This document shows positions 1 to 64,000 of a stretch of DNA of 64,000 nucleotides, in pieces. The notes below the pieces were generated by a model. The model searched no databases. It was not told the DNA's origin and saw only the letters and a list, made by a program, of their open reading frames with translations. A program made the position numbers and the translations under genes. Origin of the DNA: an uncultured Chloroflexia bacterium. Its GTDB lineage: Bacteria; Chloroflexota; Limnocylindria; Limnocylindrales; CSP1-4. Location of the stretch: the NCBI GenBank assembly GCA_963718085.1, contig CAVQYA010000002.1, positions 736,127 through 800,126 of the forward strand, read 5' to 3'. Each line of letters begins with the position of its first letter. Within the stretch, counting starts at the first letter, position 1.

Positions 1-59
1 CGCACGTGAGCCGAGTATAGCGGAGGGGTCCCGGGGGGCCGGGAGGGCGGCGGGCGCGG

Positions 60-420
60 GTGCGGGCGGCGCGGGTGCGCGGCGGGCGCGGGGCGGGCGG
101 CGGCGGCGGGCGGGACGGGGGGCGGGGCGGCGGGCGCGGGTGCGGGCACGGGCGCGGAGCACGCGGGGCGGCGCGGCGGGCGGGAAGGCGGGCGCGGGTG
201 CGGGCACGGGCGCGGCGCGGCGGGGGGCGCTCTGGCGGCTTCGGACCGACGCTGCCTTGGCCATGGTGCCGCGCGGTCGTGGGGGCGGGGCGGCGCGTGC
301 GGCGCGGGGCGGCGGGTGCGGCGGGTGCGGGCGCGGGTGCGGGCGCGGCGCGCTCTGGCGGCTTCGGACCGACCCTGCCCTGGCCATGGTGCCGCGCGGT
401 CGTGGTGCCGGGCGCGCCGC
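60..420. repeat. G-rich degenerate tandem repeat array built from GCGGGTGCGGGC/GGCGGGCGGG units. The plus strand carries many GGG(G) tracts.
   Basis: Read directly: reiterated gcgggtgcgggc / ggcgggcggc units from about 60 to 420. Confidence 0.6.
227..405. repeat. Two copies of a 56-57 bp direct repeat embedded in the G-rich array: gcgctctggcggcttcggaccgacSctgccYtggccatggtgccgcgcggtcgtgg.
   Basis: Copy 1 at 227-283 and copy 2 at 350-405 are near-identical, with 2 mismatches. Confidence 0.7.
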
Positions 421-623
421 GTATGCCGAGAACGTCTACCAGAACGCGATCCGGCGGTCGACCGTTACGTTGAGTCGGGGAATATGCATCCCGCGCATAG
501 CGGGACGCTGATCACCCCCACGCCACCGTTGCAGACTCACCGAACGGCCGGTTGCGCGGCGCGGTAGTCCTTCTTCGCATACCGAAGGTCTCGGCCTCGG
601 CCGGAGGCGCCTACGCTGGCGGC

Positions 624-1328
624 ATGCGCGAACCCCACGCCCTCGCCGAACTAGCCGACGGGATCGTCGCGTGCCGGGCCTGCCCGCGGCTCGTCGAATG
701 GCGCGAGGCCTCGGCAGCCAGCCCGCCGGCCCGCTTCCGAGGGGAGGCGTATCGCGCCCGCCCGGTCCCCGGCTTCGGCGATCCCAAGGCCCGCATCCTG
801 CTCCTCGGCCTGGCCCCCGCCAAGGACGGCGGGAACCGGACCGGCCGGGTCTTCACCGGCGACCGGAGCGGCGACTTCCTCTTCGCCGCGCTCCATCGTG
901 TCGGGCTGGCGAACCAGCCCACTTCGACCGGCCCTGCCGACGGGCTCGCGATCAACGGCGCCTACGTCGCCGCGGCCGTCCGCTGCGCCCCGCCCGGTAA
1001 CAGGCCGCTCCCCGACGAGCGCGACCGCTGCGCGCCCTTCCTGCACCACGAACTTGCGCTGCTGGAGGAGCTGCGAGTGATCGTCGCCCTCGGCGGGTTC
1101 GCCTGGAAGGCTGCGCTTCGGGCGATCGAAGCGACGGGCGGCCCGGTCCGTCGCCCCCTCCCGCGCTTCGGTCACGCCGCCGAGGTTGCGGCCGGTTCCC
1201 GGACCCTCCTGGGCGCCTATCACCCGTCGCAACAGAACGTCTTCACGGGACGGTTGACGGCGCCGATGCTCGACGCCGTCCTGGGGCGAGCGATCGAGCT
1301 CGCCGGCGTCGATGTCAGCCGCCGATGA
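624..1328 (+). CDS. Uracil-DNA glycosylase, family 4/5 (UdgB-like).
   Basis: The ACRACPRLVEWRE motif and the GDRSGDFLF and YHPSQQN motifs typical of family-4 UDGs. ATG at 624 inside ORF 552..1328. Confidence 0.8.
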   Translation: MREPHALAELADGIVACRACPRLVEWREASAASPPARFRGEAYRARPVPGFGDPKARILLLGLAPAKDGGNRTGRVFTGDRSGDFLFAALHRVGLANQPTSTGPADGLAINGAYVAAAVRCAPPGNRPLPDERDRCAPFLHHELALLEELRVIVALGGFAWKAALRAIEATGGPVRRPLPRFGHAAEVAAGSRTLLGAYHPSQQNVFTGRLTAPMLDAVLGRAIELAGVDVSRR

Positions 1329-1393
1329 GAGCGAGGACCCCCTCCCGGATCGGCGCACGCCCGTCGCCGACGCGGTGCTCTCGCGTTCGTCTC

Positions 1394-1714
1394 CTACGAG
1401 GGAGCGGTGGGCGCGTTGGGAGCCGTGTCGCGGCGTCGGTCGCCGAATTCGATGAACAGCCATGACACGTCGGCGGGGATCAGATACCAGCCGCCAAGGA
1501 ATCCGAGCATGAACAGCGCGGGCAGCAGGATCGCCGGGAGGACGATCCGGTCACGGCGACGGGTCGTTTGGCCTCGCGTTGCGATCCATGGAACGCTCAG
1601 CAGGATGCTCCACAGGACCACGTAGGGCCAACCGGCGAAGCCGCCGGCCACCAGGGGGAGGCCGAGTCCCGCGACCGCGAGGAACCATGGAACGGACCGA
1701 ATGCCAAGTCGCAT
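1394..1714 (-). CDS. Small hydrophobic membrane protein (hypothetical).
   Basis: 106-aa ORF with two predicted TM helices. No recognisable family. Confidence 0.3.
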   Translation of the reverse strand: MRLGIRSVPWFLAVAGLGLPLVAGGFAGWPYVVLWSILLSVPWIATRGQTTRRRDRIVLPAILLPALFMLGFLGGWYLIPADVSWLFIEFGDRRRDTAPNAPTAPS

Positions 1715-1925
1715 CGCCCCACCTCACGGCCTTGACCCAATGCCGCTCATCGACACTCTACGCCGACCGGGTTGTCGGTCAAGTTGGCGACATGCCTGGC
1801 GCCTGTGACCAAGAGGTCGCCTGGCAGCAGTGGCGGTGGTGGCGCCCGGACGGCGTCCCGGCACGGACAACGGGCCGTCGGGGCGGGAACCGAATGCGGG
1901 AACCGAATGTTGCTCCTGGACCTGT

Positions 1926-2060
1926 GACCCGAGCCAGCAGAACACGTTCACCGGCCGCCTGACGCCCGCCATGCTGGATGCCGTGCTGCAGCGGGCCCGC
2001 GAGATCGCCGCCGCGGCCCCGGCGCGGACGCCGGAGGATCGGGCATCATCCGCTCCATGA
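1926..2060 (+). pseudogene. Remnant of a second family-4 UDG gene, C-terminal about 45 codons only.
   Basis: The translation DPSQQNTFTGRLTPAMLDAVLQRAREIA parallels the C-terminus of the 624..1328 UDG (YHPSQQNVFTGRLTAPMLDAVLGRAIELA). No upstream part of the gene exists. Confidence 0.4.
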
Positions 2061-2557
2061 GCGAGCGCGTCCCCGGCCGCAGCGGCCGCGTCAACCAGGT
2101 CAACGTCTCGAAGGGCGGCGTGCCGAAGCTTCCCGTGGAGCGCGCGCGGGTCCACGTCCTGGGCCTCGAGGGCGACGGCCACCGCGAGCCGGAGCCGGTC
2201 CACGGCGGCGTCGACCAGGCCGTCCTGCTCTACTGCGTCGAGGCTATCGCGCGTGTCGCGGCGGACGGGCACACGGCGTTCCCAGGTGCTTACGGCGAGA
2301 ACCTGACGCTCGAGGGCCTCGACTGGGCGGCGCTGGCCGCGGGCGATCGGCTGACGATCGGCGAGGGCGGCCTCGAGGTCGAGCTGACGAAGCCCTGCCC
2401 GCCCTGCACGACGCTCGAGCACTTCTTCGCCGATCGCCGGATCGCCCGGATCAGTCACAAGGTGTGCCCGGAGGACACACGCTGGTTTGCCCGCGTGCTC
2501 CGGGAGGGCTCGGTTGCGCCGGGCGATCGGGTCGAGGTGGCGCCGGCGCGGACCTGA
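2057..2557 (+). CDS. MOSC domain-containing protein (YcbX/YiiM-like).
   Basis: MOSC-like C-terminal region (KPCPPCTTLE, VCPEDTRWFARVLREG). ATG at 2057. Confidence 0.8.
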   Translation: MSERVPGRSGRVNQVNVSKGGVPKLPVERARVHVLGLEGDGHREPEPVHGGVDQAVLLYCVEAIARVAADGHTAFPGAYGENLTLEGLDWAALAAGDRLTIGEGGLEVELTKPCPPCTTLEHFFADRRIARISHKVCPEDTRWFARVLREGSVAPGDRVEVAPART

Positions 2558-2820
2558 TCACGGGGCGCCACGCGGACGTCGGGGCGAGCCGTGGCCCGCC
2601 GGCTCGGTTGCACCGGGCGACCCGGTCGAGGTGACACCGGCGCGGACCTGATCACGGGGCGCCGCGCGGGCTTCGGGGCGAGCCGTCGCCCGCGGGCTCG
2701 GTCGCACCGGGCGATCGGGTCGAGGTGACGCCGGCGCGGACCTGATCACGGGGCGCCACGCGGACGTCCGGACTGGCCGGGGCCGCGGGCTCGATTGCGC
2801 CGGGCGCGTCCGGTCGCCCG
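2507..2820. repeat. Tandem repeat of about 93 bp, roughly 3.3 copies. It re-duplicates the 3-prime end and stop codon of the MOSC gene.
   Basis: The unit ggctcggttgcRccgggcgaYcgggtcgaggtgRcRccggcgcggacctgatcacggggcgccRcgcgg... recurs at about 2507, 2601, 2694 and 2787 (partial). Confidence 0.8.
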
Positions 2821-2919
2821 TCTGCGCCGTGGGCTGAGACGTGAACACGCCGCGCGGCCCCCGACGACAGGCCGACGGCCCCTCCACCGGAATCGCCCGA
2901 TTTCGCTACCCTGCACGTC

Positions 2920-3435
2920 ATGCTTGCCTGGGTCCTCTTCTGGGTCGTCGTCGCCGTCGCCGCCTTCGCGGTCGCGATCTTCGCCATTCGATCTCGCCAC
3001 ATCCACCCCGGCCTGATCCTCGCCGCTCTCGACGCGTTCGGGCTGGTCGTCGCCTCGTATCTCTCGGTGGTGGAGCTGGGGGGCGGCGTCCCCGTCTGCG
3101 GTCCCATCGCCGGGTGCGAGGAGGTGGCCAAGAGCGAGTACGCGTGGATCGGACCGATCCCCGTCGCGGTATTCGGCGTCGGCCTCTCGATCATCCTGCT
3201 CGTCGCCGCGCTCGGCTGGTGGCGGACCGGCGATCGACGACTCCTGGCGGTCCACTACGGGCTGAGCCTCGTCGGCGCGACCTTCGAAGCCTATTTCATG
3301 TTCCTCCAGGTCTTCGTGATCGAGGCCGTCTGCATCTGGTGCGCGATGTACGGGGTCAGCCTGATCCTGCGCTTCGTCATCGCGCTCATCGTGTGGCTGC
3401 GCCGCGACAAGGCTCCCGAGGGCGTCGGCTGGTAG
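2920..3435 (+). CDS. Vitamin K epoxide reductase (VKOR) family membrane protein.
   Basis: Polytopic membrane protein with CGPIAGC and the CIWC active-site motif. Confidence 0.8.
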   Translation: MLAWVLFWVVVAVAAFAVAIFAIRSRHIHPGLILAALDAFGLVVASYLSVVELGGGVPVCGPIAGCEEVAKSEYAWIGPIPVAVFGVGLSIILLVAALGWWRTGDRRLLAVHYGLSLVGATFEAYFMFLQVFVIEAVCIWCAMYGVSLILRFVIALIVWLRRDKAPEGVGW

Positions 3436-3750
3436 TCGAACCCGGCGACTGACAGTCGACCGCGGAGACACGCCGGTCGGCCCACTCGCCCGCCCTCGCG
3501 CCCGCTGGATCCTGTCAAATGCTCGCCACGTGAACCGTGCGACCGATCGGCCGGCCTCGCGGCGCGGCAAGTTGGCCGCCGCTGCTCCGGATCAGATCAC
3601 GTCGTCAGCCGTGCGAGCTTCTGATCGAGTCGACCTCCGTTGACGAGCCGGGTGGCGGCGCCGGCCGCCACTCGCTCCCGCTGGCGCGGCAAGCGAGCTG
3701 CCCTCCGGTTCGCCACGCGAGCACCTGATCGAAATGGTGACGCCCGGCCG

Positions 3751-3975
3751 CTGACGGAGGCGCGGTAGTCGGCGGCCGGAAGCCGACAGCGGCAATCGAC
3801 GGCCGGCAGCTGCCGGCCACGGGCGCGCCTTCCGTGTGGCGGATCGCGGGGTCCGGACGGTGACGGCGGCGCGGTAGTCGACGGCAGCAATCGACGACCG
3901 GCTGCTCCCGGGCCGGGCACGCCTTCGCGGTGGCGGCCCGCGGCGCCCGAGCGGTGACTGCGGCGCACCGGCACG
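3751..3975. repeat. Intergenic tandem repeat of about 105 bp, roughly 2.2 copies.
   Basis: tgacggRggcgcggtagtcgRcggc...gcaatcgacgRccgg... is repeated at 3751 and 3861, with a partial third copy at 3956. Confidence 0.6.
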
Positions 3976-4065
3976 AGTCTGAGCGGCCCGATGGCGCACG
4001 CCGCAATGCCCCTCCGGCGCGTTCGGGCACGGCCCGACGCGGCCTCCTGCTACGATCCGGCCACC

Positions 4066-4581
4066 ATGGACGGTGTCGTGCTCGTTCTGAACCAGAACTA
4101 CGAGCCGCTGAACGTCTGCAACCTGCCGCGCGCCTTCCGGCTCGTGTTCGGCGCTAAGGCGGAGGTCGTCGAGTACGACCACCAGACGATCAGGACGCCG
4201 CGCGCCGCGTACCGGGCCCCCTCCGTCATCCGGCTCCAGCACCATGTCCGGCGCCCCCGCCCGCGGGTGCGCCTGAGTCGGCGCGAGATCTTCTCCCGCG
4301 ATGCCCACACGTGCCAGTACTGCGGGCGGCAGGGCCACGACATGACGCTCGACCACGTGATCCCGCGCCACCGCGGCGGAAACCACACGTGGGAGAACCT
4401 CGTCACGGCCTGCAAGGTCTGCAACCACCGCAAGGGCGGCCGCACGCCGGACGAGGCGCGCATCCGGCTCCTTCGCCCGCCCCACGAGCCGCGGAGCGAC
4501 GTCTACTCCCTCTTCACGCCCTATCTCGCCGACGAGCGCAACGAGCCGTGGCGCGGCTATCTCTTCCTGGACCCGAACTGA
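4066..4581 (+). CDS. HNH endonuclease (McrA-like, standalone).
   Basis: The HNH motif: CQYCG...LDHVIPRHRGGNHTWENLVTACKVCNHRKG. ATG at 4066. Confidence 0.75.
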   Translation: MDGVVLVLNQNYEPLNVCNLPRAFRLVFGAKAEVVEYDHQTIRTPRAAYRAPSVIRLQHHVRRPRPRVRLSRREIFSRDAHTCQYCGRQGHDMTLDHVIPRHRGGNHTWENLVTACKVCNHRKGGRTPDEARIRLLRPPHEPRSDVYSLFTPYLADERNEPWRGYLFLDPN

Positions 4582-4820
4582 CGGACGGCGATCTGACCCC
4601 GCGCGACCGTCGCCCCGCCGCAGCCCCGCCTGCCGACGCCGACGCCGTGCCCGCCCCGCCCACCCGGGCCCTGCCCGCAGGCGCGCCTGCCCGACGCCGA
4701 CGCCGAGCCCGCCGCGGCCACCCGCGCGATTCCGACCGCAGTGCCCGCCGACGCCGGCGCCGTGCCCGCGGGCGTGCCTGCCCGCGCGGCGGCGCGGCCG
4801 CCCGTTCCGTTCCCGCGGCC

Positions 4821-6494
4821 GTGCCGGCCGATTACGACGCCGTGCCCGCCGACGCCGCGGCCGTGCCCGCGGGTGTCCGACTGATCGCCCGAACACTTCG
4901 CGCGGCCGGCTACGAGGCCCACCTGGTCGGCGGCTGCGTCCGAGATCTCCTCCGCGGCATCGAGCCGCTCGACTGGGACGTGGCAACCGACGCGCGGCCG
5001 GATCGACTCCTCGAGCTCTTCCCCGGAGCGCGCTACGAGAACCGCTTCGGGACGGTGGCCGTGCCCCTCCCGGACGGGGCCCACGAGGTGACGACCTTCC
5101 GGCGCGACGGCACCTACTCCGACCACCGGCGGCCCGACGACGTCACCTTCGGAGACACGCTCGACGAGGACCTCGCGCGACGCGACTTCACGGTGAACGC
5201 GATGGCGATCCCGCTCGACGACGACGGGTTGCCGGGCTCCGTCGTCGATCGCTTCGGCGGCCGGGCCGACCTCGAGGCGGGCGTCCTCCGCGCCGTCGGC
5301 GATCCCGGAGCGCGCTTCCGCGAGGATGCCCTGCGGATGCTCCGAGCGGTCCGCTTCGCGGCCACCCTCGGTTTCACGGTGGAGCCGGCAACGCGCGCCG
5401 CCATCGCCGCCGAGGGGTCGCTCGCCCTCCACGTCTCCGCGGAGCGGACGTTCGTGGAGCTGATGCGGCTGCTCGCGGCGGAACGGCCGTCGATCGGCCT
5501 GCGGCTCGCCGAGGAGACGGGCCTGCTCGGCGTCGTCGCCCCGGAGCTCGCGCGCCAGCGCGGGATCCCCCAGGCGAAGATCCCCGGCGACGACCTCTGG
5601 GATCACACCTGGCGCACGGTCGACGCGGCAGCGCAGACTCTCGTCGAGGGCCTCCCGCTGGCCCGCACGGCAGCCCTGCTGCACGACATCGGCAAGCCGT
5701 CCACCTTCGCCGACGGCCACTTCGTGGGCCATGACACGGTCGGGGCGGAGCTCGCGGCAGAGTGGCTCGCCGGGCTGCGGGCGCCCCGGGCGTTCACGGC
5801 GCGCGTCGCGAGCCTCGTCCGCCACCACATGTTCTCGTACGCCCCGGAGTGGACGGACGCCGCGATCCGGCGGTTCATCCGGCGGGTTGGCCTGGCCGAG
5901 CTCGACGACCTTCTCGACCTCCGCGCGGCCGACAACGTGGGAAGCGGCCTCCCATCGAACGTGGACGGCCTCGACGAGCTGCGCGAGCGGTGCCGGGCGC
6001 AGGTGGCGAACCACGTCGCCCTCGAGCGCGGCGACCTCGCGGCTGGCGGGGACGACCTCATGCGGGCACTGGCCCTGGCACCCGGCCCGGCGGTGGGCCG
6101 CCTGCTCGACGCGCTCCTGGAGCGCGTCCTCGCCGACCCGATGCTCAACGAACGCGGGCGCCTCCTGGCGATCGCCCGGGAGATCGCCGAGAGGGACGCC
6201 GGCGATGTCGATGGCGGCGACGCGGCCGATGTCGAGGGCGATGCTGCCGGCGACCGCGCGGAAGATGCTGCCGGCGATGTCGATGGCGGCGACGCGGCCG
6301 ATGTCGAGGGCGATGCTGCCGGCGACCGCGCGGAAGATGCTGCCGGCGATGTCGATGGCGGCGACGCGGCCGATGTCGAGGGCGATGCTGCCGGCGACCG
6401 CGCGGACGATGCCGCGGGCGATGCCGATGGGGGCGACGCGGCCTGGTCGGACGCTCGGCGGCCGCCGGATCGGCCGCGGGAAGCGCGCCCGTGA
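4821..6494 (+). CDS. cca: CCA tRNA nucleotidyltransferase with HD domain. It has a C-terminal acidic repeat tail. The start is uncertain (GTG at 4821, 4842 or 4863).
   Basis: GGCVRDLL...DWDVAT...RDFTVNAMA nucleotidyltransferase motifs, then the HD region (LLHDIGKP, HD..G). The ORF continues upstream into a Pro/Ala/Asp-rich repeat. Confidence 0.75.
   Translation: MPADYDAVPADAAAVPAGVRLIARTLRAAGYEAHLVGGCVRDLLRGIEPLDWDVATDARPDRLLELFPGARYENRFGTVAVPLPDGAHEVTTFRRDGTYSDHRRPDDVTFGDTLDEDLARRDFTVNAMAIPLDDDGLPGSVVDRFGGRADLEAGVLRAVGDPGARFREDALRMLRAVRFAATLGFTVEPATRAAIAAEGSLALHVSAERTFVELMRLLAAERPSIGLRLAEETGLLGVVAPELARQRGIPQAKIPGDDLWDHTWRTVDAAAQTLVEGLPLARTAALLHDIGKPSTFADGHFVGHDTVGAELAAEWLAGLRAPRAFTARVASLVRHHMFSYAPEWTDAAIRRFIRRVGLAELDDLLDLRAADNVGSGLPSNVDGLDELRERCRAQVANHVALERGDLAAGGDDLMRALALAPGPAVGRLLDALLERVLADPMLNERGRLLAIAREIAERDAGDVDGGDAADVEGDAAGDRAEDAAGDVDGGDAADVEGDAAGDRAEDAAGDVDGGDAADVEGDAAGDRADDAAGDADGGDAAWSDARRPPDRPREARP
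6198..6445 (+). repeat. 72-bp in-frame tandem repeat, about 3.4 copies. It encodes AGDVDGGDAADVEGDAAGDRAEDA at the C-terminus of the CCA enzyme.
   Basis: Copies at 6198-6269, 6270-6341 and 6342-6413, plus a partial copy. Confidence 0.85.
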
Positions 6495-6928
6495 TCGAGC
6501 TCCTCCTCGCCGCAGAGAACGCGCTCGCCCTCGGGCTCCTCGACCGAGCCGAGCGGACCTACCGCACCGTGCTGGAGGCGGACCCCCGCAACGGCATCGC
6601 CGCCGTCGGCCTGTCGCGGGTGGCCCTGGAGCGCGGCGACGATGCCGGCGCCCGCGCGCTGGCCCTGGCAGCGCTGGAGATCGACCCCGAGAACGCCATG
6701 GCGCGCCGAATGGTCGACCGCCTCGACGAGGTGGCCCTCTACCGCGACATGGCCGCGTCGGCACCTCCGGCCGAGCCGGCACCTCCGGCCGAGCCGGCAC
6801 CTCCGGCCGCGTCGGCACCTCCGGCCGAGCCGGCACCTCCCGCCGAGATGGAACCACCACCCGCCGCCGCGCACCAGGCGGCCCCCGCGCGCCCCGGGCT
6901 CCTGCGGCGCATCCTCCGGAGATCATGA
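6491..6928 (+). CDS. Small TPR-like protein with a C-terminal PPAEPA repeat.
   Basis: The GTG at 6491 overlaps the cca stop (GTGA). TPR-like helices (LGLLDRAERTYRTVLEADPRNGIAAVGLSRVALERGD). An 18-bp repeat gcacctccggccgagccg occurs 4 times at 6769-6842. The stop overlaps the galE start (ATGA). Confidence 0.5.
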   Translation: MIELLLAAENALALGLLDRAERTYRTVLEADPRNGIAAVGLSRVALERGDDAGARALALAALEIDPENAMARRMVDRLDEVALYRDMAASAPPAEPAPPAEPAPPAASAPPAEPAPPAEMEPPPAAAHQAAPARPGLLRRILRRS

Positions 6929-8025
6929 TGCGCGTGCTCGTCACCGGCGGCGCCGGCTACGTGGGATCGGTTTCGGTCGAGGCGCTCGTCGCCGGCGGCC
7001 ACGACGTCGTAGTCCTCGACGACCTCTCGAAGGGCCACCGCGAGGCCGTCGCCCCCGGGGCGCGCCTCGTCGAGGGCAGCTACGGGGACGCTGACGCCAT
7101 CCGCGCGCTCCTCGCCGAGACCCCGGTGGACGCCGTCCTCCACTGCGCGGCGCGCTCGCTGGTCGGCGAATCGGTGGCGAACCCGGCTCTCTACTACCGC
7201 GAGAACGTCGCCGGAGGCGTGACCCTGCTGGAGGCGCTGCGGGAGGCCGGCGTGGGACGCTTCGTCTTCAGCTCGACGGCGGCCGTCTACGGAACGCCCG
7301 TCAGCGTCCCGATCCGCGAGGACGCCGTCCACGCACCCATCAACCCCTACGGCGAGACCAAGCGGACGTTCGAGGGAGCCCTTCGCTGGTACGCCGGCGC
7401 CTACGGCCTCCGAAGCGTAAGCCTCCGCTACTTCAACGTCGCCGGCGCCTCCCTCCGCAACGGCGAGGTCCACGAACCTGAGACGCACCTCATTCCCAAT
7501 GTCCTGGCGGCCGTGGAGGGGCGCGGCGAGGTGACCGTCTTCGGAACGGACTACCCCACCCCCGACGGGACCTGCATCCGGGACTACATTCACGTCGAGG
7601 ACCTCGCCCAGGCTCACCTTCTCGCCCTCGAGGCGACCGCCCCGGACGATCCCCGCACGGACGCCACGCCGGATGCGGGCGATCCGGCGGCAAACGCCGG
7701 CTCTGGCAGAGGAAGCGTGAGCGGCGGCGCACGCAATGGCGCCTCTGACGGCATCAGCGGCGTCGCTGCCGCCATCGCTCTCAACCTCGGCAACGGCGGC
7801 GGCTTCAGCGTGCGCGAGGTCGTCGCCGCGGTCGAAGCGGCCACCGATCGCCCCGTCCCCCACCGCATCGGACCGCGCCGCGCCGGGGACCCGCCGGTCC
7901 TCGTCGCGGACGCGGGCCGCGCCCGGGCGGTGCTCGGCTGGGAACCATCTCACCCCGATCTCGTGGAGATCGTCGCGTCCGCCTGGGCCTGGCGGCGCGA
8001 GCATCCCGGCCGCTACAGATCCTGA
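6925..8025 (+). CDS. galE: UDP-glucose 4-epimerase. It carries a low-complexity insertion of about 45 aa.
   Basis: VLVTGGAGYVGS Rossmann motif and the YGETK catalytic motif. Inserted segment ATAPDDPRTDATPDAGDPAANAGSGRGSVSGGARNGASDG at about 7630-7770. Confidence 0.85.
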   Translation: MMRVLVTGGAGYVGSVSVEALVAGGHDVVVLDDLSKGHREAVAPGARLVEGSYGDADAIRALLAETPVDAVLHCAARSLVGESVANPALYYRENVAGGVTLLEALREAGVGRFVFSSTAAVYGTPVSVPIREDAVHAPINPYGETKRTFEGALRWYAGAYGLRSVSLRYFNVAGASLRNGEVHEPETHLIPNVLAAVEGRGEVTVFGTDYPTPDGTCIRDYIHVEDLAQAHLLALEATAPDDPRTDATPDAGDPAANAGSGRGSVSGGARNGASDGISGVAAAIALNLGNGGGFSVREVVAAVEAATDRPVPHRIGPRRAGDPPVLVADAGRARAVLGWEPSHPDLVEIVASAWAWRREHPGRYRS

Positions 8026-8100
8026 GGTCCCGCCGGCACCCCGCGTCCGCCTGGGCTTGGCGGCGCGAGCATCCCGGCCGCTACGGGCACTGAGGGCAGG
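7975..8100. repeat. Tandem duplication of about 69 bp, 2 copies, covering the galE 3-prime end and stop.
   Basis: gtccgcctgggcYtggcggcgcgagcatcccggccgctac... appears at 7975 and again at 8044, each followed by tga. Confidence 0.7.
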
Positions 8101-8313
8101 CGAGCGCGGGACGGCGACTGCTTGCCCTCCCGCAGAGCCGACCCCGGCCGGCGCCCGGCTGCGGCCCCGGGCCGGTAACCAATTCGCTACGAAAGCGGCC
8201 CCGGGCCGGTACTGACCGGCGCCCCCGCCCCGCGTACGGTGCAGTCCTCCGGGTCGGAGCCCCGCGGCCGCTGCCGTGCCGTCCCTTTCCCGGTCGCCAG
8301 CGAGGACGCCGCC

Positions 8314-8562
8314 ATGACCGCCATCGACATGACCCTTCCCACCTACAGCCGCGGCCTCCGCTCGGTCGTTGCGACCGCAACCCGCGTGGCCGGCGCAACC
8401 GTGACCTGCGACGCCTGCGGCTGCCGCCTCACCACCCGCGAATCCGCGGACGACTCCGGCGTCACCGACTCCCGGAGCTGGTTCCACTTCGGCGGGTCCG
8501 CCGGACGCGACGCCCGCGGCTGCGCGGTCGCCTGCGTCGACGCTGCCCACCATATCGGCTGA
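8314..8562 (+). CDS. Hypothetical small Cys-rich protein.
   Basis: 82-aa ORF with CxxC..C..C. No known family recognised. A hairpin terminator lies downstream. Confidence 0.25.
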   Translation: MTAIDMTLPTYSRGLRSVVATATRVAGATVTCDACGCRLTTRESADDSGVTDSRSWFHFGGSAGRDARGCAVACVDAAHHIG

Positions 8563-8622
8563 CCGAGCGGCTGCACGGGCCGCCACCAGTCCCGCGTCCC
8601 ACGCAACTCGCGCGTCCCACGC

Positions 8623-8657
8623 AACGCCCCGGCTTCCGGCCGGGGCGTTGTTCGTTG
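8623..8657. terminator. Stem-loop terminator candidate between convergent genes.
   Basis: aacgccccggc / gccggggcgtt 11-bp perfect stem, 5-nt loop, followed by gttcgttg. Confidence 0.5.
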
Positions 8658-8805
8658 TCCGGGACCGGATGAGCCGGGGGCGGCCCGGGCCTCGCCGGAC
8701 GCGGCGCCTGGTGTCGCGTCCCGCTGATTCCTGGACGGTTGCCCGTTGCGGCGGGAAGCACGGGGGCGCGGCCGCGAAGACGCCATCAGCCTGCGAATCG
8801 AGACC

Positions 8806-10173
8806 CTAGGCCGCCGCAGGGGCGGGTGCCGCCTCCACACCTGGCGCCCCGGGCTCGGCGATCGGGCGATCGCTCACCGGGCGGATGAGCAGGTAGCCGA
8901 TCACCATCGTCACGAGGAGCGTCAGGATCGCGACCTGGTAGGCACCGTTCCCGAACTGGCGGAAGAGCAGCCCGATCGTGATCCCGAAGAGGATCTGGCC
9001 CACGACCTGCGAGCCCTTGCCGACGAGGCCGTACAGGCCGAAGAACTCGCCGACCCGCTCCCGCGGGGAGAGGCGGAGCATGAAGACGCGGTCGGCGACC
9101 TGGACGCCGCCGAGCCCGCTCCCCGCGATCGCGCCGGCGGCGACCATCAGGCCGACGCCCAGGGGCGTCCCCGGCATGCCGAGCGCGAAGACCGCGAGGA
9201 AGAGCCCGAGCGCCCAGGACGCGAGGACCCAGAGGAGCGTCCTTCGGGGCCCGAACCGGTCGACGAGCCGGCCCCAGGCGAAGCTCGCGAGGATCGCCAC
9301 CACCGTCAGGACGAGGAGCAGGAGGAAGTAGACCTCCTCGAGGCCCATCGCCACCGCCAGGACGCTCATCGAGACGATCAGCGTGTTCACCGCGTCCGAG
9401 TAGAAGAAGCGGCCGAGCAGGAAGCGGCCGAGGCCGGGAATGGCGCGCGCGTGCGCGACGGTTGCGCGCACCTGCGTGAACGACGCCACGAGGTCGGCGC
9501 GCGTGAAGGCGGGCGTCTCGCGCTTCGGCTCCCGGACGATCAGGAAGATCGGGATCGCGAGGACCGCGAAGAGGAGCGCCTGGACCGGGAAGATCTGCTC
9601 GCGGGGGATGTCGAGGACGAGGAGGACGATCGCGATCAGGAGCGTGCCCATGTATCCGACCGCCACCCCGATCCCCGACAGGCGGCCACGGGACGCAGGG
9701 TACGAGACCGTGGAGAGCGTGGCGTCGTAGTAGATCAGCGCGGCCTGGTAGGAGAAGTTGGCGACCGTGAAGAGGATCGCCCCGACGATCACCGGGCTCG
9801 GCCCGATCAGCGCGGAGGCAACGACCGTGACCGCCGTGAACACGAAGAGGTACGGCAGCCGCCTTCCGCCGCGGTCGCTCAGGGCACCGAGCGGCGGCGA
9901 GACGACCGCGTTCAGCCCCACGCTCACGACGATGCAGACGGTGTAGGCGAGCTGGCCGCCGTCCTCGCCGAGCCCGCGGTCCTTGATGAACCAGAGCGCC
10001 ATCGCGGTGGAGACGACCGCGACGCTGTAGATCGTGTTCGCCAGGTCGTACAGGGCCCAGGCCGCGGGAACCCGGGCGCGGCCCGACGGGGTGAGGTCGG
10101 CCAGGCGGCCACCGAGTCCACCCCGCGGCTGATCGGGCGACGCGGTCGAGGCGGGCGCGGCGACGTCGGCCAT
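8806..10173 (-). CDS. MFS transporter (UMF1/Atg22-like family).
   Basis: 12-TM MFS topology. Starts MADVAAPAST at the ATG ending at 10173. The longer ORF upstream is Ala/Pro-rich and unlikely to be coding. Confidence 0.8.
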   Translation of the reverse strand: MADVAAPASTASPDQPRGGLGGRLADLTPSGRARVPAAWALYDLANTIYSVAVVSTAMALWFIKDRGLGEDGGQLAYTVCIVVSVGLNAVVSPPLGALSDRGGRRLPYLFVFTAVTVVASALIGPSPVIVGAILFTVANFSYQAALIYYDATLSTVSYPASRGRLSGIGVAVGYMGTLLIAIVLLVLDIPREQIFPVQALLFAVLAIPIFLIVREPKRETPAFTRADLVASFTQVRATVAHARAIPGLGRFLLGRFFYSDAVNTLIVSMSVLAVAMGLEEVYFLLLLVLTVVAILASFAWGRLVDRFGPRRTLLWVLASWALGLFLAVFALGMPGTPLGVGLMVAAGAIAGSGLGGVQVADRVFMLRLSPRERVGEFFGLYGLVGKGSQVVGQILFGITIGLLFRQFGNGAYQVAILTLLVTMVIGYLLIRPVSDRPIAEPGAPGVEAAPAPAAA

Positions 10174-10320
10174 TGGCGGGATCGTAGCGGGCGCGGGTGG
10201 CGACCGGAAGCCCCCGGGGGAGGCCGCGGTCGGTGGCTCCGGGAGGGCCGCGCACGGCGGCGGCGGGCGAGCGCCGGCGCACGGCGCCGGCGGGCGCGTC
10301 GGCGCTGCTACGATCAGGTC

Positions 10321-11028
10321 ATGCAACCCGACCCCCGCAGCTGGCGGCCCCAGTCGTTCGGACGGCGCAAGCCACGGGACCTGCGCGATCCGCTGGTGGA
10401 GCCGGCCTGGGACGGCATTCGCATCCTCGCCCACGTCGCGCCCGCGGGCGTCCACCTCGTCGATGCCAGGGGTGCGGACCTGGCGTCCGACCACCGGGAG
10501 ATCGTGGCCGCGCTGGCGACCGCCGGGCTGGCAAGCGCGGTCGTCGTCGACGGGTACCTCACGGACCAGGCGCTGCGGGACGGGGCGGGAGTCGTCCTCG
10601 AGGTCGACGAGAGTCCCGGAATGGGCGAGCACGTGACCCAGTTCTTCCTGGGAAAGCAGGTGGCCGACCACATGGGCGGCCGGGGGCAAGTCCCCGGCGG
10701 GTCCACGGCCCGGACGATCGCCCAGGTCGAGGCGGCTGCGGCCGAGGGCCCGGCGCCGATCGCCTTCGTCGCGGTCGACCTGGTCGCCATCGACGACGAG
10801 CCGCTGTTCGAGGTTCCCCTCCTCGAGCGCAAGCGCCTCCTGGAGAGCGTCCTCCCGGAGGGGCTGCACGTGCGCCGCACGCCCTTCGTCCGCGAGCCGG
10901 CCGGCAGCTTCATCAGGACCTGGCGGTCCACCGGCTTCCGCGGCCTCGCCTACAAGGAGGCGAACAGCCGCTACCACCCGGGCACGCCCAACGACGGCTG
11001 GTCCCTCGTCGCCATGCCGCGGCGCTGA
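10321..11028 (+). CDS. ATP-dependent DNA ligase-like adenylation-domain protein. It lacks the motif I lysine.
   Basis: Motif I reads EPAWDGIR where a canonical ligase has K-x-D-G, so K is replaced by A. Motif III reads DGYLT (canonically DGELV). A motif V-like FRGLAYKEANSRYHPG is present. Only 235 aa. Confidence 0.6.
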   Translation: MQPDPRSWRPQSFGRRKPRDLRDPLVEPAWDGIRILAHVAPAGVHLVDARGADLASDHREIVAALATAGLASAVVVDGYLTDQALRDGAGVVLEVDESPGMGEHVTQFFLGKQVADHMGGRGQVPGGSTARTIAQVEAAAAEGPAPIAFVAVDLVAIDDEPLFEVPLLERKRLLESVLPEGLHVRRTPFVREPAGSFIRTWRSTGFRGLAYKEANSRYHPGTPNDGWSLVAMPRR

Positions 11029-11072
11029 GGCCCTGCCGGTGACCCGCCCGTCACCCGTGGTACGGTGAGCCG

Positions 11073-12496
11073 GTGGCCCCCACCGTCCTGACGCCCGCGA
11101 TCAGCGCGGAGGTCGAACGCCTCGGCCGGGCCGACCTCGTCGTCGGCATCCCGAGCTTCAAGAACGCAACGACGATCGGGCACGTGACCCGGGCCGCACA
11201 GGCCGGGCTTGTCCAGTACTTCGCCGACCTGCGGCCCCTCCTCGTCAACGCCGACGCCGGCTCGCCCGACGGGACGCAGCGCGTGGTGGCCGAGACCGAG
11301 CCCCCGGACTACGTCGAGCGGATCCTCCTCGTCCGGCCGACGAACCGCCTCGAACGCCTGACCCTCACCTACCCCGAGGTCGACGGCGTCGGCGGCAAGG
11401 GAGCGGCCCTGCGCACGATCTTCGAGATCGCCGCCGCCCTCGACGCGCGGGCCCTCGTCGTCGTCGATTCCGATCTCCGCTCGATCACCCCCGAGTGGAT
11501 CGAGCTGCTGGCCGGGCCCATCCTCAAGGGCGGCTTCGACTACGTGACGCCGCTCTACGCCCGCCACAAGTACGACGGCACGATCACGAACACGGTCACC
11601 TACCCGCTGACGCGCGCCCTCTACGGCCGGCGGATCCGGCAGCCGATCGGCGGCGACTTCGGCGTCTCCGGCGACCTCGTCCGCCACTACCTGGCCCAGG
11701 AGGACTGGACCGCCGACGTCAGCAAGTTCGGGATCGACGTCTGGATGACGACGCACGCGCTCGTGGGCGGCTTCGCCGTCTGCGAGACGCGGCTCGGGGC
11801 CAAGGTCCACGACCCGAAGGACCCCTCGGGGGACCTCGGGCCGATGTTCCGCCAGGTGGTGGGGACGATCCTCGGGCTGGCGGGCCGCCACGCCGACGCG
11901 TGGCTCGAGATCCACGGCAGCCACGAGGTCCCGGCCTACGGCTTCGAGCGCTGGGTCGAGCCCAGCCCGCTCCAGGTGAACACGCTGCGCCTCCTCTCGG
12001 AGTTCGGGGCCGGGCGGGTGACCCTGGCCGAGACCTGGCGGGCGATGCTCGCCCCCGACCACGCCGCGGTGGTCGAGGAGCTGGCGATCGAGGCGGGCAA
12101 GCTCGCCGAGCGGGCCGCCCGGCGCCTGGGGATCGGCGGGACCGAGAGCGGCACGAACAGCGTCACCACGGACGAGATGAGCGAGGCCGTCGCCGGCTTC
12201 CACTTCCCCGACGAGCTGTGGGCCGGGATCGTCTACGACCTGGTCGTCGCCGCCCGCTTCGGCGCCATCCCGATCGAGCGCCTCGTGGCCGCCCTCGTGC
12301 CCCTCTACTTCGGGCGCGTGGGGAGCCTCGTCGTGGAGAGCCGCCACCTGGGCCAGGACGACGCCGAGGAACGCGTCGAGCGCCAGGCCCGCGCCTTCGA
12401 GCTCCGCAAGCCATACCTGGTCGAGCGCTGGCGCGTCGCGGACGAAGCCGCCCGGGCCGCCGAGGCCGACGCCGGCGGCCAGCCGGGCGGGCGCGC

Positions 12497-12500
<4 letters not shown>
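11073..12500 (+). CDS. GT-A fold glycosyltransferase. It is a GpgS/MpgS-like paralogue with a C-terminal extension of about 150 aa.
   Basis: VVGIPSFKNATTIG, the DxD motif (VVVDSDLRS) and GGDFGVSGDL parallel the GpgS motifs LVLPTLDEEATIG, DTD and AGEYAGRRSL in the next gene. Confidence 0.7.
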
Positions 12501-14409
<1,909 letters not shown>

Positions 14410-14413
<4 letters not shown>

Positions 14414-15687
14414 GGGGTACGGACGCTCGGGCCGGGAGGGCCGACGCCCGCCCCCTGGCAATCCTGGTGGCGCCGAATTCGTTCAAGGGGTCGCTGACGG
14501 CCGTCGAGGTTGCCCTGGCCCTGGCTCGCGGCTGGCAGCGAGCGCGACCACAGGACGAAGTCCGGCTGGCCCCGCTCGCCGACGGCGGCGAGGGGACGCT
14601 GGTCGCGATCGAGGTGGCCGGCGGCTGGGAATGGCGGAGCGCCGCCGCCCACGATCCGCTCGGGCGCCGGATCGAGGCGCGCTGGCTGCAGTCGGAGGAC
14701 GGGAGCCGCGCGGTCGTGGAGCTTGCGGCGGCGTCGGGCCTCTCGCGCCTCGCCGCGGGTGAGCGCGACCCGGCCGCGGCCTCGACCTTCGGCACGGGCG
14801 AGGTCCTGCGCGCGGTGCTCGACGCGGGGATCCGGCAGATCGACCTGGGCGTCGGGGGCAGCGCAACCACCGACGGCGGGCGGGGAATCCTGGCCGCCCT
14901 GGGGCTCGGCGTGACCCCGGAGCCGGACCTCGGCCTCGACCTCGACCTCGCCGTCGACCTCGACGCGCTGGACCCTCGCCTGGCGGAGGTCGATCTCCGG
15001 ATCGCCTCCGACGTGACGAACCCGCTGCTCGGCGAGACCGGCGCGGCTGCTGTCTACGGGCCCCAGAAGGGCGCCGGCGCGGTCGACGTCCGCAACCTCG
15101 ACGCCGCCCTGGAGCGCTGGGCGGACGCGCTGGAGGCGGCGACAGGGCGGCGCGAGCGGGACACGCCCGGGGCGGGTGCCGCGGGCGGCACCGTCTTCGG
15201 GCTGGCCTGCCTCCACGGCCGCTTCCGGTCATTCTCGATCGTGCCGGGAGTGGACTTCGTGATGGAGGCGACGGGCTTCGCCGGGAAGCTCGCCGGCGCC
15301 GACCTCGTGATCACCGGGGAGGGCCGGATCGACGGCCAGACGGCATTCGGGAAGACGGCTCTCGGCGTGGCCCGGCGGGCGGCCGCGGCCGGCGTCCCGT
15401 GCATCGCCGTCGGCGGCGGAGTCGAGCCCGAGGGGATCGAGGCCCTCGCGGCCCTGGGGACGCTGACCGTCCCCGTCGTCGAGCGGCCGCAGTCCATCGA
15501 GGAGGCGATGGCTGCCGGCCCGCTCCCCATCGAGCGCTGCGGCGAGCGCCTGGCTCGCCTCGTCGGGCTGGGGATGAGGTTGACCGTGACGAGACGTCCG
15601 CCGCGCACACCCGGCAAGGACCGGGGCAAGGTGGTGATCCACGACGACTTCGACGACCCACTCCCCGAGTTCGAGGAGTACACGTGA
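14410..15687 (+). CDS. Glycerate kinase (GlxK/GarK family).
   Basis: [14 protein letters not shown] ... GEG..D.QT..GK motifs. The GTG at 14410 overlaps the gpgS stop. Confidence 0.8.
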
Positions 15688-16548
15688 GCCGGCGGGCCTC
15701 CACCTCGTCTGGGGCGGCGGCCCTGAAGCGTCCCCGGAAGCCGCCCGACCCAGCCCGAACGTGGGCGCGCGCCCTCGACCGCCGCCGCCCCGGTCTCGTT
15801 CCCTTCGTGCTGGCGGAGCTGGCCACCCTCTACGGCACCCCCCGCCGCGACACGCGCCTGGACCCGGTCTCGGAGCTCGTCCTCACGATCCTCTCCCAGA
15901 ACACGGCCGACGTGAACTCCGAGCGGGCCTTCGAGGCGCTCCGCGCCGCCTACCCGGCCGACGGGCCGGTCACGGTCCACCGCGTGGTCGGCCCCGACGG
16001 CACCGAGGCGCCGCCCGAAGGCTGGGGCGGTCGCGGGCTCGCCGCCGGGTCCGCACCGGACTGGGCCGCGGTCGAGCACGCCCCGCTCGAGGAGCTCATG
16101 GAGGTGATCCGGCCCGGCGGGCTCGCCCTCCAGAAGGCGCCGCGCATCCAGGCCGCCCTGCGCCACGTTCGCGAGGCGTCCGGCGGCTACGACCTCGGCT
16201 TCCTCGCGGCGATGGAGCCGCGGGCAGCCCGCGACTGGCTCACCCGGGTCCCCGGGATCGGCAGGAAGACGGCGTCGATCGTGCTGCTCTTCTGCTTCGG
16301 GCAGCCGCTCATGCCGGTGGACACCCACGTCGAGCGGGTGAGCCGCCGGATCGGCCTCGTGCCGCCGAAGGCCGGGCCCGACGAGCAGCACGAGGTCTAC
16401 TGGCACCTGCTCGCGCCGGAGGACGTCCACGCCGGCCCACGTGCTGCTCATCCAGCACGGGCGCCGGACCTGCGACGCGCGCCGTCCCGCCTGCGACCGC
16501 TGCCCGCTCGCTCCCCGCTGCCGCTACCTCGACCCGAAGGCGCCATAG
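15684..16548 (+). CDS. nth: Endonuclease III family (HhH-GPD, Nth). The reading frame is broken by one frameshift near 16437.
   Basis: The HhH-GPD core is present ([45 protein letters not shown]). The C-terminal Fe-S motif [22 protein letters not shown] appears only in another frame, ending at TAG 16546-16548. Confidence 0.65.
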
Positions 16549-16615
16549 GCGCTGCGGAGGCCGAACCGGGCGGAGCGGCGGCCGAGCGGATACCGGCACG
16601 CGGTATGCTCGCCCC

Positions 16616-17338
16616 ATGATGATCGGCGGCGGGCCGGCGGGGCAGGAGCGCCCGGCCCGGCTCCTCCTGGTCGACGACGACGCGAAGCTGCTCGTCGTGC
16701 TGGCCGAGCAGCTGCGGGCCGACGGCTACGACGTGGCGACCGCCCGCGACGGCATCGAGGCGCTGCGCCGGCTGGCGTCGGGCTGGCCCGACCTCGCCAT
16801 CGTGGACATGATGATGCCGCGCCTCGACGGCCTCTCCCTGGCCCGCGAGATCAAGGCCCGCGCCGACATCCCGATCATCGTGCTCTCGGCCATCGACGCC
16901 GCCGACTCGAAGGCCGAGCTCCTCGACGAGGTCGCCGAGGACTACGTCACGAAGCCTTACCACTACCCGGAGCTGCGGGCCCGGGTGAACCGCGTCCTTC
17001 GCCGCCTCGGGGACCGGCTGCCGGGCCAGCGCGTGGTGCTCGGTCCGGCGCTGGCCCTCGAGCTCCATCGCCGTTCGGCAACCGTCAACGGGGTGGAGGT
17101 CGCCCTGACTCCGATCGAGTCGCGGCTTCTCTACGCGCTCGCCGCTAACCTCGGCAAGACGGTCTCGACCGAGACTCTCCTGCTGCGCGGCTGGGCCGAC
17201 ACGGAGAACGCCGATCCCTCCTACGTCTGGGTCTCGATGCGCCGCCTGCGGACGAAGCTGGAAGCCGACCCGAACCGGCCCCGCCACCTCGTCACCGTCC
17301 GTGGCATCGGCTATCGCCTGGAGGTCGTGACGGCGTGA
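16616..17338 (+). CDS. OmpR-family response regulator.
   Basis: Receiver domain (LLVDDD, D54-like in IVDMMMP, K in YVTKP) plus a winged-helix C-terminus (RLRTKLE). Confidence 0.85.
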
Positions 17339-18726
17339 GCGGCAGCGGCCTCCGCGCGCGGATCACGATCGCGGTCATGGTCGCCGCCGTCCTGCCGGTC
17401 CTCGCGTTCGGCCTCCTCGTCGTCGTCGCCGGGAACCCCGACGCCCTCACTCTGGTCCTGATCGCCCTCGTGGTCGCCGCCTTCGTGGGCCTCGCCGTGG
17501 GCGGCCTCCTCGTCGGCGCCGTCGTGCGGCCCCTGCGGACGCTCGAGACGCGGCTCGACCGGATCACCGCCGGCGAGCGCGTGGAGCCTCTTCCGCCACT
17601 TCCCGACGACGAGCTCGGCCGGCTCGCCGAGCGCCAGGAGGAGCTCGCCGCCGACGTCGCGCGGCGCAATCGGCAGGTGGCCCGCGCGGTCGACGCGATC
17701 ACGGCCTGGGCGCCCGCCGACGGGGCCGCGGCCCTGCTGGCGCGTGCCGCAGCCGATGCCCGCGAGGCCCTGGGCCTGATCGACGCCCGGATCGACCTCG
17801 GCGACCCCGACAGCATCGCCATCGAGGAGCGCGTCCCCGGCGAACCCCACCCCGTCCGTGCCGACCTGCGCGCCGGCCGAGAGGTCGCCGGCGTCCTCGC
17901 CGGCCACGCGTCTGCCACCGCCCGCTGGAAGCCCGCCGACCAGGACCTCCTTGAGCTCTTCGCCGCGAGCGTCGCCGTCACCCTTCGCGACGCCGAGCTC
18001 CTGGCCCGCGTGGAGGAGCAGAACGCGCGACTGGTGGCCCTCGACGCGGAGAAGGACGACTTCCTGCGCGGCATATCGCACAACCTGCAGACACCCCTTG
18101 CCCGGATCCGCGCCTACGCCGACCAGCTGACCGCCGACCACGCGGAGGCCGGCACCGTCGACCGGCGGCCGGGCGTGATCGCCGAGCAGAGCGAGCGGCT
18201 CTCGCGAATGGTTCGCCAGCTCCTCACGGTCAGCCGCCTCGACGCCGGCGTGATCCGACCGGTGGCGGAGGTTTTCGCCCTGGGTCCGCGCGTCAGACGG
18301 GCGTGGGAGGCGCTCGGGGCGGCGGCGGTGTCGTTCGAGCTCGTCGACGAGGCCGGCGGATGGCTGACCGTCGCCGACCCCGACCAGGTGGACCAGGTCC
18401 TGTGGGCCCTGCTCGACAACGCCGTGAAGTACGGGGCCGGCGCCGGGGTTCGCGTCCGGGTGGCGGTGGACGATGCCGCGGGGCGGGTTGCGGTCACCGT
18501 GGCCGACGGGGGCCCGGGGGTCTCGGAGGCCGACAGGGAGGGCCTGTTCGCCCGCTATTCGCGAGGGGGTCGCTCGGAGGATCGTGACGGGACCGGCCTG
18601 GGGCTCTACGTGGGCCGAGCCCTCGCCCGGGCGAACGCCGGGGACCTCGTGCTGGAGCCGTCCACGCCCGGTTCGGGCGCGACCTTCACGCTCGTGCTGC
18701 CGGCGGAGGCTCCCACCGAGGGCTGA
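17335..18726 (+). CDS. Sensor histidine kinase (TM, HAMP, HisKA, HATPase).
   Basis: H-box GISHNLQTPLARIRAY, N-box LLDNAVKYG, G-boxes DGGPGV and GTGLGL. The GTG overlaps the regulator stop (GTGA). Confidence 0.85.
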   Translation: MSGSGLRARITIAVMVAAVLPVLAFGLLVVVAGNPDALTLVLIALVVAAFVGLAVGGLLVGAVVRPLRTLETRLDRITAGERVEPLPPLPDDELGRLAERQEELAADVARRNRQVARAVDAITAWAPADGAAALLARAAADAREALGLIDARIDLGDPDSIAIEERVPGEPHPVRADLRAGREVAGVLAGHASATARWKPADQDLLELFAASVAVTLRDAELLARVEEQNARLVALDAEKDDFLRGISHNLQTPLARIRAYADQLTADHAEAGTVDRRPGVIAEQSERLSRMVRQLLTVSRLDAGVIRPVAEVFALGPRVRRAWEALGAAAVSFELVDEAGGWLTVADPDQVDQVLWALLDNAVKYGAGAGVRVRVAVDDAAGRVAVTVADGGPGVSEADREGLFARYSRGGRSEDRDGTGLGLYVGRALARANAGDLVLEPSTPGSGATFTLVLPAEAPTEG

Positions 18727-19258
18727 CGGCCTCGCCGGCGGGTCCGGCGCTTCCCGGCGTGTCCGGCGCCGGCGGGGCCGGCGGGTCGGGCGCCATCCAG
18801 CACTGCCGCCGGCGTCCGGCCTGCCCGGAGGCCTCGCCGGCGATGGCCGTTGACGCTCCGCACCTCTCCCGGCGAATGCAAGGTTGGCCGCAAAGTGAGG
18901 CGGCAACCATGATCGAGCCGCCGGATCTCGCCGGTGGCGGGAAGCCGCAGCCACGGAGGGCTGCGCAGCCGCGGGGCGATCCCGGCTGGATCCATCACGC
19001 GAGCCCTCGCAGGGGCGTTCGGTCTCCCCGTGGCCCCTGTTGGACTCTCCCGGCGGCAGCGCCGGGCAGCGACGAGGCGGGCACGTCGCGGGGACCCGGT
19101 CTCGGGGACCGGTCTTCGCGGAGTGCCCGCCTCGCTCCTGTCGGGGAGAGGCCGGCCGGCGCAGCGGCCGGTGTCGAGTCCGGGAGTACCCTGACGGTGG
19201 CCGCGACGGCGATCGCCCTGCCGATCCGCTCGCCGCGAACCGCCTGGAGGCCTGGCCC

Positions 19259-19735
19259 GTGACCACCGACGACGTCCGCACCCAGATCGACCCGCTCAGC
19301 GTGCCGCGGACCGTCCGGATGGTCCGCCGCTTCAACGCCCCGCCGTCCCGCCTCTACCGCTGCTGGACGGACCCCGAGGAGATCGTTCGCTGGTTCCCGG
19401 AGCGGGTCGAGGGCTCGCTCGCCCTCGCGACGCGGAGCATCCTCGTCTTCCCCGACCAGCGAGTCTCGTGGGACGTCACGGTGCTGCAGAGCGATCGCCG
19501 CTTCGAGTTCCGCTGGCCGTGGCTCCCCGACAACGCCTGGGAGACGACCGTGGCGATCGCCCTGGAGCCGGCCGGCTACGGGACGCTCATGACCCTCACG
19601 GACGGACCCTTCGACCTTCGGGTGCCCGGCGTCCTCGATGCCTGGGCCGAGGCCAACGAGGGCTGGGGCGAGGCGCTCGCCTGGCTGCGCGGCTACGTCG
19701 ACTTCTCGGTGGAGCTGCGCGCGCGCCGCTACTGA
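19259..19735 (+). CDS. SRPBCC superfamily protein (AHSA1 / polyketide-cyclase-like).
   Basis: 158 aa with an Aha1/START-like fold signature. A long leader of about 530 bp precedes it. Confidence 0.7.
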   Translation: MTTDDVRTQIDPLSVPRTVRMVRRFNAPPSRLYRCWTDPEEIVRWFPERVEGSLALATRSILVFPDQRVSWDVTVLQSDRRFEFRWPWLPDNAWETTVAIALEPAGYGTLMTLTDGPFDLRVPGVLDAWAEANEGWGEALAWLRGYVDFSVELRARRY

Positions 19736-19876
19736 GGTGCGACCGCCGGGAGGCGGCGGGGCAGCGACCGAATGCGGCCGCGGCGGCGACCGAATGCGGC
19801 GGGGCGGCGACCGAATGCTGCGGCGGGGCACGGCGGACGGAACGCGCGACGCCGCACGCCCGGTGACCGGGCCGCC

Positions 19877-21193
19877 CTACCTCCGCCGGCCGAACGCGGT
19901 GACGAGCAGCCGCCGGAAGCTGGGCTGCTGCCCGTACATGAGGACGCCGGCGCTGTAGACCCGCGCCGCCAGCCAGAGCATCACGATGATCGAGACGACG
20001 AGGATCGCCGCGGCGAGCGCCACCTCGGGCAGTCCCGCCTGCCCCGCGATGACCCGCGACAGCATCAGGTAGGGGCTGACGAAGGGCACGTAGGAGAGGG
20101 CCGCCACCCACGCGGCGTCAGCGGGCAGCAGGCCGATCGAGACGTAGATGGCGATCAGGTACCCGACGACGCCGATCATCGACATCGGGGCCACGACGTT
20201 GTTCACGTCCTCCATCCGCGAGACGAGCGACCCGGCCGCCGCGTACAGGACCGAGTAGAGCAGGTACCCGAGGATGAAGAAGAGGACGAAGGCGCCGATC
20301 ACGCCGGGCGTCAGCACCTGCGGCAGCTCGAGCGCCGACGACGGGGCGCCGAGGATCGCCTGGGCGATCGGGCCCTGGAGGGCGAAGGCCAGGATCGCCG
20401 GGATCGCGGCAGCCAGGAGCTGGACGAGCCCCAGCCCGCCGACCCCCAGGACCTTCCCGCCGAGGAGCTGGAACGGCGTCGCCGCGCTGATGATGATCTC
20501 CATCACCCGGTTGCTCTTCTCCTCGGCGACGCTCATGGCGACCCACTGGCCGTAGAGGACGACCGCCAGGAGCAGGAAGATGATCAGCATCTGGCCGACG
20601 ATCCCCGTGGCGGCCATCTGGGCGCTCGTGGTCGGCTCGCCGGGCGCGGCGGGTTTGGGTGGCTCGACGGCGACGGCGGGCGGGCTGAAGAGCGTCGCCT
20701 GGTCGCCGGGGGCCACGCCGAGACGGTCGAGGCGGTCGGCGATCGTGAGCGAGAACGCGGCCTGGCGAAGGAGCTCCGGGTTGCGCCGCCCGGCCGGGTC
20801 CTTGGAGATCACGACGAAGGTGAGGTCCGGGCCCGGCGCCCGCTCGATGACGAGGGCGGCGGCCAGGTCGCCATCTTCGACGGCGGCGCGGGCGGTCGCC
20901 TCGTCGGCCGAGGCGGTGACCTCGAAGCCCTTCTCACCGCTCGGCGTGGCGCTGTTGAGGAGAATGCTGAGTCGGGCCACGGGATCTGACGTGAGGGCCG
21001 GCTCGGCCCGGTTCACGATGCCGACCTTCGTCCCGCTGTCGCCTTCGAACCAGCGAATCCCGATCGGCGCCAGGGCCATGGCGGCGCCGGCGACCGCGAG
21101 GAAGACCGTGCCGATGATGAACGAGCGGGTGCGGGCCCGGACGAAGAACTCCCGGCGGGCGACCGCGAGGGTGTTGCGGACCGTGACGTTCAT
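19877..21193 (-). CDS. ABC-2 family transporter permease.
   Basis: Starts MNVTVRNTLAVARREFF, with a large periplasmic loop and 6 TM helices. Its ATGA overlaps the upstream ATPase gene. Confidence 0.75.
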   Translation of the reverse strand: MNVTVRNTLAVARREFFVRARTRSFIIGTVFLAVAGAAMALAPIGIRWFEGDSGTKVGIVNRAEPALTSDPVARLSILLNSATPSGEKGFEVTASADEATARAAVEDGDLAAALVIERAPGPDLTFVVISKDPAGRRNPELLRQAAFSLTIADRLDRLGVAPGDQATLFSPPAVAVEPPKPAAPGEPTTSAQMAATGIVGQMLIIFLLLAVVLYGQWVAMSVAEEKSNRVMEIIISAATPFQLLGGKVLGVGGLGLVQLLAAAIPAILAFALQGPIAQAILGAPSSALELPQVLTPGVIGAFVLFFILGYLLYSVLYAAAGSLVSRMEDVNNVVAPMSMIGVVGYLIAIYVSIGLLPADAAWVAALSYVPFVSPYLMLSRVIAGQAGLPEVALAAAILVVSIIVMLWLAARVYSAGVLMYGQQPSFRRLLVTAFGRRR

Positions 21194-22191
21194 CGGGCGG
21201 TCCCGTCGGCGCCGCGGGACCGGCCGTCCTCGGTGGCTCGAGCGGCGCCGGACCCGTTCTCCACCCCGGCCAGCGAGACCTCTTCGCGGACTGCCCGCCC
21301 CACCCGCTCGACGAAGATCTGCTCGATCGACGGGTCGGCGATCTCGAAGCGGGTGACCCGCTCGCCGCGAGCGAGGGCCGCCTGGAGGATCGTCTCCGGG
21401 TCGGTCGCCCCGCGGACTTCGAGCTCGCTGTAGTCGCGGCCGGGCCTCACGACCGTGACGCCCGGGATCTCTGCGAGCCAGTCGAGGTCGGGGTCGCCGT
21501 CGGTCGCGAGCCGGACCACCTGCTTGCCGGTCGAGCGCTTCACCTCGCGGGTCGTGCCGGAGGCCACCAGCCGGCCGCTGTCGATGATCGCGATCGCGTC
21601 GCAGAGCTCCTCCACCATGTCCATCTGGTGGGTGCTGAAGACCAGCGTCTTGCCGCGGTCGCGCATCTCCAGGAACGCCGCCTTGAGGAGGCCAACGTTC
21701 ACTGGGTCGAGCCCCGAGAAGGGCTCGTCCATGATCAGGACCTCGGGGTCGTGGAGGATCGCGGCGATGAACTGGATCTTCTGCTGGTTGCCCTTGGAGA
21801 GCTGCTCCGCGCGCCGGTCCGCGTACTCGGGGACGCGGAAGCGGGCGAGCCAGGTCCGCACCTCCTTCTCGGCGGCCTTCCGGGGCACGCCGTAGAGGCC
21901 GGCGAAGAAGACGAGCTGGTCGAGGACCTTCATGCGCGGGTAGAGGCCGCGCTCCTCCGGGAGGTAGCCGAACGTTCGGCGCGGCAGGTCGGTCGAGGGC
22001 CGCCCCTTCCAGGTCACGCTGCCGCCGTCGGCGCGGAGGATGTCGAGGACGATGCGCATCGCCGTCGTCTTGCCGGCGCCGTTGGCGCCGAGGAACCCGA
22101 AGACCTGCCCGGGATCGACGGTGAAGCTGATGCCGTCGAGGGCCCGAACGGTGCCGAACGACTTCTGGAGGTCCGTGATGACGAGGCTCAT
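21190..22191 (-). CDS. ABC transporter ATP-binding protein.
   Basis: Walker A GANGAGKTT, signature LSKGNQQK, Walker B LIMDEP. Confidence 0.85.
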   Translation of the reverse strand: MSLVITDLQKSFGTVRALDGISFTVDPGQVFGFLGANGAGKTTAMRIVLDILRADGGSVTWKGRPSTDLPRRTFGYLPEERGLYPRMKVLDQLVFFAGLYGVPRKAAEKEVRTWLARFRVPEYADRRAEQLSKGNQQKIQFIAAILHDPEVLIMDEPFSGLDPVNVGLLKAAFLEMRDRGKTLVFSTHQMDMVEELCDAIAIIDSGRLVASGTTREVKRSTGKQVVRLATDGDPDLDWLAEIPGVTVVRPGRDYSELEVRGATDPETILQAALARGERVTRFEIADPSIEQIFVERVGRAVREEVSLAGVENGSGAARATEDGRSRGADGTAR

Positions 22192-22498
22192 GCGGCGGTG
22201 GGCCCTCGTGCGGTCTTGCGGTCGCGCCACTGTACCGCCGGGGGCGGGGGCGTGTCAGGGAGTGTTGGCCCCCGGTTCGGGGGAGAACGGACCTGCCCGA
22301 CCCGTGACCGGCGGCCCGGGGCCCGTCGCCTCGGCTGGCGGCTGCGGCGCCGGGCGGCTTCCGCGGAACCGCCGAACGCCCTCCGTCGGGGCGCGATCCG
22401 GGGTCGCGATTGCGGCGTCGGCGGCGTACCCTATGCGCGCCGCCGCCCGACGGAGGCGAACGGGGTAGGGCGCCTGCAGGGACGAGAGGGAGTGGGGA

Positions 22499-23425
22499 AT
22501 GACCGACCTGCCCGCCGGGGAGCCAACCGGCCCGTCGGCCTCGCCGCCCGAGCCACCACCGCCCGTGGCGCCGCAGCCCGATATTCCCGCTCCGGTGCCC
22601 TCGGCCGCTTATGCCATGCCGCCGGTCGCCGCACCGGCCCCGCCGGTCGCCGTCGCTATGTCGGCGCCCCCGCCCGCAGCTCCCTACGCGCCCCCGCCGC
22701 CCGCGGCCGCATACGTCGCGCCCCCGCCCGTGGCCGCCTACGCGCCCCCGCCCATGACCGCCGCGATCGTGACCCGCGCCGGCTCCTGGTTCGCCGGGCT
22801 CGATCCCCGCGGGTGGCGGACCACGATCGCCGTGGGAATCCTGCTGATCGGCACGGTCCTCGGCGCGAACCTCGTGAACGCCGTCGTTCCGCTGCCGTCG
22901 CGGACGGAGGCCGTCAACCCCGGACCGGGCGTGCCCGCCCAGCCGAATCCGAACCCCGGCCAGCCGACGGCGGCCCCGGTCCAGCCTCAGCCGGTGGCGC
23001 CCGGCACGGGCCTCGCCGTCGGATCCGGCGTCACCGTCTACCCACCGGACGGCTGGTCGGTCGTCGGGTCGCAATCCGGCCAGGTCGTGCTCCAGAAGGG
23101 CGCGGGGGTCATCGTGGTCCTCGCGATGTCGTGGGCCAAGTCGCCCAACGATCTCGTCGTCGCCTACCGTGACGCCTTCTTCAAGAATGGCCAGTTCACC
23201 GCCAACGAACCGCAGTCGCTCCAGATCGGCAACGGCATTCCGGCTGCCGGCTTCCAGTACACGGGCGTCTTCGAAGGCTCGCAGGTCGACGGGGCGATCG
23301 TCGCCGGCGCCGCCGGAGGATCGGGCGTCGCCGTGAACGTCATCGCACCGTCGGGCGGGCTCCAGAGCGTGTCCGACGATGCCGACAAGCTCCTCCGCAC
23401 CGTCCAGATCAAGGGAGGCGGCTAG
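22499..23425 (+). CDS. Pro/Ala-rich membrane-anchored protein (hypothetical).
   Basis: SD gggag before the ATG. The N-terminus is a proline-rich repeat (AAPYAPPPPAAAYVAPPPVAAYAPPP), followed by a single TM helix and an extracytoplasmic domain. Confidence 0.55.
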   Translation: MTDLPAGEPTGPSASPPEPPPPVAPQPDIPAPVPSAAYAMPPVAAPAPPVAVAMSAPPPAAPYAPPPPAAAYVAPPPVAAYAPPPMTAAIVTRAGSWFAGLDPRGWRTTIAVGILLIGTVLGANLVNAVVPLPSRTEAVNPGPGVPAQPNPNPGQPTAAPVQPQPVAPGTGLAVGSGVTVYPPDGWSVVGSQSGQVVLQKGAGVIVVLAMSWAKSPNDLVVAYRDAFFKNGQFTANEPQSLQIGNGIPAAGFQYTGVFEGSQVDGAIVAGAAGGSGVAVNVIAPSGGLQSVSDDADKLLRTVQIKGGG

Positions 23426-25038
23426 TGAGCGCCCAGCCCACGACCCTCGGCGAGGGCGTCCCGCCCCGCTGGGGCTACCAGACCTCCTTCTGGCAGCGCC
23501 GCCAGCCCGCGTTCTGGCTCTTCGTCGTCACCCTGGCCGTGACCGGGTTCGTGGCCCTGGGGCAGCAGCTGGAGATGATCAAGGTCGCCCCGACGGCGTG
23601 GTTCATCACCCTGCTCCTCCTGCTTCCGTACGCGATCCCGGTCCTGCTGGTCATCTACCTGATGGACCTCTACGAGCGAGAGCCGCTGAGCATCCTGGTG
23701 GCGGCGCTCCTGTGGGGCGGGATCGCGGCGACCACACTGTCGTTCTACACGAACACCCCGCTCACCGAGCTGATCTTCAAGTTCACCGCCAACCCGACCT
23801 TCACGTCCGAATGGAGCGCGGCGCTCACGGCGCCCTTCGTGGAGGAGGGCTTCAAGGCGCTGGGGCTCATCCTCCTGGTGTCGATCGCCCGCGCCGAGAT
23901 GGACGACGTCCTCGACGGCTTCGTCTGGGGCGCCATGATCGGCCTCGGCTTCCTGCTGGTGGAGGACGTCTTCTACTTCGTCAGGGCGTACGTCGCCACG
24001 GGCGGGTCCTATCGACGGCCTCTTCCAGATCTTCCTCATCCGCATCCTCGGCTGCCGGACCATACAGCCACTTCCTGTACACGGGCCTGATCGGGATGGG
24101 CGTGGCCTTCTACCAGACCCGCCCCGATGTCGCCTGGTCGCGGCGCGTCCAGGTCGCGATCGCCCTGGCCGCCGCCGGGGTCGGTGCGCACTTCTTCTGG
24201 AACTCACCGCTCCTGGGCGAGCTCCTCGGGCGACGGCGGCCCCGTCGGTTGGGCGACGTTCACCATCGTCAAGGGCCTTCCGATGCTCATCGGGCTCCTG
24301 CTCCTGGTCCGCCTCGCCAGGCAGGCGAGAGCACAAGTGGTTCGAAGGCCTGGTTGCCGCGGAGGTCCAGGACGGCACCATCACGGCGGGCGAGCTGCAC
24401 GAGCTCGGCGGGCTCCGCTCCCGGTGGAGCGCGCGTCGCGCGGCCGGGCGGCTCAAGGGGCCGGCGGGAGGGCGGCTCAAGGGCCAGATCCAGCGCCAGC
24501 AGATCAACCTGGCGATGGTCGAGAGCCGGGTCGGGACCGGGGATCACTCGGACGTCAGGCAGCAGCGTGACCTGGTGTGGGGGCTGAAGGCGCAATACGA
24601 CGCGCTGCCGGTCTTCGTCGCGCCGGTCGCGGTCGTGGCGGCCCCGGTGCCCGTGGTCCAGCCGCAGCCCGTGGTCCAGCCGCAGCTCGTCGCCCAGCCG
24701 CAGCCGGCGCAGGTCGCCGCGGTCCCGCAGCCCGTGGTCCAGCCGCAGCCGGCGCAGGTCGCCGCGGCTCGCGCCCGTGGTCGCCGCAGCCGGCGCAGGT
24801 CGCGCCTCCGCCGCCGCCTCCGCCTCCGTCCGCACCCGCCTGGGCTCCGACGCATCGCGTCCCCGACGAGGGAATGGCCGCCTGGGCCGCCCCGGATCCG
24901 TCGCTTCCACCGGCGGTGACGCTGGGCGGCCGGCTCGAGCTGGTCGTGGTCGAGCTGGCCGGCGACTGGGCGCGAGTCGTGGCCGTCAACGGCTGGACGG
25001 GTTGGGTGGACGGCCGCCGGCTGGTCGCCCGGGGGTAG
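23425..25038 (+). pseudogene. PrsW-family intramembrane protease with a PQ-rich linker and a C-terminal SH3b domain. It is interrupted by at least 5 frameshifts.
   Basis: PrsW motifs EEGFKALG, FxxxxxxxxVEDVFYF and HFLYTGL...HFFWNS are split across three frames between about 23990 and 24330. The PVVQPQPAQVAA linker and the SH3b-like GWTGWVDGRRLV lie in further frames. Confidence 0.6.
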
Positions 25039-25189
25039 TCACCGGACGCGCCGGCGCCATCTCGTCGACCACCGGCGCCGGCTCGCTCCGCGTGCCGGCT
25101 TCGGCGATCGTGCCGGCTTCGGCAATCGCGCCGGCGGCGCCGACGGCTTCGGCGATCGCGCCGGCTCCCCGGCGGGCTACGATCTGACC

Positions 25190-27014
25190 GTGGACGCGCC
25201 AGCCCTGATCGAGACGATCCGCCGCTCGGTGATCGGCGACGACGAGGCCGTGGCGGGGCCGTTCGGCGTGCGCCGCGTGACGTACGCGGACTACACGGCG
25301 TCGGGCCGCAGCCTCACCTTCGTCGAGGACTACCTTCGGGACGCCGTCCTCCCGCTCTACGCGAACACGCACAGCGAGTCGTCGGGCACGGGCCTCCAGA
25401 CGACGCGCTTCCGGGCCGAGGCGCGGCGGATCGTGGGCGAGGCCGTCGGCGCCACCGACGAGCACGTCGTCCTCTTCGTCGGCTCCGGGTCGACCGGCGC
25501 CATCGACCGCCTCGTCCACGTCCTGGGGCTGCGCCTGCCGGCCGATCTCGACGCGCGCTACGGCCTCGCCGCGCGGATCCCGGCCGCCGAGCGTCCGGTC
25601 GTCTTCATCGGCCCCTACGAGCACCACAGCAACGAGCTGCCGTGGCGCGAGTCGATCGCCGAGGTGGTCACGATCCCCGAGGACGCCGACGGGCGGATCG
25701 ACCTCGCCCGCCTGGAGGCCGAGCTGGTCCGTCACGCCGGCCGGCCGCTCCTGATCGGCAGCTTCTCGGCCGCCTCGAACGTCACCGGCATCCTCTCCGA
25801 CACCCGGGCGATCTCGGTCCTCCTCCACCGCCACGGCGCGCTCTCGTTCTGGGACTTCGCGGCCGCCGCGCCGTACGTGGCAATCGAGATGGCGCCGCGG
25901 CGGCCCCGGCCGGACGCGACGACGCGGACGGAGCGGCCCGGGCGACCGCGCCGAGGCGGCTCTCGGCGCTCGCGCCGCCGACAACCGCGCCGACCGACCG
26001 CCCCTGCCGCTCCGACGCCGCCCTGGACACGAAGGACGCCATCTTCATCTCGCCCCACAAGTTCATCGGCGGCCCCGGCACGCCCGGCATCCTCGTCGCC
26101 CGCCGCGACCTCTTCCGCAACCGCGTGCCCACCGTGCCCGGGCGGCGGGACCGTGGCCTACGTCAACCCGACGGAGCACGTCTACCTCGACGACGTCGAG
26201 CGCCGCGAGGAGGGCGGGACGCCGGCGATCGTCGAATCGATCCGGGCCGGGCTCGTCTTCGAGCTGAAGGAGGCCGTCGGGGTCGAGGCCATCCGCGCCC
26301 GCGAGGAGGACTTCATCGGCCGGGCAATCGAGCGATGGGGGGCGAACCCGGCCCTCGAGATCCTGGGCAACCCGGCGCTCCCGCGCCTCTCGATCGTCTC
26401 CTTCGTCGTTCGCCACCGCGGCCGCTACCTGCACCACAACTTCGTGGTCGCGCTGCTCAACGACCTCTTCGGCATCCAGTCGCGGGGCGGCTGCTCCTGT
26501 GCGGGGCCCTACGGCCACCGGCTTCTCGGGATCGACCTCGAGCGCTCGCACGAGTTCGAGCGCGAGATCAGCCCGCGGCTGCGAGGGGATCAAGCCCGGC
26601 TGGGTGCGGGTCAACTTCAACTACTTCATCAGCGAGGCGGTCTTCGCGTTCATCCTCGACGCGGTCGACCTGGTGGCCCGCGAGGGCTGGCGACTCCTGC
26701 CGCAGTACCGCTTCGATCCCCCGACCGGGCTCTGGCAGCACCGCGGCGGAGCCGCGGAGCCGCCCCTCTCGCTCCTCGACGTCCGCTACGAGGACGGGGC
26801 CATGCGCTACGCGGCGCACCGCCACCGCGAGCCGGAGTCACGCCTGGCGGACTACCTCGCGGAGGCGCGAGCGCTGCTGGCGGCCCCGCCGCCGACCCCG
26901 GCCGGGGCCGCCGACCCCCTCGACGTCGGCGCCGACTTCGAGCACCTGCGCTGGTTCTGGCTCCCGTCCGAGGCGGCCGAGGAGCTCGCGGCGGAGGGGC
27001 TCGCGACTCCGTAG
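25190..27014 (+). pseudogene. Aminotransferase class V (cysteine desulfurase-like) PLP enzyme with a C-terminal extension. It is interrupted by 3 frameshifts.
   Basis: LYANTHSESSGTG, FVGSGSTGAI and the PLP-lysine region DAIFISPHKFIGGPGTPG are present. The continuation GGTVAYVNP...SRGGCSCAGPYGH...CEGIKPGWVRVNFNYF needs frame changes near 25900-25990, 26150 and 26575. Confidence 0.6.
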
Positions 27015-27181
27015 ACGAGACGACGACAGCGGACGATCCGGAAGGAGGCGATGGATGTACCGGAGCTCGACGTTCGGCCGGCGCGGCGGCCGGATGCTCA
27101 TCGTGGTGGCGCTCTTCGAGCTCGTTCTTGCGGCCGGCTTCTGGCTGATCCTCGGGGGCGTGCCAGGAAGCGGGCCCCGCG

Positions 27182-28057
27182 ATGCTGCTGACGGCCGGGA
27201 TCCTGGGCGGCGTCGGCGTGGTGCTGCTGCTCGCCGGCCTGCTCTGGATGCGCAGCGCCACGAAGAAGGACCGGATCAGCGCCACGGGCGTGGCCGGGAC
27301 CGGCCAGATCATGGGCCTGCGGCAGACCGGGTTGACGATCAACGACCAGCCGCAGGTGGAGCTGGACCTCCTGGTGACCATCCCCGGCCGCTCGCCGTAC
27401 CGGGCGAATGTGAAGGAGATCGTCCCGCTGATCATGCTCAACCGGCTTCAGGGGTCGCTGCCGGTCCGCGTGAACCCCTCGGAGCCGGACACGGTGGTCG
27501 TCCAGTGGGACCAGCCCAACGTGGGGCTCGAGGCGCTCGAAGGGTTCGATCTCGCCGAGATCGCCAGGTCCGGGACGGTTCTCTACGCCGCCGGAGGCGG
27601 GCTGCGCGGCGGGCCGGGCGCGGGCGGGTTCGCCGACCGCGGGCGGGGCGATCCCGGCGCGGGCGGCGGCTCTGGCGCCGGCGTCGACGAGACCCTGGGC
27701 CAGGTCGCGGCGGCGATGGCCGCCGCCGGAGCCGGCGATGCCGCTCCCGTCTACGGCCAGGCGGCGCAGGCCGGCCTCTCGATCGAGCAGCTGCGCGCCT
27801 GGCTCCGCGCGAACGGCCTCGCGGGCACGGCGCGAATCGACCGCCTCATCGACAGCGGCGAGACGGTGGGCGACGACCGCCTCTTCACGATGACCACGAC
27901 CGTGTCGATCCCCGGCCGCGCGCCGTTCGCCACGGAACCCTCGGCGGCCATGGTGCCCCTCGCGAAGGTCGGGCGGATCGCCGTCGGCGTCTCGCTCCCG
28001 GTGCGCGTCGCGCCCGACAACCCGGACCTGCTCATGTTCGAGTGGGACCGCATCTGA
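27182..28057 (+). CDS. Membrane protein with an internally duplicated domain (hypothetical). It may start at 27056 in another frame.
   Basis: TM helix, then two related domains (LVTIPGRSPY...LPVRVNPSEPDTVVVQWD and TVSIPGRAPF...LPVRVAPDNPDLLMFEWD). An upstream TM helix, MYRSSTFGRRGGRMLIVVALF, is in a different frame. Confidence 0.5.
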   Translation: MLLTAGILGGVGVVLLLAGLLWMRSATKKDRISATGVAGTGQIMGLRQTGLTINDQPQVELDLLVTIPGRSPYRANVKEIVPLIMLNRLQGSLPVRVNPSEPDTVVVQWDQPNVGLEALEGFDLAEIARSGTVLYAAGGGLRGGPGAGGFADRGRGDPGAGGGSGAGVDETLGQVAAAMAAAGAGDAAPVYGQAAQAGLSIEQLRAWLRANGLAGTARIDRLIDSGETVGDDRLFTMTTTVSIPGRAPFATEPSAAMVPLAKVGRIAVGVSLPVRVAPDNPDLLMFEWDRI

Positions 28058-28615
28058 TCGGTCGCCCTCCGGGGCCGGGCGCTCCACGGGGATCGGTCGC
28101 GCCACGGGGACCGGTCGCGCTTGAGGATCGACGACCCCCCTTCGTGGCCGGGACCACGGGGATCCGCCCCGGTTGGCCGGCTCCAAGGGGACCGGGTCCC
28201 TTCCTGGCCCAGTTCCAGCAGGCCACCTGCTCGAATTCGGGCGTCGCGAGCGCGGACTTCCCGCCGAACGTGCGGTTGGCCGCGAACCCCGAGCACGACA
28301 GGGCCGGATTCGAGCATGCCGCCTGCTAATGGTCGCGTTCGTGGCCGCCGCTGGCCGCGCGTTTGGCGGCGCGCCCCGGCCCACATCGCGCGCCGCGCAC
28401 AGGCCGGCCACTGGGTACCCCTGCCGGTCGATGCTCCCGAACGGTCCGCCCGCGCCCCAAGAACGGGTCCCGGGTTACATTGAGGCACTCCAGGTTCCCA
28501 CCTGCCGTTCGAGCCGGTCGGGCCCTGGGGTGTCGAGGCCGGCACTGAGCCGGGCGATCCACCAGCGTTCCGCGTCCCCCGCGTGCGGAGGGTCGCACGA
28601 CACAGAAGAGGATCC

Positions 28616-29653
28616 ATGGAGCCGAACGTCTTCCTGCCGCTCGCGTCGTCGCTGCTGAGCTTCGTGTTCGCCGTCTTCCTGCTCGACCAGTGGCGGGAGC
28701 GGCGCAGGCCGTACCAGCTGATCTGGACGATCGGGATGCTCATGTACGGCGTCTCCGCGGGGACGGAGTTCCTGGGCGGGGCGCTGGGCTGGAGCGAGCC
28801 GCTCTACCGCGCCTGGTACCTGACCGGCGCGGTCTGGGTCGCCGGATGGCTGGGCCTCGGCACGATGTACCTGCTGGCCAAGACGCGCTTCGGCTACGGC
28901 GCGGCCATCTCTCTCCTGCTGGCCGGCCTCTTCACGTTCCTCTCCTGGCGGAAGAACGACTACGCCGACAGCGGCGCCTCCCCGTACCTCTACCTGTTGA
29001 TCGCGGTGGTCGCCGCGGCCGTGATCGCCGTCGAGACCTACCGGACGAAAGGCCGCTGGGCGCACCTCGCGGGCGGGCTGATCGTGGCCGGGACTCTGGC
29101 CTCCATCCCGATGGTGATGCTCGCGTCGCTCGCCGCGCCCGGCTACGCCCTCGACGCGACCACCGGCATCCCCAGCGGCGAGCTCTTCCCGGGCTACGTC
29201 CGGCTCCTCACGCCCTTCTTCAACATCACCGGCGGCTTCGCCCTGGTCCTGGGCGCCCTCTACTCCGCCTACGTCTTCATGCCCAAGAAGCGCCTCGTCC
29301 GGTACGACCTCCGGCGTGACCAGGGCCTCGCGCGCTTCCTGGCGAACCTCGCCGTCTCGCCGTTCGCCATCGCGGTCAACCTGGTCGCGTCGGTCCCCGG
29401 CGCGGTCGTGGCCCTCTCCCGCGGCGAGCTCCACAGCCGGGTCCCGTCAACCATCCTCCTGGCGATCGGCGGCTTCGTGCCGTCCCTCACCGGCAGCCTG
29501 GCGCGCTTCGGAATGACCGAGGCGTTCTTCCTCGGCGAGCTGGCGGGGGTCGTCTTCCTGTTCGCCGGCTTCCTCGTCTCGATCGAGGTCTTCCGGGAGA
29601 TCCGGATCCCGTTCACGCGGGTCGTGCTGCACACGCGCCGCGGCGCCGCGTAG
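28616..29653 (+). CDS. Polytopic integral membrane protein (hypothetical).
   Basis: SD agaagagga before the ATG at 28616. About 8 TM helices. No family recognised. Confidence 0.6.
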   Translation: MEPNVFLPLASSLLSFVFAVFLLDQWRERRRPYQLIWTIGMLMYGVSAGTEFLGGALGWSEPLYRAWYLTGAVWVAGWLGLGTMYLLAKTRFGYGAAISLLLAGLFTFLSWRKNDYADSGASPYLYLLIAVVAAAVIAVETYRTKGRWAHLAGGLIVAGTLASIPMVMLASLAAPGYALDATTGIPSGELFPGYVRLLTPFFNITGGFALVLGALYSAYVFMPKKRLVRYDLRRDQGLARFLANLAVSPFAIAVNLVASVPGAVVALSRGELHSRVPSTILLAIGGFVPSLTGSLARFGMTEAFFLGELAGVVFLFAGFLVSIEVFREIRIPFTRVVLHTRRGAA

Positions 29654-30397
29654 CGCGGGACGGGCGCGGGCGCGGCGCAGCGCGGGACGGGCGCGCACGG
29701 GGATCGCGGCGGCGCGCGAGCTCAGCGCGAGCGTTGCGCGGAGCGGGATCGGCGGCGTAGAGCGCGGGTTGAGCGGGCGCCCGGCGGGAGGAGCGGCGCG
29801 GGCCCCGACCGCGTCAGCGCCCGGCAGACCCCCGCCGCGCAGCTCCCGCCCCAGCATCTCGCCCCAGCGACGGGCGCGATCCGCCTCGCCGGCCACCAGG
29901 CGGTCGAAGAGCGGCCCGGTCGGCCCGTCGACGAGGAAGCTCTCGGGGCCGGCGACCACGCGGAAGCCGAGGCCGCGGAGGGCCTTGTCGGCGCCCTTGG
30001 CGGCGGATCCCCACAGGAGGCCCGGTCCCTTGATCCGCGTGTCGAACGCCGCGGCCGCGACGGTCGGGGAGCCGCCCCGCAATGTCTCCAGCCACTCCCG
30101 GATGCCGCGCCCCCTCGACACCAGGCGTTCCCCGGCGCGTCGCGCGGAGTCAGCCCGCGACTCGGGCTTCGACATCCCGTGGGCGTGCGTCGGGCCGCCG
30201 ACCACGAGGAGGCCGACGTCGGCGGGGATGGTCGGAGGGGCGGCACCCACCTCGACGACCTCGACGGTCGCGTCGCCCGGGTCGCCGGCGCGGCCGCCCG
30301 GGTCGCCCGCGAGCCCGACCACGAGCCCTTCGGCGATCGCGCGGGCGATCGCCTCGGTGTTCCCGAACATCAATTCGAAGACGACGAGCGCGCGCAT
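29447..30397 (-). CDS. Flavodoxin-like fold protein (NAD(P)H-dependent FMN reductase / flavodoxin family). The true 3-prime end is probably near 29800.
   Basis: MRALVVFELMFGNTEAIA flavodoxin N-terminal signature. The last 110 or so aa of the ORF are Ala/Arg low-complexity and overlap the convergent gene. Confidence 0.55.
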   Translation of the reverse strand: MRALVVFELMFGNTEAIARAIAEGLVVGLAGDPGGRAGDPGDATVEVVEVGAAPPTIPADVGLLVVGGPTHAHGMSKPESRADSARRAGERLVSRGRGIREWLETLRGGSPTVAAAAFDTRIKGPGLLWGSAAKGADKALRGLGFRVVAGPESFLVDGPTGPLFDRLVAGEADRARRWGEMLGRELRGGGLPGADAVGARAAPPAGRPLNPRSTPPIPLRATLALSSRAAAIPVRARPALRRARARPALRGAAARVQHDPRERDPDLPEDLDRDEEAGEQEDDPRQLAEEERLGHSEARQAAGEGRHEAADRQEDG

Positions 30398-30421
30398 GGG
30401 CGGGTACCTCCGGGGGATCGG

Positions 30422-30856
30422 CTACGCGAAGGGGTCGCGGACCTCGATTCGCGGGAAGCGGCGGTAGTCGCGATCGCGCGTCCAGATCGTCCGCACGTCG
30501 TTCTCCAGCATGAGGGCGACAAGGTGCGAGTCCGGGACCAGGTTCCCGGTCGGCACCGCGTCGTCCGAGACCTCGCGGTAGCGGTCCCAGAAGCGCTCCT
30601 GCTCGCCGGTGGTGCGGACGTGCGGGCGGACGAGCAGCTGCTCGACGTTGCCGATCGCCTCGGCGGCCGTCAGCGGTCGGGCGAAGACGGCGGGGTGGGT
30701 CGCGATCCGCAGGTAGGCCATCACGGTCGGCCAGAAGAGGTAGGCGATCTCCGGACCGTCGGCCAGGCGCCCGACGAAGGCCCGGGCCCGGGCGTGAACC
30801 GGGCACGATTCGTCCGACGCGTAGAGGAGGACGTTGGCGTCGATCGTGCAGCTCAC
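30422..30856 (-). CDS. vapC: PIN-domain toxin VapC.
   Basis: IDANVLLYA (first Asp) and the C-terminal TRDRDYRR. Overlaps the upstream antitoxin gene by 4 nt. Confidence 0.75.
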   Translation of the reverse strand: MSCTIDANVLLYASDESCPVHARARAFVGRLADGPEIAYLFWPTVMAYLRIATHPAVFARPLTAAEAIGNVEQLLVRPHVRTTGEQERFWDRYREVSDDAVPTGNLVPDSHLVALMLENDVRTIWTRDRDYRRFPRIEVRDPFA

Positions 30857-31089
30857 GAGGCGTCCAGCGCCCGGCGGAGCGCCTCCGGATCGTCGAGGTC
30901 GACCAGCGCCCCCATCGGTCGCGACGACCAGGCCAGCGGCGCGGGCGTCCGCGGTTCGCCGCCATCCTCTTCCATCGCCGTGCTCAGCAGCTCGGACACG
31001 AGGCGGCCCAGCGTCTTCCCCTCGCGCTGCTGGCGCGCCTTCAGCTGGCGCAGGACGGTCGGGTCGAGGTCGATGGTGGTGCGCGTCAT
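30853..31089 (-). CDS. vapB: VapB-like antitoxin (ribbon-helix-helix / CopG-like).
   Basis: 78 aa beginning MTRTTIDLDPTVLRQLKARQQREGKTLGRLVSELL. It sits immediately upstream of vapC. Confidence 0.6.
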   Translation of the reverse strand: MTRTTIDLDPTVLRQLKARQQREGKTLGRLVSELLSTAMEEDGGEPRTPAPLAWSSRPMGALVDLDDPEALRRALDAS

Positions 31090-31175
31090 GATGCGTGATG
31101 CTTCCATGTAGCGCATCTGATGTCAAGTCGGCCCGGCGGTGGGGTCGGCCGAAGGCGTGGTAGAGTCGAAGCCGC

Positions 31176-31250
31176 GCCGACATAGCTCAGCGGTAGAGCA
31201 GCTGTTTCGTAAACAGCAGGTCCTCGGTTCAAATCCGAGTGTCGGCTCCA
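31176..31250 (+). tRNA. tRNA-Thr, anticodon CGT.
   Basis: Cloverleaf read by hand. Acceptor gccgaca/tgtcggc, D-stem gctc/gagc, anticodon stem gctgt/acagc with loop ttCGTaa, T-arm ctcgg-ttcaaat-ccgag, and an encoded CCA. Confidence 0.85.
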
Positions 31251-31263
31251 GCGATCTGAACGT

Positions 31264-31289
31264 GAAACCCGGTCGAGAGGCCGGGTTTC
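31264..31289 (+). terminator. Hairpin terminator after the tRNA.
   Basis: gaaacccgg / ccgggtttc 9-bp stem, followed by gtgctcttcc. Confidence 0.5.
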
Positions 31290-31371
31290 GTGCTCTTCCG
31301 GTGACCGTCTGACCACCACGCGGCCAGCCCGTCGAGCATCCGGCCGATCCGCTCCTCGTTGGTGATCGCCA

Positions 31372-32805
31372 TCAGGTCCTCCCGGATGGCGTGGCGGCCT
31401 CGTAGTCCAGGCTGGCGCGATAGAGGTCTGCGGGCCCGACCAGGCGCAGGCCGGGAACGGACCGCAGGGCCGGGTCGAAGCCCGACCGCGAGAAGAGCAG
31501 CAGGGCGGGGTCCGCGCCCGGGGCAATCACGGCGACGTCACGCTTCAGGTCGGCAAGATGCGCCGGCTTCACGAACCCGCGTGTCCACTTGGCCGACCCG
31601 GCGACGCGCACCCGGCCCCCGGCCACCCCGACGACGTCGACATCGCCGGCGTCGATCCAGTGCTGCCCCACCGCCTCCATGACGGGCAGCTCTCCGGCGC
31701 CCGACAGCCGGCGCAGGTACTGAGCGGCGACGTCCTCGAAGACCCGGCTCACGTGCGCGTCCAGGGCGACGGGCCACAGGTCGTCGAGCACCTTCGCGCC
31801 CTGGCCAAGCAGGATCGCGCTGCGCCACGGGTCCACCAGCGCGAAGTAGAAGCGAAGGTACGGATCGGTCAGGACGTAACGGCTGATGCGCGGCCGCGGG
31901 TCGGAGGCCTCCGTGGGCAGGGTTCGCCGCTCCACGAGCTCCAGGCGGATCAGGCGCTCCAGGTACGGAGCCGCAGTGGCTGCGCTCTTCATGCCGGCCA
32001 GCGTCGCGATCCGCGACGGCTGGTGCTCGCCGCCCGCCATCGCCCGAAGGATCGATTCGTAGGTCCGCGGCTCGTTGAACTCGGCGCGGAGGAGGTCGGG
32101 CGCCTCCCGGAACAGGCGTCCGTCCGGCGTGTACGCGAGCCGAAGCAGCTCGTCGCGGAGCGGCCGGTCGGTCGACAGCTCTTCGAGATGGTCCGGGATG
32201 CCGCCGGCGACCGCGTACGCCCGAACTCGGTCCTCCGGACCCCAGCCGGCCACGAAGCGGCCCGCCTGGAAGTAGTCGAACGGACGGAGCCAGATCGATC
32301 GTGTCGGCCGTCCGTAGAGGGCGCCGTCGTGGGAGGTCAGCCGCTGCATCATCGCCTGCTCCGAGCCGGAGAGGACGATGACCACGTCGGCCCGCGATCC
32401 TGTCCTGTCCCACCATCGCTGGAGCAGAGATGGGAGCGCCGGCTCCGCGTCGCAGAGGTACGGGAACTCGTCGAGCACCAGGCCAACGCGCCCACGGACG
32501 GAGGCCGCCGCCACGACGTCGAGCGCCTCCTCCCAGTCGCGCAGCGCGAGGCGCGGCGGTCGACCGCGCCGGAAATCCACGGACAGCGGACCGAGCGCCC
32601 GGCCCAGGTCGGCCAGCTGGTCAGTGGCAAGCTGCTGGGCCGCGACGAAGAAGGCCACGGGACGGCGCGCGGCGAATCGGGCCAGGAGCTCGGTCTTGCC
32701 GACCCGGCGGCGCCCGTGGAGGACCACGAGCTCCGGCACCCCGGAAGCCCACGCCTCCGCCAGCGTTCGCTGCTCGATCACCCGGTCCACGAAGCGTCGT
32801 GCCAT
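31372..32805 (-). CDS. AAA-type ATPase with a DUF234 C-terminal domain (Arch_ATPase-like ATP-binding protein).
   Basis: Walker A GRRRVGKTELL, Walker B LVLDEFPYL, and a DUF234-like C-terminus. Confidence 0.75.
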   Translation of the reverse strand: MARRFVDRVIEQRTLAEAWASGVPELVVLHGRRRVGKTELLARFAARRPVAFFVAAQQLATDQLADLGRALGPLSVDFRRGRPPRLALRDWEEALDVVAAASVRGRVGLVLDEFPYLCDAEPALPSLLQRWWDRTGSRADVVIVLSGSEQAMMQRLTSHDGALYGRPTRSIWLRPFDYFQAGRFVAGWGPEDRVRAYAVAGGIPDHLEELSTDRPLRDELLRLAYTPDGRLFREAPDLLRAEFNEPRTYESILRAMAGGEHQPSRIATLAGMKSAATAAPYLERLIRLELVERRTLPTEASDPRPRISRYVLTDPYLRFYFALVDPWRSAILLGQGAKVLDDLWPVALDAHVSRVFEDVAAQYLRRLSGAGELPVMEAVGQHWIDAGDVDVVGVAGGRVRVAGSAKWTRGFVKPAHLADLKRDVAVIAPGADPALLLFSRSGFDPALRSVPGLRLVGPADLYRASLDYEAATPSGRT

Positions 32806-32850
32806 GGCGCTAGTTTAACTCAACTTAAACTAATCATGTTTCAACTAAGC
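32806..32850. promoter_or_regulatory. AT-rich palindromic element, about 25% GC, immediately upstream of the DUF234 ATPase gene.
   Basis: tagtttaa-ctcaac-ttaaacta is a perfect 8-bp inverted repeat, followed by atcatgtttcaactaa. It stands out in a 72% GC context. Confidence 0.4.
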
Positions 32851-32971
32851 CAGCTCCAGGCTGGTCTGCGCGGAGCCAGCCGCACGGGCCGACTTGGCGC
32901 CGCGGGAGACTTGAACCCGCGACGGGCGCGCCCCGGCGCGAGACTCGCCTGGTGGTGCGTGGGGCGCCTTG

Positions 32972-34270
32972 TCAGGCCGTGAGGGTGCCGACCGGGACGA
33001 CGAAGACGCCGTCGGACCGCCGGTAGGCGTAGCCCCAGCCGGTGATGATGGCCAGGAACGCAGGCCTGCCGTGACGCTCAGGGTCGACGTTCGCGGCGAC
33101 CCTGAGCAGGCTGTTGGCGCCCTTGTCGATGTCGCCCTGGCCGAGCTTGACTTCGACCGCTGCCCATTGGCCGGACCGCATCTGGAGGATCGCGTCAGCC
33201 TCCGCGCCCGTGTTCTCCCGGTAGTGGGACACGGAGGCTCCGATCGCCTGACCGTAGACGCGCAGATCCCGGACGACGAGCGACTCGAAGAGGAACCCGA
33301 GGGTCTCGGGGTCGCGGAGAAGCCGGTCGGGGCCGGCTCCCAGGGCGGCAGCCGCAAGCGAGGGATCGACGAAATGGCGCGTCACCGACGAGCGAAGCAC
33401 GCCCCGTGAGCGCAGCGACGGAGACCACGCAGGCAGGTCCTCGACGATGAACAGGCGCGTGAGCGCCTTGATGTAGTCGATGACCGTGTGGTAGTTGATC
33501 GCGCGCGGCCCGTCGGCTCCGGCGACGTCGGCACCGATGATCGAGGCCGAGGCTTCCGTGGCCACGCACCGTGCGAGCGAACGGAGGAGGCGAGCGACGT
33601 TCTCCGGGTCGTGGCGCGGACCATCGAGCCGGCCGAGGTCGACGCGGCACGTCTCGTCGAGGTAGCCCTGCGTGGCGACCATGGCATCCGCCGGGTCCCG
33701 ACGCAGCAGCGCCGGCCAGCCGCCGACGACGATCCGCTCGACGATGTCGCGAATGTCGAGGCCGGGGTCCGCCGCCACGGCTGTGTCGCCCGCGAACAGG
33801 CCCGCCAGTGACACGGCCCTGCTGGAGTGCCCGCTCTCGGCGAGCGACATGGGGCGCATCCGCAGGCGCGTGATCCGCAGAGCCCCCGTGTGCCGGGTCT
33901 CGTCGTCGGATGGGACCGCAGAGCCGGCGAGGATGTAGCGGCCGGTCTCCTCGGGGTGGTCGTCGACGTCGCCGCGGACCTCGTTCCAGACGTCCTTCAC
34001 AAGCTGCCACTCGTCGATGAGTCGAGGCCGCTCACCGTCGAGCAGGAGCGCCGGGTTCAGCTCACCGACCCTGCGTGCCGCCGGATCCCGGTCAAGACGC
34101 ACCGCGCTCTTCGCGGCCTGGAGAGCGGTCTGGGTCTTGCCACAGCCTCGAGGCCCCTCGACGAGGACGGCTCCGGTCGCTCGGAGCCGACTCGCCAGCT
34201 CCGCGTCGGCGAACCTGGGGATGTAGTCGCGGATTCGCCCAAGGGACTTGTCGGGGTTGGAGGCGCTCAT
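32972..34270 (-). CDS. AAA_14 ATPase with a DUF4143 (PD-(D/E)xK-like) C-terminal domain.
   Basis: YIPRF..., Walker A GPRGCGKTQ, and C-terminal EADAIL...AVEVK resembling a D-ExK nuclease motif. Confidence 0.75.
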   Translation of the reverse strand: MSASNPDKSLGRIRDYIPRFADAELASRLRATGAVLVEGPRGCGKTQTALQAAKSAVRLDRDPAARRVGELNPALLLDGERPRLIDEWQLVKDVWNEVRGDVDDHPEETGRYILAGSAVPSDDETRHTGALRITRLRMRPMSLAESGHSSRAVSLAGLFAGDTAVAADPGLDIRDIVERIVVGGWPALLRRDPADAMVATQGYLDETCRVDLGRLDGPRHDPENVARLLRSLARCVATEASASIIGADVAGADGPRAINYHTVIDYIKALTRLFIVEDLPAWSPSLRSRGVLRSSVTRHFVDPSLAAAALGAGPDRLLRDPETLGFLFESLVVRDLRVYGQAIGASVSHYRENTGAEADAILQMRSGQWAAVEVKLGQGDIDKGANSLLRVAANVDPERHGRPAFLAIITGWGYAYRRSDGVFVVPVGTLTA

Positions 34271-34401
34271 TTGGAACTCTGTGGCGTGCTATGTTGTAAC
34301 GACTGTAGACGCTAACTTGGCGTTCGTCAAGGCGTCACACCTCGCCCCGCATCGACCCCCGACGTACCACTCCCTCGCGCGGGCTGTTACGTTGGCACCG
34401 A

Positions 34402-37131
34402 ATGGCAAGCCCGCTGCTGGACACCAAGCTCTTCGTCCCCAGGCCGCGGCGCGGGATCGTTGCGCGCGGGAGGCTGCGCGAGCGGCTGGACCGGGGCGCC
34501 GAGTCCAGGCTGACGCTCATCTCTGCGCCGGCAGGCTTCGGCAAGACGACGCTGCTGGCCGAGTGGCTGGCGTCGCGCGCCGCCCCCGAGACCGCGGCGG
34601 CCTGGCTCTCGCTCGACCCGGCGGACAGCCAGTCTTCCTCGTTCTGGTCCTACGTCATCAGCGCGCTGCAGAAGGTGTCACCGGGCGTTGGCGCCACTGC
34701 GCTGGCGCTGCTCCAGGGGCCCCAGCCGCCGCCGATCGAAACGGTCCTCGCCCAGTTGCTCAACGCGCTCGGCACCGCTCCACGCGAGACCATCCTCGCA
34801 CTCGACGACTACCACGTGATCGATGCGCCAGATGTCCACGAGGCGATGGCGTTCCTGTTGGACCACCTGCCCCCGCAGCTGCACATCGTGATCATCACCC
34901 GCGCCGATCCCCCACTGCCCCTGGCCCGGCTGCGTGCGCGCGGCGAGCTGACCGAGATTCGCGCGGCCGACCTGCGCTTCACGGCCGACGAAACGGCCGC
35001 CTACCTCAACGGGATGATGAACCTGGGCCTCGCCGAGGGCGACGTCTCGGCGCTCGAGGGCCGCACCGAGGGCTGGATCGCCGCCCTGCAGCTGGCGGCG
35101 CTCTCGATCCAGGGGCGCGAGGACGTGACCGGCTTCATAGAGGGCTTCTCAGGGGACGACCGCTACATCGTCGACTACCTGGCCGAGGAGGTCCTGCGCC
35201 GCCAGCCCGACGACGTCCGAACGTTCCTCCTCCGGACCTCGATCCTGCGCCTCTTGAGCGGGCCGCTGTGCGACGCCGTCACCGGCCACGGCGGCGGCAG
35301 GGGGATGCTCGAGGCGCTGGACCGCAGGAACCTGTTCCTCGTGCGACTCGACGACCGTCGCCAGTGGTACCGCTATCACCACCTCTTCGCCGACGTGCTG
35401 CGGGCCCGCCTGCTCGACGAGCAGCCCGGCGAGGTGCCCGAGCTGCACCGCCGGGCGAGCATCTGGTACGAAGGGGCGGGGGACACCGCCGAGGCGATCC
35501 GCCACGCGATGGCCGGCGGGGACCTCGGGCGGGGTGCCGACCTGGTGGAGCTCGCGATCCCGGCGATGGTCAGGCAGCGGCAGGAGGCCACGCTGCGCGG
35601 TTGGCTCGAGGCGCTCCCCGACGAGGTGCTGCGGGTCCGACCCGTGCTGAGCAACGCATCCGCCGGGTCGCACCTGGTCAGGGGCGAGGTCGAGGGCGTC
35701 GAGGCGCGGCTGAGCGACGCCGAGCAGTGGCTGAACGCCACCGGCGGGGCCGCGGACCCGGCGGCCGGACGTGCAGCGGGGATGATCGTCGTGGACGAGG
35801 TGGCGTTCCGCCACCTGCCGGGTTCGGTCGCGGTGCACCGCGCCGGCCAGGCACGGATCCTCGGGGATGTCCCGGGGACCGTCACCCACGCTCGACGGGC
35901 GCTCGACCTCGTGGCCGAGGACGACCACCGCTCCCGGGGCGGCGCGGCCGGACTCCTGGCGCTCGCCGCGTGGACCGCCGGGGACCTCGATGGCGCGGCC
36001 CGGTGGTACGCCGCCGCCATGGCGGACCTGGAGAAGGCCGGGCACCTCTCGGACGTGATCGGCTGTGGGCTTGCGCTGGCCGACATCCGTCTCGCGCAGG
36101 GCCGTCTGGGCGAGGCGCTGCGCGTCCTCGAGCGCGGGCTGGCGCTTGCGACCGGGGGCGGCTATGCGCTGCGGGGCGCGGCGGACATGCACGTCGGCAT
36201 CAGCACCGTCCGCCTCGAGCGGGGCGACATCGAGGGCGCCCGGAAGGAGCTCGCGTCCGGCCACGATCTGGGCGAGGACAACGGCCTCCCGCAGAACCCG
36301 TATCGGTCGCGTGTGGCGCTGGCCGCAATCCGACAGGCCGAGGGCGACCTCGCCGGAGCGCTCGAGCTGCTGACGGAGGCCGAGCGCCGCTACGTCGGCG
36401 ACTTCTCGCCGGACGTGCGTCCGGTCGCGGCCGCGAAGGCGCGCATCTGGGTTGCGCAGGGGCAGGTCGGCGAGGCGCTGGCCTGGGCGCGCGAGCGGGG
36501 CCTATCCGCCGACGATGACCCCGACCATCTGCGGGAGTTCGAGCACATCACGCTCGCGCGTGCTCTCCTGGCGCCGGGCGGGACGCGGGACCGCTCGATG
36601 CCGGCGGCGCTGGACTTCCTCGAGCGCCTCCTGCGGTCCGCGGAGCACGGCGGCAGAACGGCCAGCGTAATCGAGATCCTCGTGCTCCAGGCGCTGGCCG
36701 TTCGCGCAACTGGCGACATCCGCGCCGCACTGGTCCCGCTCGAGCGCGCGCTCGCGCTGGCCGAGCCGGAGGGCTATCTGCGCGTCTTCGCAGATCAGGG
36801 ACCCGAGATGGCGGCGCTCCTCGAGGCAGCCGGCAAGCGCGACATCGCCCCGGCGCACGTCCGCCGCCTGCTGACGGCGTTCGGGCGATCTGAGCCGAGC
36901 AGGGCGTCGAAGCAGCCGCTGGCCGAGCCCCTGAGCGAGCGCGAGCTGGAGATCCTCCGCCTCCTGGGGTCCGACCTCAACGGCCCGGGCATCGCGCGGG
37001 AGCTCGTGGTGTCGCTCAACACCGTCCGTACGCACACCAGGAACATCTACGCCAAGCTCGGCGTGAACAGCCGTCGCGAAGCCGTCCGCCGCGCCGCCGA
37101 GCTTGACCTGCATTCGGGAAGCCGCCGCTGA
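34402..37131 (+). CDS. MalT-like LuxR-family regulator (STAND NTPase, TPR-like repeats, LuxR HTH).
   Basis: Walker A SAPAGFGKTTLL, a long helical repeat region, and a C-terminal LuxR HTH (LSERELEILRLL...NTVRTHTRNIYAKLGV). Confidence 0.85.
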   Translation: MASPLLDTKLFVPRPRRGIVARGRLRERLDRGAESRLTLISAPAGFGKTTLLAEWLASRAAPETAAAWLSLDPADSQSSSFWSYVISALQKVSPGVGATALALLQGPQPPPIETVLAQLLNALGTAPRETILALDDYHVIDAPDVHEAMAFLLDHLPPQLHIVIITRADPPLPLARLRARGELTEIRAADLRFTADETAAYLNGMMNLGLAEGDVSALEGRTEGWIAALQLAALSIQGREDVTGFIEGFSGDDRYIVDYLAEEVLRRQPDDVRTFLLRTSILRLLSGPLCDAVTGHGGGRGMLEALDRRNLFLVRLDDRRQWYRYHHLFADVLRARLLDEQPGEVPELHRRASIWYEGAGDTAEAIRHAMAGGDLGRGADLVELAIPAMVRQRQEATLRGWLEALPDEVLRVRPVLSNASAGSHLVRGEVEGVEARLSDAEQWLNATGGAADPAAGRAAGMIVVDEVAFRHLPGSVAVHRAGQARILGDVPGTVTHARRALDLVAEDDHRSRGGAAGLLALAAWTAGDLDGAARWYAAAMADLEKAGHLSDVIGCGLALADIRLAQGRLGEALRVLERGLALATGGGYALRGAADMHVGISTVRLERGDIEGARKELASGHDLGEDNGLPQNPYRSRVALAAIRQAEGDLAGALELLTEAERRYVGDFSPDVRPVAAAKARIWVAQGQVGEALAWARERGLSADDDPDHLREFEHITLARALLAPGGTRDRSMPAALDFLERLLRSAEHGGRTASVIEILVLQALAVRATGDIRAALVPLERALALAEPEGYLRVFADQGPEMAALLEAAGKRDIAPAHVRRLLTAFGRSEPSRASKQPLAEPLSERELEILRLLGSDLNGPGIARELVVSLNTVRTHTRNIYAKLGVNSRREAVRRAAELDLHSGSRR

Positions 37132-37394
37132 CGTCCGCCTGCGCAACGTCGCCGCGCGCCTGCGCAACCTCGCCACGCACGCCGTCTGCGGCGTCGGGCT
37201 GAACGCGGCGGCGCTCGTGCTCTCGGGCGTCCGGGCCTGAGCCTTCGCCGGCGACTCACCGGCCGCGGAATCACCACTCGAATCACCAGATGTGGTGATG
37301 CGCGCTCACCACGTGCGCGCCCACATTGCGATGGACCAAGGCCCGACGGCCCGGCCGGCGAGCCACCCCACTCGGACCCAGCACAAGGAGCGCA

Positions 37395-37640
37395 ATGAGC
37401 AACCTTCGCGACCGCCACGAGCCCGGGCGGTACGAGATCCGCCTCCAGGGCCACCTCGACGCCCGGTGGGTGGCCTGGTTCGACGGGCTGGGCCTCCGCC
37501 GCGACAGCGACGGCACCACCGTCATCCACGGACCCATCGCCGACCAGGCCGCCCTCCACGGGGTGCTCTGCAAGGTCCGGGACACAGGCCTGCCCCTGGT
37601 CTCGGTGATCTGCGTCGAGCCTGACCCGTCCGCCACCTGA
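37395..37640 (+). CDS. Hypothetical 81-aa protein.
   Basis: Strong SD aaggag 5 nt before the ATG. No family recognised. Confidence 0.5.
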   Translation: MSNLRDRHEPGRYEIRLQGHLDARWVAWFDGLGLRRDSDGTTVIHGPIADQAALHGVLCKVRDTGLPLVSVICVEPDPSAT

Positions 37641-37705
37641 CGAGGCCCACCGACCCCCAACCCGCTGGGTTCCCAGCGTCCCTCAGCACCGGAAGGAAAC
37701 CCGCC

Positions 37706-38425
37706 ATGACCTTCGCTCGCAAGTCCGCGCTCGCCGTTGGCGTGCTGTTCATCCTCACCTTCATCACCTCGATCGGCGCCGTCTTCGCCTACGGGCCCGC
37801 CCTGAGCGATCCCGCCTACATAACCGGCGCCGGCTCCGACGGCCGCGTGGCCCTCGGAGCGTTCCTCGAGCTGATGCTCATCATCACCAACATCGGCTGC
37901 GCGGTTGTCCTGTTCCCGTTCCTCAAGCGGCAGAACGAGGCCCTCTCGCTCGGCTACGTCGCCGCCCGAATCGTCGAGTGCACGTTCATCCTGGTCGGCC
38001 TCCTAAGCGTGCTGACGATCGAGAGCATGCGCGGCGTGGCGGCGGGCGCCGATGCGGGCTCGCTCACCGTGATCGGGCGGTCGCTCCTCGCCATCCATGA
38101 CTGGACGTTCCTGCTCGGCCCCGGCTTCGCCGACGGCGTCGGGACCGGGATGATCCTGGGCTACCTGATGTACCGCTCGGGCCTTGTGGGTCGGCGCATG
38201 GCACTGGTCGGCCTCGTCGGCGGCACGATGCTCGCCGCCTCCGGAGTCGCCGTGCTGCTGGGCTTCATCCCGCAGGGCGGAGTGGTGCAGGGCATCGCGA
38301 CCATCCCCGAGGTCATCTGGGAGGCGTTCCTCGGCCTCTACCTGGTCTTCAAGGGCTTCAAGTCGGCCCCGGTCCAGGCGCTCGAAAGCCGGACCGTCGG
38401 GATCGCGCGGGCGCTCGCCGCCTGA
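37706..38425 (+). CDS. DUF4386-like integral membrane protein.
   Basis: About 6 TM helices with a DUF4386-like pattern. SD ggaagga upstream. Confidence 0.6.
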   Translation: MTFARKSALAVGVLFILTFITSIGAVFAYGPALSDPAYITGAGSDGRVALGAFLELMLIITNIGCAVVLFPFLKRQNEALSLGYVAARIVECTFILVGLLSVLTIESMRGVAAGADAGSLTVIGRSLLAIHDWTFLLGPGFADGVGTGMILGYLMYRSGLVGRRMALVGLVGGTMLAASGVAVLLGFIPQGGVVQGIATIPEVIWEAFLGLYLVFKGFKSAPVQALESRTVGIARALAA

Positions 38426-38520
38426 CGGGAGGGGCCCCGGAGCCGGTCTCCGGGGCCCTCTCCCTTCCGCTGTCGGCCCGGCGTCATCAGCCCCACGAGA
38501 CAGGTAGAGGAGACACCACG

Positions 38521-39543
38521 ATGTCCAACCAGACCATCGGCGATCTCGCCGACCACCGGCAGCCCATCCGGACCGTTCCCCGGTTCGCTCTCCGCATCTT
38601 CTGGCTGCTTCACCGTGCGATGGTCCGGCTCAGCGGCCGCCGGTTCGGCCTCAGCCGGCCCGAGGCCGGCGAGCGGTTCGGGATGATGCGCCTCACCACG
38701 CTCGGGCGTCGCTCCGGGGCAACCCGGGTGGCGATCGTCGGGTACTACGAGGACGGGGCCAACCTCGTCACCCTGGCGATGAACGGCTGGGGGCGCACGG
38801 AGCCGGCGTGGTGGCTGAACCTCCAGGCGAACCCCGACGCCACGGTTGAGCTGCCCGACGGTCCCCGCGCCGTGCGAGCCCGCGCCGCGTCGGGCGAGGA
38901 GCGCGACCGGCTCTGGGCCAGGTTCCGCGACTATCCCGGCTGGGCCCCCGACATCGACGCCTCCGCGGCCTTGCGGCCCACCCCCACGGCGGTGATCGTC
39001 CTCGAGCCGCGGCACGCCCGGTCCGAGGCCACCGTCCCGGCGGACGTCTCGGCCATGACCGTCGAGACCGTGCCCACCGCGGACGCTCACCCGCCTCGCC
39101 GGCTGGCGCTCCGCCACCTCTGGATCGTCACCGGGCTCGGCATCGCCCTCTTCGCCAACGCGCAGTCCACGACCTTTGGCGTCGGGCTGGTCCCGCTCCT
39201 GCTGTTCGGGATCGTGCCCCACCTCCCGGCTCTCGCCGGGATTGGTCAGTCGCTTGCTCGCGGTCAGCTGGCGCCGCGAGCCGTCCCGCTCTTCAACGCC
39301 ATGCACCAGCCGGTCCTGCCCCTGGCGGTGGCAGGTCTGGCCGCCACCGGCGTCCTGTCCCCGTTCTGGCTGGTGGGCGCCCTGGCGTGGCTCAGTCACA
39401 TCGTCGTGGACTGGGGCCTCGCCAAGGGACTCCGGACCCGCGACGGATACGTTCGGCGCTCCGCCGGCGCCGGACGACAAGCGCACCAGGACGAGGCGAG
39501 CAGCGGACCCTCAGCTCAGGTCAGCACGTCGGCTCCCGCATGA
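38521..39543 (+). CDS. Fusion of a deazaflavin-dependent nitroreductase-family domain (DUF385/Ddn-like) with a DUF4260-like membrane domain.
   Basis: N-terminus: MMRLTTLGRRSGATRVAIVGYY...NGWGRTEPAWWLNLQANP...ERDRLWARF. C-terminus: 4 TM helices, LWIVTGLGIALFANAQSTTFGVGLVPLLLFGIVPHLP...HIVVDWGLA. Confidence 0.65.
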   Translation: MSNQTIGDLADHRQPIRTVPRFALRIFWLLHRAMVRLSGRRFGLSRPEAGERFGMMRLTTLGRRSGATRVAIVGYYEDGANLVTLAMNGWGRTEPAWWLNLQANPDATVELPDGPRAVRARAASGEERDRLWARFRDYPGWAPDIDASAALRPTPTAVIVLEPRHARSEATVPADVSAMTVETVPTADAHPPRRLALRHLWIVTGLGIALFANAQSTTFGVGLVPLLLFGIVPHLPALAGIGQSLARGQLAPRAVPLFNAMHQPVLPLAVAGLAATGVLSPFWLVGALAWLSHIVVDWGLAKGLRTRDGYVRRSAGAGRQAHQDEASSGPSAQVSTSAPA

Positions 39544-39899
39544 CGGAATCCGGAGCCCGGCCCCCGGGGCCGGGCTCCGGGCGAACGCGCGGGAAGACCG
39601 ATGAGCTGCTGCTCCCGGACCTCATCCTCGCCGAGGTGGCCTGCGTCCTCGAATCGTTCTACGAGGTGCGCCGGGCGCAGGTGGCGACGACCCTGCGGGC
39701 CGTGCTGGCGTTCCCCGCGATCCGGGTGCTCGACGCCGATCTTCTCCAGCGGGCCGTCGAGGTCTACGAGGTCCACCGGCTTGACTTCGCCGACGCCTGC
39801 CTGGTCGCGAGCGCGGAGCGAACCGTGGTCGGCGTCATCGCGTCGTTTGATCGGAGCATCGATCGGGTCACGACCGTCCGCCGCGAGGAGCCGGGCTGA
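39540..39899 (+). CDS. PIN-domain-like protein, N-terminally degenerate.
   Basis: C-terminal PIN residues DFADACLVASAERTVVGVIASFDR are present. The N-terminal catalytic Asp region is missing. The ATGA overlaps the upstream gene. No antitoxin partner is present. Confidence 0.45.
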   Translation: MTESGARPPGPGSGRTRGKTDELLLPDLILAEVACVLESFYEVRRAQVATTLRAVLAFPAIRVLDADLLQRAVEVYEVHRLDFADACLVASAERTVVGVIASFDRSIDRVTTVRREEPG

Positions 39900-39932
39900 G
39901 AGACCGCGGTCCCATCGCTCGATCCTCATTTC

Positions 39933-39953
39933 CATGTTAGTCTGTGTGACATG
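39933..39953. promoter_or_regulatory. Inverted repeat (putative TetR operator) overlapping the TetR start codon.
   Basis: catgt-tagtctgtgtg-acatg within an AT-richer stretch (cctcatttccatgttagtctgtgtgacatgaaagaag). Confidence 0.45.
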
Positions 39954-40547
39954 AAAGAAGCCGGACGCCGAGCATATCGGATGGTCGCCCGCGCCGAGGG
40001 TGCGATCGCCACGGGCGAGCGGATCCTCGACGCCGCGGTCGCCGCGTTCTGGGAGCGGCCGACCGACCAGGTCTCCCTTGACGACGTCGCGCGCCGGGCC
40101 GGCGTCTCCGTCCAGACCGTGATCCGCCGCTTCGGCGGCAGGGACGGGCTCGTCGCGGCCGCGATCGAGCGGGAGTCGCGGCGGGTGCAGGCCGAGCGCG
40201 ATCCGGCCGCCGTGGCGGACGCCCGGGGGGCCGTCGCCCAGCTCGTCACCCACTACGAGGCGATGGGCGACCGCGTCCTGGCGATGCTCGCCGAGGAGGT
40301 GCGGAACCCGGCGCTGCGAGACGTCGCCGAGTCCGGGCGTCGCGTCCATCGGGCCTGGTGCGAGTCCGTCTTCGCGTCCACCCTCGCGGGCCTGTCCGGT
40401 TCGGTGCGCGAGCGGCGCCTCGCCCAGCTGGTCGCGGTCTGCGACGTCTACACCTGGAAGCTGCTCCGTCGGGATGCCGGCCTGGGCCGGCGGGAGACGG
40501 AGCTGGCACTGCAGGAACTGCTCGAACCGCTCCTGGAGGAATCCTGA
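39951..40547 (+). CDS. TetR-family transcriptional regulator.
   Basis: N-terminal HTH VSLDDVARRAGVSVQTVIRRFG. Confidence 0.8.
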   Translation: MKEAGRRAYRMVARAEGAIATGERILDAAVAAFWERPTDQVSLDDVARRAGVSVQTVIRRFGGRDGLVAAAIERESRRVQAERDPAAVADARGAVAQLVTHYEAMGDRVLAMLAEEVRNPALRDVAESGRRVHRAWCESVFASTLAGLSGSVRERRLAQLVAVCDVYTWKLLRRDAGLGRRETELALQELLEPLLEES

Positions 40548-41776
40548 TGGCGCGCGTCCTCGCCTACACCTCGCCGGCCCGAGGCCACCTCTATCCGCTG
40601 ACGCCGATCCTCGGCGAGCTGCGCCGGCGCGGCCACGAGGTGGCCGTGCGGACCCTCGCCTCGGAAGTGCAGCTGATGCGGGACCAGGGCTTCGACGCCG
40701 AGCCGGTCAGCGAGCGCGTCGAGGCGATCCGGCACGACGACTGGCAGGCGTCGAACCCCCGGTCGGCGCTGGCGCACTCGGTCGCCACGTTCGTCGCCCG
40801 GTCCGAGCACGACGCCCCCGACCTGAGCGAGGCGATCGCCGCTGAGCGCCCCGACGCCGTCGTCGTCGACATCAACAGCTGGGGCGCCCTGGCGGCGGCG
40901 GAGGCGTGGGGCGGCCCGTGGGCGGCCTTCTGTCCCTACCCCCTGGCGATCAGCTCGCGCGATGCGCCGCCGTTCGGGCCGGGCTTCCCGCCGGCGCGGG
41001 GACCGCTCGGGCGGCTGCGCGACCGCGTCGCACGCCCCCTGGTCCTCGGCACCCTCGAGCGGGCGATGGTCCCGAAGAACAACGCCGTGCGGGCGCGCCT
41101 GGGCCTCGCGCCGGTGGCAGACGTCGATGCCATGTTCGGGCGTCCACCGCTGCTCCTCTACCTGACCGCGGAGCCGTTCGAGTATCCGCGGCGCGACTGG
41201 CCGGGCAACGTCGTGATGGTCGGCCCGTGCGAGTGGGAGCCCGCGTCGGAACCGCCCGCCTGGCTCGGCGACATCACGGCGCCGATCGTGCTCGTCACGA
41301 CTTCGTCCGAGTTCCAGGGCGATGGGCGGCTGATCCAGGCCGCGCTCGACGGCCTCGCCGACGAGCCGGTCTTCGTCGTGGCCACGCTCCCGGCCGGTGA
41401 TCCGGGCTCGTTGCGGGTGCCGGCCAACGCGCGCGTCGAGCGCTTCGTCCCCCACGGGCCGATCCTGGACCGGGCCGTCTGTGCGATCACGCACGGCGGG
41501 ATGGGCGCGACGCAGAAGGCCCTCGCCCGGGGCGTGCCGGTGTGCGCGGTGCCGTTCGGAAGGGACCAGCCGGAGGTCGCCCGGCGGGTCGAGATCGCCG
41601 GCGCCGGGACGCGCCTTCCTGCCGGCCGCCTCACCCCGGAGCGGCTCCGGGACAAGGTCCGCGAGGCCATGGGGTGTGCGGAGGGTGCCGGACGCGTCGC
41701 CGCGGCGTTCAGGGCCGCCGGTGGCGCCTCCGCCGCGGCCGACGCGATCGAGCGCCGCCTGATCGAGGGGCGCTGA
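40547..41776 (+). CDS. GT1 UDP-glycosyltransferase (MGT / macrolide-glycosyltransferase-like).
   Basis: C-terminal UDPGT signature region HGPILDRAVCAITHGGMGATQKALARGVPVCAVPFGRDQP. The ATG overlaps the TetR stop. Confidence 0.8.
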   Translation: MARVLAYTSPARGHLYPLTPILGELRRRGHEVAVRTLASEVQLMRDQGFDAEPVSERVEAIRHDDWQASNPRSALAHSVATFVARSEHDAPDLSEAIAAERPDAVVVDINSWGALAAAEAWGGPWAAFCPYPLAISSRDAPPFGPGFPPARGPLGRLRDRVARPLVLGTLERAMVPKNNAVRARLGLAPVADVDAMFGRPPLLLYLTAEPFEYPRRDWPGNVVMVGPCEWEPASEPPAWLGDITAPIVLVTTSSEFQGDGRLIQAALDGLADEPVFVVATLPAGDPGSLRVPANARVERFVPHGPILDRAVCAITHGGMGATQKALARGVPVCAVPFGRDQPEVARRVEIAGAGTRLPAGRLTPERLRDKVREAMGCAEGAGRVAAAFRAAGGASAAADAIERRLIEGR

Positions 41777-42058
41777 CTCCTCCCGCCGCCGGCGAGGCCG
41801 AGGATGACCCCGAGCCGGCCTCTCGAACCCGGGCGACCGAGGCCGGGAACCCGGGCCGCGGCGACCTGCGTCGCCCGGATCGGTCCTTGCCACCGGGCCG
41901 CCCGCACCCGCACGCCCAGGGCTGCATGGCGCGCCTGCCGGGCGTGGTCCCCCCGGGCAGGTTCGCGCACGTGCCGGCATCCGCCGACAGCGACGGTTCG
42001 CAAACGTGATACTCACGCTGCGCATGGGGTGACGCATCCGATCCCGTGAGGTTCGCTC

Positions 42059-43862
42059 GTGACCGGCTATGCCTATACGCCCTGGATCTGGCCCCTGCTC
42101 GCGTCGGCCGCGTTCCAGGTCGCGCTGGCCGGATATCTCTGGCGACGCCGCCGGACGCCGGGGGCACTCGCGCTCGCGGTGGTCATCGGCCTGTTCTCGC
42201 TCTGGTGCCTGGCGAGCGCCGGGGAGCTGGCGGCAACGGCGGTTTCCACCAAGGAGTCCTGGTTCCGCTTCCGGGACGCGCTGCTCGTGCCGGGCATGAC
42301 GGCGGCGCTCTGGTTTGCGCTGGAATACGCGGGCCTCGAGCGCTGGCTCAGGCGTCCGATCGTGGCGGTGCTCGTGGCGGTGGTTGTCGCCGTGGTGCCG
42401 CTGTTCATGGTCGGCGACGGCCATCTCCTGTGGACGAACCTCTGGTGGGACAACGGCATGCGGGGCGAGCTGAGCCCGCTGGGCGCCGTGGTCAGCGTCT
42501 ACGGCTACGCCCTCGCGCTGGTGGGCACGGGCGTCCTGGTGCTGCTCTTCGTCCGATCAACGCCCCACCGGGCCCCGGTCGCGCTCATCGTCCTTGGCCA
42601 GCTCGGGGTCCGCGTCATCTACCCGCTCGGCGTGCTGAACATCGGCGGGGTGCCGAAGGTCGAGTCGATGGCCGCAGCGGTCGACTTCGCCTCGCTGATG
42701 TACGTCGTGGCGCTGTTCCGCCTGCGGCTGTTCGACCTTCTGCCGGTCGCTCGCGAGATGATCCTGCAGCGGATGCCCGACGGGATCCTCGTGCTGGACG
42801 CGCAGGGCCGGGTCGCGGACATGAACGACGCCGCGCGGCGCGTGCTGGGGACGGCGGCGGGAAACGGCGGCCGGATCCCGCGAAGCGGCGTCCTGGAGTC
42901 CCATCCCGCACTCGCGTCGGTCGTATCCCGCGACCCGGGGAGCCCCACGACGGAGGTGGTGCTCGAGAGTCCGCATGGCAATCGGACGGTCGAGGTCAGC
43001 GGGGTGGAATTGAGTGACTGGCAGGGTCGCCGGATGGGCCGGCTCGCGATGCTCCATGACCTCACCGAGCTCCGGGCGGCCCAGGATCGGCTGGTCGAGC
43101 AGGAGCGGGCGCTGTCCGCCGCCCACGAGCGCGAATCGCTCGCCCGCGATCTCCACGACTCGCTTGGCCAGGTGCTCGGCTACGTGGGGCTGCAGGCGGC
43201 CACGATCCGGAAGCTCCTCGCGGATGGGGGCCAGGCCGACGGGAGCCGGGCCGATGTCGACGGACGGCTCGACCGGCTGGCGGTGGTCGCGTCGGACGCC
43301 CAGGCAGACGTCCGCCGGACCATCGCGCAGCTCTCGCGACCATCGGCGGCCGGCGGCGACTTCCTGGCCACGCTCCAGGGTCGGCTGGATTCGTTGCGCC
43401 GGGCCTACGGCATCGATACATCGCTCGCCGTGACGCCGTCCGGGGCCGGCGAGTGCGTCCCACCCGAGACTGCCCAGGACCTGCTGCGGATCGTGGACGA
43501 GGCGCTCACGAACGCGATCCGCCACGGTGAGGCCAGCGCGGCGCGCGTGTCGATCGAGCGCAGCCGTTCCTCGCTCTGCTTGTCGGTGGAGGACGATGGG
43601 CGGGGGTTCGAGCCGGCCGCAGACGGCGGACAGGCGGCAAGCGGCGGCGACGGCCACTACGGGCTGCGGTTCATGCGCGAGCGCGCGGCCGAGCTGGGTG
43701 CCGCGCTCGAGATCGAATTCGGCGCCGGGACGCGGGACGCGCGTGACGGTTCGCCTCCCGGTGGCCGCGGCGGAGACCGGCGATGGGGCGGCCGGTGGCG
43801 CGCCGCCGGCCAGCGATGCGCCCGGGCGGCTCGCCGTCGGCGAACGGGCTGGGGCGCGATGA
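42059..43862 (+). CDS. Sensor histidine kinase with an N-terminal 7TM sensor domain, PAS, HisKA_3 and HATPase. One frameshift lies near 43717.
   Basis: Six or seven N-terminal TM helices. The HisKA_3 box is LARDLHDSLGQVLGYV. The HATPase reads ALTNAIRHGEASAARVS...DDGRGF. The expected C-terminus APGRGTRVTVRLPVAA lies in the next frame and ends at TGA 43860-43862. Confidence 0.7.
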
Positions 43863-44566
43863 GGATCCTGCTCGCCGACGACAACCGTCTCTTCGTCGAG
43901 GGCCTCACGGACCTGCTCGAGGCGTACGGGCACGAGATCGTGGCGACCGCGTCGGACGGCCTCGAGGCGATCGCCCGCGCACGGGTCCACCGGCCCGACG
44001 TCGTGCTGATGGACATCCAGATGCCACGCTGCGACGGCCTGGGGGCCGCGCGTGCCATCGCGGTGGAGCGCCCGGGGACCCGCGTCGTGATGCTCACCAC
44101 CTCCGATGCGGACGAGCACCTCTACGAGGCGATCGCGGGCGGCGCCTTCGGCTACCTCCTGAAGTCGATGCGCGGCGAGGAGCTCGTCGAGGCGCTGGGG
44201 CAGGTCGCCGAGGGCGTGCCCCCCTTCTCGCCCGGGCTGGCCGCTCTGCTTCTCTCCGAGTTCGCACGACGGTCGGCGAGGCGCGCGGAGGTGCGCCCGG
44301 AAACGGGCCCCGAACCCGCGGCGCGCCGCGGACCGCCGACGTCCGCGGACGAGGACGCGAGCGACCCGTTCACGCCCCGCGAGCTGGAGGTCCTGCGCTC
44401 GGTGGCGGCCGGCCGCACGTATCGCGAGACGGCGACGCTCCTCGACGTGAGCGAGCGCACCGTGCGCTACCACATGAGCGAGATGCTGGCGCGGATGCAC
44501 CTCGAGCACCGGAGCCAGGTGATCGCGTACGCGGCGGAGCACCGCCTGCTCGACCAGCCCGGCTGA
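43859..44566 (+). CDS. NarL/LuxR-family response regulator.
   Basis: Receiver domain (ILLADDN, VLMDIQMP) plus a LuxR HTH (TPRELEVLRSVAAGRTYRETATLLDVSERTVRYHM). The ATGA overlaps the kinase stop. Confidence 0.85.
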   Translation: MRILLADDNRLFVEGLTDLLEAYGHEIVATASDGLEAIARARVHRPDVVLMDIQMPRCDGLGAARAIAVERPGTRVVMLTTSDADEHLYEAIAGGAFGYLLKSMRGEELVEALGQVAEGVPPFSPGLAALLLSEFARRSARRAEVRPETGPEPAARRGPPTSADEDASDPFTPRELEVLRSVAAGRTYRETATLLDVSERTVRYHMSEMLARMHLEHRSQVIAYAAEHRLLDQPG

Positions 44567-44720
44567 CCCATGGCCCCTGTCGCAAGCGACAGGGGCGCCG
44601 GGATCTCGGTCCGAATCCTGCCGCATCCGACAGTTCCTTCCCGCCTGCCCGGTCCCTAAGGTCGGGTGCAGTCGAACGGCCTCGCTGAGCGCGGCCCCCT
44701 GAAGGTGGAGGAAGGATCCG

Positions 44721-46868
44721 ATGCGAACCCTGCACATTCGACCCGGACGAGTGCGGGCCCTGTCGCGGGCCGCCGCCCTGGTCATCTCGGCGGCGCTCGT
44801 GGCGCCCGCCCAGGCGATCGTCTTCGCGCCGCCGGCGTTCGCGGCGGTCTCGTCCGACTCGAACGTGACGGTGATCGAGCCGTCCAACAAGACGGCGACC
44901 ACGCTCGAGCTCACCGCCTCGCCCGCTCCGTCTGAGATTGGAGCCCAGACCACCTACACCGCCAACCTGACGCCGCTCTCGCTGGACATCTCGGCGGTCC
45001 AGGAAGGGACGATCACGTTCGAGGAGGACGGGGTCGCGATCGCCGGTTGCGAGACGCTCAAGCCGGCCTTCGTCCAGATCCTGGGTCCCGTGGTCACGTC
45101 GATCTTCCAGACGTGCACCGTCACGTATGCCGCGACCGGCAGCCACATGGTCACGGCGACCTATTCCGGCACCGACACGATCGAGGGGAGCTCGGACACC
45201 ATCACCCTCGAGGTCGCGGGGGCTTCCACGGAGACCTTCGTCGAAGACCTGTCCGGCGGCGTCTCCTACCCCGGCGAGGAAGTCGGGTTCGGGGTGAGGA
45301 TCTCGCCCACGCCATCGTCCGTGAACCCCGGCAGCGTCTCGTTCAGCGACGACGGGGAGCCCATCGCCGGCTGCCAGGGCCTCGAGATCTGGTTCGCCTC
45401 CAGCGACGAGACCGGTGAGAAGACGGCACACGCCCTCTGCGGGGTGATCTTCGACACCGACGACCAGGGCATCGTGCACTCGATCACGGCAACCTTCTCG
45501 GGCGACGACTCCTTCGCGTCCAGCACCTCGGACGCCGCGCACCACGACGTCCAGGCCCCGCCGCAGGACCCGACCCAGACCACGCTGACCCAGTCGTCGG
45601 AGACCTCCTACCTGGGGGCCGAGGTGACCTTCACCGCGAGCGTCACGCCGACGACCGCCACCGGGACCGTCGCCTTCATGCATGACGGCTCGCCGTTCGG
45701 AGCCTGCGAACAGGTCCCGCTCACGCTCGTCACCGAGATCGGCAGCGACACGGCGTCCAACATCGCCGTCTGCACGGTGAGCCTCTACTTCATGGGGAGC
45801 CAGGAGATCACCGCTGGGTACGCGGGCGACTCGGCGTTCGAGGGCAGCCTGTCGGACGCGGTCACTCACTCGGTCGTCCTCGTCCCGACGCAGACCACGA
45901 TCAGCCAGTCGAGCGACAGCTCGCTCGCCGGCGACCAGGTCGACTTCACCGCGGTCGTCACCCCGGTTGCGGCCGGCCCGGCGGAGGACGGCACGGTCGA
46001 GTTCACCGACGACGGCGCCACGATCGCCGGATGCGGGAACGCGGCGGTGACCCCGGTCGTCGAGATCGGCAGCGACATCACCAGGTATGTCGCGACCTGC
46101 AGCATCACCTACGAAGAGGCGGACGCCGGCGACCACGCGGTCGCGGCGGCCTACTCCGGCACGGGCATGTTCGCGGCCAGCGACGCATCGGCGTCGCCCG
46201 TCAGCCACCACGTCGACACGGCGGTCATCACCATCCCGACCGAGGTCAACCTCGGCACCTCCAGGACGACCGTCCTCGTGAACGGATCCGTCACGTGGAC
46301 GGCCAGGGTGACCCCGAACCCGGGCGCCGGCACGGTCGCGTTCTACCTCGATGACGTCCCGGTCGCCGGCTGCACCGCCCGGTCCCTCAACTCGCGCGGC
46401 GTCGCCACCTGCACGACGACGGCCGCGACGCTCGGCGCGCACGCCGTCACGGCCTCCTTCACCCCTGCCGCAGGGAGCACCTTCGGCGCCAGCACCTCGT
46501 CGGCGATCCCCCAGAACGTGACCTACGGCGTCGCCGTGCTGACCCAGAACAGGACGGTGACCGCCGGCCGGAGCATCACCTTCGAGGTCCAGCTCGTCGA
46601 CGCGAGAGGGCGCAACCTGTCCTCGGCCGCGTCTCCGCTCACCGTCACCGGGGTGAGCCCGGCCTGGACGCCGCGGCCGGGCGGCAGCTTCAGGTTCATC
46701 GCGACCAAGGGAAGGACTCCAGCCCACTACGAGTACACCCTCAACGTCCCGTCCGCCGCGGCCAGATGTGCCCCCACCCACTACCACCTGGTGTTCACGG
46801 CACTCGGCGATCCGTTCGGTCACACCGAGGTCGCCTTCACCGTCAATCCAGCCGGCAAGGGCCGCTGA
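44721..46868 (+). CDS. Large secreted protein made of about 6-7 tandem Ig-like (Big-like) domains.
   Basis: SD ggaggaagga before the ATG. Signal peptide ending APAQA. The module ...DG.PIAGC....P.......T....C.V.Y.AT/AG.....A.YSG.....S.S recurs with a conserved Cys pair in each repeat. Confidence 0.75.
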   Translation: MRTLHIRPGRVRALSRAAALVISAALVAPAQAIVFAPPAFAAVSSDSNVTVIEPSNKTATTLELTASPAPSEIGAQTTYTANLTPLSLDISAVQEGTITFEEDGVAIAGCETLKPAFVQILGPVVTSIFQTCTVTYAATGSHMVTATYSGTDTIEGSSDTITLEVAGASTETFVEDLSGGVSYPGEEVGFGVRISPTPSSVNPGSVSFSDDGEPIAGCQGLEIWFASSDETGEKTAHALCGVIFDTDDQGIVHSITATFSGDDSFASSTSDAAHHDVQAPPQDPTQTTLTQSSETSYLGAEVTFTASVTPTTATGTVAFMHDGSPFGACEQVPLTLVTEIGSDTASNIAVCTVSLYFMGSQEITAGYAGDSAFEGSLSDAVTHSVVLVPTQTTISQSSDSSLAGDQVDFTAVVTPVAAGPAEDGTVEFTDDGATIAGCGNAAVTPVVEIGSDITRYVATCSITYEEADAGDHAVAAAYSGTGMFAASDASASPVSHHVDTAVITIPTEVNLGTSRTTVLVNGSVTWTARVTPNPGAGTVAFYLDDVPVAGCTARSLNSRGVATCTTTAATLGAHAVTASFTPAAGSTFGASTSSAIPQNVTYGVAVLTQNRTVTAGRSITFEVQLVDARGRNLSSAASPLTVTGVSPAWTPRPGGSFRFIATKGRTPAHYEYTLNVPSAAARCAPTHYHLVFTALGDPFGHTEVAFTVNPAGKGR

Positions 46869-46887
46869 TGACCGGCGCCTGAGCAGG

Positions 46888-46920
46888 GACCAGGGGAGCG
46901 GCGTGACCGCTCCCCTGGTC
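46888..46920 (+). terminator. Strong hairpin terminator.
   Basis: gaccaggggagcgg / ccgctcccctggtc 14-bp perfect stem with loop cgtga. Confidence 0.55.
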
Positions 46921-46956
46921 ATCGTCCGGACCCCTCGCTGAAGTCGGGAGAGGGCG

Positions 46957-47310
46957 ATGAGCCAGCCACTCACCGTCGCGCTGTACGGGCGCTCGCTCAT
47001 GCTCGACGGGCTCGGGCACCGGCTGTCGAGCCGCCCACGCCTGCGGGTCGTGCCCGTCGAGGGCGAGACGCTCGCGGAAGCGCTCGGCGCGTTCGACCCC
47101 GACGCGCTGTTCTTCGACCTCGGGTCGGTGAAGACGGAGTCGGCGCTCGCGCTGCTGCTCGACCGGCCGCGGCTGCTGCTCGTGGGGCTCGAGGCGAGCG
47201 GAGCCCGGGTGCTCGTGCTTGCCGGAGACCACGCCCGATCGCTGGGCACGGACGATCTCGTGGGCCTGATCGACCCGCCTGCGGTCGACGCGGGCGTCGG
47301 CGACCGGTAA
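46957..47310 (+). CDS. Hypothetical protein, possibly a degenerate receiver-like fold.
   Basis: SD gggagaggg before the ATG. 117 aa. No confident family. Confidence 0.35.
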   Translation: MSQPLTVALYGRSLMLDGLGHRLSSRPRLRVVPVEGETLAEALGAFDPDALFFDLGSVKTESALALLLDRPRLLLVGLEASGARVLVLAGDHARSLGTDDLVGLIDPPAVDAGVGDR

Positions 47311-47504
47311 GCCGCGGAGCACACAGGAGCCTGTCATGCCCCGGGTCGTCGGTTTCAACAACGTCTCCAGTTTCGCGGCTCGTGGCGGAGCCGCACGAGA
47401 TCCCGCTCCAGGCGGTGCTGACCGAGGACGTTCCGGCGCGGCCTCACGGGCGTGTGGTTACAATCCCGCCACCCGTCGACAGGTGCGCCAGGAGTCCTCT
47501 AATC

Positions 47505-48209
47505 GTGAGCGTGGTCAGCGTCCCCAAGAACCAGCTGATGCTCATCGCCGGCCTCGTGTGGTGCGCGGCGGGCGCGATGGTGTCCATGATCGGGCTGCCG
47601 CTGGAGCTCGGGCTGGCGCCCGAGCACCTGGTCCTCGTCCCGCTCGCGGGGGTGATCTTCCTCGCGTTCTACTTCTTCGTCTTCTCCCGGCTCGTCCGGA
47701 AGCACACCGGCCGGATCCGCGCGCGGGCAGAGGACCGGCTCCCCTTCTGGCACTTCTTCAACGCCTCGTCGTGGGCAGTCATGGCGGTGATGATGGGCGG
47801 GGGCATGGCCCTCCGGTTCTCGCATCTCATGCCGGACTGGATGATCGCCTTCTTCTACAGCGGGCTCGGCCTGGCGCTCTTCCTCTGCGGCGTTCGCTTC
47901 CTGGGCGTCTTCGCGCGCAAGGAAGTGCTGGCCCCCGCATCCGAGCACGCCGCTCCGACACCTGACGGCGCGCGCGGGGGGGCGGCGGACTCCCGGCGGC
48001 ACGCGCGGCGGCACGCGCGGCGGCGAGCGTCTCGTCGGCGAGCGTCTCGTCGGCGACGGCGGCCGGCCGACGCCCACCCGGATTCCTGCTCAGGTCCGGG
48101 CCGCGAGCTTCGGGCTCAGTCCTCCGCAGGCGCTGCGGCAGCGACCCCGGCTGCTCCCAGCGGCCCATGCTCCCAGCGGCCGATGCTAGCGATGATCCCC
48201 GGCAGGTAG
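47505..48209 (+). CDS. Small membrane protein (hypothetical). Its C-terminal tail is doubtful.
   Basis: GTG at 47505, 4 TM helices up to about 47930. The remaining tail is Arg-rich, contains a tandem repeat at 47990-48065, and overlaps the convergent CaCA gene. Confidence 0.4.
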   Translation: MSVVSVPKNQLMLIAGLVWCAAGAMVSMIGLPLELGLAPEHLVLVPLAGVIFLAFYFFVFSRLVRKHTGRIRARAEDRLPFWHFFNASSWAVMAVMMGGGMALRFSHLMPDWMIAFFYSGLGLALFLCGVRFLGVFARKEVLAPASEHAAPTPDGARGGAADSRRHARRHARRRASRRRASRRRRRPADAHPDSCSGPGRELRAQSSAGAAAATPAAPSGPCSQRPMLAMIPGR

Positions 48210-49393
48210 CCCCGCTTCCTCACGAGGAGGGCGAGTGCGACTGCCACGTAGATCGCGGAGAAGACGAGCCGGACGTCCGTCGTCGGGAAGGGAAACTGGA
48301 GCACGAACAACCCGAAGATCGCGCCGGCCTCCCACAGCCCGAAGCGCCGGTCGGCGAGGACGGCGAAGGCGAGGAGAGCCTGCGCGCTCGTGAGGAGGAA
48401 CTCCTCGGTCTGGCGATCGTCGAGCGGCAGGGGTGCGCCGCCCCCGCCACCGAGGGCGTAGGCGACCCACAGGCTGCCGACCAGCAGGGTCCACTGGTTG
48501 ACCTTGGCCGAGAGGAGCATCCCGAGGCCGTCGGCGGCGTGGAGCCGCCAGGCGAAGATCGTCGCGACGATCAGCTCGGGGGCCTCCGACGAGAGTGGCG
48601 CCAGCCATTGGACCAGCAGGAACTGGTCGATGCCGAGAGTCTCGCCCGTCTGCACGAGGCCATCGGCGAAGGGCTTCGCGGCCATGACCACGATCGCTGC
48701 CGCGGCGACGAAGAGCCCGGTGACGAGGACCCGCCGTTGACGCTGCGGGAGGAGGGCGATGTCGGCCGCGACCCCGATCAGCTCGGGCTCGCCGCGTCCC
48801 TCGCGGGTGACCCGCCAGAGATAGGCCCCGAACAGCGCCAGCAGGACCACGGCGTCATACCAGGCGATCGAGCGGGTCAGCGGGATGAGGAACGCGTAGG
48901 CGCTGGCGACGGCGAGGAAGGCCAGCTCGACGCGGTTTCGGGGCGGCAGGACGATCGCGAGCCTCCGATCGTCCGACGCGGCGGGGCCCGTTTGCGGCCG
49001 CTCCTGGTCCCGCCGTCGCGCCCGCCGCATCGCCCAGAACCCGACGAAGGCGACAAGTGGCCAGCCGATGCCGATGAGGAGCCGGTTCGATCCGGTCATG
49101 TTCGCGGCGGCGAACTGGGTGTAGGCAGGGTCGCTGCCGGCCGTGAACGAGAAGTAGAGGTCGACCGCGTACTCGGGCAGGACGGCGATCAGGGCGAGGA
49201 TGGCGATGGCGAGGCTGCCCGCAATGTCCACCTGGGCCGCCTCCGCGGCCCAGGACAGGACGACGGCCGACGCGACGACGCCCGCGCCGTAGACCAGGAC
49301 GGTGATGCCGGGGGGCAGCTCGAGCCCTGCCAGCCGCGCCAGGATCGCGGGGAGGGCGAACACCGCGGTGAGCCCGAGCCTGCGCCACATCAT
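48116..49393 (-). CDS. CaCA-family cation antiporter (sodium/calcium exchanger membrane region, YrbG-like).
   Basis: Two Na_Ca_ex-like repeats (GETLGIDQFLLVQWLAPLSSEAPE, and an N-terminal GITVLVYGAG....SWAAEAA). SD ggaggtg before the ATGATG at 49393. Confidence 0.75.
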   Translation of the reverse strand: MMWRRLGLTAVFALPAILARLAGLELPPGITVLVYGAGVVASAVVLSWAAEAAQVDIAGSLAIAILALIAVLPEYAVDLYFSFTAGSDPAYTQFAAANMTGSNRLLIGIGWPLVAFVGFWAMRRARRRDQERPQTGPAASDDRRLAIVLPPRNRVELAFLAVASAYAFLIPLTRSIAWYDAVVLLALFGAYLWRVTREGRGEPELIGVAADIALLPQRQRRVLVTGLFVAAAAIVVMAAKPFADGLVQTGETLGIDQFLLVQWLAPLSSEAPELIVATIFAWRLHAADGLGMLLSAKVNQWTLLVGSLWVAYALGGGGGAPLPLDDRQTEEFLLTSAQALLAFAVLADRRFGLWEAGAIFGLFVLQFPFPTTDVRLVFSAIYVAVALALLVRKRGYLPGIIASIGRWEHGPLGAAGVAAAAPAED

Positions 49394-49743
49394 CGCCACC
49401 TCCACTCTCTCGAGGTGTCGCCCCTGGGCGCGGCGAAACCTCGACCAGGAGGACCTGGTCGAAGGTCTCATCCGCCTCGAGTCGAGGTGGGGGACCGGGC
49501 CGAAGCCGGTGTGTCGATCTCCCCTGGCCGCCGGGATGGCGGCCGGACTACTCCCCTTCGCGCGGTAGTCTACCTGCCCGGGGCAGCGACCGGCGTCGCG
49601 CCGTTCGGGTGGAAACGGTCGGCCCCGCCGCGTGCAACGGCTCGCTATGCTCGCCGCGGCGGTCATTGATTGGCTCCGCCGGCCGGTGGCCAGGTGCTTC
49701 TCCCGCACGCCGCGTCAGCCGCCTCACTGGAGGAGATGAGCGC

Positions 49744-50160
49744 ATGAAAGAGTCGGGCGCGAGCCAAAGCCAGTCGGCATCGGAGCTCATCTCGAAGAGA
49801 TTCGCCGAACTCGGGGACTGGCGCGGGGCAACCCTCGGCAGGATGCGCAAGCTCATCAGGGAAGCAGACCCGGACGTCGTCGAGGAGATCAAGTGGGTCA
49901 AGGCCTCCAACCCGGGCACCCCGGTCTGGTCGCACGACGGCATCATCTGCACCGGCGAGTCCTACAGGAGCGTCGTGAAGCTGACCTTCGCCAGGGGCGC
50001 GTCCCTGGAGGATCCGGCCCGCCTCTTCAACTCGAGTCTCGACGGAAACGCACGCCGCGCGATCGACATCCGCGAAGGTGAAGAGGTCGACGAGTCCGCC
50101 TTCAAGGCGCTCGTTCGCCAGGCGGTCGCCCTCAACAGCGCCCGCAAACCCGCGTCCTGA
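49744..50160 (+). CDS. DUF1801 (YdhG-like) domain protein.
   Basis: SD ggaggag before the ATG. Reads [18 protein letters not shown]...[15 protein letters not shown]. Confidence 0.7.
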
Positions 50161-50211
50161 GTCGCCGGCAACCGGCGGCCGCGATGCCGAGAAGAGAGAC
50201 GGAGCAGGAAC

Positions 50212-50649
50212 ATGCCACTCACCGGACAGTACGAGCCGAGCGCGTCCGCGCGGGCGCGCGCGCAGGTCGAGCTGTACGAGGCGACGAACGGCGAGCAGGG
50301 TGGTGACAACCGCGGCAGGCCCGTGATCATCCTCACGTCGGTCGGCGCGAAGTCCGGCAAGCTCCGCAAGACCCCCCTGATGCGCGTCGAGCACGAGGGC
50401 GTCTACGCGGTGGTCGCGTCACTCGGCGGGGCCCCGAAGAATCCCGTCTGGTACCACAACCTCAGAAAGAACCCGCACGTCGAACTGCAGGACGGCGCGA
50501 CCAGGCGCGACTACACGGCGCGCGAGGTGACGGGCGAGGAGAAGGCCGCCTGGTGGGAGCGCGCGATCGAGACGTGGCCCGACTACGCGAGCTACCAGGC
50601 GAAGACGGACCGGCAGATCCCGGTGTTCGTGCTCGAACCGCTGGAGTAG
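50212..50649 (+). CDS. Deazaflavin (F420H2)-dependent nitroreductase-family protein (DUF385/Ddn-like).
   Basis: [58 protein letters not shown]. Confidence 0.75.
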
Positions 50650-50750
50650 TCGGGCGCTCCGGTTCGTCGCCTCGGCCCCCTGGCCACCAGCACGGACTTC
50701 GCATCGCCGGCGCGGGCGGGCCCCCCGAGCGGGGTCCGCCGGGAGCGGGC

Positions 50751-51266
50751 TCAGGACCTTGAGATGGAGCCACCTTCCCAGCGCGTCTCGATCGCCGGCG
50801 GCGCCAGGAGCGTCTGCAGAACGACGCAGTAGCGCTCCGTGCGCTCGATGAGCTTCGCCAGGCGATTCTCCGGGACCGCGTCTCCGGTAAGGCTGAAGTG
50901 GAGGCGGATGGCGTCGAAGCCGACCGGCACACCCGGGGTGCCGAGCGTGCCCCGGAGGTCGAGGTCGCCCTCGACCGTGACGCCGACCGAAACGCCTTCG
51001 AGGCCCATGTTGGCCGCGACCATCTGGCAGGTGAGCTGCGCGCAGGCTGCGAGGGCGCCGAGAATGAGGTCGCCCGAGCAGGCGGACATGCCGGCGCCGC
51101 CGACGCCCGGATGCGCTCCCGCCGCGTAGAGCGCCCGGCCGATGTCGACCGAGCAGCTCATCGCCCCGTCGCCGCCGGTGCCCGTCGCCCGCAGGGTGAT
51201 CCTGGCAGCTGAAGGATCGACGACGTAGCGCTCCTTGATCGGCTGCTGAAGCTCGCGAAGGCTCAT
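50751..51266 (-). CDS. OsmC/Ohr-family peroxiredoxin-like protein.
   Basis: Strong SD ggaaggag. OsmC fold with two conserved Cys (MSACSGDLILGALAAC, ...ERYCVV). Confidence 0.8.
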   Translation of the reverse strand: MSLRELQQPIKERYVVDPSAARITLRATGTGGDGAMSCSVDIGRALYAAGAHPGVGGAGMSACSGDLILGALAACAQLTCQMVAANMGLEGVSVGVTVEGDLDLRGTLGTPGVPVGFDAIRLHFSLTGDAVPENRLAKLIERTERYCVVLQTLLAPPAIETRWEGGSISRS

Positions 51267-51577
51267 CAGGCTCCTTCCTCGCTCGGGTGAGATCGTCCCG
51301 GCGCCGGGACCTCGACCCTCCCCGCGGCGGTGGCGGTGCCGGTAGGCCGACCGGGCTCGGCCGCCATCGCCGATCGGGAGATGGTGACCAGCACCGGGCC
51401 GCCGCGCAACACCCCTGTCACGCTGGCTTCCTTGACCACGACGCGGACCGTCCAGCGGCTGCCCGGCTGATCGGGGCCGTCGCCCAGGGGCTGAGTGCCG
51501 CCGGGTGCGGCGAGGCCACCGCGCGGCGAAGTCGGCGGTCGCGGTATCGTGGTCGCCAACGCATAGGAGGGCGACCC

Positions 51578-51763
51578 ATGGTCAAGGACGCGAGCGGAAA
51601 AGAAGGCCTCTCGGCAGGAGCGATCGCCAAGGAGATCGGAGCCACCCCGGTCGCCGTGAAGAAGGCATTCACCGAGCTCAAGGTCGAGCCGGACTTCGTC
51701 AAGGCAGGCTGCGCCTACTACTACGCCGAGCGGGTCGCAGCGGTGAGGAAGGCTCTCGCGTAG
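51578..51763 (+). CDS. Small 61-aa protein, possibly HTH-like.
   Basis: SD taggagg before the ATG. LSAGAIAKEIGATPVAVKKAFTEL resembles a helix-turn-helix. Confidence 0.4.
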   Translation: MVKDASGKEGLSAGAIAKEIGATPVAVKKAFTELKVEPDFVKAGCAYYYAERVAAVRKALA

Positions 51764-51817
51764 GCCGGCGGGCCCGGGCGCCGAGGGCCCGCCCGCCGAG
51801 GGATTGACGAACCCGGA

Positions 51818-52237
51818 CTAGGTCGCCAGTCCCTGCCTCGCCATGCCGGCAAGGCTCGGCCACTCCGATGCCTGCTCCAGCGGGACCCGCACCCAGGCCT
51901 TCATCGGCCGCCCCATCCCGGAAGGATCGAACAGCGCGGCCCCCGGGAGGGCGAGCGCCGACGCGTGCGCCTCGCCATCGAGCTTGAAGACCATGGCGTC
52001 CCCGAACAGGCCTGCGAACGCCTTGCCGCCGAGATAGAGAGTCGGCATTCCCATCATCCTGCCTGCCGTCGCGCCCACCGCCTGGGTGAGCTCCGCGACG
52101 ACCCGCTCGTAGCGGTCCTGCGCGTCCGCAGAGGCGACCTGGCGCTCCACCCCCTCGTGCCTCCATAGCGTGGATTCGTATCGCCGAGCCGGCTCCACTC
52201 CTCCTCTCGGAGCGGCTTGCCGATCGGCGGACATCAT
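51818..52237 (-). CDS. Hypothetical protein (TfoX-N / YjbR-like fold possible).
   Basis: 139-aa ORF containing MGMPTLYLGGKAFAGLFGDAMVFKL. The start is uncertain. Confidence 0.4.
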   Translation of the reverse strand: MMSADRQAAPRGGVEPARRYESTLWRHEGVERQVASADAQDRYERVVAELTQAVGATAGRMMGMPTLYLGGKAFAGLFGDAMVFKLDGEAHASALALPGAALFDPSGMGRPMKAWVRVPLEQASEWPSLAGMARQGLAT

Positions 52238-52535
52238 CCCATGGACGAGCCATTCGCCCGCTCCCTGACACCGATCGGAGATCCGGTGCCTCTAACTGGG
52301 TGAGAGCGGACAACCATGTCCCCGCAGCGGAGGAGGTCGCATGCCCACAGCAACCCCTCGCCCTGCCGGGACGAGCCGGGACGCGCCGGAGGGTGCCATT
52401 CGAGGTCCCTCCACGGCCGGCACCCCGCCCTTTCTCCCCGGTTTCCGTCTCCCCGGGTTCCTTCTCCCCGGCGGCCGGCCCGGCTGCCGTCTCGACTCCG
52501 CCTCGACTGCTCCCCTCGCGGGCGACCCGCTGGCG

Positions 52536-53237
52536 TCAGGGCGTGGCGAAGGAGAAGCTCTGCACGATCGGAGCGGCAGCGGCGAGCAGGCCGTCCATGA
52601 GCGTGCCGTCAAAGGCATCGACGTCCACGACCACCGTTCCGCCACCCGGCACGTCGAGGAGGTCGACGCGCAGGCGCTCGTTGCCGGCGACCACCCAGCG
52701 AAGGCTGCCGTCCGCCCCGACGAAGAGCGGCACCGTGGGAACGCCCTCGGCGAAGGGGCACGACGCGGTCCATCCAGTGTTGAGGGCCAGGTCCAGCTCC
52801 ACGCCGCGCAACCCGCCCACGGTGACGATCCGCGGGCTGCTGGCGATGATTCCCCGGAGACCCCGGATCCAGGTCGCGAGCTCGAGCGAGAGCTTCCCGA
52901 CGCCCGGCTCCGCGATGGTCGGGCAGGCCGCGTCCTGCGATGCCGCGAGGGGGTCCCGGAAGAGGTGGATGCCGGTGACCTCGGAGCCGACCGGCTGCAG
53001 CGCGAAGTAGTCGGACGAGTCCGACGCGACCCGCCACCCGGCGGGGACCGTGTAGGTCAAGGCCGGCCGGAAGGCAGCGGACGTGTAGGTGCCGGCCGGG
53101 AGCGCCGACGGCGCCGGGGTGGGGACGGGCGTGGCCTCGCGCGACGTCCCCGCACAGCCGGCCAGGAGCCCGGCGACGAGCGCGCCGAGCAGCGCCGCGA
53201 CCGGCAACCGCGTGGCGTATCGCCGCACTCTCTGCAC
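52536..53237 (-). CDS. Lipoprotein (hypothetical).
   Basis: Signal peptide with lipobox LLAGCAG. Confidence 0.6.
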   Translation of the reverse strand: MQRVRRYATRLPVAALLGALVAGLLAGCAGTSREATPVPTPAPSALPAGTYTSAAFRPALTYTVPAGWRVASDSSDYFALQPVGSEVTGIHLFRDPLAASQDAACPTIAEPGVGKLSLELATWIRGLRGIIASSPRIVTVGGLRGVELDLALNTGWTASCPFAEGVPTVPLFVGADGSLRWVVAGNERLRVDLLDVPGGGTVVVDVDAFDGTLMDGLLAAAAPIVQSFSFATP

Positions 53238-53509
53238 CTCGACGTTTCATGCTCCCGATGCGCGGGCCGTCCCGCGATCGGAAAGTCTACCCGTCGCGCT
53301 GCGGCCGGTCGGCCGGTTGGCACAGTCCGCAGATCGCGGTACCAATCTCGCAGGCGACTGGCCCCATCGTTCGGCACCGGCCTGGTGCCCATGGGTTAGG
53401 GTAGACGAGCGCCATCCACCGAGCCGGGCTTCGCAGGCCCGCGGGGGCGACCGCCGTTTCGGACGGCGCCCCGCTGGTCCCGGCTCCCCACAGGAGGAGA
53501 CAAGCGCCA

Positions 53510-54592
53510 ATGTTGAGACTCAAGAAGCAGCTCTTTGCCGTGCCGATCGGCTTCGCCCTCGCAGCGCTCCTTGCGCTGCCCATGACCGTCCTCGGCAACA
53601 CGTCGGCTGCCATCGCCCAGACCGGCGGCATGTCGGTGACGCTGCCGCTGGCGCCGCTTCTCGGCGGGCCCCTGACGGTCGAGGTCAAGCTCGACGGCAC
53701 CGGCAACGTCAGCCAGGTGAACCTCAACCCGATCGGGACCTACTCGGCGACGAAGCTTGGACCGCACGCGGTGACCTTCGCCAAGGGCGACGGGACTACC
53801 CAGGTCTCGATCAAGGCGAAGGGCGACAAGCTCTCCGTCAAGGCCTCGGCCGGCACGCTCGACGGCCTCCTCGGGGCCGGGACGTGGTCCGCCGACGTCT
53901 TCGCGACCGGCACGAAGTCGACCGTCGCCTACACGGTCGGCAAGGCCGCGGACGGGACTCCGACCATCGCCGTCAACTCGGTGACGCCGGCTGCCGGCAT
54001 CACCGTCGTGCAGGATCCGCCCAAGACGGAGACCGAGGACCACGAAGCCAGCGCCTCGGTCAGGGTCGCCTTCAGCGCCAACGGCTACACCAAGAAGCTG
54101 AGCATCAGCGTCTCGGTCGACACCGAGGGCACCCACAAGGCCAGCCTCAAGATCACCCTGTCCGGCAAGGACCGCCAGAAGCTGTCCGGCACCCTCGCCG
54201 AGATCGGTCTCGGACTGCACACGTGGACCGGCGCGCTCTGCGACGGCAAGGCCGTCGGCATCAGGTACAACGTCCTTGACACCGGCGCCGTCTCGTTCGT
54301 GGATGCCACCGGTGGGACCACGACGGTCAAGTCGGGCGAGCACGGGTTCTCCGTCCGCTTCGACGGCACCAAGGCCAGGGTCAAGGTCAGCCTCCAGAAG
54401 TCGGACGACGGCACCTGGACGCTCAAGGTCGAGGCCAGGACCGGCAAGTGCAAGAACACTCCGGCGCCGCTGCCCACGGTCAACACGCCCGTGGCGCCCG
54501 GGGCCGACAAGGCCGGCGACAAGGACAAGAAGCCCGACCCGTCGGGCTCCCACGACGGCAACGGCAAGGGCAACGGCAAGGACGGCCATTGA
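53510..54592 (+). CDS. Secreted Lys/Thr-rich beta-rich protein (hypothetical).
   Basis: SD caggagga before the ATG. Signal peptide ending AIAQT. The composition (K, T, G, S) is unusual for this genome. The C-terminus is a KDKKPDPSGSHDGNGKGNGKDGH tail. Confidence 0.65.
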   Translation: MLRLKKQLFAVPIGFALAALLALPMTVLGNTSAAIAQTGGMSVTLPLAPLLGGPLTVEVKLDGTGNVSQVNLNPIGTYSATKLGPHAVTFAKGDGTTQVSIKAKGDKLSVKASAGTLDGLLGAGTWSADVFATGTKSTVAYTVGKAADGTPTIAVNSVTPAAGITVVQDPPKTETEDHEASASVRVAFSANGYTKKLSISVSVDTEGTHKASLKITLSGKDRQKLSGTLAEIGLGLHTWTGALCDGKAVGIRYNVLDTGAVSFVDATGGTTTVKSGEHGFSVRFDGTKARVKVSLQKSDDGTWTLKVEARTGKCKNTPAPLPTVNTPVAPGADKAGDKDKKPDPSGSHDGNGKGNGKDGH

Positions 54593-55263
54593 GCACTTCG
54601 CCTCCCGGGCGAGCGACCCGAGGATGGCTCCGCTTCGGCGGGGCCATCCTCTTCGTTCTGGCGGTCGCCGCCTGCGGACCGGCAGCGACCGGGTCGGTGG
54701 GGCCGAGTGCGTCCCCGCTCGCGCCCGGACCGGCGAGCGTGCCCCCGGCGCCGAGCGGGGCGGCGGCGCCCGCCACCGCGCTTCTCGGAGCAGCCCTGGA
54801 GTCCCTGCGCACGGCAGCCGCGTTCGAGACGCGGGTGGAGGTTGACGGGACAGTCGTCGTCTCGGCCACAGGCCGTTCCGTCGGCGCCGCCAGCCAACTC
54901 ACCGTGACCACCGCCGACCGGACGGTCGAATACCTGCAGGTTCCCCCGCGGGCGTGGGCTCGCGAGCCGGGCGCGGCGTGGGTGCTCCTCGGGACCGACC
55001 AGGCACCCGCCGCCCCGCTCGACGTCCTCTCCGACCCGCTGACCCTAGCGACGGCCCCCTCGACCGGGGGGCTGGCGTCCTTCGCCGCGACGTACCCCGC
55101 AGCTGCGCTCGGCCTGGAGGGCGACCCCGTCGCCGTCACGATCACCGTCGACGGCTCGGCCGTGACATTCCGCTACGAGTCGACCGCGTCGGGACACCGG
55201 ACGGCGTCGACCACGACGCTGCGTCCCGCGGCCGCCGACCCGATCGTCGCGCCCGCACCCTGA
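54589..55263 (+). CDS. Lipoprotein (hypothetical). The TTG start overlaps the upstream stop.
   Basis: n-region RATRGWLRFGG, h-region AILFVLAVAA, lipobox Cys. The start codon is inferred. Confidence 0.5.
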   Translation: MSTSPPGRATRGWLRFGGAILFVLAVAACGPAATGSVGPSASPLAPGPASVPPAPSGAAAPATALLGAALESLRTAAAFETRVEVDGTVVVSATGRSVGAASQLTVTTADRTVEYLQVPPRAWAREPGAAWVLLGTDQAPAAPLDVLSDPLTLATAPSTGGLASFAATYPAAALGLEGDPVAVTITVDGSAVTFRYESTASGHRTASTTTLRPAAADPIVAPAP

Positions 55264-55504
55264 CCGGCACGGTTCCGCAGCAGGCAGCCGTCCCGGTCGG
55301 AGGCCGCGCAGGAGCGACCAGATGGCGCGCTCGGAGTTGCCGCGGCGTCCCCCGTTCGGCCACACTGCGGATGGGCGTCACGCCGCCGTCCGCGTGATCC
55401 CCTGACCAGGGCAACCATCATAGTCCTGCAATATCGCGTTTCTTGGAGATATACTGCGGCTGCAGCGCCGCCGTGACGATCGGTGGCGGACCGTCCGTCT
55501 CGAG

Positions 55505-57570
55505 GTGGAGCCGCGCGTGATCCCCGCGTCAGATCCCGTCGTCGCCGGCGACCTGGTCGCGTGGCTCTGGGCGGGCGCCGCGGCCTCGTTCGCGGCGGCG
55601 GCGATCGTCGCCCTCTCCCGGCTTTCCGCGCGCCTGGCGCCGATCGTGGCGACCGTCGGCGGGATCCTCGCCACGGCTTTCGGCGGTGCCCTGGTGGTGA
55701 CCGGAACGACGTTCTCCGTGAGCGCCGGCCAGGTTCTCGGGATGGCCCCGATCGACCTGCGATACGACGGGCTGAGCGGCGTCTTCCTCGTGGCCTTCGG
55801 CCTTTCGGTCGACGGCGGCGTCCCTGTCGATCGTCGGCTCGCGGGCGCGGACTCGCCTCGAAGGGTGTGCCTTCCCCCTCTTCCTGGCCAGCATGTGCTG
55901 GTCCTCGGGGCGCCGCCAACGCGTTCGCCTTCCTGCTGGCCTGGGAGCTGATGGCCCTCCTGTCGGCCGCTCCTCGTCGTGGGCCTTCGCCCCAGCCGGG
56001 CGGTCATCTCGGCCGGCTACCTCTACCTCGCGATGACCCACGTGGCGACCGCCGCACTCCTCGTCGCCTTCGCGATCCTGGCAGCCGGCAACGGCGGCGC
56101 GCTCGACTTCGAGGCGTGGCGGACCGGCAGCGGGGCGCTGGCTCCGCGGCCTGCGCGACGTCGTCTTCCTGCTGGTCCTGGTCGGGTTCGGCACCAAGGC
56201 CGGTGCGATGCCCCTGCATGCGTGGCTGCCGCGGGCCCACCCGGTGGCGCCGTCGCACGTCTCGGCGGTCATGTCGGGGGTGATGATCAAGATGGGGATC
56301 TACGGGCTCGTCCGGATCGTCGTCGACGTCCTCGGCGGCGGCCCGGACTGGTGGGGGCTCCTGGTCCTCGGCGATCGGCGCGCTGTCGGCCGTGCTCGGG
56401 CGTCCTCTACGCCCTCATGCAGCACGACCTCAAGCGGCTGCTGGCGTTCCACAGCATCGAGAACATCGGGATCATCCTGCTCGGCCTCGGCAGCGCGCTG
56501 GTCCTCGGGGCCCACGGCGCCACGGAGCTGGCGGCGCTCGCGCTGACCGCCGCGCTCTTCCACTCGGTCAACCACGCCGTCTTCAAGACGCTGCTCTTCC
56601 TGGGCGCGGGGGCGGTCCTGCACGCGACCGGCCTGCGCGACCTCAACCGGCTTGGCGGCCTGGCCCGAGCGCATGCCGCTGACGGCCCTCACCTTCGGAG
56701 TCGGCGCCGCGGCGATCAGCGGCCTGCCCGCCGCTCAACGGCTTCGCCAGCGAGTGGCTCGTCGTTCCAGGGCCTGCTCGGGACGCTCGGCCAGCGACGC
56801 GATCCCGCCGCTCGATCCGCTCGCGGCCGCGCGCGACGATCGGCGCCCTGGCCCTGACGGCGGCCCTTGCCGTCGCCTGCTTCGTGAAGGCGACCGGGGT
56901 CACGTTCCTCGGGCTGCCGCGGAGCGCGGCGGCCGCGGCGGCCCACGAGGCGAGCGCGGCCTGCCCAGGCCGCGATGGCGCTCCTCGCCGGCTGCCTGCC
57001 TGGCCCTCGGGCTCGGCGCCGGCCCCGTGGTGGGCGGCCCTGACGACCGTGTCCCGCGCCGTCCTGCGGGCCGCCAGCGCTCCCGGGCTCCCGATCGCCG
57101 GTCGCGGCGCTGACCTCGGCACCCGGGTCGGGGGACGGCGGCCGACGTTCGCGGCGCTCGCCGTCGGGCTGCTCCTGCTCGGCACGATCGCGGGCCTCGG
57201 GTTCATCGCGTCCCGCTCGCCGGCAGCGAGCCCGCCGGGTCGACACCTGGACGTGCGGCATCGCGCCCGAGCCCGCCTTCCAGTACACGGCGACCGAGCT
57301 TCGCGAAGCCGATCCGGCTCTTCTTCCGCGGCTCCTCCTCCCCGAGCGCGCAGGTCGAGGTCGAGTACCACCCGGGCACGGCCTTCCCCGACCTCGATCC
57401 GGTACCGGAGCGAGATCACGCTCCTCCTCGAGGACCGGGTCTTCCGGCCGGCCCACCGCGCTGAGCCTCCGGGTGGCGCAGTTCGCCCGGCGACTGCAGG
57501 GCGGGGCCATCCAGCTCTACCTGGCCTACATCGTGATCGCCGTCCTCGTGCTCCTCCTGTGGGCCCGATG
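55505..57570 (+). pseudogene. hyfB: HyfB/NuoL-like proton-pumping membrane subunit of a group-4 [NiFe]-hydrogenase. It is fragmented by about 8 or more frameshifts.
   Basis: Conserved blocks, collinear but alternating among all three frames: ANAFAFLLAWELMALLS, AGYLYLAMTHVATAALLVAF, GFGTKAGAMPLHAWLPRAHPVAPSHVSAVMSGVMIKMGIYGLVR, LYALMQHDLKRLLAFHSIENIGIIL, PLNGFASEW, CFVKATGVTF, and the C-terminal AIQLYLAYIVIAVLVLLLW. Confidence 0.65.
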
Positions 57571-58540
57571 AGCGCGGTGGGACGCGGTCAGCGACCATCG
57601 TCCTCGCCGCGGCCTGCAGCTCGCCGTCGTTCCTCGCCTTCGCGCCGCTTCTCGCCGGCACGATCCGGCGGACGAAGGCGCGGCTCCAGGGCCGCCGCGG
57701 ACCGGCCCTCGTCCAGCCGTACCGGGACCTCGCCAAGTGGTGGGGCAAGGCGCCCCTGGAGAGCAGCACGGCGGGGCCGGTCGCGCGGCACGCCCCGGTC
57801 TTCGTGCTCGGAGTCGATCGCTCGTCGCCGCTCTCCTCGTCCCCTTCGCTGCCGGGCGGCCGCCGCTCGTCGGCTGGGGCGACCTGTTCGTCGTCGTCGG
57901 GCTGCTGGCGGCCGCCCGGTTCGCCCTCGCCCTCGCGGCGCTCGACGCCGGCGGCGCGTTCGGCGGGATGGGCAGCAGCCGCGACGTCGCCATCTCCGCG
58001 CTGGCCGAGCCCGGCGCTCGTGCTCGCGCTGGCCGGTGCCGCGCTCGCGGCAGGGTCGAGCGACCTCGGCACGATCAGCGCCGTTCGGCCTCCGCGCGGG
58101 CCTCGGCCTGCTGGGTCCGACCCACCTCCTTGCCGCGGTGGCCTTCGCGATCGTCGTCGTCGCCGAGACCGGCCACCAGCCAGTCGACAACCCCGACACC
58201 CACCTCGAGCTCACGATGATCCACGAGGGCATGCTGCTCGAGGCGTCCGGCCGCTCGCTGGCGCTCCTGGTCTTCGCCTCCGAGCTGAAGCTCGTGCTGC
58301 TCGGCCGCGCTCTTCGTGGCGGTCTTCGCTGCCGTTCGGAGCGGCGACGGAGATCTCCCTCGGCCCGGTCCTCGTCGGGACGGTCGTCGGGCTCGGCAAG
58401 CTCCTGCTCGTGGGGCAGGCCCTGGCGCTCCTCGATGCGTCCGTCGCCAAGATGCGGATCCTCGCCCTGCCCGATCTGCTCGGGCGCGGCGTCGCTCCTC
58501 GCGCTGGTCGGCCTCGGCGGCTCGGATCCTCGTGGCGCCA
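57568..58540 (+). pseudogene. hyfC: HyfC/NuoH-like membrane subunit, multiply frameshifted.
   Basis: Blocks TIRRTKARLQGRRGPALVQPYRDLAKWW, DLFVVVGLLAAARFALALAALDAGGAFGGMGSSR, AVAFAIVVVAETGHQPVDNPDTHLELTMIHEGMLLEASGRSLAL and VAKMRILALPDL lie in three different frames. Confidence 0.6.
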
Positions 58541-59208
58541 TGATCCTCGACCCGCTGGCCGCCGCCCGCCTGCTCGATGCCTGCGCCGCCGGAATCGTGC
58601 TGGTCGGCGTCCTGATCGCCGGCACGCGGTCGATCGGCCGGGCGATCTGGCTCGTGGCCGTCCAGGGCGATCCTTCTCGGCGCCGCCGCCGTGGCGCGTC
58701 GGGCTGGCCACGGGAACCGCCCATCTCGTCGTCGGGGGTCTCCTGACGTTCGCGACCAAGGGGATCGTGGTCCCCCTGATCCTCGGCCGGATCCTCCGCC
58801 AGAGCCCGGTCCGCGTCGAACGCCATCCGTACCTCGGACCGCGCGTCTCGCTCGTCGTCGCGATCGTCATCGTCTTCGCCGCGACGGCGGCGGTCGACGG
58901 CGCCGCGCTCGGCGGTCGACTCGAGGCGCCGAGCGCGCTGCCGGCGGCGGTCGCCGAGGTGCTGACCGGCCTCCTTGTCGCCATGACCCGGCGCAAGGGC
59001 CTCTCGATCGTGGTCGGGCTCCTCGTCTTCGAGAACGGCCTCAGCCCTGACCGCCTTCAGCCTGACCTACGGGATGCCCCTCGTGATCGAGCTCGGGATC
59101 GCCTTCGACCTCCTCGTCGCCGTCGTGGTGATCTGGGTCTACGCCCGGCGGATGCTGACGGTCCTCGGCTCGCTCTCGACCGATCGCCTGCGGAACCTGC
59201 GCGGATGA
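58540..59208 (+). pseudogene. hyfE: HyfE-like membrane subunit, frameshifted.
   Basis: Blocks LVVGGLLTFATKGIVVPLILGRIL, GLLVAMTRRKGLSIVVGLLVFENGLS and LVIELGIAFDLLVAVVVIWVYARRML lie in differing frames. Ends at TGA 59206-59208. Confidence 0.55.
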
Positions 59209-60700
59209 ACGAGCTGCTCGTCGCCGCCATGCTGCTTGCCCCGCTGCTGGGCGGGCCTGGTCGCCTGGCGCCGGCGGGGCCGGGCCGTGGAGCTCGTCGC
59301 CACGGGCTCGAATGAGCGTCGCCGTGCTCTCGGGCTGCGCCCTCGGCGCCCTCGCCCTGGCTGGCGGTCGTCTGCGCGCCTTCGACGGGCTCGTCGTGGT
59401 CGACGCCCTGGGCGCCTGGCTGCTGGTGCTGACCGCGATCGTCGCCGGGCTCGCCATGGCCGCCTCGCCGCGCTACGTGCGTCACGAGCTGGCCGCCGGC
59501 GCGTTCCGGCCGCGCGACGAGGGCCGCTTCTACGCGCTTCTTCCTGTGGTTCGTGACCAGCCTGCTCGCCGTTCCCCTCGCTCGACAACCTGGGCCTGCT
59601 GTGGGTGGCGATCGAGGCCACGACCGTCGTCTCGGCGCTGCTCGTCGGGATCACCCGGACGCCGGACGCGATCGAGGCGGCCTGGAAGTACCTGATCCTC
59701 GGCACGGTCGGGGTCGGCTTCGCCCTGCTCGGGACGCTGCTCGCCTACGCCTCGTCGGTGCGGGTCCTCGGCGAGAGCTCGGACGCCCTCAACTGGACGC
59801 GGCTGATCTCGATCGCTCCCCTGCTCGATCCGAGCCTCCTGCGCCTGGCCTTCGTCTTCGCGCTGGCGGGCTACGGCACGAAGATCGGCCTGGTGCCGTT
59901 CCACACGTGGCTTCCGGATGCGCACAGCCAGGCACCGAGCCCGGTCAGCGCGCTGCTGTCCGGTGTCTCGCTCGACCGCCGCCCTCTACGCCCTGGTGCG
60001 CTTCCACCTGGTCGCGGTCGGAGGGCTCGGGCCCGGCCTTCTCGTCGAACCTGCTCGTCGCGTTCGGGCTCCTCAGCCTGGCCGTCGCCCTGCCCTTCAT
60101 GTCGTGCAGGAGGACCTCAAGCGCCTGCTCGCCTACTCGAGCATCGAGCACATGGGCCTCCTCGCGCTCGGGCTGGGCTTCGGCGGGCCGCTCGCGCTCG
60201 CTCGGGGTGAGTCCTCCACGTCGGCCTGCACGCGGTCGCCAAGGCGACGCTCGTTCCTCTCCGCCGGCGAGCTCGTCCAGCAGTACGGCAGCCGCCGGCT
60301 CTCGCGGATCCGCGGAACGCTCGCCCGAGCGCCCGTCGCGGGCGGGGCCGTCGGCGGCGGGATCATCCTGCTCGGCGGCCTGCCTCCCTCGGGGATCTTC
60401 GTGACCGAGTTCGCGATCGTCGTCGGCGGCGTGCTGCAGGGCTATGCGCTCGCCGCCGCCCTCGCCGCCGGCCTGCTCGCGGTGGCGTTCGTCGCCGCTC
60501 GCCTTCCACGGGACCCGCCTCCTCTGGGGGCAGGCCGGACCCGGCGTCGCGGCCGGCGCCGCGGGCCGGGCGACGGCGGTTGCGACTCGCGGTCCCACTC
60601 CTCGCGGTGGCCGTGCTCGGGCTGTGGACGCCCGGCCCGCTGGCAGCCGCCCTCGACGCGGTCCGCGCCGTGCTCGGTACGTCGGGGCGTCCGGTGGCTG
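59207..60700 (+). pseudogene. hyfF: HyfF/NuoN-like antiporter-type membrane subunit, multiply frameshifted.
   Basis: Blocks WVAIEATTVVSALLVGI..AIEAAWKYLILGTVGVGFALLGTLLAY, AGYGTKIGLVPFHTWLPDAHSQAPSPVSALLSGV and VQEDLKRLLAYSSIEHMGLLALGLGFGGPLA lie in alternating frames. The 3-prime boundary is approximate. Confidence 0.6.
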
Positions 60701-62355
60701 AGCGGACGAAGCGCCGACGGGCGGCGGCTGTCGGGGCGACCGCGGGCGGGGCGGCGGCTGTCGGGGCGACGGCGGCGGCGGAGGCCGTCGGCGCTGCCCT
60801 CGCCCGCCACGTCTCGCTCTCGGGCTCGGACGACGAGCTTCTCCTTCCCGTGTCGCGCGACGAGCTCGTGCCCGACCGTCCGGGCGCTCGCCGAGCTCGG
60901 CGCCCGCCACGTCATGCTCGCTCGGCCTCGACCTTCGGGGACTCGACCCGGGCGCCGGCACTGGCCGTCGAGGAGGTCCTCTACCTCCCGGGCGGACCCG
61001 CTCGTCCGCGCTGCGGGCCGACCTCGCCAGCGGACGGGCCGTCCTACCCGTCGCTCACGTCGCTCCTGCCGGCTGCGCAGTGGGACGAGCGCGAGGTACG
61101 GGACCTCTTCGGGATCGTGCCGACCGGCCACCCGGATCTGCGGCCGCTCGTCATCCACGAGCCGGCAATGCGGTCCGGCCCACCCGCTCCTGAAGGTCCC
61201 GCCGGCGGTGCCGCCGCCGGCGCGGCGCCCCGTTCCGGCCGTTCGTCGCCCAGGGCGAGGGGGTCTACCAGCTGCCGGTCGGCCCGATCCACGCCGGGAT
61301 CATCGAGCCGGGCCACTTCCGCTTCTCGGCAGTCGGCGAGTCGGTCCTCCACCTCGACGCCCGGCTCTTCTACACGCACCGCGGCCTCGAGCGAGCTCGT
61401 CGAGGGCCGCTCGTTCGACGGCGCGCTGCTCGTGCGTCGAGCGTGCCTGCGGCGTGTGCACGGTCACCCACGCCGACTGCGTTCAGCCGGGCCGTCGAGC
61501 GGCTGACCGGCACCGTCATCCCGCCCCGGGCGCGGCTGGCCCGGATCCTGCTGGCAGAGCTCGAGCGGCTCTACAACCACGTCGGCGATCTCGGCAACAT
61601 CTGCGCCGGCGTCGGGTTCCATTTCGGGACCTCGCAGTCTCGGCTGGCAGAAGGAGCGGCTGCTGCGCCTGAACGAGGCACTGACCGGCCATCGCTACCT
61701 CACCGGGGTCGTGGCGCCGGGCGGGCTTCGCGCTGCGACCTTGACGGCGGGGGCCTCGCGCGAACTGGGCGCCTCGGTGCGAGGAGATCGACCACGACGT
61801 CCGCGCGATCGTCCGCCTCCTCGTCCGGTCCGAGAGCTTCATGCGGACGCCTCCACGGGACCGGCATCGTCGCGCGGCGAGGACGCCCGCCGACTCGGCG
61901 CCGTCGGCGTGGCGGCACGGGCGAGCGGGCTGCCCGTCGACCTTCGCCGCGACCGCCCGTCCGACGGCTACGAGGACCTCGAGGTCCCGTCGATCACCGC
62001 AGGCCGGCCGGTGACGTCGCGGCGCGGTTCCACGTCCGAGCCCAGGAGGCCGTCGGTCTCGCCGGGCTGATCCGCGAGTCTCTCGCCCGCCTTCCCGGCG
62101 GCCCGATCCGCGCCCCGCTGGCGCGCACGTCCGGCGCCCGGCGCGTCCACGGTCGCGGGCGTCGAGGGCCCACGCGGGGCTTCGTGGGCCTGGCTCATGG
62201 CCGGGCCAGACGGCCGCGTCGAGCGCTTGCACCTGCGGTCCGGCTCGTTCGCGAACTGGCCGGTCGTGGCAGCGGCAGCCCCCGGCAACCTCGTCCCGGA
62301 CTTCCCGCTCATCAACAAGAGCTTCGAGCTCTGCTACGCCTGCACGGATCGCTGA
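60700..62355 (+). pseudogene. hyfG: Group-4 [NiFe]-hydrogenase large subunit (HycE/HyfG-like, NuoC-NuoD fusion), multiply frameshifted.
   Basis: Blocks LPAAQWDEREVRDLFGIVPTGHPDLRPLVIHE, VGPIHAGIIEPGHFRFSAVGESVLHLDARLFYTHRGLE, the N-terminal Ni-site RACGVCTVTHA, ARLARILLAELERLYNHVGDLGNICAGVGF and the C-terminal Ni-site SFELCYACTDR are all present but distributed over three frames. The 5-prime boundary is approximate. Confidence 0.65.
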
Positions 62356-62358
62356 CCG

Positions 62359-62700
62359 ATGCCCCTCGACGTCGCTCCGCCGCCTGCTCCTGCCGCTCCG
62401 CGAACCGGTCGTCACGTCGCGCTACCCGGACGCGCCGCCCCTGCTCGCAGCCGGCGGTGCGCGGCCTTCCGGAGGTCGATCCCGGGCCGGTGCGAGCGGA
62501 CGGCCGCCTGCGTCGCCGCCTGCCCGACCGGTGCGATCACGCTGGCGGCAGACCGGCTGGTCGATCGACGCGGGAAGCTGCGTCTTCTGCGGCGCCTGCG
62601 CGCTGGCCTGTCCGAGCGGCGGCGATCCGGCTCGGGCTCGCGCGTCGAGCTGGCCGGCGCGCGATCGCTGACGACCTGGTCGCTCCGCACCGGCCGTCGA
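62359..62700 (+). pseudogene. hyfH: HycF/HyfH-like 2x[4Fe-4S] ferredoxin subunit, frameshifted.
   Basis: Two cluster motifs lie in different frames: CERTAACVAACPTGAITL and GSCVFCGACALACPSG. The 3-prime boundary is approximate. Confidence 0.55.
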
Positions 62701-63245
62701 GCGCGGCCGGACGATGAGCCTGGACCGGGTCGCGCGGCTCGAGCCGGCGCGCCGGCTCGAGCGACGACCGCCGCCGCGCGTGCTCGGGATCGCTCGGCGC
62801 GGCAGCTCGGGCGATCGCTCCACGTCCGCCACCTCGACACGGGCTCCTGCAACGGCTGCGACTGGGAGATCGCGGCGCTGCTCAACTCCGTACCACGACG
62901 TCCAGCGCCTGGGGATCGACTTCGTCGCCTCGCCGCGCCACGCCGACCTGCTCCTGGTGACCGGGATCATGACCCGCAACCTGGAGGAGGCCGCTCGACG
63001 GACCTACGAGGCGATGCCGGAGCCCCGGCTGGTGGTGGCCGTCGGCGCCTGCGCGATCAGCGGCGGTGTGTTCGCCGGATCCGTACGCGGGGCGGGACGG
63101 CGTCGGCGACGTCCTTCCCGTGGACGTCTTCGTGCCCGGCTGTCCGCCGCGGCCCGAGGCGATCATCGAGGGGATGCTCCTGGCGGTCGACCAGCGCGGG
63201 CAGAGCCGTCCGCGGACCCGGCAGGGTGAGAACGCCGCGCGCTGA
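62700..63245 (+). pseudogene. hyfI: HycG/HyfI-like (NuoB-like) hydrogenase small subunit, frameshifted.
   Basis: Blocks [79 protein letters not shown] and [20 protein letters not shown] lie in three successive frames. Ends at TGA 63243-63245. The 5-prime boundary is approximate. Confidence 0.6.
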
Positions 63246-63305
63246 ACGATGGCACGAATCGAAGCTCGATCGGCGGGCTGATGGGCGGCGGGAGCGCGTT
63301 CGAGG

Positions 63306-63413
63306 TGCGCAGGCGGCCCGCGGCCCGGTCAGCGCCGGCGGCGGCGCGCCACGGGGGAGTGCGCAGGCGGCCCGCGGCCCGGTCAGCGCCGGCGACGGCG
63401 CGCCACGGGGGAG
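63306..63413. repeat. Tandem repeat of 54 bp, 2 copies, just downstream of the hydrogenase operon.
   Basis: gtgcgcaggcggcccgcggcccggtcagcgccggcgRcggcgcgccacgggggag at 63306 and 63360. Confidence 0.7.
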
Positions 63414-63782
63414 AAGTACGGCTGCACGAGCCTGGCCTGCCCGGACGGCGCGGCCGTCGGGTCCGCCAGGGCCTTCTTCGCCGCTGCGTCCTGCCGCGCG
63501 ACGAGGCGCAGGGCGGCCAGCGCCCATTCGATGTCACCCAGGACCGGGGCGGGCAGCCCGACGGCGGGCGGATCGCAGAACCTTCGCCGCGGCTTCCCGC
63601 TCGCCCTGCTGCCCGACGCACAGGATGACCCGGACGGCAAACGCGGCGAGCACGTCGTTCGCCAGCCACGGTTCCACGCCGTCGATCGCCCGCTTGCCGA
63701 AGGGGGCGATCTGGTCCCGGAACTGGATCCGGCGAGCGGGCGACGCCCCTTGTGCTTCCTCAAGGAGACCGGCGAGCTGCAT
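63383..63782 (-). pseudogene. Possible hydrogenase maturation endopeptidase (HycI/HyaD-like), frameshifted. The assignment is weak.
   Basis: Minus-strand segments VRVILCVGQQGE...AAAKVLR and LPAPVLGDIEWALAALRLVARQDAAAKKALADP lie in two frames. Resemblance to the LVLGVGN...ILDGG pattern is loose. Confidence 0.2.
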
Positions 63783-63940
63783 GGAACCCTCCCAGGTCGA
63801 TCGGCGGGCGCGGCGAGCGCCTTCGACGCTCCCGAGCCTGGCTGCGGCTGGAAGTCGATCATACCGAAATACGCTATTTCTTGCAACATTCAGTAGTTGC
63901 GCTGGTTCGCCGGGCCCGGTACTGTTCCCGCATGTCTCGC

Positions 63941-64000
63941 AACCAGCGTCCTGACGACCCCGAGGGCCTCCGCCAGTTCAAGGCCGAGTTCTTCAAGGCG
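63941..64000 (+). CDS. Partial CDS at the window edge, possibly an ArsR-family regulator.
   Basis: Starts MSRNQRPDDPEGLRQFKAEFFKA..., and the FKA..F start is reminiscent of ArsR/SmtB N-termini. Only 20 codons are visible. Confidence 0.25.

Follow-up and report, generated by a model that had tools for sequence, protein, structure and literature searches.

Can a protein that aligns with the adenylation domain of ATP-dependent DNA ligases, but offers no lysine at the adenylation site, still be a ligase, and if not, what might it do? This question is raised by an open reading frame (ORF) lying in the window, i.e. the whole 64,000-nucleotide stretch of DNA from an uncultured Chloroflexia bacterium that was analysed here (Table 1). 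The ORF is a real coding frame, since its GC contents at the first, second and third codon positions are 0.77, 0.51 and 0.94, a pattern typical of real genes in this window of 73% GC, whereas the GC3 of a long overlapping minus-strand ORF reaches only 0.79 there. A longer or frameshifted ligase was ruled out: the upstream in-frame stretch is non-coding by GC3, a glycosyltransferase gene lies on the 3′ side and the homologues share a common end. The window protein, which has a pI of 6.2, is itself present in the public collection and is 94% identical to the sequence P0001.

Table 1. Positions of the features discussed in the text (numbering of the window)
Feature	Position	Strand	Remarks
MFS/ATG22-type transporter, divergent neighbour	8806..10173	-	orthologues with PF07690/PF11700
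Extended -10-like element TGcTACGAT	10306..10314	+	6 nt 5′ of ATG 10321; putative leaderless-type promoter
Pseudo-ligase (ligase-like) CDS	10321..11028	+	ATG start; 235 aa
Family-specific N-terminal motif W8-R-P-Q11	10342..10353	+	aligns with LigD ..A-P-M..
Degenerate motif I, E27-P-A29-W-D-G-I-R34	10399..10422	+	aligned to LigD E-G-K-W-D-G-Y-R
Degenerate motif III, D77-G-Y79-L-T	10549..10563	+	canonical DGElV; Tyr for Glu
Length-variable, low-confidence insertion between motifs III and IIIa, residues 89-131	10585..10713	+	pLDDT <50 in both models
Motif IIIa region, F149-V-A-V152-D153	10765..10779	+	LigD F-W-A-F-D; Val for aromatic before Asp
Degenerate motif IV, R207-G-L-A-Y-K212	10939..10956	+	canonical EGxxxK; Glu gone, Lys retained
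Motif V remnant and C-terminus, W227-S-L-V-A-M-P-R-R	10999..11025	+	versus LigD W-L-K-D-K; stop codon 11026-11028
Extended -10-like element TGgTACGGT	11058..11066	+	6 nt 5′ of GTG 11073 of next gene
GpgS-like GT-A glycosyltransferase 'U475', 475 aa	11073..12500	+	NCBIfam GpgS 50 bits, below cut-off
USP-GpgS fusion (glucosyl-3-phosphoglycerate synthase)	12497..14413	+	Pfam Usp + GT2; NCBIfam GpgS 365 bits, cut-off 262
Glycerate kinase	14455..15687	+	PF02595, 374 bits

Motif register and predicted fold

An earlier note on this DNA had recognized a ligase adenylation-domain homologue, and this core call fits every sequence and structure test. The Pfam model PF01068 (DNA_ligase_A_M) matches the window protein with 38.4 bits (E = 1.4e-9), above the cut-off of 26.2, and the NCBIfam models for LigD or NHEJ ligases (TIGR02779, PRK09632 etc.) give weak matches, the best scoring 49.3 bits against a cut-off of 227.75 (the E value for TIGR02779 being 4e-13). 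The family profile matches archaeal and LigD ligases at E values of 1e-12 to 1e-14.

The motif register was derived from phmmer alignments against the PDB and from a profile of 75 family sequences, with M. tuberculosis LigD (1vs0, 6nhx) as the reference. Both alignments agree in register, and residues 146–227 pair with motifs IIIa–V of LigD in the phmmer alignment. Because both pair EPAWDGIR (residues 27–34) with EGKWDGYR, Ala29 (codon 10405–10407) stands in the place of the adenylated lysine of LigD, in keeping with the lysine-less motif I noticed earlier; a better alignment placing a lysine at this site was sought, and none was found. The aberrant motif III was also read correctly: DGYLT is present at residues 77–81, with Tyr79 instead of the glutamate. 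The note had further described a 'motif V glutamate' as replaced. The loss of the glutamate is real, but the element concerned, RGLAYK, at the start of RGLAYKEANSRYHPG (residues 207–221), is motif IV (EGxxxK). As for motif V, both of its lysines are absent, with L229 and A231 in their places. Finally, the protein ends eight residues past the motif V tryptophan, its alignment to 1vs0 ends where the OB domain of 1vs0 starts, and its homologues are similarly short, which bears out the reported absence of an OB domain.

In ATP-dependent DNA ligases, the C-terminal OB-fold domain (motif VI) is needed for adenylation and nick sealing. Since the window protein has lost its nucleophile, its contacts to ribose and phosphate, its catalytic acid and the OB domain, the three-step ligase reaction would be impossible for it. 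Judging from the residues that occupy the motifs, lysyl-AMP chemistry is excluded for this protein, which is very probably not a ligase.

Regarding the fold, AlphaFold2 gave a mediocre model when run on a 30-sequence alignment (pLDDT 63) and, when run on 75 diverse family members, a model with a pLDDT of 82 and a pTM of 0.76, in which the core exceeds 94 and only the insertion between motifs III and IIIa falls below 50. This insertion is shorter by about 25–30 residues in distant clades. Among the 50 matches listed in a Foldseek search of the PDB, only ATP-dependent DNA ligases are found; capping enzymes, RNA ligases and NAD ligases come further down the list. As modelled, the window protein is shown to retain the nucleotidyltransferase (NTase, or adenylation) fold.

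Conservation and divergence within the family

Three homology searches returned 618, 1262 and 610 homologues. The best 120 of the 618 are all 233–260 residues long, and more distant homologues have about 200–290 residues. The Lys-to-Ala substitution, for which the earlier note had proposed to look in orthologues, is found in nearly all close relatives: in the alignment of these best 120 homologues with the query, position 29 is Ala in 118 sequences, Gly in two and Ser in one, Lys being present in 0 of 121, and DGYLT is essentially invariant. Translations from 26 species-level genomes (36–83% identity) have Ala, Leu, His or Gly at position 29, never Lys. When 1.84 billion cluster representatives were searched exhaustively with a profile, 80 clusters (50% identity) came out at E < 1e-30, and their motif I reads EP[LAVHQGYFPRDEWC]W with Lys in one of them; the first genuine LigD (778 residues, EPKWDG...DGEL) appeared only at E = 1e-18. 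The third search revealed a sister group, hereafter group 2, which comprises proteins of 200–236 residues with the pattern WLFEPxWxGER ... DG[VI]W ... AKHxNSRY.

Family-wide residue counts were made on 356 cluster representatives belonging to group 1, which includes the window protein, and group 2. The lysine position is occupied by another residue in 349 of them: group 1 has A (130), L (24), H (24), R (14), Y (10), K (7), D (7) and others, and group 2 has L (60), D (26), F (17), A (6) and others, with K in none. The aspartate of motif I is also variable. Position 79 is Y, F, W or V (Glu in 0 of 356) and follows invariant D77 and G78, while position 152, V, I or L in almost all representatives and T in 2 of 356, precedes an invariant D153. 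At position 207, group 1 has G (124), R (29), E (29) and others, and group 2 has T or S; the motif IV glutamate is thus missing from most representatives, and group 1 has lost the motif V lysines as well. Every group 1 member has K212, and group 2 has K or, in 29 of 120 members, R at this position; in place of K171, all group 2 members have Arg (115) or His (5). Over the 356 representatives, none of the columns is invariably Lys or His.

The seven representatives with a lysine at motif I (P0297, P0303, P0309-11, P0313 and P0330) have a canonical EGIVAK motif IV, yet a DG[YF]L motif III, and lack the motif I aspartate. In a rough neighbour-joining tree rooted on LigD, they nest within a clade where position 29 varies freely, which hints weakly that their lysine, as it looks, is secondary rather than ancestral. 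Some family members, namely this K-bearing subclade, might keep partial chemistry.

The family signature, WRPQ...EPxWxG[RH]...DG[YF]LTDQA...FVAVD...PLLERKR...KxANSRYxPG...W, spans an NTase domain only, of about 200–260 residues, and the window protein carries every element of it. W8-R-P-Q11 is near-invariant in group 1, P10 and Q11 being conserved in group 2 too; the family-specific residues conserved in both groups are Q11, Q83, W201-R202 and N215. Altogether, 24 columns are invariant across 75 diverse sequences. The proteins are acidic, with group medians of the pI at 5.2–5.3.

The codon alignments used to measure selection were guided by tblastn, because indels make gap-free estimates unreliable for distant pairs; dS is close to saturation beyond about 70% identity. 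On these alignments, the ligase-like gene has a dN/dS of 0.24–0.39 (about 0.27–0.33, or roughly 0.3) versus relatives at 63–83% protein identity, as against 0.08–0.16 (about 0.1) for the adjacent glycosyltransferase genes and 0.16–0.22 for the glycerate kinase gene, the pairs of genomes being the same. The dN of the ligase-like gene is 3–4 times that of the two adjacent glycosyltransferases. Across loci, protein identity is 36–83%, as compared with 68–98% in most loci, with outliers, for the very highly conserved adjacent glycosyltransferase. The earlier note had made its reading depend on conservation of the ORF in relatives; the ORF is intact in the 60 distinct loci compared and has a conserved length in every locus examined. 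These codon-based estimates show the gene to be under purifying but relaxed selection, a regime common for pseudoenzymes. Given a conserved full-length family with a dN/dS of about 0.3, the loss of the lysine is a family trait and not decay. Hence, of the description 'truncated, catalytically dead', the second term stands, the catalytic residues being gone, and the first does not, as the protein is a full-length member of its family.

A scan of one genome per GTDB species identified 54 loci, nearly all in Chloroflexota, Chloroflexia or Candidatus Limnocylindria/-ales metagenome-assembled genomes (MAGs). The family appears to be confined to Chloroflexota (Limnocylindria-type MAGs), and its host lineage consists of uncultured soil and freshwater bacteria. 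By these alignments and codon comparisons, a LigD-derived NTase-fold family is shown to be conserved and selected across a class-level bacterial lineage. Its members, window protein included, bear the public names 'ATP-dependent DNA ligase' or 'bifunctional NHEJ protein LigD', which cover hundreds of clusters. Since these ligase labels sit on pseudo-ligase clusters, repair-pathway inferences for Limnocylindria MAGs ('has NHEJ ligase') are probably wrong. No description of the family was found in the literature searched for bacterial pseudo-ligases or K-less ATP-ligase homologues, nor in that searched for Limnocylindria and glucosylglycerate or for non-catalytic NTase-fold analogues.

Gene neighbourhood and transcription signals

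The window shows the same gene order as the related loci, with (i) VKOR, HNH, CCA-adding enzyme, TPR protein, epimerase and an 82–83-residue Cys-rich ORF upstream; (ii) the opposite-strand MFS/ATG22 gene, found in about half of the related loci, the ligase-like gene and a GpgS-like GT-A glycosyltransferase of 455–490 residues; (iii) USP-GpgS, glycerate kinase, HhH-GPD glycosylase, response regulator and histidine kinase. The divergent MFS transporter mentioned in the earlier note is thus indeed there. In relatives, there is a 4-bp overlap between the glycerate-kinase stop and the HhH-GPD glycosylase gene. An orthologue of the 475-residue glycosyltransferase matches MGS_GT weakly. Being a GT4 enzyme (PMC3736172), MggA was discarded as a possible identity of this GpgS-like GT-A neighbour.

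With few exceptions among about 60 loci, the ligase-like gene lies directly 5′ of the GpgS-like glycosyltransferase/USP-GpgS/glycerate kinase cluster. One distant clade has a gene for a GNAT acetyltransferase inserted between the ligase-like gene and the glycosyltransferase gene, overlapping the 3′ end of the ligase-like gene by 4 bp including the stop codon (L063) or by about 31 bp (L064). At locus L054, the cluster is rearranged so that epimerase, ligase-like gene and GT2 follow one another. The sister group has a DEAD-box helicase gene whose end lies 3–34 nt upstream, with the GpgS-like glycosyltransferase still 3′. The adjacency therefore outlasts rearrangements on both sides, all within one lineage. 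However, local synteny is conserved over the whole region, so that adjacency alone is weak evidence of a functional link. Neither Ku nor polymerase/primase genes were found near the ligase-like gene in the window or in the related loci, and an Rfam scan of the whole window returned a single tRNA and no RNA element near the gene.

A scan of positions 9900–11400 for sigma-70 and terminator consensus sequences found nothing; the upstream element, which is of the -10-only kind, is visible only by comparing loci. The upstream alignment contains one conserved block only, GCTG[CG]TACGATC, which ends 6 nt 5′ of the ATG. Of 60 distinct loci, 55 have a TAnnnT hexamer 6–7 nt 5′ of the in-frame ATG or GTG of the ligase-like gene, where shuffled sequences would give an expectation of 0.34. 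For the next gene, which lies beyond a gap of 44 nt, the corresponding count is 53 of 59 loci, with an extended -10 element, TGgTA[CG]GGT, 6 nt 5′ of the GTG. This spacing leaves no room for a Shine-Dalgarno leader, and the simplest reading is that each of the two genes marks the start of a leaderless mRNA; we infer that they give rise to separate leaderless transcripts. The ligase-like gene would then probably be a transcription unit of its own abutting a gpgS-type operon; as no terminator was found between it and the next gene, read-through into the gpgS-type genes may occur. The statement that it heads the gpgS gene string is accordingly to be split: direct upstream adjacency is conserved, but a demonstrated operon it is not, as a conserved -10 box also precedes the next gene. 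Similar elements occur elsewhere in the window: the MFS/ATG22 transporter gene has TACGAT 7 nt 5′ of its ATG, and several other window genes show the same -10-near-start pattern.

Possible roles and comparison with known systems

Since the window protein is homologous to ligases but lacks their defining features, we class it as a non-catalytic variant of the ligase kind. We consider it fairly likely that it is a pseudo-ligase of LigD descent that serves as a non-catalytic module for binding or scaffolding and is expressed from its own leaderless transcript. On this view, a LigD-type ATP-dependent DNA ligase was the ancestor of a conserved Limnocylindria-type family that has kept only the adenylation fold; the residues for lysyl-AMP formation, for ribose and phosphate contacts and for metal-dependent catalysis are replaced, and there is no OB domain. 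The gene keeps a fixed position beside the glucosylglycerate-type gene cluster and would be transcribed from its own promoter into a leaderless mRNA, as suggested by the conserved -10 box abutting the start codon. The old ligase surface, together with W8-R-P-Q11, T81-D-Q-A84, W201-R202 and N215, may hold a partner protein or a ligand. Tight nucleotide binding is doubtful, because the lysine site is usually hydrophobic and the aromatic residue before the motif IIIa aspartate is lost; the retention of E27, G32, R34, D77, D153 and K212 makes some nucleotide contact possible.

More speculatively, the repurposed LigD domain might be a small regulator or adaptor that senses a nucleotide or NDP-sugar, or docks onto a neighbour (GpgS-like glycosyltransferase, GNAT or DEAD-box protein), and thereby controls the synthesis of a glucosylglycerate-type compatible solute; or it might perform a new non-covalent chemistry via WRPQ, TDQA, W201-R202 and N215. 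We regard this proposal as a tentative one of low probability. The position of the gene beside the cluster nevertheless provides a testable hypothesis tying a DNA-enzyme fold to osmolyte or stress metabolism.

A purely sensory role, in which the degenerate pocket would take up ATP, AMP, NAD or an NDP-hexose without covalent attachment and so adjust the neighbouring glucosylglycerate pathway, likewise commands limited credence. It draws on E27, R34, D77 and K212, which are invariant or nearly so (E27 being, according to established ligase structures, the position at which ligases read the adenine N6), and on the persistence of the GpgS-like glycosyltransferase on the 3′ side, even in the deep sister group, where the upstream neighbours have changed, and at the rearranged locus L054, where GT2 still follows. 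By analogy, snurportin-1 is an NTase-fold protein that is a pure nucleotide binder. However, the protein has lost the lysines of motifs I and V, which contact phosphate, the glutamate of motif III, which contacts ribose, and the aromatic residue preceding the motif IIIa aspartate, and the lysine site is mostly hydrophobic; moreover, the two genes have separate conserved -10 boxes, and with the whole region syntenic, their adjacency is perhaps inherited rather than functional.

Alternatively, the protein might be a LigD relic that binds DNA nicks or ends non-catalytically, marking or protecting breaks or recruiting a factor such as the HhH-GPD glycosylase of the cluster. An NTase domain alone binds DNA weakly, and this one comes with neither an OB domain nor a DNA-binding domain; generic nucleic-acid binding is not favoured by the acidic character of the family either, and Ku and polymerase/primase genes are missing from the vicinity. 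We therefore find such a role unlikely, even though the ligase domains of NHEJ LigD are the closest sequence relatives, R34 and the S-R-Y-x-P-G/W227 segment common to LigD are conserved, and genes for the glycosylase and, in the sister group, for a DEAD-box helicase lie close by, as described above.

Could the protein still be an active nucleotidyltransferase or ligase, using another nucleophile or a partner in trans such as an OB-fold protein, as kinetoplastid editing ligases do? The seven representatives combining a motif I lysine with EGIVAK and the invariance of K212 in group 1 would fit, but K212 and K171 give way to Arg or His in group 2, which leaves the family with no invariant Lys or His column, the K-bearing sequences lie deep inside a clade with a freely varying position 29, the motif III glutamate is missing throughout and the group of the window protein has no motif V lysines; continued activity is thus very improbable. 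Least credible of all is a functionless, decaying relic, i.e. a pseudogene-like ORF, which would account for the faster non-synonymous evolution and the lower identity across loci relative to the neighbours but is at odds with an intact ORF of conserved length, 24 invariant columns, a dN/dS well below 1, a promoter-like element conserved in 55 of 60 loci and a confidently predicted core fold.

Coming back to the preferred reading of a non-catalytic binding or scaffold module, the best sequence relatives of the family are ligase domains of the LigD/LigC type, as in M. tuberculosis LigD. LigD and the family have in common E-P-x-W-x-G-x-R, D-G, the motif IIIa aspartate, P-L-x-E-R-[KR]-R-L-L, G-[FI], the motif IV lysine, S-R-Y-x-[PT]-G and the motif V tryptophan; the residues conserved in both include E27, P28, W30, G32, R34, D77, G78, D153, P166, E169, R170, R172, G205, K212, S-R-Y-x-x-G and W227. 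In contrast to LigD, the window protein lacks the adenylated lysine, the glutamates of motifs III and IV and the Lys-x-Lys of motif V, and the family lacks the OB, POL and PE domains. The family possesses instead an extra disordered insertion of about 45–50 residues between motifs III and IIIa and the invariant, family-specific WRPQ, TDQA, W201-R202 and N215. Minimal (Lig E-type) and NTase-only ligases, such as Psychromonas Lig E (4d05) and the kinetoplastid editing ligase REL1 (1xdn), differ from the window protein in having all the catalytic motifs including the lysine.

Among non-catalytic proteins, the m3G-cap-binding domain of snurportin-1 (1xk5) is similar in that it combines an NTase fold with the absence of the catalytic lysine. 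It is, however, a eukaryotic protein of the capping-enzyme branch, whose ligand, m3GpppG, and stacking tryptophans are known; with 12% identity between the two, the window protein is an analogue and not a family member. The ligase-like domain of the poxvirus polymerase processivity factor A20/A22R (8wpf_B) is viral and structurally much more distant; it is part of a large multidomain protein, and nothing in the neighbourhood of the ligase-like gene corresponds to its role in a replication complex. Beside snurportin and A20, the family described here would be a clean bacterial case of the fold of covalent nucleotidyltransferases outliving catalysis.

The GpgS-like glycosyltransferase and its start region

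No gene of the cluster located 3' of the ligase-like gene is as well conserved as that for a 475-aa GpgS-like GT-A glycosyltransferase, which displays 68–98% identity in most loci. This protein yielded zero Pfam matches at E ≤ 0.001, and its match to the NCBIfam GpgS model is sub-threshold; it is likely to be an additional glycosyl-(phospho)glycerate synthase, so far uncharacterised, encoded beside the USP–GpgS fusion. Its GTG/ATG start codon is preceded, at a distance of 6–7 nt, by an extended -10 element (cgTGgTA[CG]GGT) that is kept in 53 of the 59 related loci. The conservation of this element so close to the start suggests that the gene is expressed from a leaderless transcript, whose 5' end would lie within the 44-nt spacer 3' of the ligase-like gene. 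A TAnnnT motif is found 6–7 nt 5' of the start codon of six more genes in the window, including VKOR, MFS transporter, response regulator and ATPase genes. Many mRNAs of this organism may be leaderless.

Features of the window and of related loci (L numbers) from other genomes
Feature	Locus	Coordinates	Strand
82-aa Cys-rich ORF	window	8314..8562	+
Divergent transporter	window	8806..10173	-
Extended -10 and glycosyltransferase start	window	11058..11075	+
GpgS-like GT-A protein, 475 aa	window	11073..12500	+
HhH-GPD (Ogg-like) DNA glycosylase homologue, 3' of glycerate kinase	window	15699..16548	+
tRNA gene	window	31176-31247	
TAnnnT-preceded gene starts	window	624, 2920, 10173(-), 16616, 32805(-), 39951	
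GNAT acetyltransferase gene	L063	8687..10147	
GNAT acetyltransferase gene	L064	8675..9805	
DEAD-box helicase gene, sister group	L066	7082..7966	
DEAD-box helicase gene, sister group	L067	6732..7997	

Genes surrounding the cluster

On the 5' side, the Cys-rich ORF (..CDACGC..C..C..), without a match in the Pfam search, is conserved: its L004 counterpart is 77% identical, and many relatives have a copy 5' of the ligase-like gene or of the MFS gene. Of the related loci, only about half carry the divergent transporter; its window copy gave zero Pfam matches at E ≤ 0.001, although its orthologues (40–52% identity) bear MFS_1/ATG22 matches. On the 3' side, alignment of the HhH-GPD homologue with its L004 orthologue uses two frames (15699-16427 and 16429-16548), an apparent frameshift near 16428; either the gene is a pseudogene or the assembly is in error there. 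Among relatives, the start of this gene and the glycerate-kinase stop share a 4 bp overlap. Farther away, two minus-strand AAA-ATPase genes (ATPase_2+DUF234 and AAA_14+DUF4143) adjoin a tRNA gene and are followed by a MalT-like LuxR regulator; this region (31176..34288) is a possible integration hotspot or island.

Variants of the ligase-like gene and of its context

In the distant clade, a gene for a 376–486-aa GNAT acetyltransferase sits between the ligase-like and glycosyltransferase genes and overlaps the 3' end of the former by 4 bp (L063) or about 31 bp (L064), which suggests translational coupling. In the sister group (WLFEPxW type), the ligase-like gene begins 3–34 nt 3' of the end of a DEAD-box helicase gene. 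Finally, a small subclade of the family (P0297, P0303, P0309–P0311, P0313 and P0330) has a lysine at motif I (EPKW[FYHS]GTR) together with a canonical motif IV, EGIVAK; motif III is still DG[YF]L and the OB domain is absent. These proteins may represent partial revertants.

Follow-up and report, generated by a model that had tools for sequence, protein, structure and literature searches.

Spurious frameshifts and pseudogenes are a familiar problem of long-read assemblies, which the IDEEL test, proovframe and short-read polishing address, and the proovframe preprint (10.1101/2021.08.23.457338) is said to treat frameshift errors in Nanopore consensus sequences. In reductive decay, as in Mycobacterium leprae, Shigella and recent symbionts, disrupted genes lie beside intact ones; Mira, Ochman and Moran in 2001 and Kuo and Ochman in 2009 reportedly found that bacterial pseudogenes are biased towards deletions and that their indels have broad sizes. 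Frameshift errors in Nanopore consensus sequences have been described, the residual ones usually as homopolymer indels (PMC9262707). The Microflora Danica metagenome-assembled genomes (MAGs; the MFD loci, e.g., L058) are Nanopore-only Flye assemblies polished with one round of Medaka, and their residual errors are acknowledged (PMC12313526, PMC9262707). The window, i.e., the whole 64-kb stretch of DNA that was analysed, resembles long-read consensus errors in its ORF-truncating single-base indels, its intact relatives, its lack of a decay signal and the fact that long-read contigs of the lineage are affected. The published errors, however, concern homopolymer length and depend on coverage genome-wide, whereas those of the window are almost only insertions, avoid homopolymers, adjoin wobble positions and lie in two sharp patches. 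Errors from collapsed haplotypes or strain mixtures offer another likeness: their patchiness would track strain divergence, and in the window C/G synonymous wobble alternatives stand side by side.

Frame-shifting events were located with a purpose-written protein-to-DNA aligner that includes frameshift states. It superseded tblastn searches with all stop-to-stop ORFs of the related loci, because these were dominated by spurious ORFs of high-GC DNA. We located 86 events in the window, and they are clustered far above chance (index of dispersion of 7.8 in 1-kb bins; Kolmogorov-Smirnov test against a uniform distribution, P = 1e-47), as an earlier sequence-only reading had claimed for the disrupted genes. 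Most of them (74) lie at 55,802-63,557 (patch C, ~9.5 per kb, nearly all single-base insertions), in a seven-gene group-4 [NiFe]-hydrogenase operon and one adjoining minus-strand gene. Another 10 lie at 24,012-27,163 (patch B, ~3.2 per kb), in three unrelated genes and one intergenic spacer, and two are isolated. The remaining ~52 kb shows no event, as judged from L081 orthologues at 13-31 kb, from three sister contigs for other parts, and from ORF continuity and codon statistics for the rest. Under a uniform rate, each event-free stretch has a probability of 4e-5 to 2e-10. The same reading had described long uninterrupted ORFs between the clusters, and these hold up: the codon-usage frame trace gives single long ORFs, and the stretches between the shifts at 13-31 kb show no event against L081. 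High GC, acting through short-read dropout, was considered as the sole cause of the patches (GC of 0.74-0.755); it is inadequate, because the comparably GC-rich regions at 4-8, 14-20 and 40-42 kb carry no event or one.

The operon (55,505-63,218, plus strand) has the gene order of the E. coli hydrogenase-4 and formate hydrogenlyase-like systems: hyfB, hycD/hyfC, hyfE, hyfF, hycE/hyfG, hycF/hyfH and hycG/hyfI. It shares with the Hyf/Hyc-type group-4 membrane-bound [NiFe]-hydrogenases the NuoC-NuoD fusion of the large subunit and, once frames are corrected, the cysteine motifs; it differs in that hyfA, hyfD and a formate dehydrogenase gene are absent beside it within the window. Pfam families were read from the homologues (PF00374, PF00329, PF00346, PF00361, PF00146, PF01058 and Fer4). 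Every gene of the operon is shifted, as had been proposed for the operon as a whole, with ~73 shifts placed by alignment. The hyfB-like membrane subunit (Proton_antipo_M; 55,505-57,568) has at least 22, seen in alignments to the HyfB of L002 (70.8% identity) and, at the nucleotide level, to L084; its closest protein is P0241 (90%), named hydrogenase-4 component B by JGI. The hycD/hyfC-like, NADHdh-type membrane subunit (57,588-58,540) has at least nine, NADHdh being the Pfam family assigned to its orthologue from the 27.9-kb P0130 contig, whose operon is 81% identical. Protein-to-DNA alignment gives three shifts in the hyfE-like membrane subunit (58,540-59,205), and the hyfF-like one (Proton_antipo_M; 59,205-60,684) has 12, including a true 1-nt deletion at 60,102. 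In the hycE/hyfG-like fused NuoC-NuoD large subunit (60,694-62,352), whose homologues carry PF00374, PF00329 and PF00346, there are ~21 shifts, and the corrected protein contains ERACGVCTVTH and ELCYACTDR. The hycF-like 2x[4Fe-4S] ferredoxin subunit (62,359-62,661; six shifts) has the corrected motifs CERTAACVAACP and CVFCGACALACP, and the hycG-like NuoB-type small subunit (62,755-63,218) has two shifts in the alignment. All Ni-Fe and Fe-S cysteine motifs of the operon are kept after correction, and the features of a group-4 [NiFe]-hydrogenase are all present: N- and C-terminal CxxC Ni-Fe motifs in the large subunit, a NuoB-like small subunit, membrane subunits of the antiporter and NuoH types, and the 2x[4Fe-4S] subunit.

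Patch C does not follow gene boundaries exactly. Its left edge is sharp and lies ~300 nt within hyfB, since the 1.1 kb at 54,723-55,809 aligns to L084 without any clean 1-nt insertion, and event density drops beyond ~63,100. The patch also reaches a small conserved minus-strand gene (63,782 to 63,386), without a match in a Pfam search, which has at least one +1 insertion near 63,557 in alignments to its L004, L027 and L022 orthologues.

Patch B is the sparser one. The gene of the PrsW protease, with its P/Q-rich repeat linker and SH3b-like tail (23,425-25,041, plus strand), has insertions at 24,012 (T), 24,055 (C), 24,227 (C) and 24,323 (A), besides a net +2 shift in the linker (24,650-24,825), in line with the at least five shifts reported before. 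The class-V aminotransferase or cysteine desulfurase-like gene (25,190-27,008, plus strand), whose in-frame identity to the unbroken P0001 is 96%, has a net +2 in a variable loop (25,900-26,012) and insertions at 26,140 (G) and 26,572 (C); these correspond to the three shifts noticed at about 25,950, 26,150 and 26,575. The next gene (27,055-28,054, plus strand), a membrane protein orthologous to a 314-aa gene of L081, had been listed as possibly shifted and indeed has an insertion at 27,163 (C). Alignment to L082 also places an insertion (C) at 27,030, in the spacer that separates the aminotransferase from this gene, an event overlooked earlier. The two isolated shifts were both recovered close to where the sequence-only reading had put them (near 16,437 and 43,717). 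Endonuclease III (nth; 15,684-16,545, plus strand) has a +1 insertion at ~16,434 in a frameshift-aware alignment to the intact L081 orthologue, and its Fe-S loop CX6CX2CX5C continues in the next frame. The multi-pass membrane histidine kinase (42,059-43,860, plus strand) has a +1 shift near 43,722: its C-terminal SAPGRGTRVTVRLP lies in the next frame, and frame correction lengthens the HATPase_c match, which covers profile positions 3-101 before it and 3-110 (of 111) afterwards.

Two origins had been proposed for these events, patchy consensus quality and genuine gene decay, and their type bears on both. At the protein level, 76 of the 86 events are 1-nt insertions; the tally over the whole operon also lists five 2-nt insertions, two 1-nt deletions and one 2-nt deletion, with no in-frame stop. 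In nucleotide alignments with L084, L083 and L082, which are intact and ~94% identical to the window, clean 1-nt insertions outnumber deletions 61:3 (P = 5e-15); besides sites in patch B, those resolved in this way include 55,810, 55,969, 60,029 and 61,010. The events are thus one-directional and uniform in size, as expected of an artefact. Had recent pseudogenisation removed the hydrogenase along with some further functions, the frameshifts being real mutations, the indels should be biased towards deletions and broad in size; we found a 20:1 excess of insertions and a size of 1 nt in all clean events, the opposite of the bacterial pseudogene pattern. Some observations do speak for such a loss, which is biologically plausible for an energy-conserving hydrogenase. 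As in reductive decay, disrupted genes lie beside intact ones and an entire operon is affected, and the extent of patch C is close to that of a single operon (55.5-63.2 kb), which function-specific decay would also produce. This near-coextension also counts against the artefact and tempers the indication that the events follow a region rather than a gene, as given by the spacer insertion at 27,030, the minus-strand event at ~63,557 and the edge inside hyfB.

The selection regime of the corrected genes is at odds with decay. Once the extra bases are removed, the frame-corrected genes have no in-frame stop and dN/dS of 0.12-0.26, i.e., normal purifying selection. Indels make up about one tenth of the spontaneous mutations in mutation-accumulation lines, and the 74 indels of patch C should have brought several hundred neutral substitutions. 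Yet the amino-acid changes unique to the window show no excess over those unique to the sister in any of six proteins, the relative-rate counts being balanced or lower (window:sister, 13:30 in HyfB, 4:9 in HycD, 3:6 in HyfF, 23:25 in HycE, 8:9 in PrsW and 4:14 in the aminotransferase). Signs of relaxed selection in the shifted genes (an elevated dN/dS, in-frame stops or a lengthened branch) were sought and not found. Unlike reductive genomes, the window also shows no large deletions or IS elements.

The orthologues of relatives tell the same story. Every gene shifted in the window is intact in the syntenic contig L081, and the shifted genes are likewise intact in L082, L083 and L084. Of ~75 related loci, essentially all have an intact hydrogenase operon, with 0-3 events each that are alignment noise, including those on short-read contigs. 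The exception is a long-read MAG, L058, with ~22 mostly +1 shifts in the operon. A second MAG with a shifted hydrogenase could be taken as a further sign of loss; a close relative of L058 for typing its errors at the nucleotide level was not found. In another long-read contig, L080, the PrsW and aminotransferase genes are intact and at least 25 shifts lie in an ABC-transporter region (86% nucleotide identity with L081, with noisy compensating gaps). Comparable assemblies thus have patches elsewhere. The check for pseudogenes in sister genomes that the earlier reading had called for therefore leaves decay unsupported, and of its two options patchy consensus quality gains support while decay is contradicted. 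We regard pseudogenisation as very unlikely, and the broken frames of the window as very probably artefactual. Because the frameshifts are almost all single letters apparently added at assembly, it is very probable that the living organism has an intact hydrogenase and intact versions of the other "broken" genes.

The inserted bases themselves suggest how such errors may arise. The shifts had been described as lying in short G/C runs and not in long homopolymers. The second half of this description stands, but most of the events are not run extensions: the inserted base repeats a neighbour in only eight of 61 cases, where random insertion expects 52% (P = 1e-10), and it is unlike both neighbours in the other 53. 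The pattern that the earlier wording misses is a non-repeated extra base adjoining the wobble position of a codon. In 39 of the 58 coding cases, a codon ending in the inserted base and the same codon ending in the adjacent third-position base would be synonymous, against 34% under an unconditional null (P = 3e-7) and 31.3 expected under a null matched for the flanking and inserted bases (P = 0.017). In the first two contigs, 23 of 29 synonymous pairs are C/G, the most frequent third-position difference between the window and the sister contigs, and a CpG is created in 37 of the 61 insertions. Insertions that respect wobble positions are not what frame-blind mutation in a dead gene would give. 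A methylation-type or other fixed motif was also considered; the apparent CTCG-type contexts are accounted for by codon usage, because the CTC and CTG leucine codons are abundant and codons degenerate.

The synonymous pairs suggest a strain polymorphism of which both alleles entered the consensus. We propose, with a probability of roughly 0.55, that the frameshifts are consensus-building errors in which mixed, related populations were collapsed into one sequence. The metagenome contig would then merge at least two closely related populations, and where these differ, the assembler or polisher would sometimes write both alleles of a single-base polymorphism side by side (CTC/CTG giving CTCG). 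Keeping both alleles instead of one would add one base and break the frame. The patches would mark pile-ups of mixed reads, either in segments where strains diverge or in conserved genes that recruit reads of relatives. A mixed read population is slightly favoured as the cause by this pattern in the consensus, and many related Limnocylindria populations do occur together: in sample MFD04716, four different bins carry the hydrogenase operon. A signature of written-out allele pairs is known from partial-order-alignment consensus tools, which we take as a lead only; our literature search found no paper describing exactly this signature.

The errors could also have arisen without any mixing of strains, if the patches derive from few or unpolished long reads (low local coverage, or gaps bridged with raw reads) and the insertions depend on context (CC to CGC, TG to TCG, GG to GCG). 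With a third-position G+C of ~95% in this genome, such contexts would fall at codon junctions by chance. The context-matched excess is modest (P = 0.017), so context-specific insertion error could explain much of the wobble association; indeed the matched simulation already predicts 31.3 of the 58 synonymous pairs. Furthermore, L080 and L058 are long-read contigs of the lineage with local error patches, and consensus quality drops with low coverage (PMC9262707, PMC12313526). On the other hand, the residual excess of synonymous pairs stays, and the strong depletion of homopolymer-type insertions would be unusual for raw long-read error, an oddity that also counts against an artefact of the usual Nanopore kind. 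Insertions and deletions are mixed in the L080 patch, whereas the window has almost only insertions. Identical contexts are also plentiful in the event-free ~52 kb, and some regional variable is therefore required anyway. We hold this origin to be possible, but lean against it.

The extra bases might, finally, be truly present in the DNA, where they would be tolerated or else removed or bypassed in the RNA or on the ribosome, or result from a localised insertion-generating process. A hydrogenase operon of a Chloroflexota bacterium would then be cryptically encoded, with insertions at high density, and what speaks for this is the odd pattern itself (near insertion-only, dense, wobble-adjacent, with coding potential kept between events). 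Neither slippery sequences nor conserved sites, the marks of programmed frameshifting or transcriptional slippage, were found among the 86 sites; their contexts are heterogeneous, and at no aligned site do the orthologues have the extra base. Events also occur in the spacer. A density of ~1 event per 100 nt exceeds by far, to our knowledge, any bacterial recoding, and we know of no editing machinery in bacteria. We consider such an encoding extremely improbable.

If consensus errors are indeed responsible, a mistake is averted. Taken at face value, the window would describe a Limnocylindria-like soil bacterium devoid of an energy-converting hydrogenase, an Fe-S/PLP enzyme, a DNA-repair glycosylase and a sensor kinase, and these losses would skew what is inferred of the metabolism, and how many pseudogenes are counted, in an uncultured lineage. 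The long-read MAGs of this lineage hold local error patches, which genome-wide quality scores may miss. A by-product of the analysis is a read-free diagnostic that could tell real decay in public MAGs apart from artefactual frameshifts, based on four signals: insertion-only events, homopolymer avoidance, wobble-adjacent synonymous extra bases and balanced relative-rate tests.

Near the start of the window, a UDG-like fragment (1,926-2,037) was examined as a frameshifted second copy of a gene; it is a remnant rather than a shifted gene, because only ~35 C-terminal residues align.

Frame-shifting indels in the window are strongly clustered. Viterbi tracing of codon usage in all six frames gave long one-frame segments across most of the window and dense frame switches in 23.4-27.2 kb and 55.5-63.2 kb. 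Exact positions were obtained with a purpose-written protein-to-DNA aligner with explicit frameshift states, using intact orthologues as queries. Aligned to the seven hydrogenase proteins of a related locus (L002), the forward-strand group-4 [NiFe]-hydrogenase operon (55,505-63,218) required about 73 frame corrections, at in-frame identities of 71-84%, and contained no in-frame stops. The closest relatives of the window are Chloroflexota MAGs labelled Limnocylindria/Limnocylindrales. A 162-kb contig of an ENA long-read assembly (L081) is syntenic with its 13-31 kb segment (62-94% amino acid identity, mostly 75-94%). Relative to this contig, nth has one +1 event (16,434), the PrsW gene four, the class-V aminotransferase three and the next membrane protein one; eleven other aligned genes in 14.4-31.1 kb have none. 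There is also a spacer insertion at 27,030, a frame change near 43,722 in the histidine kinase, whose C-terminal SAPGRGTRVTVRLP reads in the +1 frame and whose HATPase_c coverage is complete once corrected, and at least one insertion (near 63,557) in the minus-strand gene directly past the operon.

The events total 86: 74 in 55,802-63,557, 10 in 24,012-27,163 and two singles. The dispersion index in 1-kb bins is 7.8, a Kolmogorov-Smirnov test rejects a uniform distribution (P = 1e-47), and each of four long event-free stretches would have a probability of 4e-5 to 2e-10 given a uniform rate. The clustering proposed in the sequence-only reading is thus confirmed and was, if anything, understated. 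Its individual calls are likewise confirmed: shifts in nth near 16437 and in the histidine kinase near 43717, three in the aminotransferase, a possible one in the membrane protein, disruption throughout the operon, and shift-free regions with long ORFs.

Three short JGI contigs, each with about 94% DNA identity to part of the window (L082, 23,835-27,254; L083, 59,750-62,405; L084, 54,723-58,538), were aligned at the nucleotide level. The window has 61 clean 1-base insertions relative to them versus 3 single-base deletions (P = 5e-15). Multi-base gaps are limited to low-complexity linkers whose length varies among all homologues, and within the coverage of these contigs each 'ins2' call of the protein aligner is two neighbouring single insertions. 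Among the inserted bases, G (26) and C (24) outnumber A (8) and T (3), and 37 of the 61 create a CpG. The shifts had been placed in short G/C runs, not long homopolymers; the avoidance of homopolymers stands, but the inserted base equals a neighbour in just 8/61 cases, versus 52% under random insertion (P = 1e-10), so that few extend a run.

With the sister reading frames as reference, 39 of 58 coding insertions create a pair of adjacent bases that are synonymous alternatives for the third codon position (e.g., CTC[G], GCC[G], CT[C]G, TA[T]C), versus 34% by random insertion (P = 3e-7). A null matched for flanking and inserted base raises the expectation to 31.3 (P = 0.017), so sequence context, given very G+C-rich third positions, can explain much of this association, with a residual excess persisting. 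The G+C content of the window is 73%. In hycE (62056-62086), two compensating pairs (deletion at 62,056 and insertion at 62,059; insertion at 62,078 and deletion at 62,086) locally scramble 1-3 codons and leave the net frame unchanged. Such pairs would go unnoticed by any ORF-based check.

One of two explanations offered earlier was genuine decay of specific functions. To examine this, each gene was set against its sister-contig counterpart after deletion of the extra bases. The resulting dN/dS values indicate purifying selection (HyfF C-terminal part 0.12, HycE 0.26, PrsW 0.17, aminotransferase 0.12), and none of these four sequences has an in-frame stop. If 74 indels had become fixed within 7.7 kb by drift, hundreds of unconstrained substitutions would be expected alongside them. 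No such excess appears in the window in relative-rate tests that take L002 or L081 as the outgroup (window-unique to sister-unique changes: HyfB 13:30, HycD 4:9, HyfF 3:6, HycE 23:25, PrsW 8:9, aminotransferase 4:14). The corrected operon proteins retain all expected metal-binding motifs: ERACGVCTVTH and ELCYACTDR in the large subunit, the cysteine motifs including PGCPP in the small subunit, and two CxxCxxCxxxCP motifs in the ferredoxin subunit. Finally, bacterial pseudogenes are reportedly biased to deletions (Mira et al. 2001; Kuo and Ochman 2009), whereas the window shows the reverse, insertions of 1 nt. Pseudogenisation of the hydrogenase and the other genes is thus contradicted on four independent counts, conflicts with most measurements, and is very unlikely.

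At first sight only one feature speaks for a functional reading: the second patch is nearly coextensive with the operon. Its left edge (55,802-55,810) lies about 300 nt into hyfB; the preceding 1.1 kb, aligned to L084, has no clean single-base insertions, its gaps being limited to the alignment start and one 3-nt in-frame gap. The patch extends to the opposite-strand gene past the operon, with density dropping after about 63.1 kb. The first patch takes in three neighbouring, unrelated genes together with one of the spacers separating them. The overlap of the second patch with the operon can also come about if reads of related populations are recruited to the conserved operon but not to its lineage-specific flanks, or if an operon-sized segment exchanged by recombination distinguishes the strains.

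The same aligner was run on about 75 related hydrogenase loci. Almost every one has 0-3 events, which are alignment noise and often take the form of compensating pairs where the sequences diverge; the shifted operon is not generally a pseudogene in sister genomes. The exception is a Microflora Danica long-read MAG (L058; MFD01872.bin.2.254, CAWFJD010000018.1), with about 22 shifts, mostly +1, spread across the orthologous operon (4332-11412). Another ENA long-read assembly contains a sister contig of L081 (L080; ERZ25039459 contig_135755) that has at least 25 shifts, insertions and deletions mixed, in ABC-transporter genes and a 235-aa hypothetical gene (3370-8200). The window's pattern is inverted here, with intact PrsW, aminotransferase and membrane-protein genes. 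Frameshift patches therefore arise in assemblies of this kind, at sites differing between contigs. Microflora Danica MAGs are Nanopore-only Flye assemblies with one Medaka polish, and the authors acknowledge that those of lower coverage may contain Nanopore-associated errors (PMC12313526). It is well documented that Nanopore consensus sequences contain indels that cause frameshifts (PMC9262707).

With decay contradicted and patches present in comparable long-read contigs, patchy consensus quality, the other earlier explanation, is best supported: we put the probability of an artefact at about 0.9. As to its origin, we lean towards a mixed population collapsed into one consensus, with both alleles entered at polymorphic sites. 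This one process would explain why the events are patchy and biased to insertions only, why they avoid extending homopolymers, why C/G pairs predominate, and why they are associated with wobble positions and synonymous alternatives. The main alternative, possible if less probable, is that the long-read consensus is poor or unpolished in places and that insertions are favoured in certain sequence contexts. Biological recoding or a localised mutational phenomenon is at odds with most measurements and extremely improbable. The pattern is real in the text and highly non-random; the organism itself very probably does not have it. Metagenome consensus sequences are known to suffer from spurious frameshifts, here with a somewhat unusual error signature; the biological interest is low, and the practical value lies in the warning and in a read-free means of recognising such artefacts.

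Other features were observed along the window. The PrsW gene carries a P/Q/V-rich linker of 45/81-nt repeats (24622-24803) and an SH3b-like C-terminal domain (24859-25041) that has no Pfam match; both are absent from the 403-aa orthologue in L081. The small minus-strand gene ends (3') in a near-perfect 54-nt tandem duplication (63305-63413) whose unit contains the stop codon and which could be real or a further consensus artefact. A uracil-DNA-glycosylase-like gene (552-1328) has its C-terminus duplicated as a fragment of about 35 aa (DPSQQNTFTGRLTPAMLDAVLQRAREIA; 1926-2037, forward strand), which looks like a genuine gene remnant because the rest of the second copy is absent. Long tandem repeats occur outside clearly coding segments at 163-422 (123 nt x2.1), 2506-2806 (94 nt x3.2), 3770-3966 (94 nt x2.1) and 6198-6443 (72 nt x3.4, 97% matches). 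A tRNA-Thr(CGT) (31176-31250) marks the exact end of the L081 synteny; the segment beyond it, with two large minus-strand ATPase-like genes and a 909-aa LuxR-type gene (31.3-37.1 kb), may represent the insertion of an island at this tRNA.

Follow-up and report, generated by a model that had tools for sequence, protein, structure and literature searches.

The closest described systems are the hydrogenase-4 and formate hydrogenlyase complexes of Escherichia coli (Hyf/Hyc, group 4a; 7Z0S/7Z0T), which have the module set and order HyfB, C, E, F, G, H, I, including a large subunit that is a NuoC-NuoD fusion with both CxxC motifs, a NuoB-like small subunit, and a 2x[4Fe-4S] subunit. The same modules were found in the same order at 55517-63245 in the window, by which we mean the whole 64,000-nucleotide stretch of DNA from an uncultured Chloroflexia bacterium that was analyzed. 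Operons with this seven-gene order also occur in metagenome-assembled genomes (MAGs) of Limnocylindrales/Chloroflexota, at 69-87% amino acid identity to the window. In these relatives, with which the original prediction had proposed a comparison, the orthologous operons are intact and each gene occupies one continuous open reading frame (ORF), whereas the window requires 71 frame corrections. The intact operons used for comparison were L081 (ENA k141_1803427), L001 (MFD02416.bin.1.274), L002 (fen_1046), and that of the JGI contig of P0003. An ArsR-type regulator is encoded downstream of the operon in L001 and L081, and a small minus-strand gene downstream is common to L081 and the window. Unlike E. 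coli Hyf, the window operon is without HyfA, HyfD, HyfJ, HyfR, and FocB; no counterparts of HyfA, HyfD, or HyfJ were found within 55517-63245, and no formate dehydrogenase adjoining the operon was seen in the window. The literature gave nothing decisive on whether this lineage belongs to HydDB subgroup 4a or 4f. The operon itself is unremarkable, belonging to a hydrogenase family widespread in Limnocylindrales-like MAGs, and its broken appearance is, judging from the sequence, almost certainly a data-quality artefact.

The operon was reconstructed with a custom frameshift-aware protein-to-DNA aligner using the intact operon of L081 as the reference; a plain tblastn search with the reference ORFs was dropped in favor of this aligner because wrong-frame high-GC ORFs produced spurious matches. 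All seven genes are on the plus strand. The first encodes a hyfB-like antiporter-type membrane subunit (55517-57571, 22 frame changes) that covers residues 1-675 of the 675 in L081 HyfB at 79.9% identity, matches the NCBIfam model NF005086 ('hydrogenase 4 subunit B', 616 bits, profile positions 14-666 of 669), and yields PF00361 fragments in two different frames. It is followed by a hyfC-like membrane subunit of the NuoH family with approximate ends (about 57572 to 58542, 8 frame changes; residues 5-312 of 320, 87% identity, PF00146 fragments), and nucleotide alignment places a further single-base insertion near 58516 that merges the hyfC frame with hyfE. The hyfE-like small membrane subunit (58540-59208, 3 frame changes) covers all 221 residues of its L081 counterpart (85.5% identity) and matches NF008556 ('hydrogenase 4 membrane subunit', 95.7 bits), and a second antiporter-type subunit resembling HyfF (59205 to about 60690, 12 frame changes) covers residues 1-491 of 492 at 82.5% identity and matches both NF005044 ('hydrogenase 4 subunit F', 402 bits) and PF00361. 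The large catalytic subunit, a HycE/HyfG-like NuoC-NuoD fusion, is encoded at 60760-62355 (16 frame changes) and aligns with residues 1-526 of the 526 in the L081 protein (77.7% identity); once reconstructed, it is 82% identical to the intact protein P0001 over 100% coverage (E = 3.7e-271). Its best match among solved structures is subunit 5 of the E. coli formate hydrogenlyase (FHL) complex (HycE, 7z0s_E, E = 1.4e-76), and PF00374, PF00346, and PF00329 are found in every close homologue. The last two genes encode a HycF/HyfH-like 2x[4Fe-4S] subunit (62359-62671, 7 frame changes; L081 H residues 1-101 of 114), with NF009053 and NF006076 as FHL iron-sulfur subunit matches, and a HycG/HyfI-like NuoB-type small subunit (62714-63245, 3 frame changes; L081 I residues 1-166 of 170) that matches NF005012 and the NuoB family TIGR01957.

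The original prediction of a complete, collinear Hyf/Hyc-type operon of seven subunits was borne out by this alignment in gene order and position, as was its statement that the diagnostic motifs are readable. Both Ni-binding motifs of the large subunit were located (L1, RACGVCTVTH, 61442-61471; L2, ELCYACTDR, 62326-62352), as were the motifs CVAACPTGAI (62509-62538) and CVFCGACALACPSG (62579-62620) of the HycF/HyfH-like subunit and the cysteine motifs GSCNGCDWE (62842-62868), GACAISGG (63044-63067), and PGCPPRPE (63135-63158) of the small subunit. The locus contains the parts that define a group-4 [NiFe]-hydrogenase: a large subunit with the L1 and L2 CxxC pairs for the Ni-Fe center, a NuoB-like small subunit with proximal-cluster cysteines together with a 2x[4Fe-4S] ferredoxin-like subunit, and a Complex-I-like membrane arm composed of the antiporter-like HyfB and HyfF, the NuoH-like HyfC, and HyfE. 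The top NCBIfam names for the window subunits are hydrogenase-4 subunits B, E, F, and H, with every score below its curated cut-off (616 against 667, 95.7 against 136, and 402 against 610), so the assignment stops short of equivalog-level identity with E. coli Hyf.

The deposited sequence does not provide uninterrupted reading frames for these genes. Relative to L081, to which amino acid identity is 78-87% across the operon, the 71 frame changes consist of 62 of +1, six of +2, two of -1, and one of -2; the count is 68 if L001 serves as the reference. As a control, the same aligner reported 0-1 shifts per locus on the DNA of L001 and L002. The dozens of frameshifts that had been predicted are spaced at a mean of 104 bp (median 73 bp, coefficient of variation 0.83, which is close to random), and within the initial 900 bp of hyfB, for which at least six had been claimed, exactly six were mapped (55812, 55897, 55970, 56148, 56374, and 56399). 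The claims that no segment is deleted and that in-frame stops are few, if any, also held, as the frameshift-aware alignment found no stops in the operon and essentially no missing residues or segments. Single-base shifts are overwhelmingly insertions (62 of 64; binomial p = 2e-16 for 62 versus 2). Nucleotide alignment to the intact contig L084 (91.8% identical) gave 26 single-base insertions and two deletions in the window, and L083 and L084 together, both intact metagenome contigs (92-94% identical), gave 34 and two, respectively. If the shifts were sites of programmed recoding (ribosomal +1 frameshifting, transcriptional slippage, or RNA editing), the genes could still be expressed, and the perfect conservation of the conceptual protein once the shifts are removed fits this reading. 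Nothing else speaks for it, and 71 roughly randomly spaced sites without a common motif, located outside the homopolymer tracts that slippage requires, in genes whose intact orthologues (L001, L081, L083, and L084) need no correction, render recoding so improbable that it is effectively refuted.

The frameshifts extend beyond the hydrogenase genes. The window was scanned with a frameshift HMM based on GC at third codon positions (GC3) alone and with one based on codon usage; because these scans are noisy in intergenic regions, with a false-call rate of about 0.5 per kb on the intact control loci, calls standing alone were disregarded. They revealed a second patch of single-base insertions on the plus strand at 24012-27167, identified by domain splits and by frameshift-aware and nucleotide alignments. 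Of the genes that it breaks, a PrsW-family protease (23425-25032, plus strand) carries five shifts that split PF13367 across frames, a class-V aminotransferase (25190-27011, plus strand) carries three that split PF00266, and the gene next to the aminotransferase (27055-28054, plus strand) carries one. Compared with the intact JGI contig L083 (93.5% identity), this patch contains eight single-base insertions and no single-base deletions in the window. The aminotransferase is 96% identical to the intact metagenomic protein P0121, and its homologues among the matches listed have 78-94% identity, several being from named Limnocylindrales/Chloroflexi MAGs. On the other side of the operon, the small unrelated minus-strand gene downstream of hyfI (63389-63782) has one +1 frameshift at about 63556 and aligns with residues 1-130 of the 130-residue product of L081 9889-10281 (minus strand) at 75% identity, so that the error patch reaches past the hydrogenase genes into a gene on the opposite strand. 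The two patches, spanning 55.8-63.6 kb and 24.0-27.2 kb, contain an additional base roughly every 100-350 bp and run on regardless of where genes end or which strand they are on; full-length conserved proteins are obtained when the insertions are removed. The surroundings had been described as clean, which is accurate for the upstream ORF at 54589-55263 (an end-to-end alignment in one stretch to 229-residue homologues) and for several multi-kb genes elsewhere in the window with complete domain architectures, but not for the second patch and the minus-strand gene. The lesions are not confined to a dispensable locus, as the PrsW gene, the conserved aminotransferase, and two other genes also carry them. 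GC content was rejected as the cause of the patches, their values of 0.72-0.77 being within the range of clean regions.

Genuine decay would be expected to leave other traces. If the hydrogenase, PrsW, and aminotransferase genes had been lost very recently through a burst of insertions on kb-scale tracts, the frameshifts would stand in the deposited sequence as they do, and the lack of stops and deletions would be in keeping with so recent an event. However, 71 indels should be accompanied by hundreds of unconstrained substitutions, and none were found in excess. Over 2054 codons, the window lineage has 59 lineage-specific amino acid changes and its intact sister L081 has 72, and the nucleotide changes at codon positions 1, 2, and 3 number 55, 39, and 125 in the window, where third positions thus still predominate, and 70, 40, and 178 in L081. 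All 106 columns without variation among 115 intact homologues are retained in the reconstructed large subunit. The relaxed selection of a decaying locus was therefore not observed, with no excess of non-synonymous change and none of the 106 invariant columns lost; nor was a decay-type lesion spectrum, in which deletions equal or exceed insertions, sizes vary, and nonsense mutations and segment loss occur. Base substitutions exceed indels roughly ten-fold, and bacterial indel spectra were reportedly found to be deletion-biased by Mira, Ochman and Moran in 2001 and by Kuo and Ochman in 2009. Pseudogenization must also accommodate the breakage of an aminotransferase that is strongly conserved in many related MAGs and lesions that enter a gene on the opposite strand, and we consider it very unlikely. 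Because of the insertion bias, the lack of relaxed selection, the unrelated genes hit, and the signature of the inserted bases, the frameshifts are very probably consensus errors of the deposited assembly rather than mutations of the organism, whose seven-gene group-4 membrane-bound [NiFe]-hydrogenase operon is most likely intact. The original prediction had left open decay or an error-dense assembly; the latter is strongly favored, and decay is disfavored by the single-base insertions, the normal selection, and the unrelated genes hit. The further claim that the organism has lost its H2-evolving capacity is not supported, given the insertion bias, the normal selection, and the lesions in unrelated genes, and the frameshifts are best read as assembly errors.

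The inserted bases have a distinctive signature. Among the 26 precisely mapped insertions, only two have an identical neighboring base, compared with a background of 44% (p = 7e-5), and insertions of the homopolymer-error type (454, Ion Torrent, Nanopore) were rejected on account of this avoidance of identical neighbors. The textbook Nanopore error is the homopolymer deletion, from which the pattern in the window differs. A third codon position adjoins 25 of 30 insertions, and 19 of the 30 (63%) are a C next to a G in the wobble position, or a G next to a C in that position, versus 15-23% expected at random (p ~ 2e-6); no common insertion motif was seen among the sites. To our knowledge, no natural process yields about 95% single-base insertions outside homopolymers. 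If the insertions were nonetheless real, they would imply an undescribed mutational process that works along kb-long tracts, for instance an error-prone polymerase or repair pathway, inserts single bases almost only beside wobble positions, and has very recently inactivated the hydrogenase operon together with several further genes in an uncultured Chloroflexota lineage, before substitutions accumulated; we regard this as exceedingly improbable.

Owing to the C/G wobble signature, the insertions can be read as pairs of strain alleles placed next to each other when the consensus was collapsed. The contig would derive from long metagenomic reads to which at least two coexisting strains contributed, and the differences between these strains in the patch segments would be mostly synonymous C/G changes at wobble positions. 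The consensus step would retain both alleles side by side (CTC/CTG becoming CTCG), and each polymorphism would give rise to one +1 insertion. Provided that the frameshifts are artefacts, we consider the chance that collapsed strain alleles produced them to be slightly better than even. The wobble-allele model misses some sites unless some of the polymorphisms are non-synonymous, because A or T is involved in a few cases and five of the 30 insertions fall between the first and second positions of a codon. An artefact could also arise in the absence of strain collapse, from a low-depth or poorly polished long-read consensus in which, for example, a gap was bridged by a few noisy reads and residual insertions were left. 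Errors that are patchy at the kb scale, indifferent to gene and strand boundaries, and nearly randomly spaced (coefficient of variation 0.83) are consistent with this origin, as is the status of indels as the commonest error type in long reads (PMC8445201). A related long-read-style contig with a 'contig_N' name, L082, likewise has a frameshift patch of its own, which mixes insertions and deletions; it affects ABC-transporter genes of which the window has intact copies, and L082 is itself intact where the window is broken. Random noise, however, should introduce deletions and substitutions, and the window has very few of the former and no excess of the latter; it should also place about 44% of insertions beside an identical base and 15-23% in C/G wobble pairs, in contrast to the 2 of 26 and 63% observed. 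We view a consensus error of this kind as a tenable but somewhat doubtful account.

Collapsed allelic variants are documented to cause indel errors and apparent frameshifts (PMC8445201). In the case described by Cosentino et al. 2021 (PMC8445201), indels arise where nearby variants differ between haplotypes and truncate ORFs, and full-length genes are obtained when the haplotypes are separated or the errors corrected. That case is a diploid eukaryote, whereas the putative haplotypes of the window would be co-assembled bacterial strains, and the doubling of a C/G wobble allele into CG or GC is a signature of the window that we infer here from sequence. If strain collapse is the correct reading, the patches mark segments where co-occurring strains differ. 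Taken at face value, the deposited sequence would receive at least seven pseudogene annotations and an energy-converting hydrogenase would be scored as missing from the organism, a conclusion that the evidence indicates is wrong. The case is of practical use for quality control, as an otherwise clean contig of nearly a megabase can hide kb-scale stretches of +1 insertions, which are recognizable from sequence alone by a bias toward insertions only, selective constraint at its normal level, and C/G wobble bases that are doubled. The collections searched contained no independent assembly of this population at near identity; the best match to the large subunit is 82% identical. The source contig is 947,596 bp long and encodes a database protein (P0241) 100% identical to an intact protein of the window. 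Given its length (947.6 kb) and Limnocylindrales-like lineage, the source is probably a long-read MAG. Relatives stem from Nanopore MAG catalogues, and related MFD-LR MAGs, including the sample of L001, were assembled from Nanopore reads only with Flye and one round of Medaka (PMC12313526).

Across the whole window the G+C content is approximately 73%. In a GC3 frame plot, the upstream genes (53.5–55.2 kb) held a single steady coding frame, and from ~55.8 kb onward the frame switched every 100–300 bp. Hydrogenase fragments were recognisable in three-frame translations, alternating among the frames, and Pfam matches to PF00361 and PF00146 were likewise fragmented over different frames. The hyfBCEFGHI-type operon (55517–63245, forward strand) was then aligned using our own protein-to-DNA dynamic-programming aligner, which lets the frame move by 1 or 2 nt in either direction. 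With the proteins of L081 (ENA contig k141_1803427), the closest complete reference operon, all seven subunits aligned end to end at 78–87% identity, with no in-frame stops, almost no residue gaps, and 71 frame changes (62 of +1, 6 of +2, 2 of −1, and 1 of −2). When the operon of the metagenome-assembled genome (MAG) L001 was used as the reference, 68 frame changes were found; the same aligner and queries placed 0–1 shifts in the DNA of L001 and L002 (fen_1046), a second MAG. The shifts were spaced nearly at random (mean 104 bp, median 73 bp, coefficient of variation 0.83). The original prediction had described this locus correctly, from the six shifts within the initial 900 bp of hyfB to the readable Ni-binding and NuoB-type motifs, and the frameshifts are real in the deposited sequence. 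At the hyfF–hyfG junction, a 30-nt tandem repeat (60719–60775; 1.9 copies, 96%) encodes a repeated AAAVGATAGG-like peptide.

Intact counterparts were identified by searching species-representative genomes with a 131-amino-acid in-frame HyfF fragment, which matched two Chloroflexi/Chloroflexia MAGs, L001 and L002, at 89% identity. In L001 (MFD02416.bin.1.274) the operon is uninterrupted and is followed by an ArsR-type gene, the start of which is also present in the window (63932–64000). When the reconstructed large subunit served as a protein query, only intact homologues of ~470–620 amino acids were retrieved, the best of which, P0001, matched at 82% identity and 100% coverage (E = 3.7e-271), and two of the homologues' contigs carry the same seven genes, all intact. 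With the frames corrected, the genes make up a standard Hyf-like group-4 [NiFe]-hydrogenase module from which HyfA, HyfD, and HyfJ are absent. Its top NCBIfam matches are to hydrogenase-4 subunits B, E, F, and H and to the NuoB family, none of them reaching the equivalog cut-off, and the best structural relative of its large subunit is HycE of the E. coli FHL complex (7z0s_E). By homology, such an enzyme would link a low-potential donor to proton reduction and translocate ions in the process. A single ORF of 268 amino acids is read in L001 (12649–13455) for the fused HycF-like and NuoB-like subunits, with a +2 shift placed by the aligner at 12988; two separate genes (114 and 170/180 amino acids) are present in L081 and in the P0003 contig. 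The fusion is either real or an indel error of that Nanopore MAG.

A decayed hydrogenase and the consequent loss of H2 evolution had been proposed from the broken frames, with a locally error-dense stretch of assembly as the alternative. Three independent tests, of indel direction, sequence constraint, and locus specificity, speak against decay. Natural bacterial indel spectra are deletion-biased, and in the protein-guided alignment the single-base events comprised 62 insertions versus 2 deletions (p = 2e-16). The same direction was seen in nucleotide alignments to intact metagenome contigs of short-read style, with 26 single and 2 double insertions versus 2 deletions relative to L084 (91.8% identical, hydrogenase locus) and 8 insertions versus none relative to L083 (93.5% identical, a JGI contig covering a second patch of frameshifts). 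Because base substitutions are about ten-fold commoner than indels, 71 real indels would bring hundreds of unconstrained substitutions. A relative-rate test that covered 2054 codons and took L001 and L002 as outgroups assigned 59 lineage-specific amino acid changes to the window and 72 to the intact sister L081, with nucleotide changes at the three codon positions of 55/39/125 and 70/40/178, respectively. In the reconstructed large subunit, all 106 columns invariant among 115 intact homologues were retained; a mean of 0.28 such columns was lost in leave-one-out controls, and ~7 losses would be expected at 9% neutral divergence (probability of none, ~8e-4).

The third test concerns genes unrelated to the hydrogenase. 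In a codon-usage HMM scan, same-strand frame switches clustered a second time at 24–28 kb, where the PrsW and Aminotran_5 domains found by Pfam searches are both divided between frames. Frameshift-aware alignment placed five shifts in the PrsW gene (23425–25032), three in the aminotransferase gene (25190–27011), and one in the gene that follows. The aminotransferase is 96% identical to the intact homologue P0121, and its hit list is full of homologues of 78–94% identity, several from named Limnocylindrales or Chloroflexi MAGs. Beyond hyfI, an unrelated minus-strand gene (63389–63782) contains one +1 shift. With PrsW, the aminotransferase, and this minus-strand gene also hit, the error patches ignore gene function, boundaries, and strand. 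The surroundings had been considered clean, which holds for the upstream ORF at 54589–55263 and for several large regulators and kinases but not for the 24–28 kb cluster or the minus-strand gene. Given the insertion bias, the normal constraint, and the damage to unrelated genes, decay with loss of H2 evolution is unsupported.

A technical origin is also indicated by the relatives, those with names being Candidatus Limnocylindrales or Chloroflexota MAGs. The related ENA contig L082 (contig_135755) has its own patch at 3400–5700, where ~15 small indels, insertions and deletions mixed, fragment the genes for an ABC-transporter ATPase and permease, whose counterparts in the window (19.9–22.2 kb) are intact. 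Conversely, PrsW and the aminotransferase are intact in L082 and broken in the window, and such reciprocal breakage is the pattern expected from a technical cause. L001, the closest operon-bearing genome, comes from the Microflora Danica long-read catalogue, a product of Nanopore sequencing, Flye assembly, and a single Medaka round (PMC12313526). We consider a consensus artefact of long-read metagenome assembly to be very probably the cause of the frameshifts.

Homopolymer extension was ruled out as the insertion type by the non-identical neighbours: 16 of 17 unique protein-resolved insertions differ from both adjacent bases, and an identical base adjoins only 2 of 26 nucleotide-resolved insertions (background 44%). 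Among 30 precisely mapped within-gene insertions, 25 adjoin a third codon position, and in 19 a C and a G stand side by side, one of them being the wobble base (typically CTG to CTCG or GCC to GCCG), a pairing found in 15–23% of simulated random insertions in the same genes (p ~2e-6). Protein-guided analysis found C/G pairs along the whole operon as well. Long-read assemblies are known to acquire indel errors and apparent frameshifts when nearby allelic variants are collapsed (PMC8445201). Such C/G pairs are what one would expect if the consensus kept both alleles of synonymous C/G polymorphisms between co-assembled strains, and this would also account for the absence of added substitutions, for the kb-sized stretches, which resemble strain-variable or recombined segments, and for the clean remainder of the contig. 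Strain-allele collapse is, by a modest margin, the sub-mechanism we favour; its main technical rival is an unspecific stretch of low read depth or poor polishing.

Several further features were noted. The gene at 28616–29483 (87.5% identical to L082 13427–14299) has a single +1 insertion ~12 codons before its end, near 29446, which appears to abolish the normal stop and prolong the ORF as far as 29653. Lying outside both dense patches, the insertion has the look of an isolated error. Relative to L083, the window has extra segments of 60, 71, 55, and 19 nt (24653–24834 and 25918–26011) in the PrsW tail, which is rich in proline and valine, and in a variable aminotransferase loop. As some overlap 18–45-nt tandem repeats, these segments probably reflect genuine length polymorphism together with one or two more single-base errors. 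Between hyfI and the ArsR-type gene lies a near-perfect 54-nt tandem duplication (63305–63413; 2.0 copies, 98%), overlapping by ~25 nt with the 3′ end of the minus-strand gene at 63389–63782, a homologue of a 130-amino-acid gene. Other tandem repeats occur at 6198–6443 (72-nt unit, 3.4 copies, 97% identical) and 2506–2806 (94-nt unit, 3.2 copies, 86%). Rfam matched the window only once, at a tRNA gene (31176–31247; 72.6 bits) that adjoins two minus-strand AAA-ATPase genes of the DUF234 and DUF4143 types.
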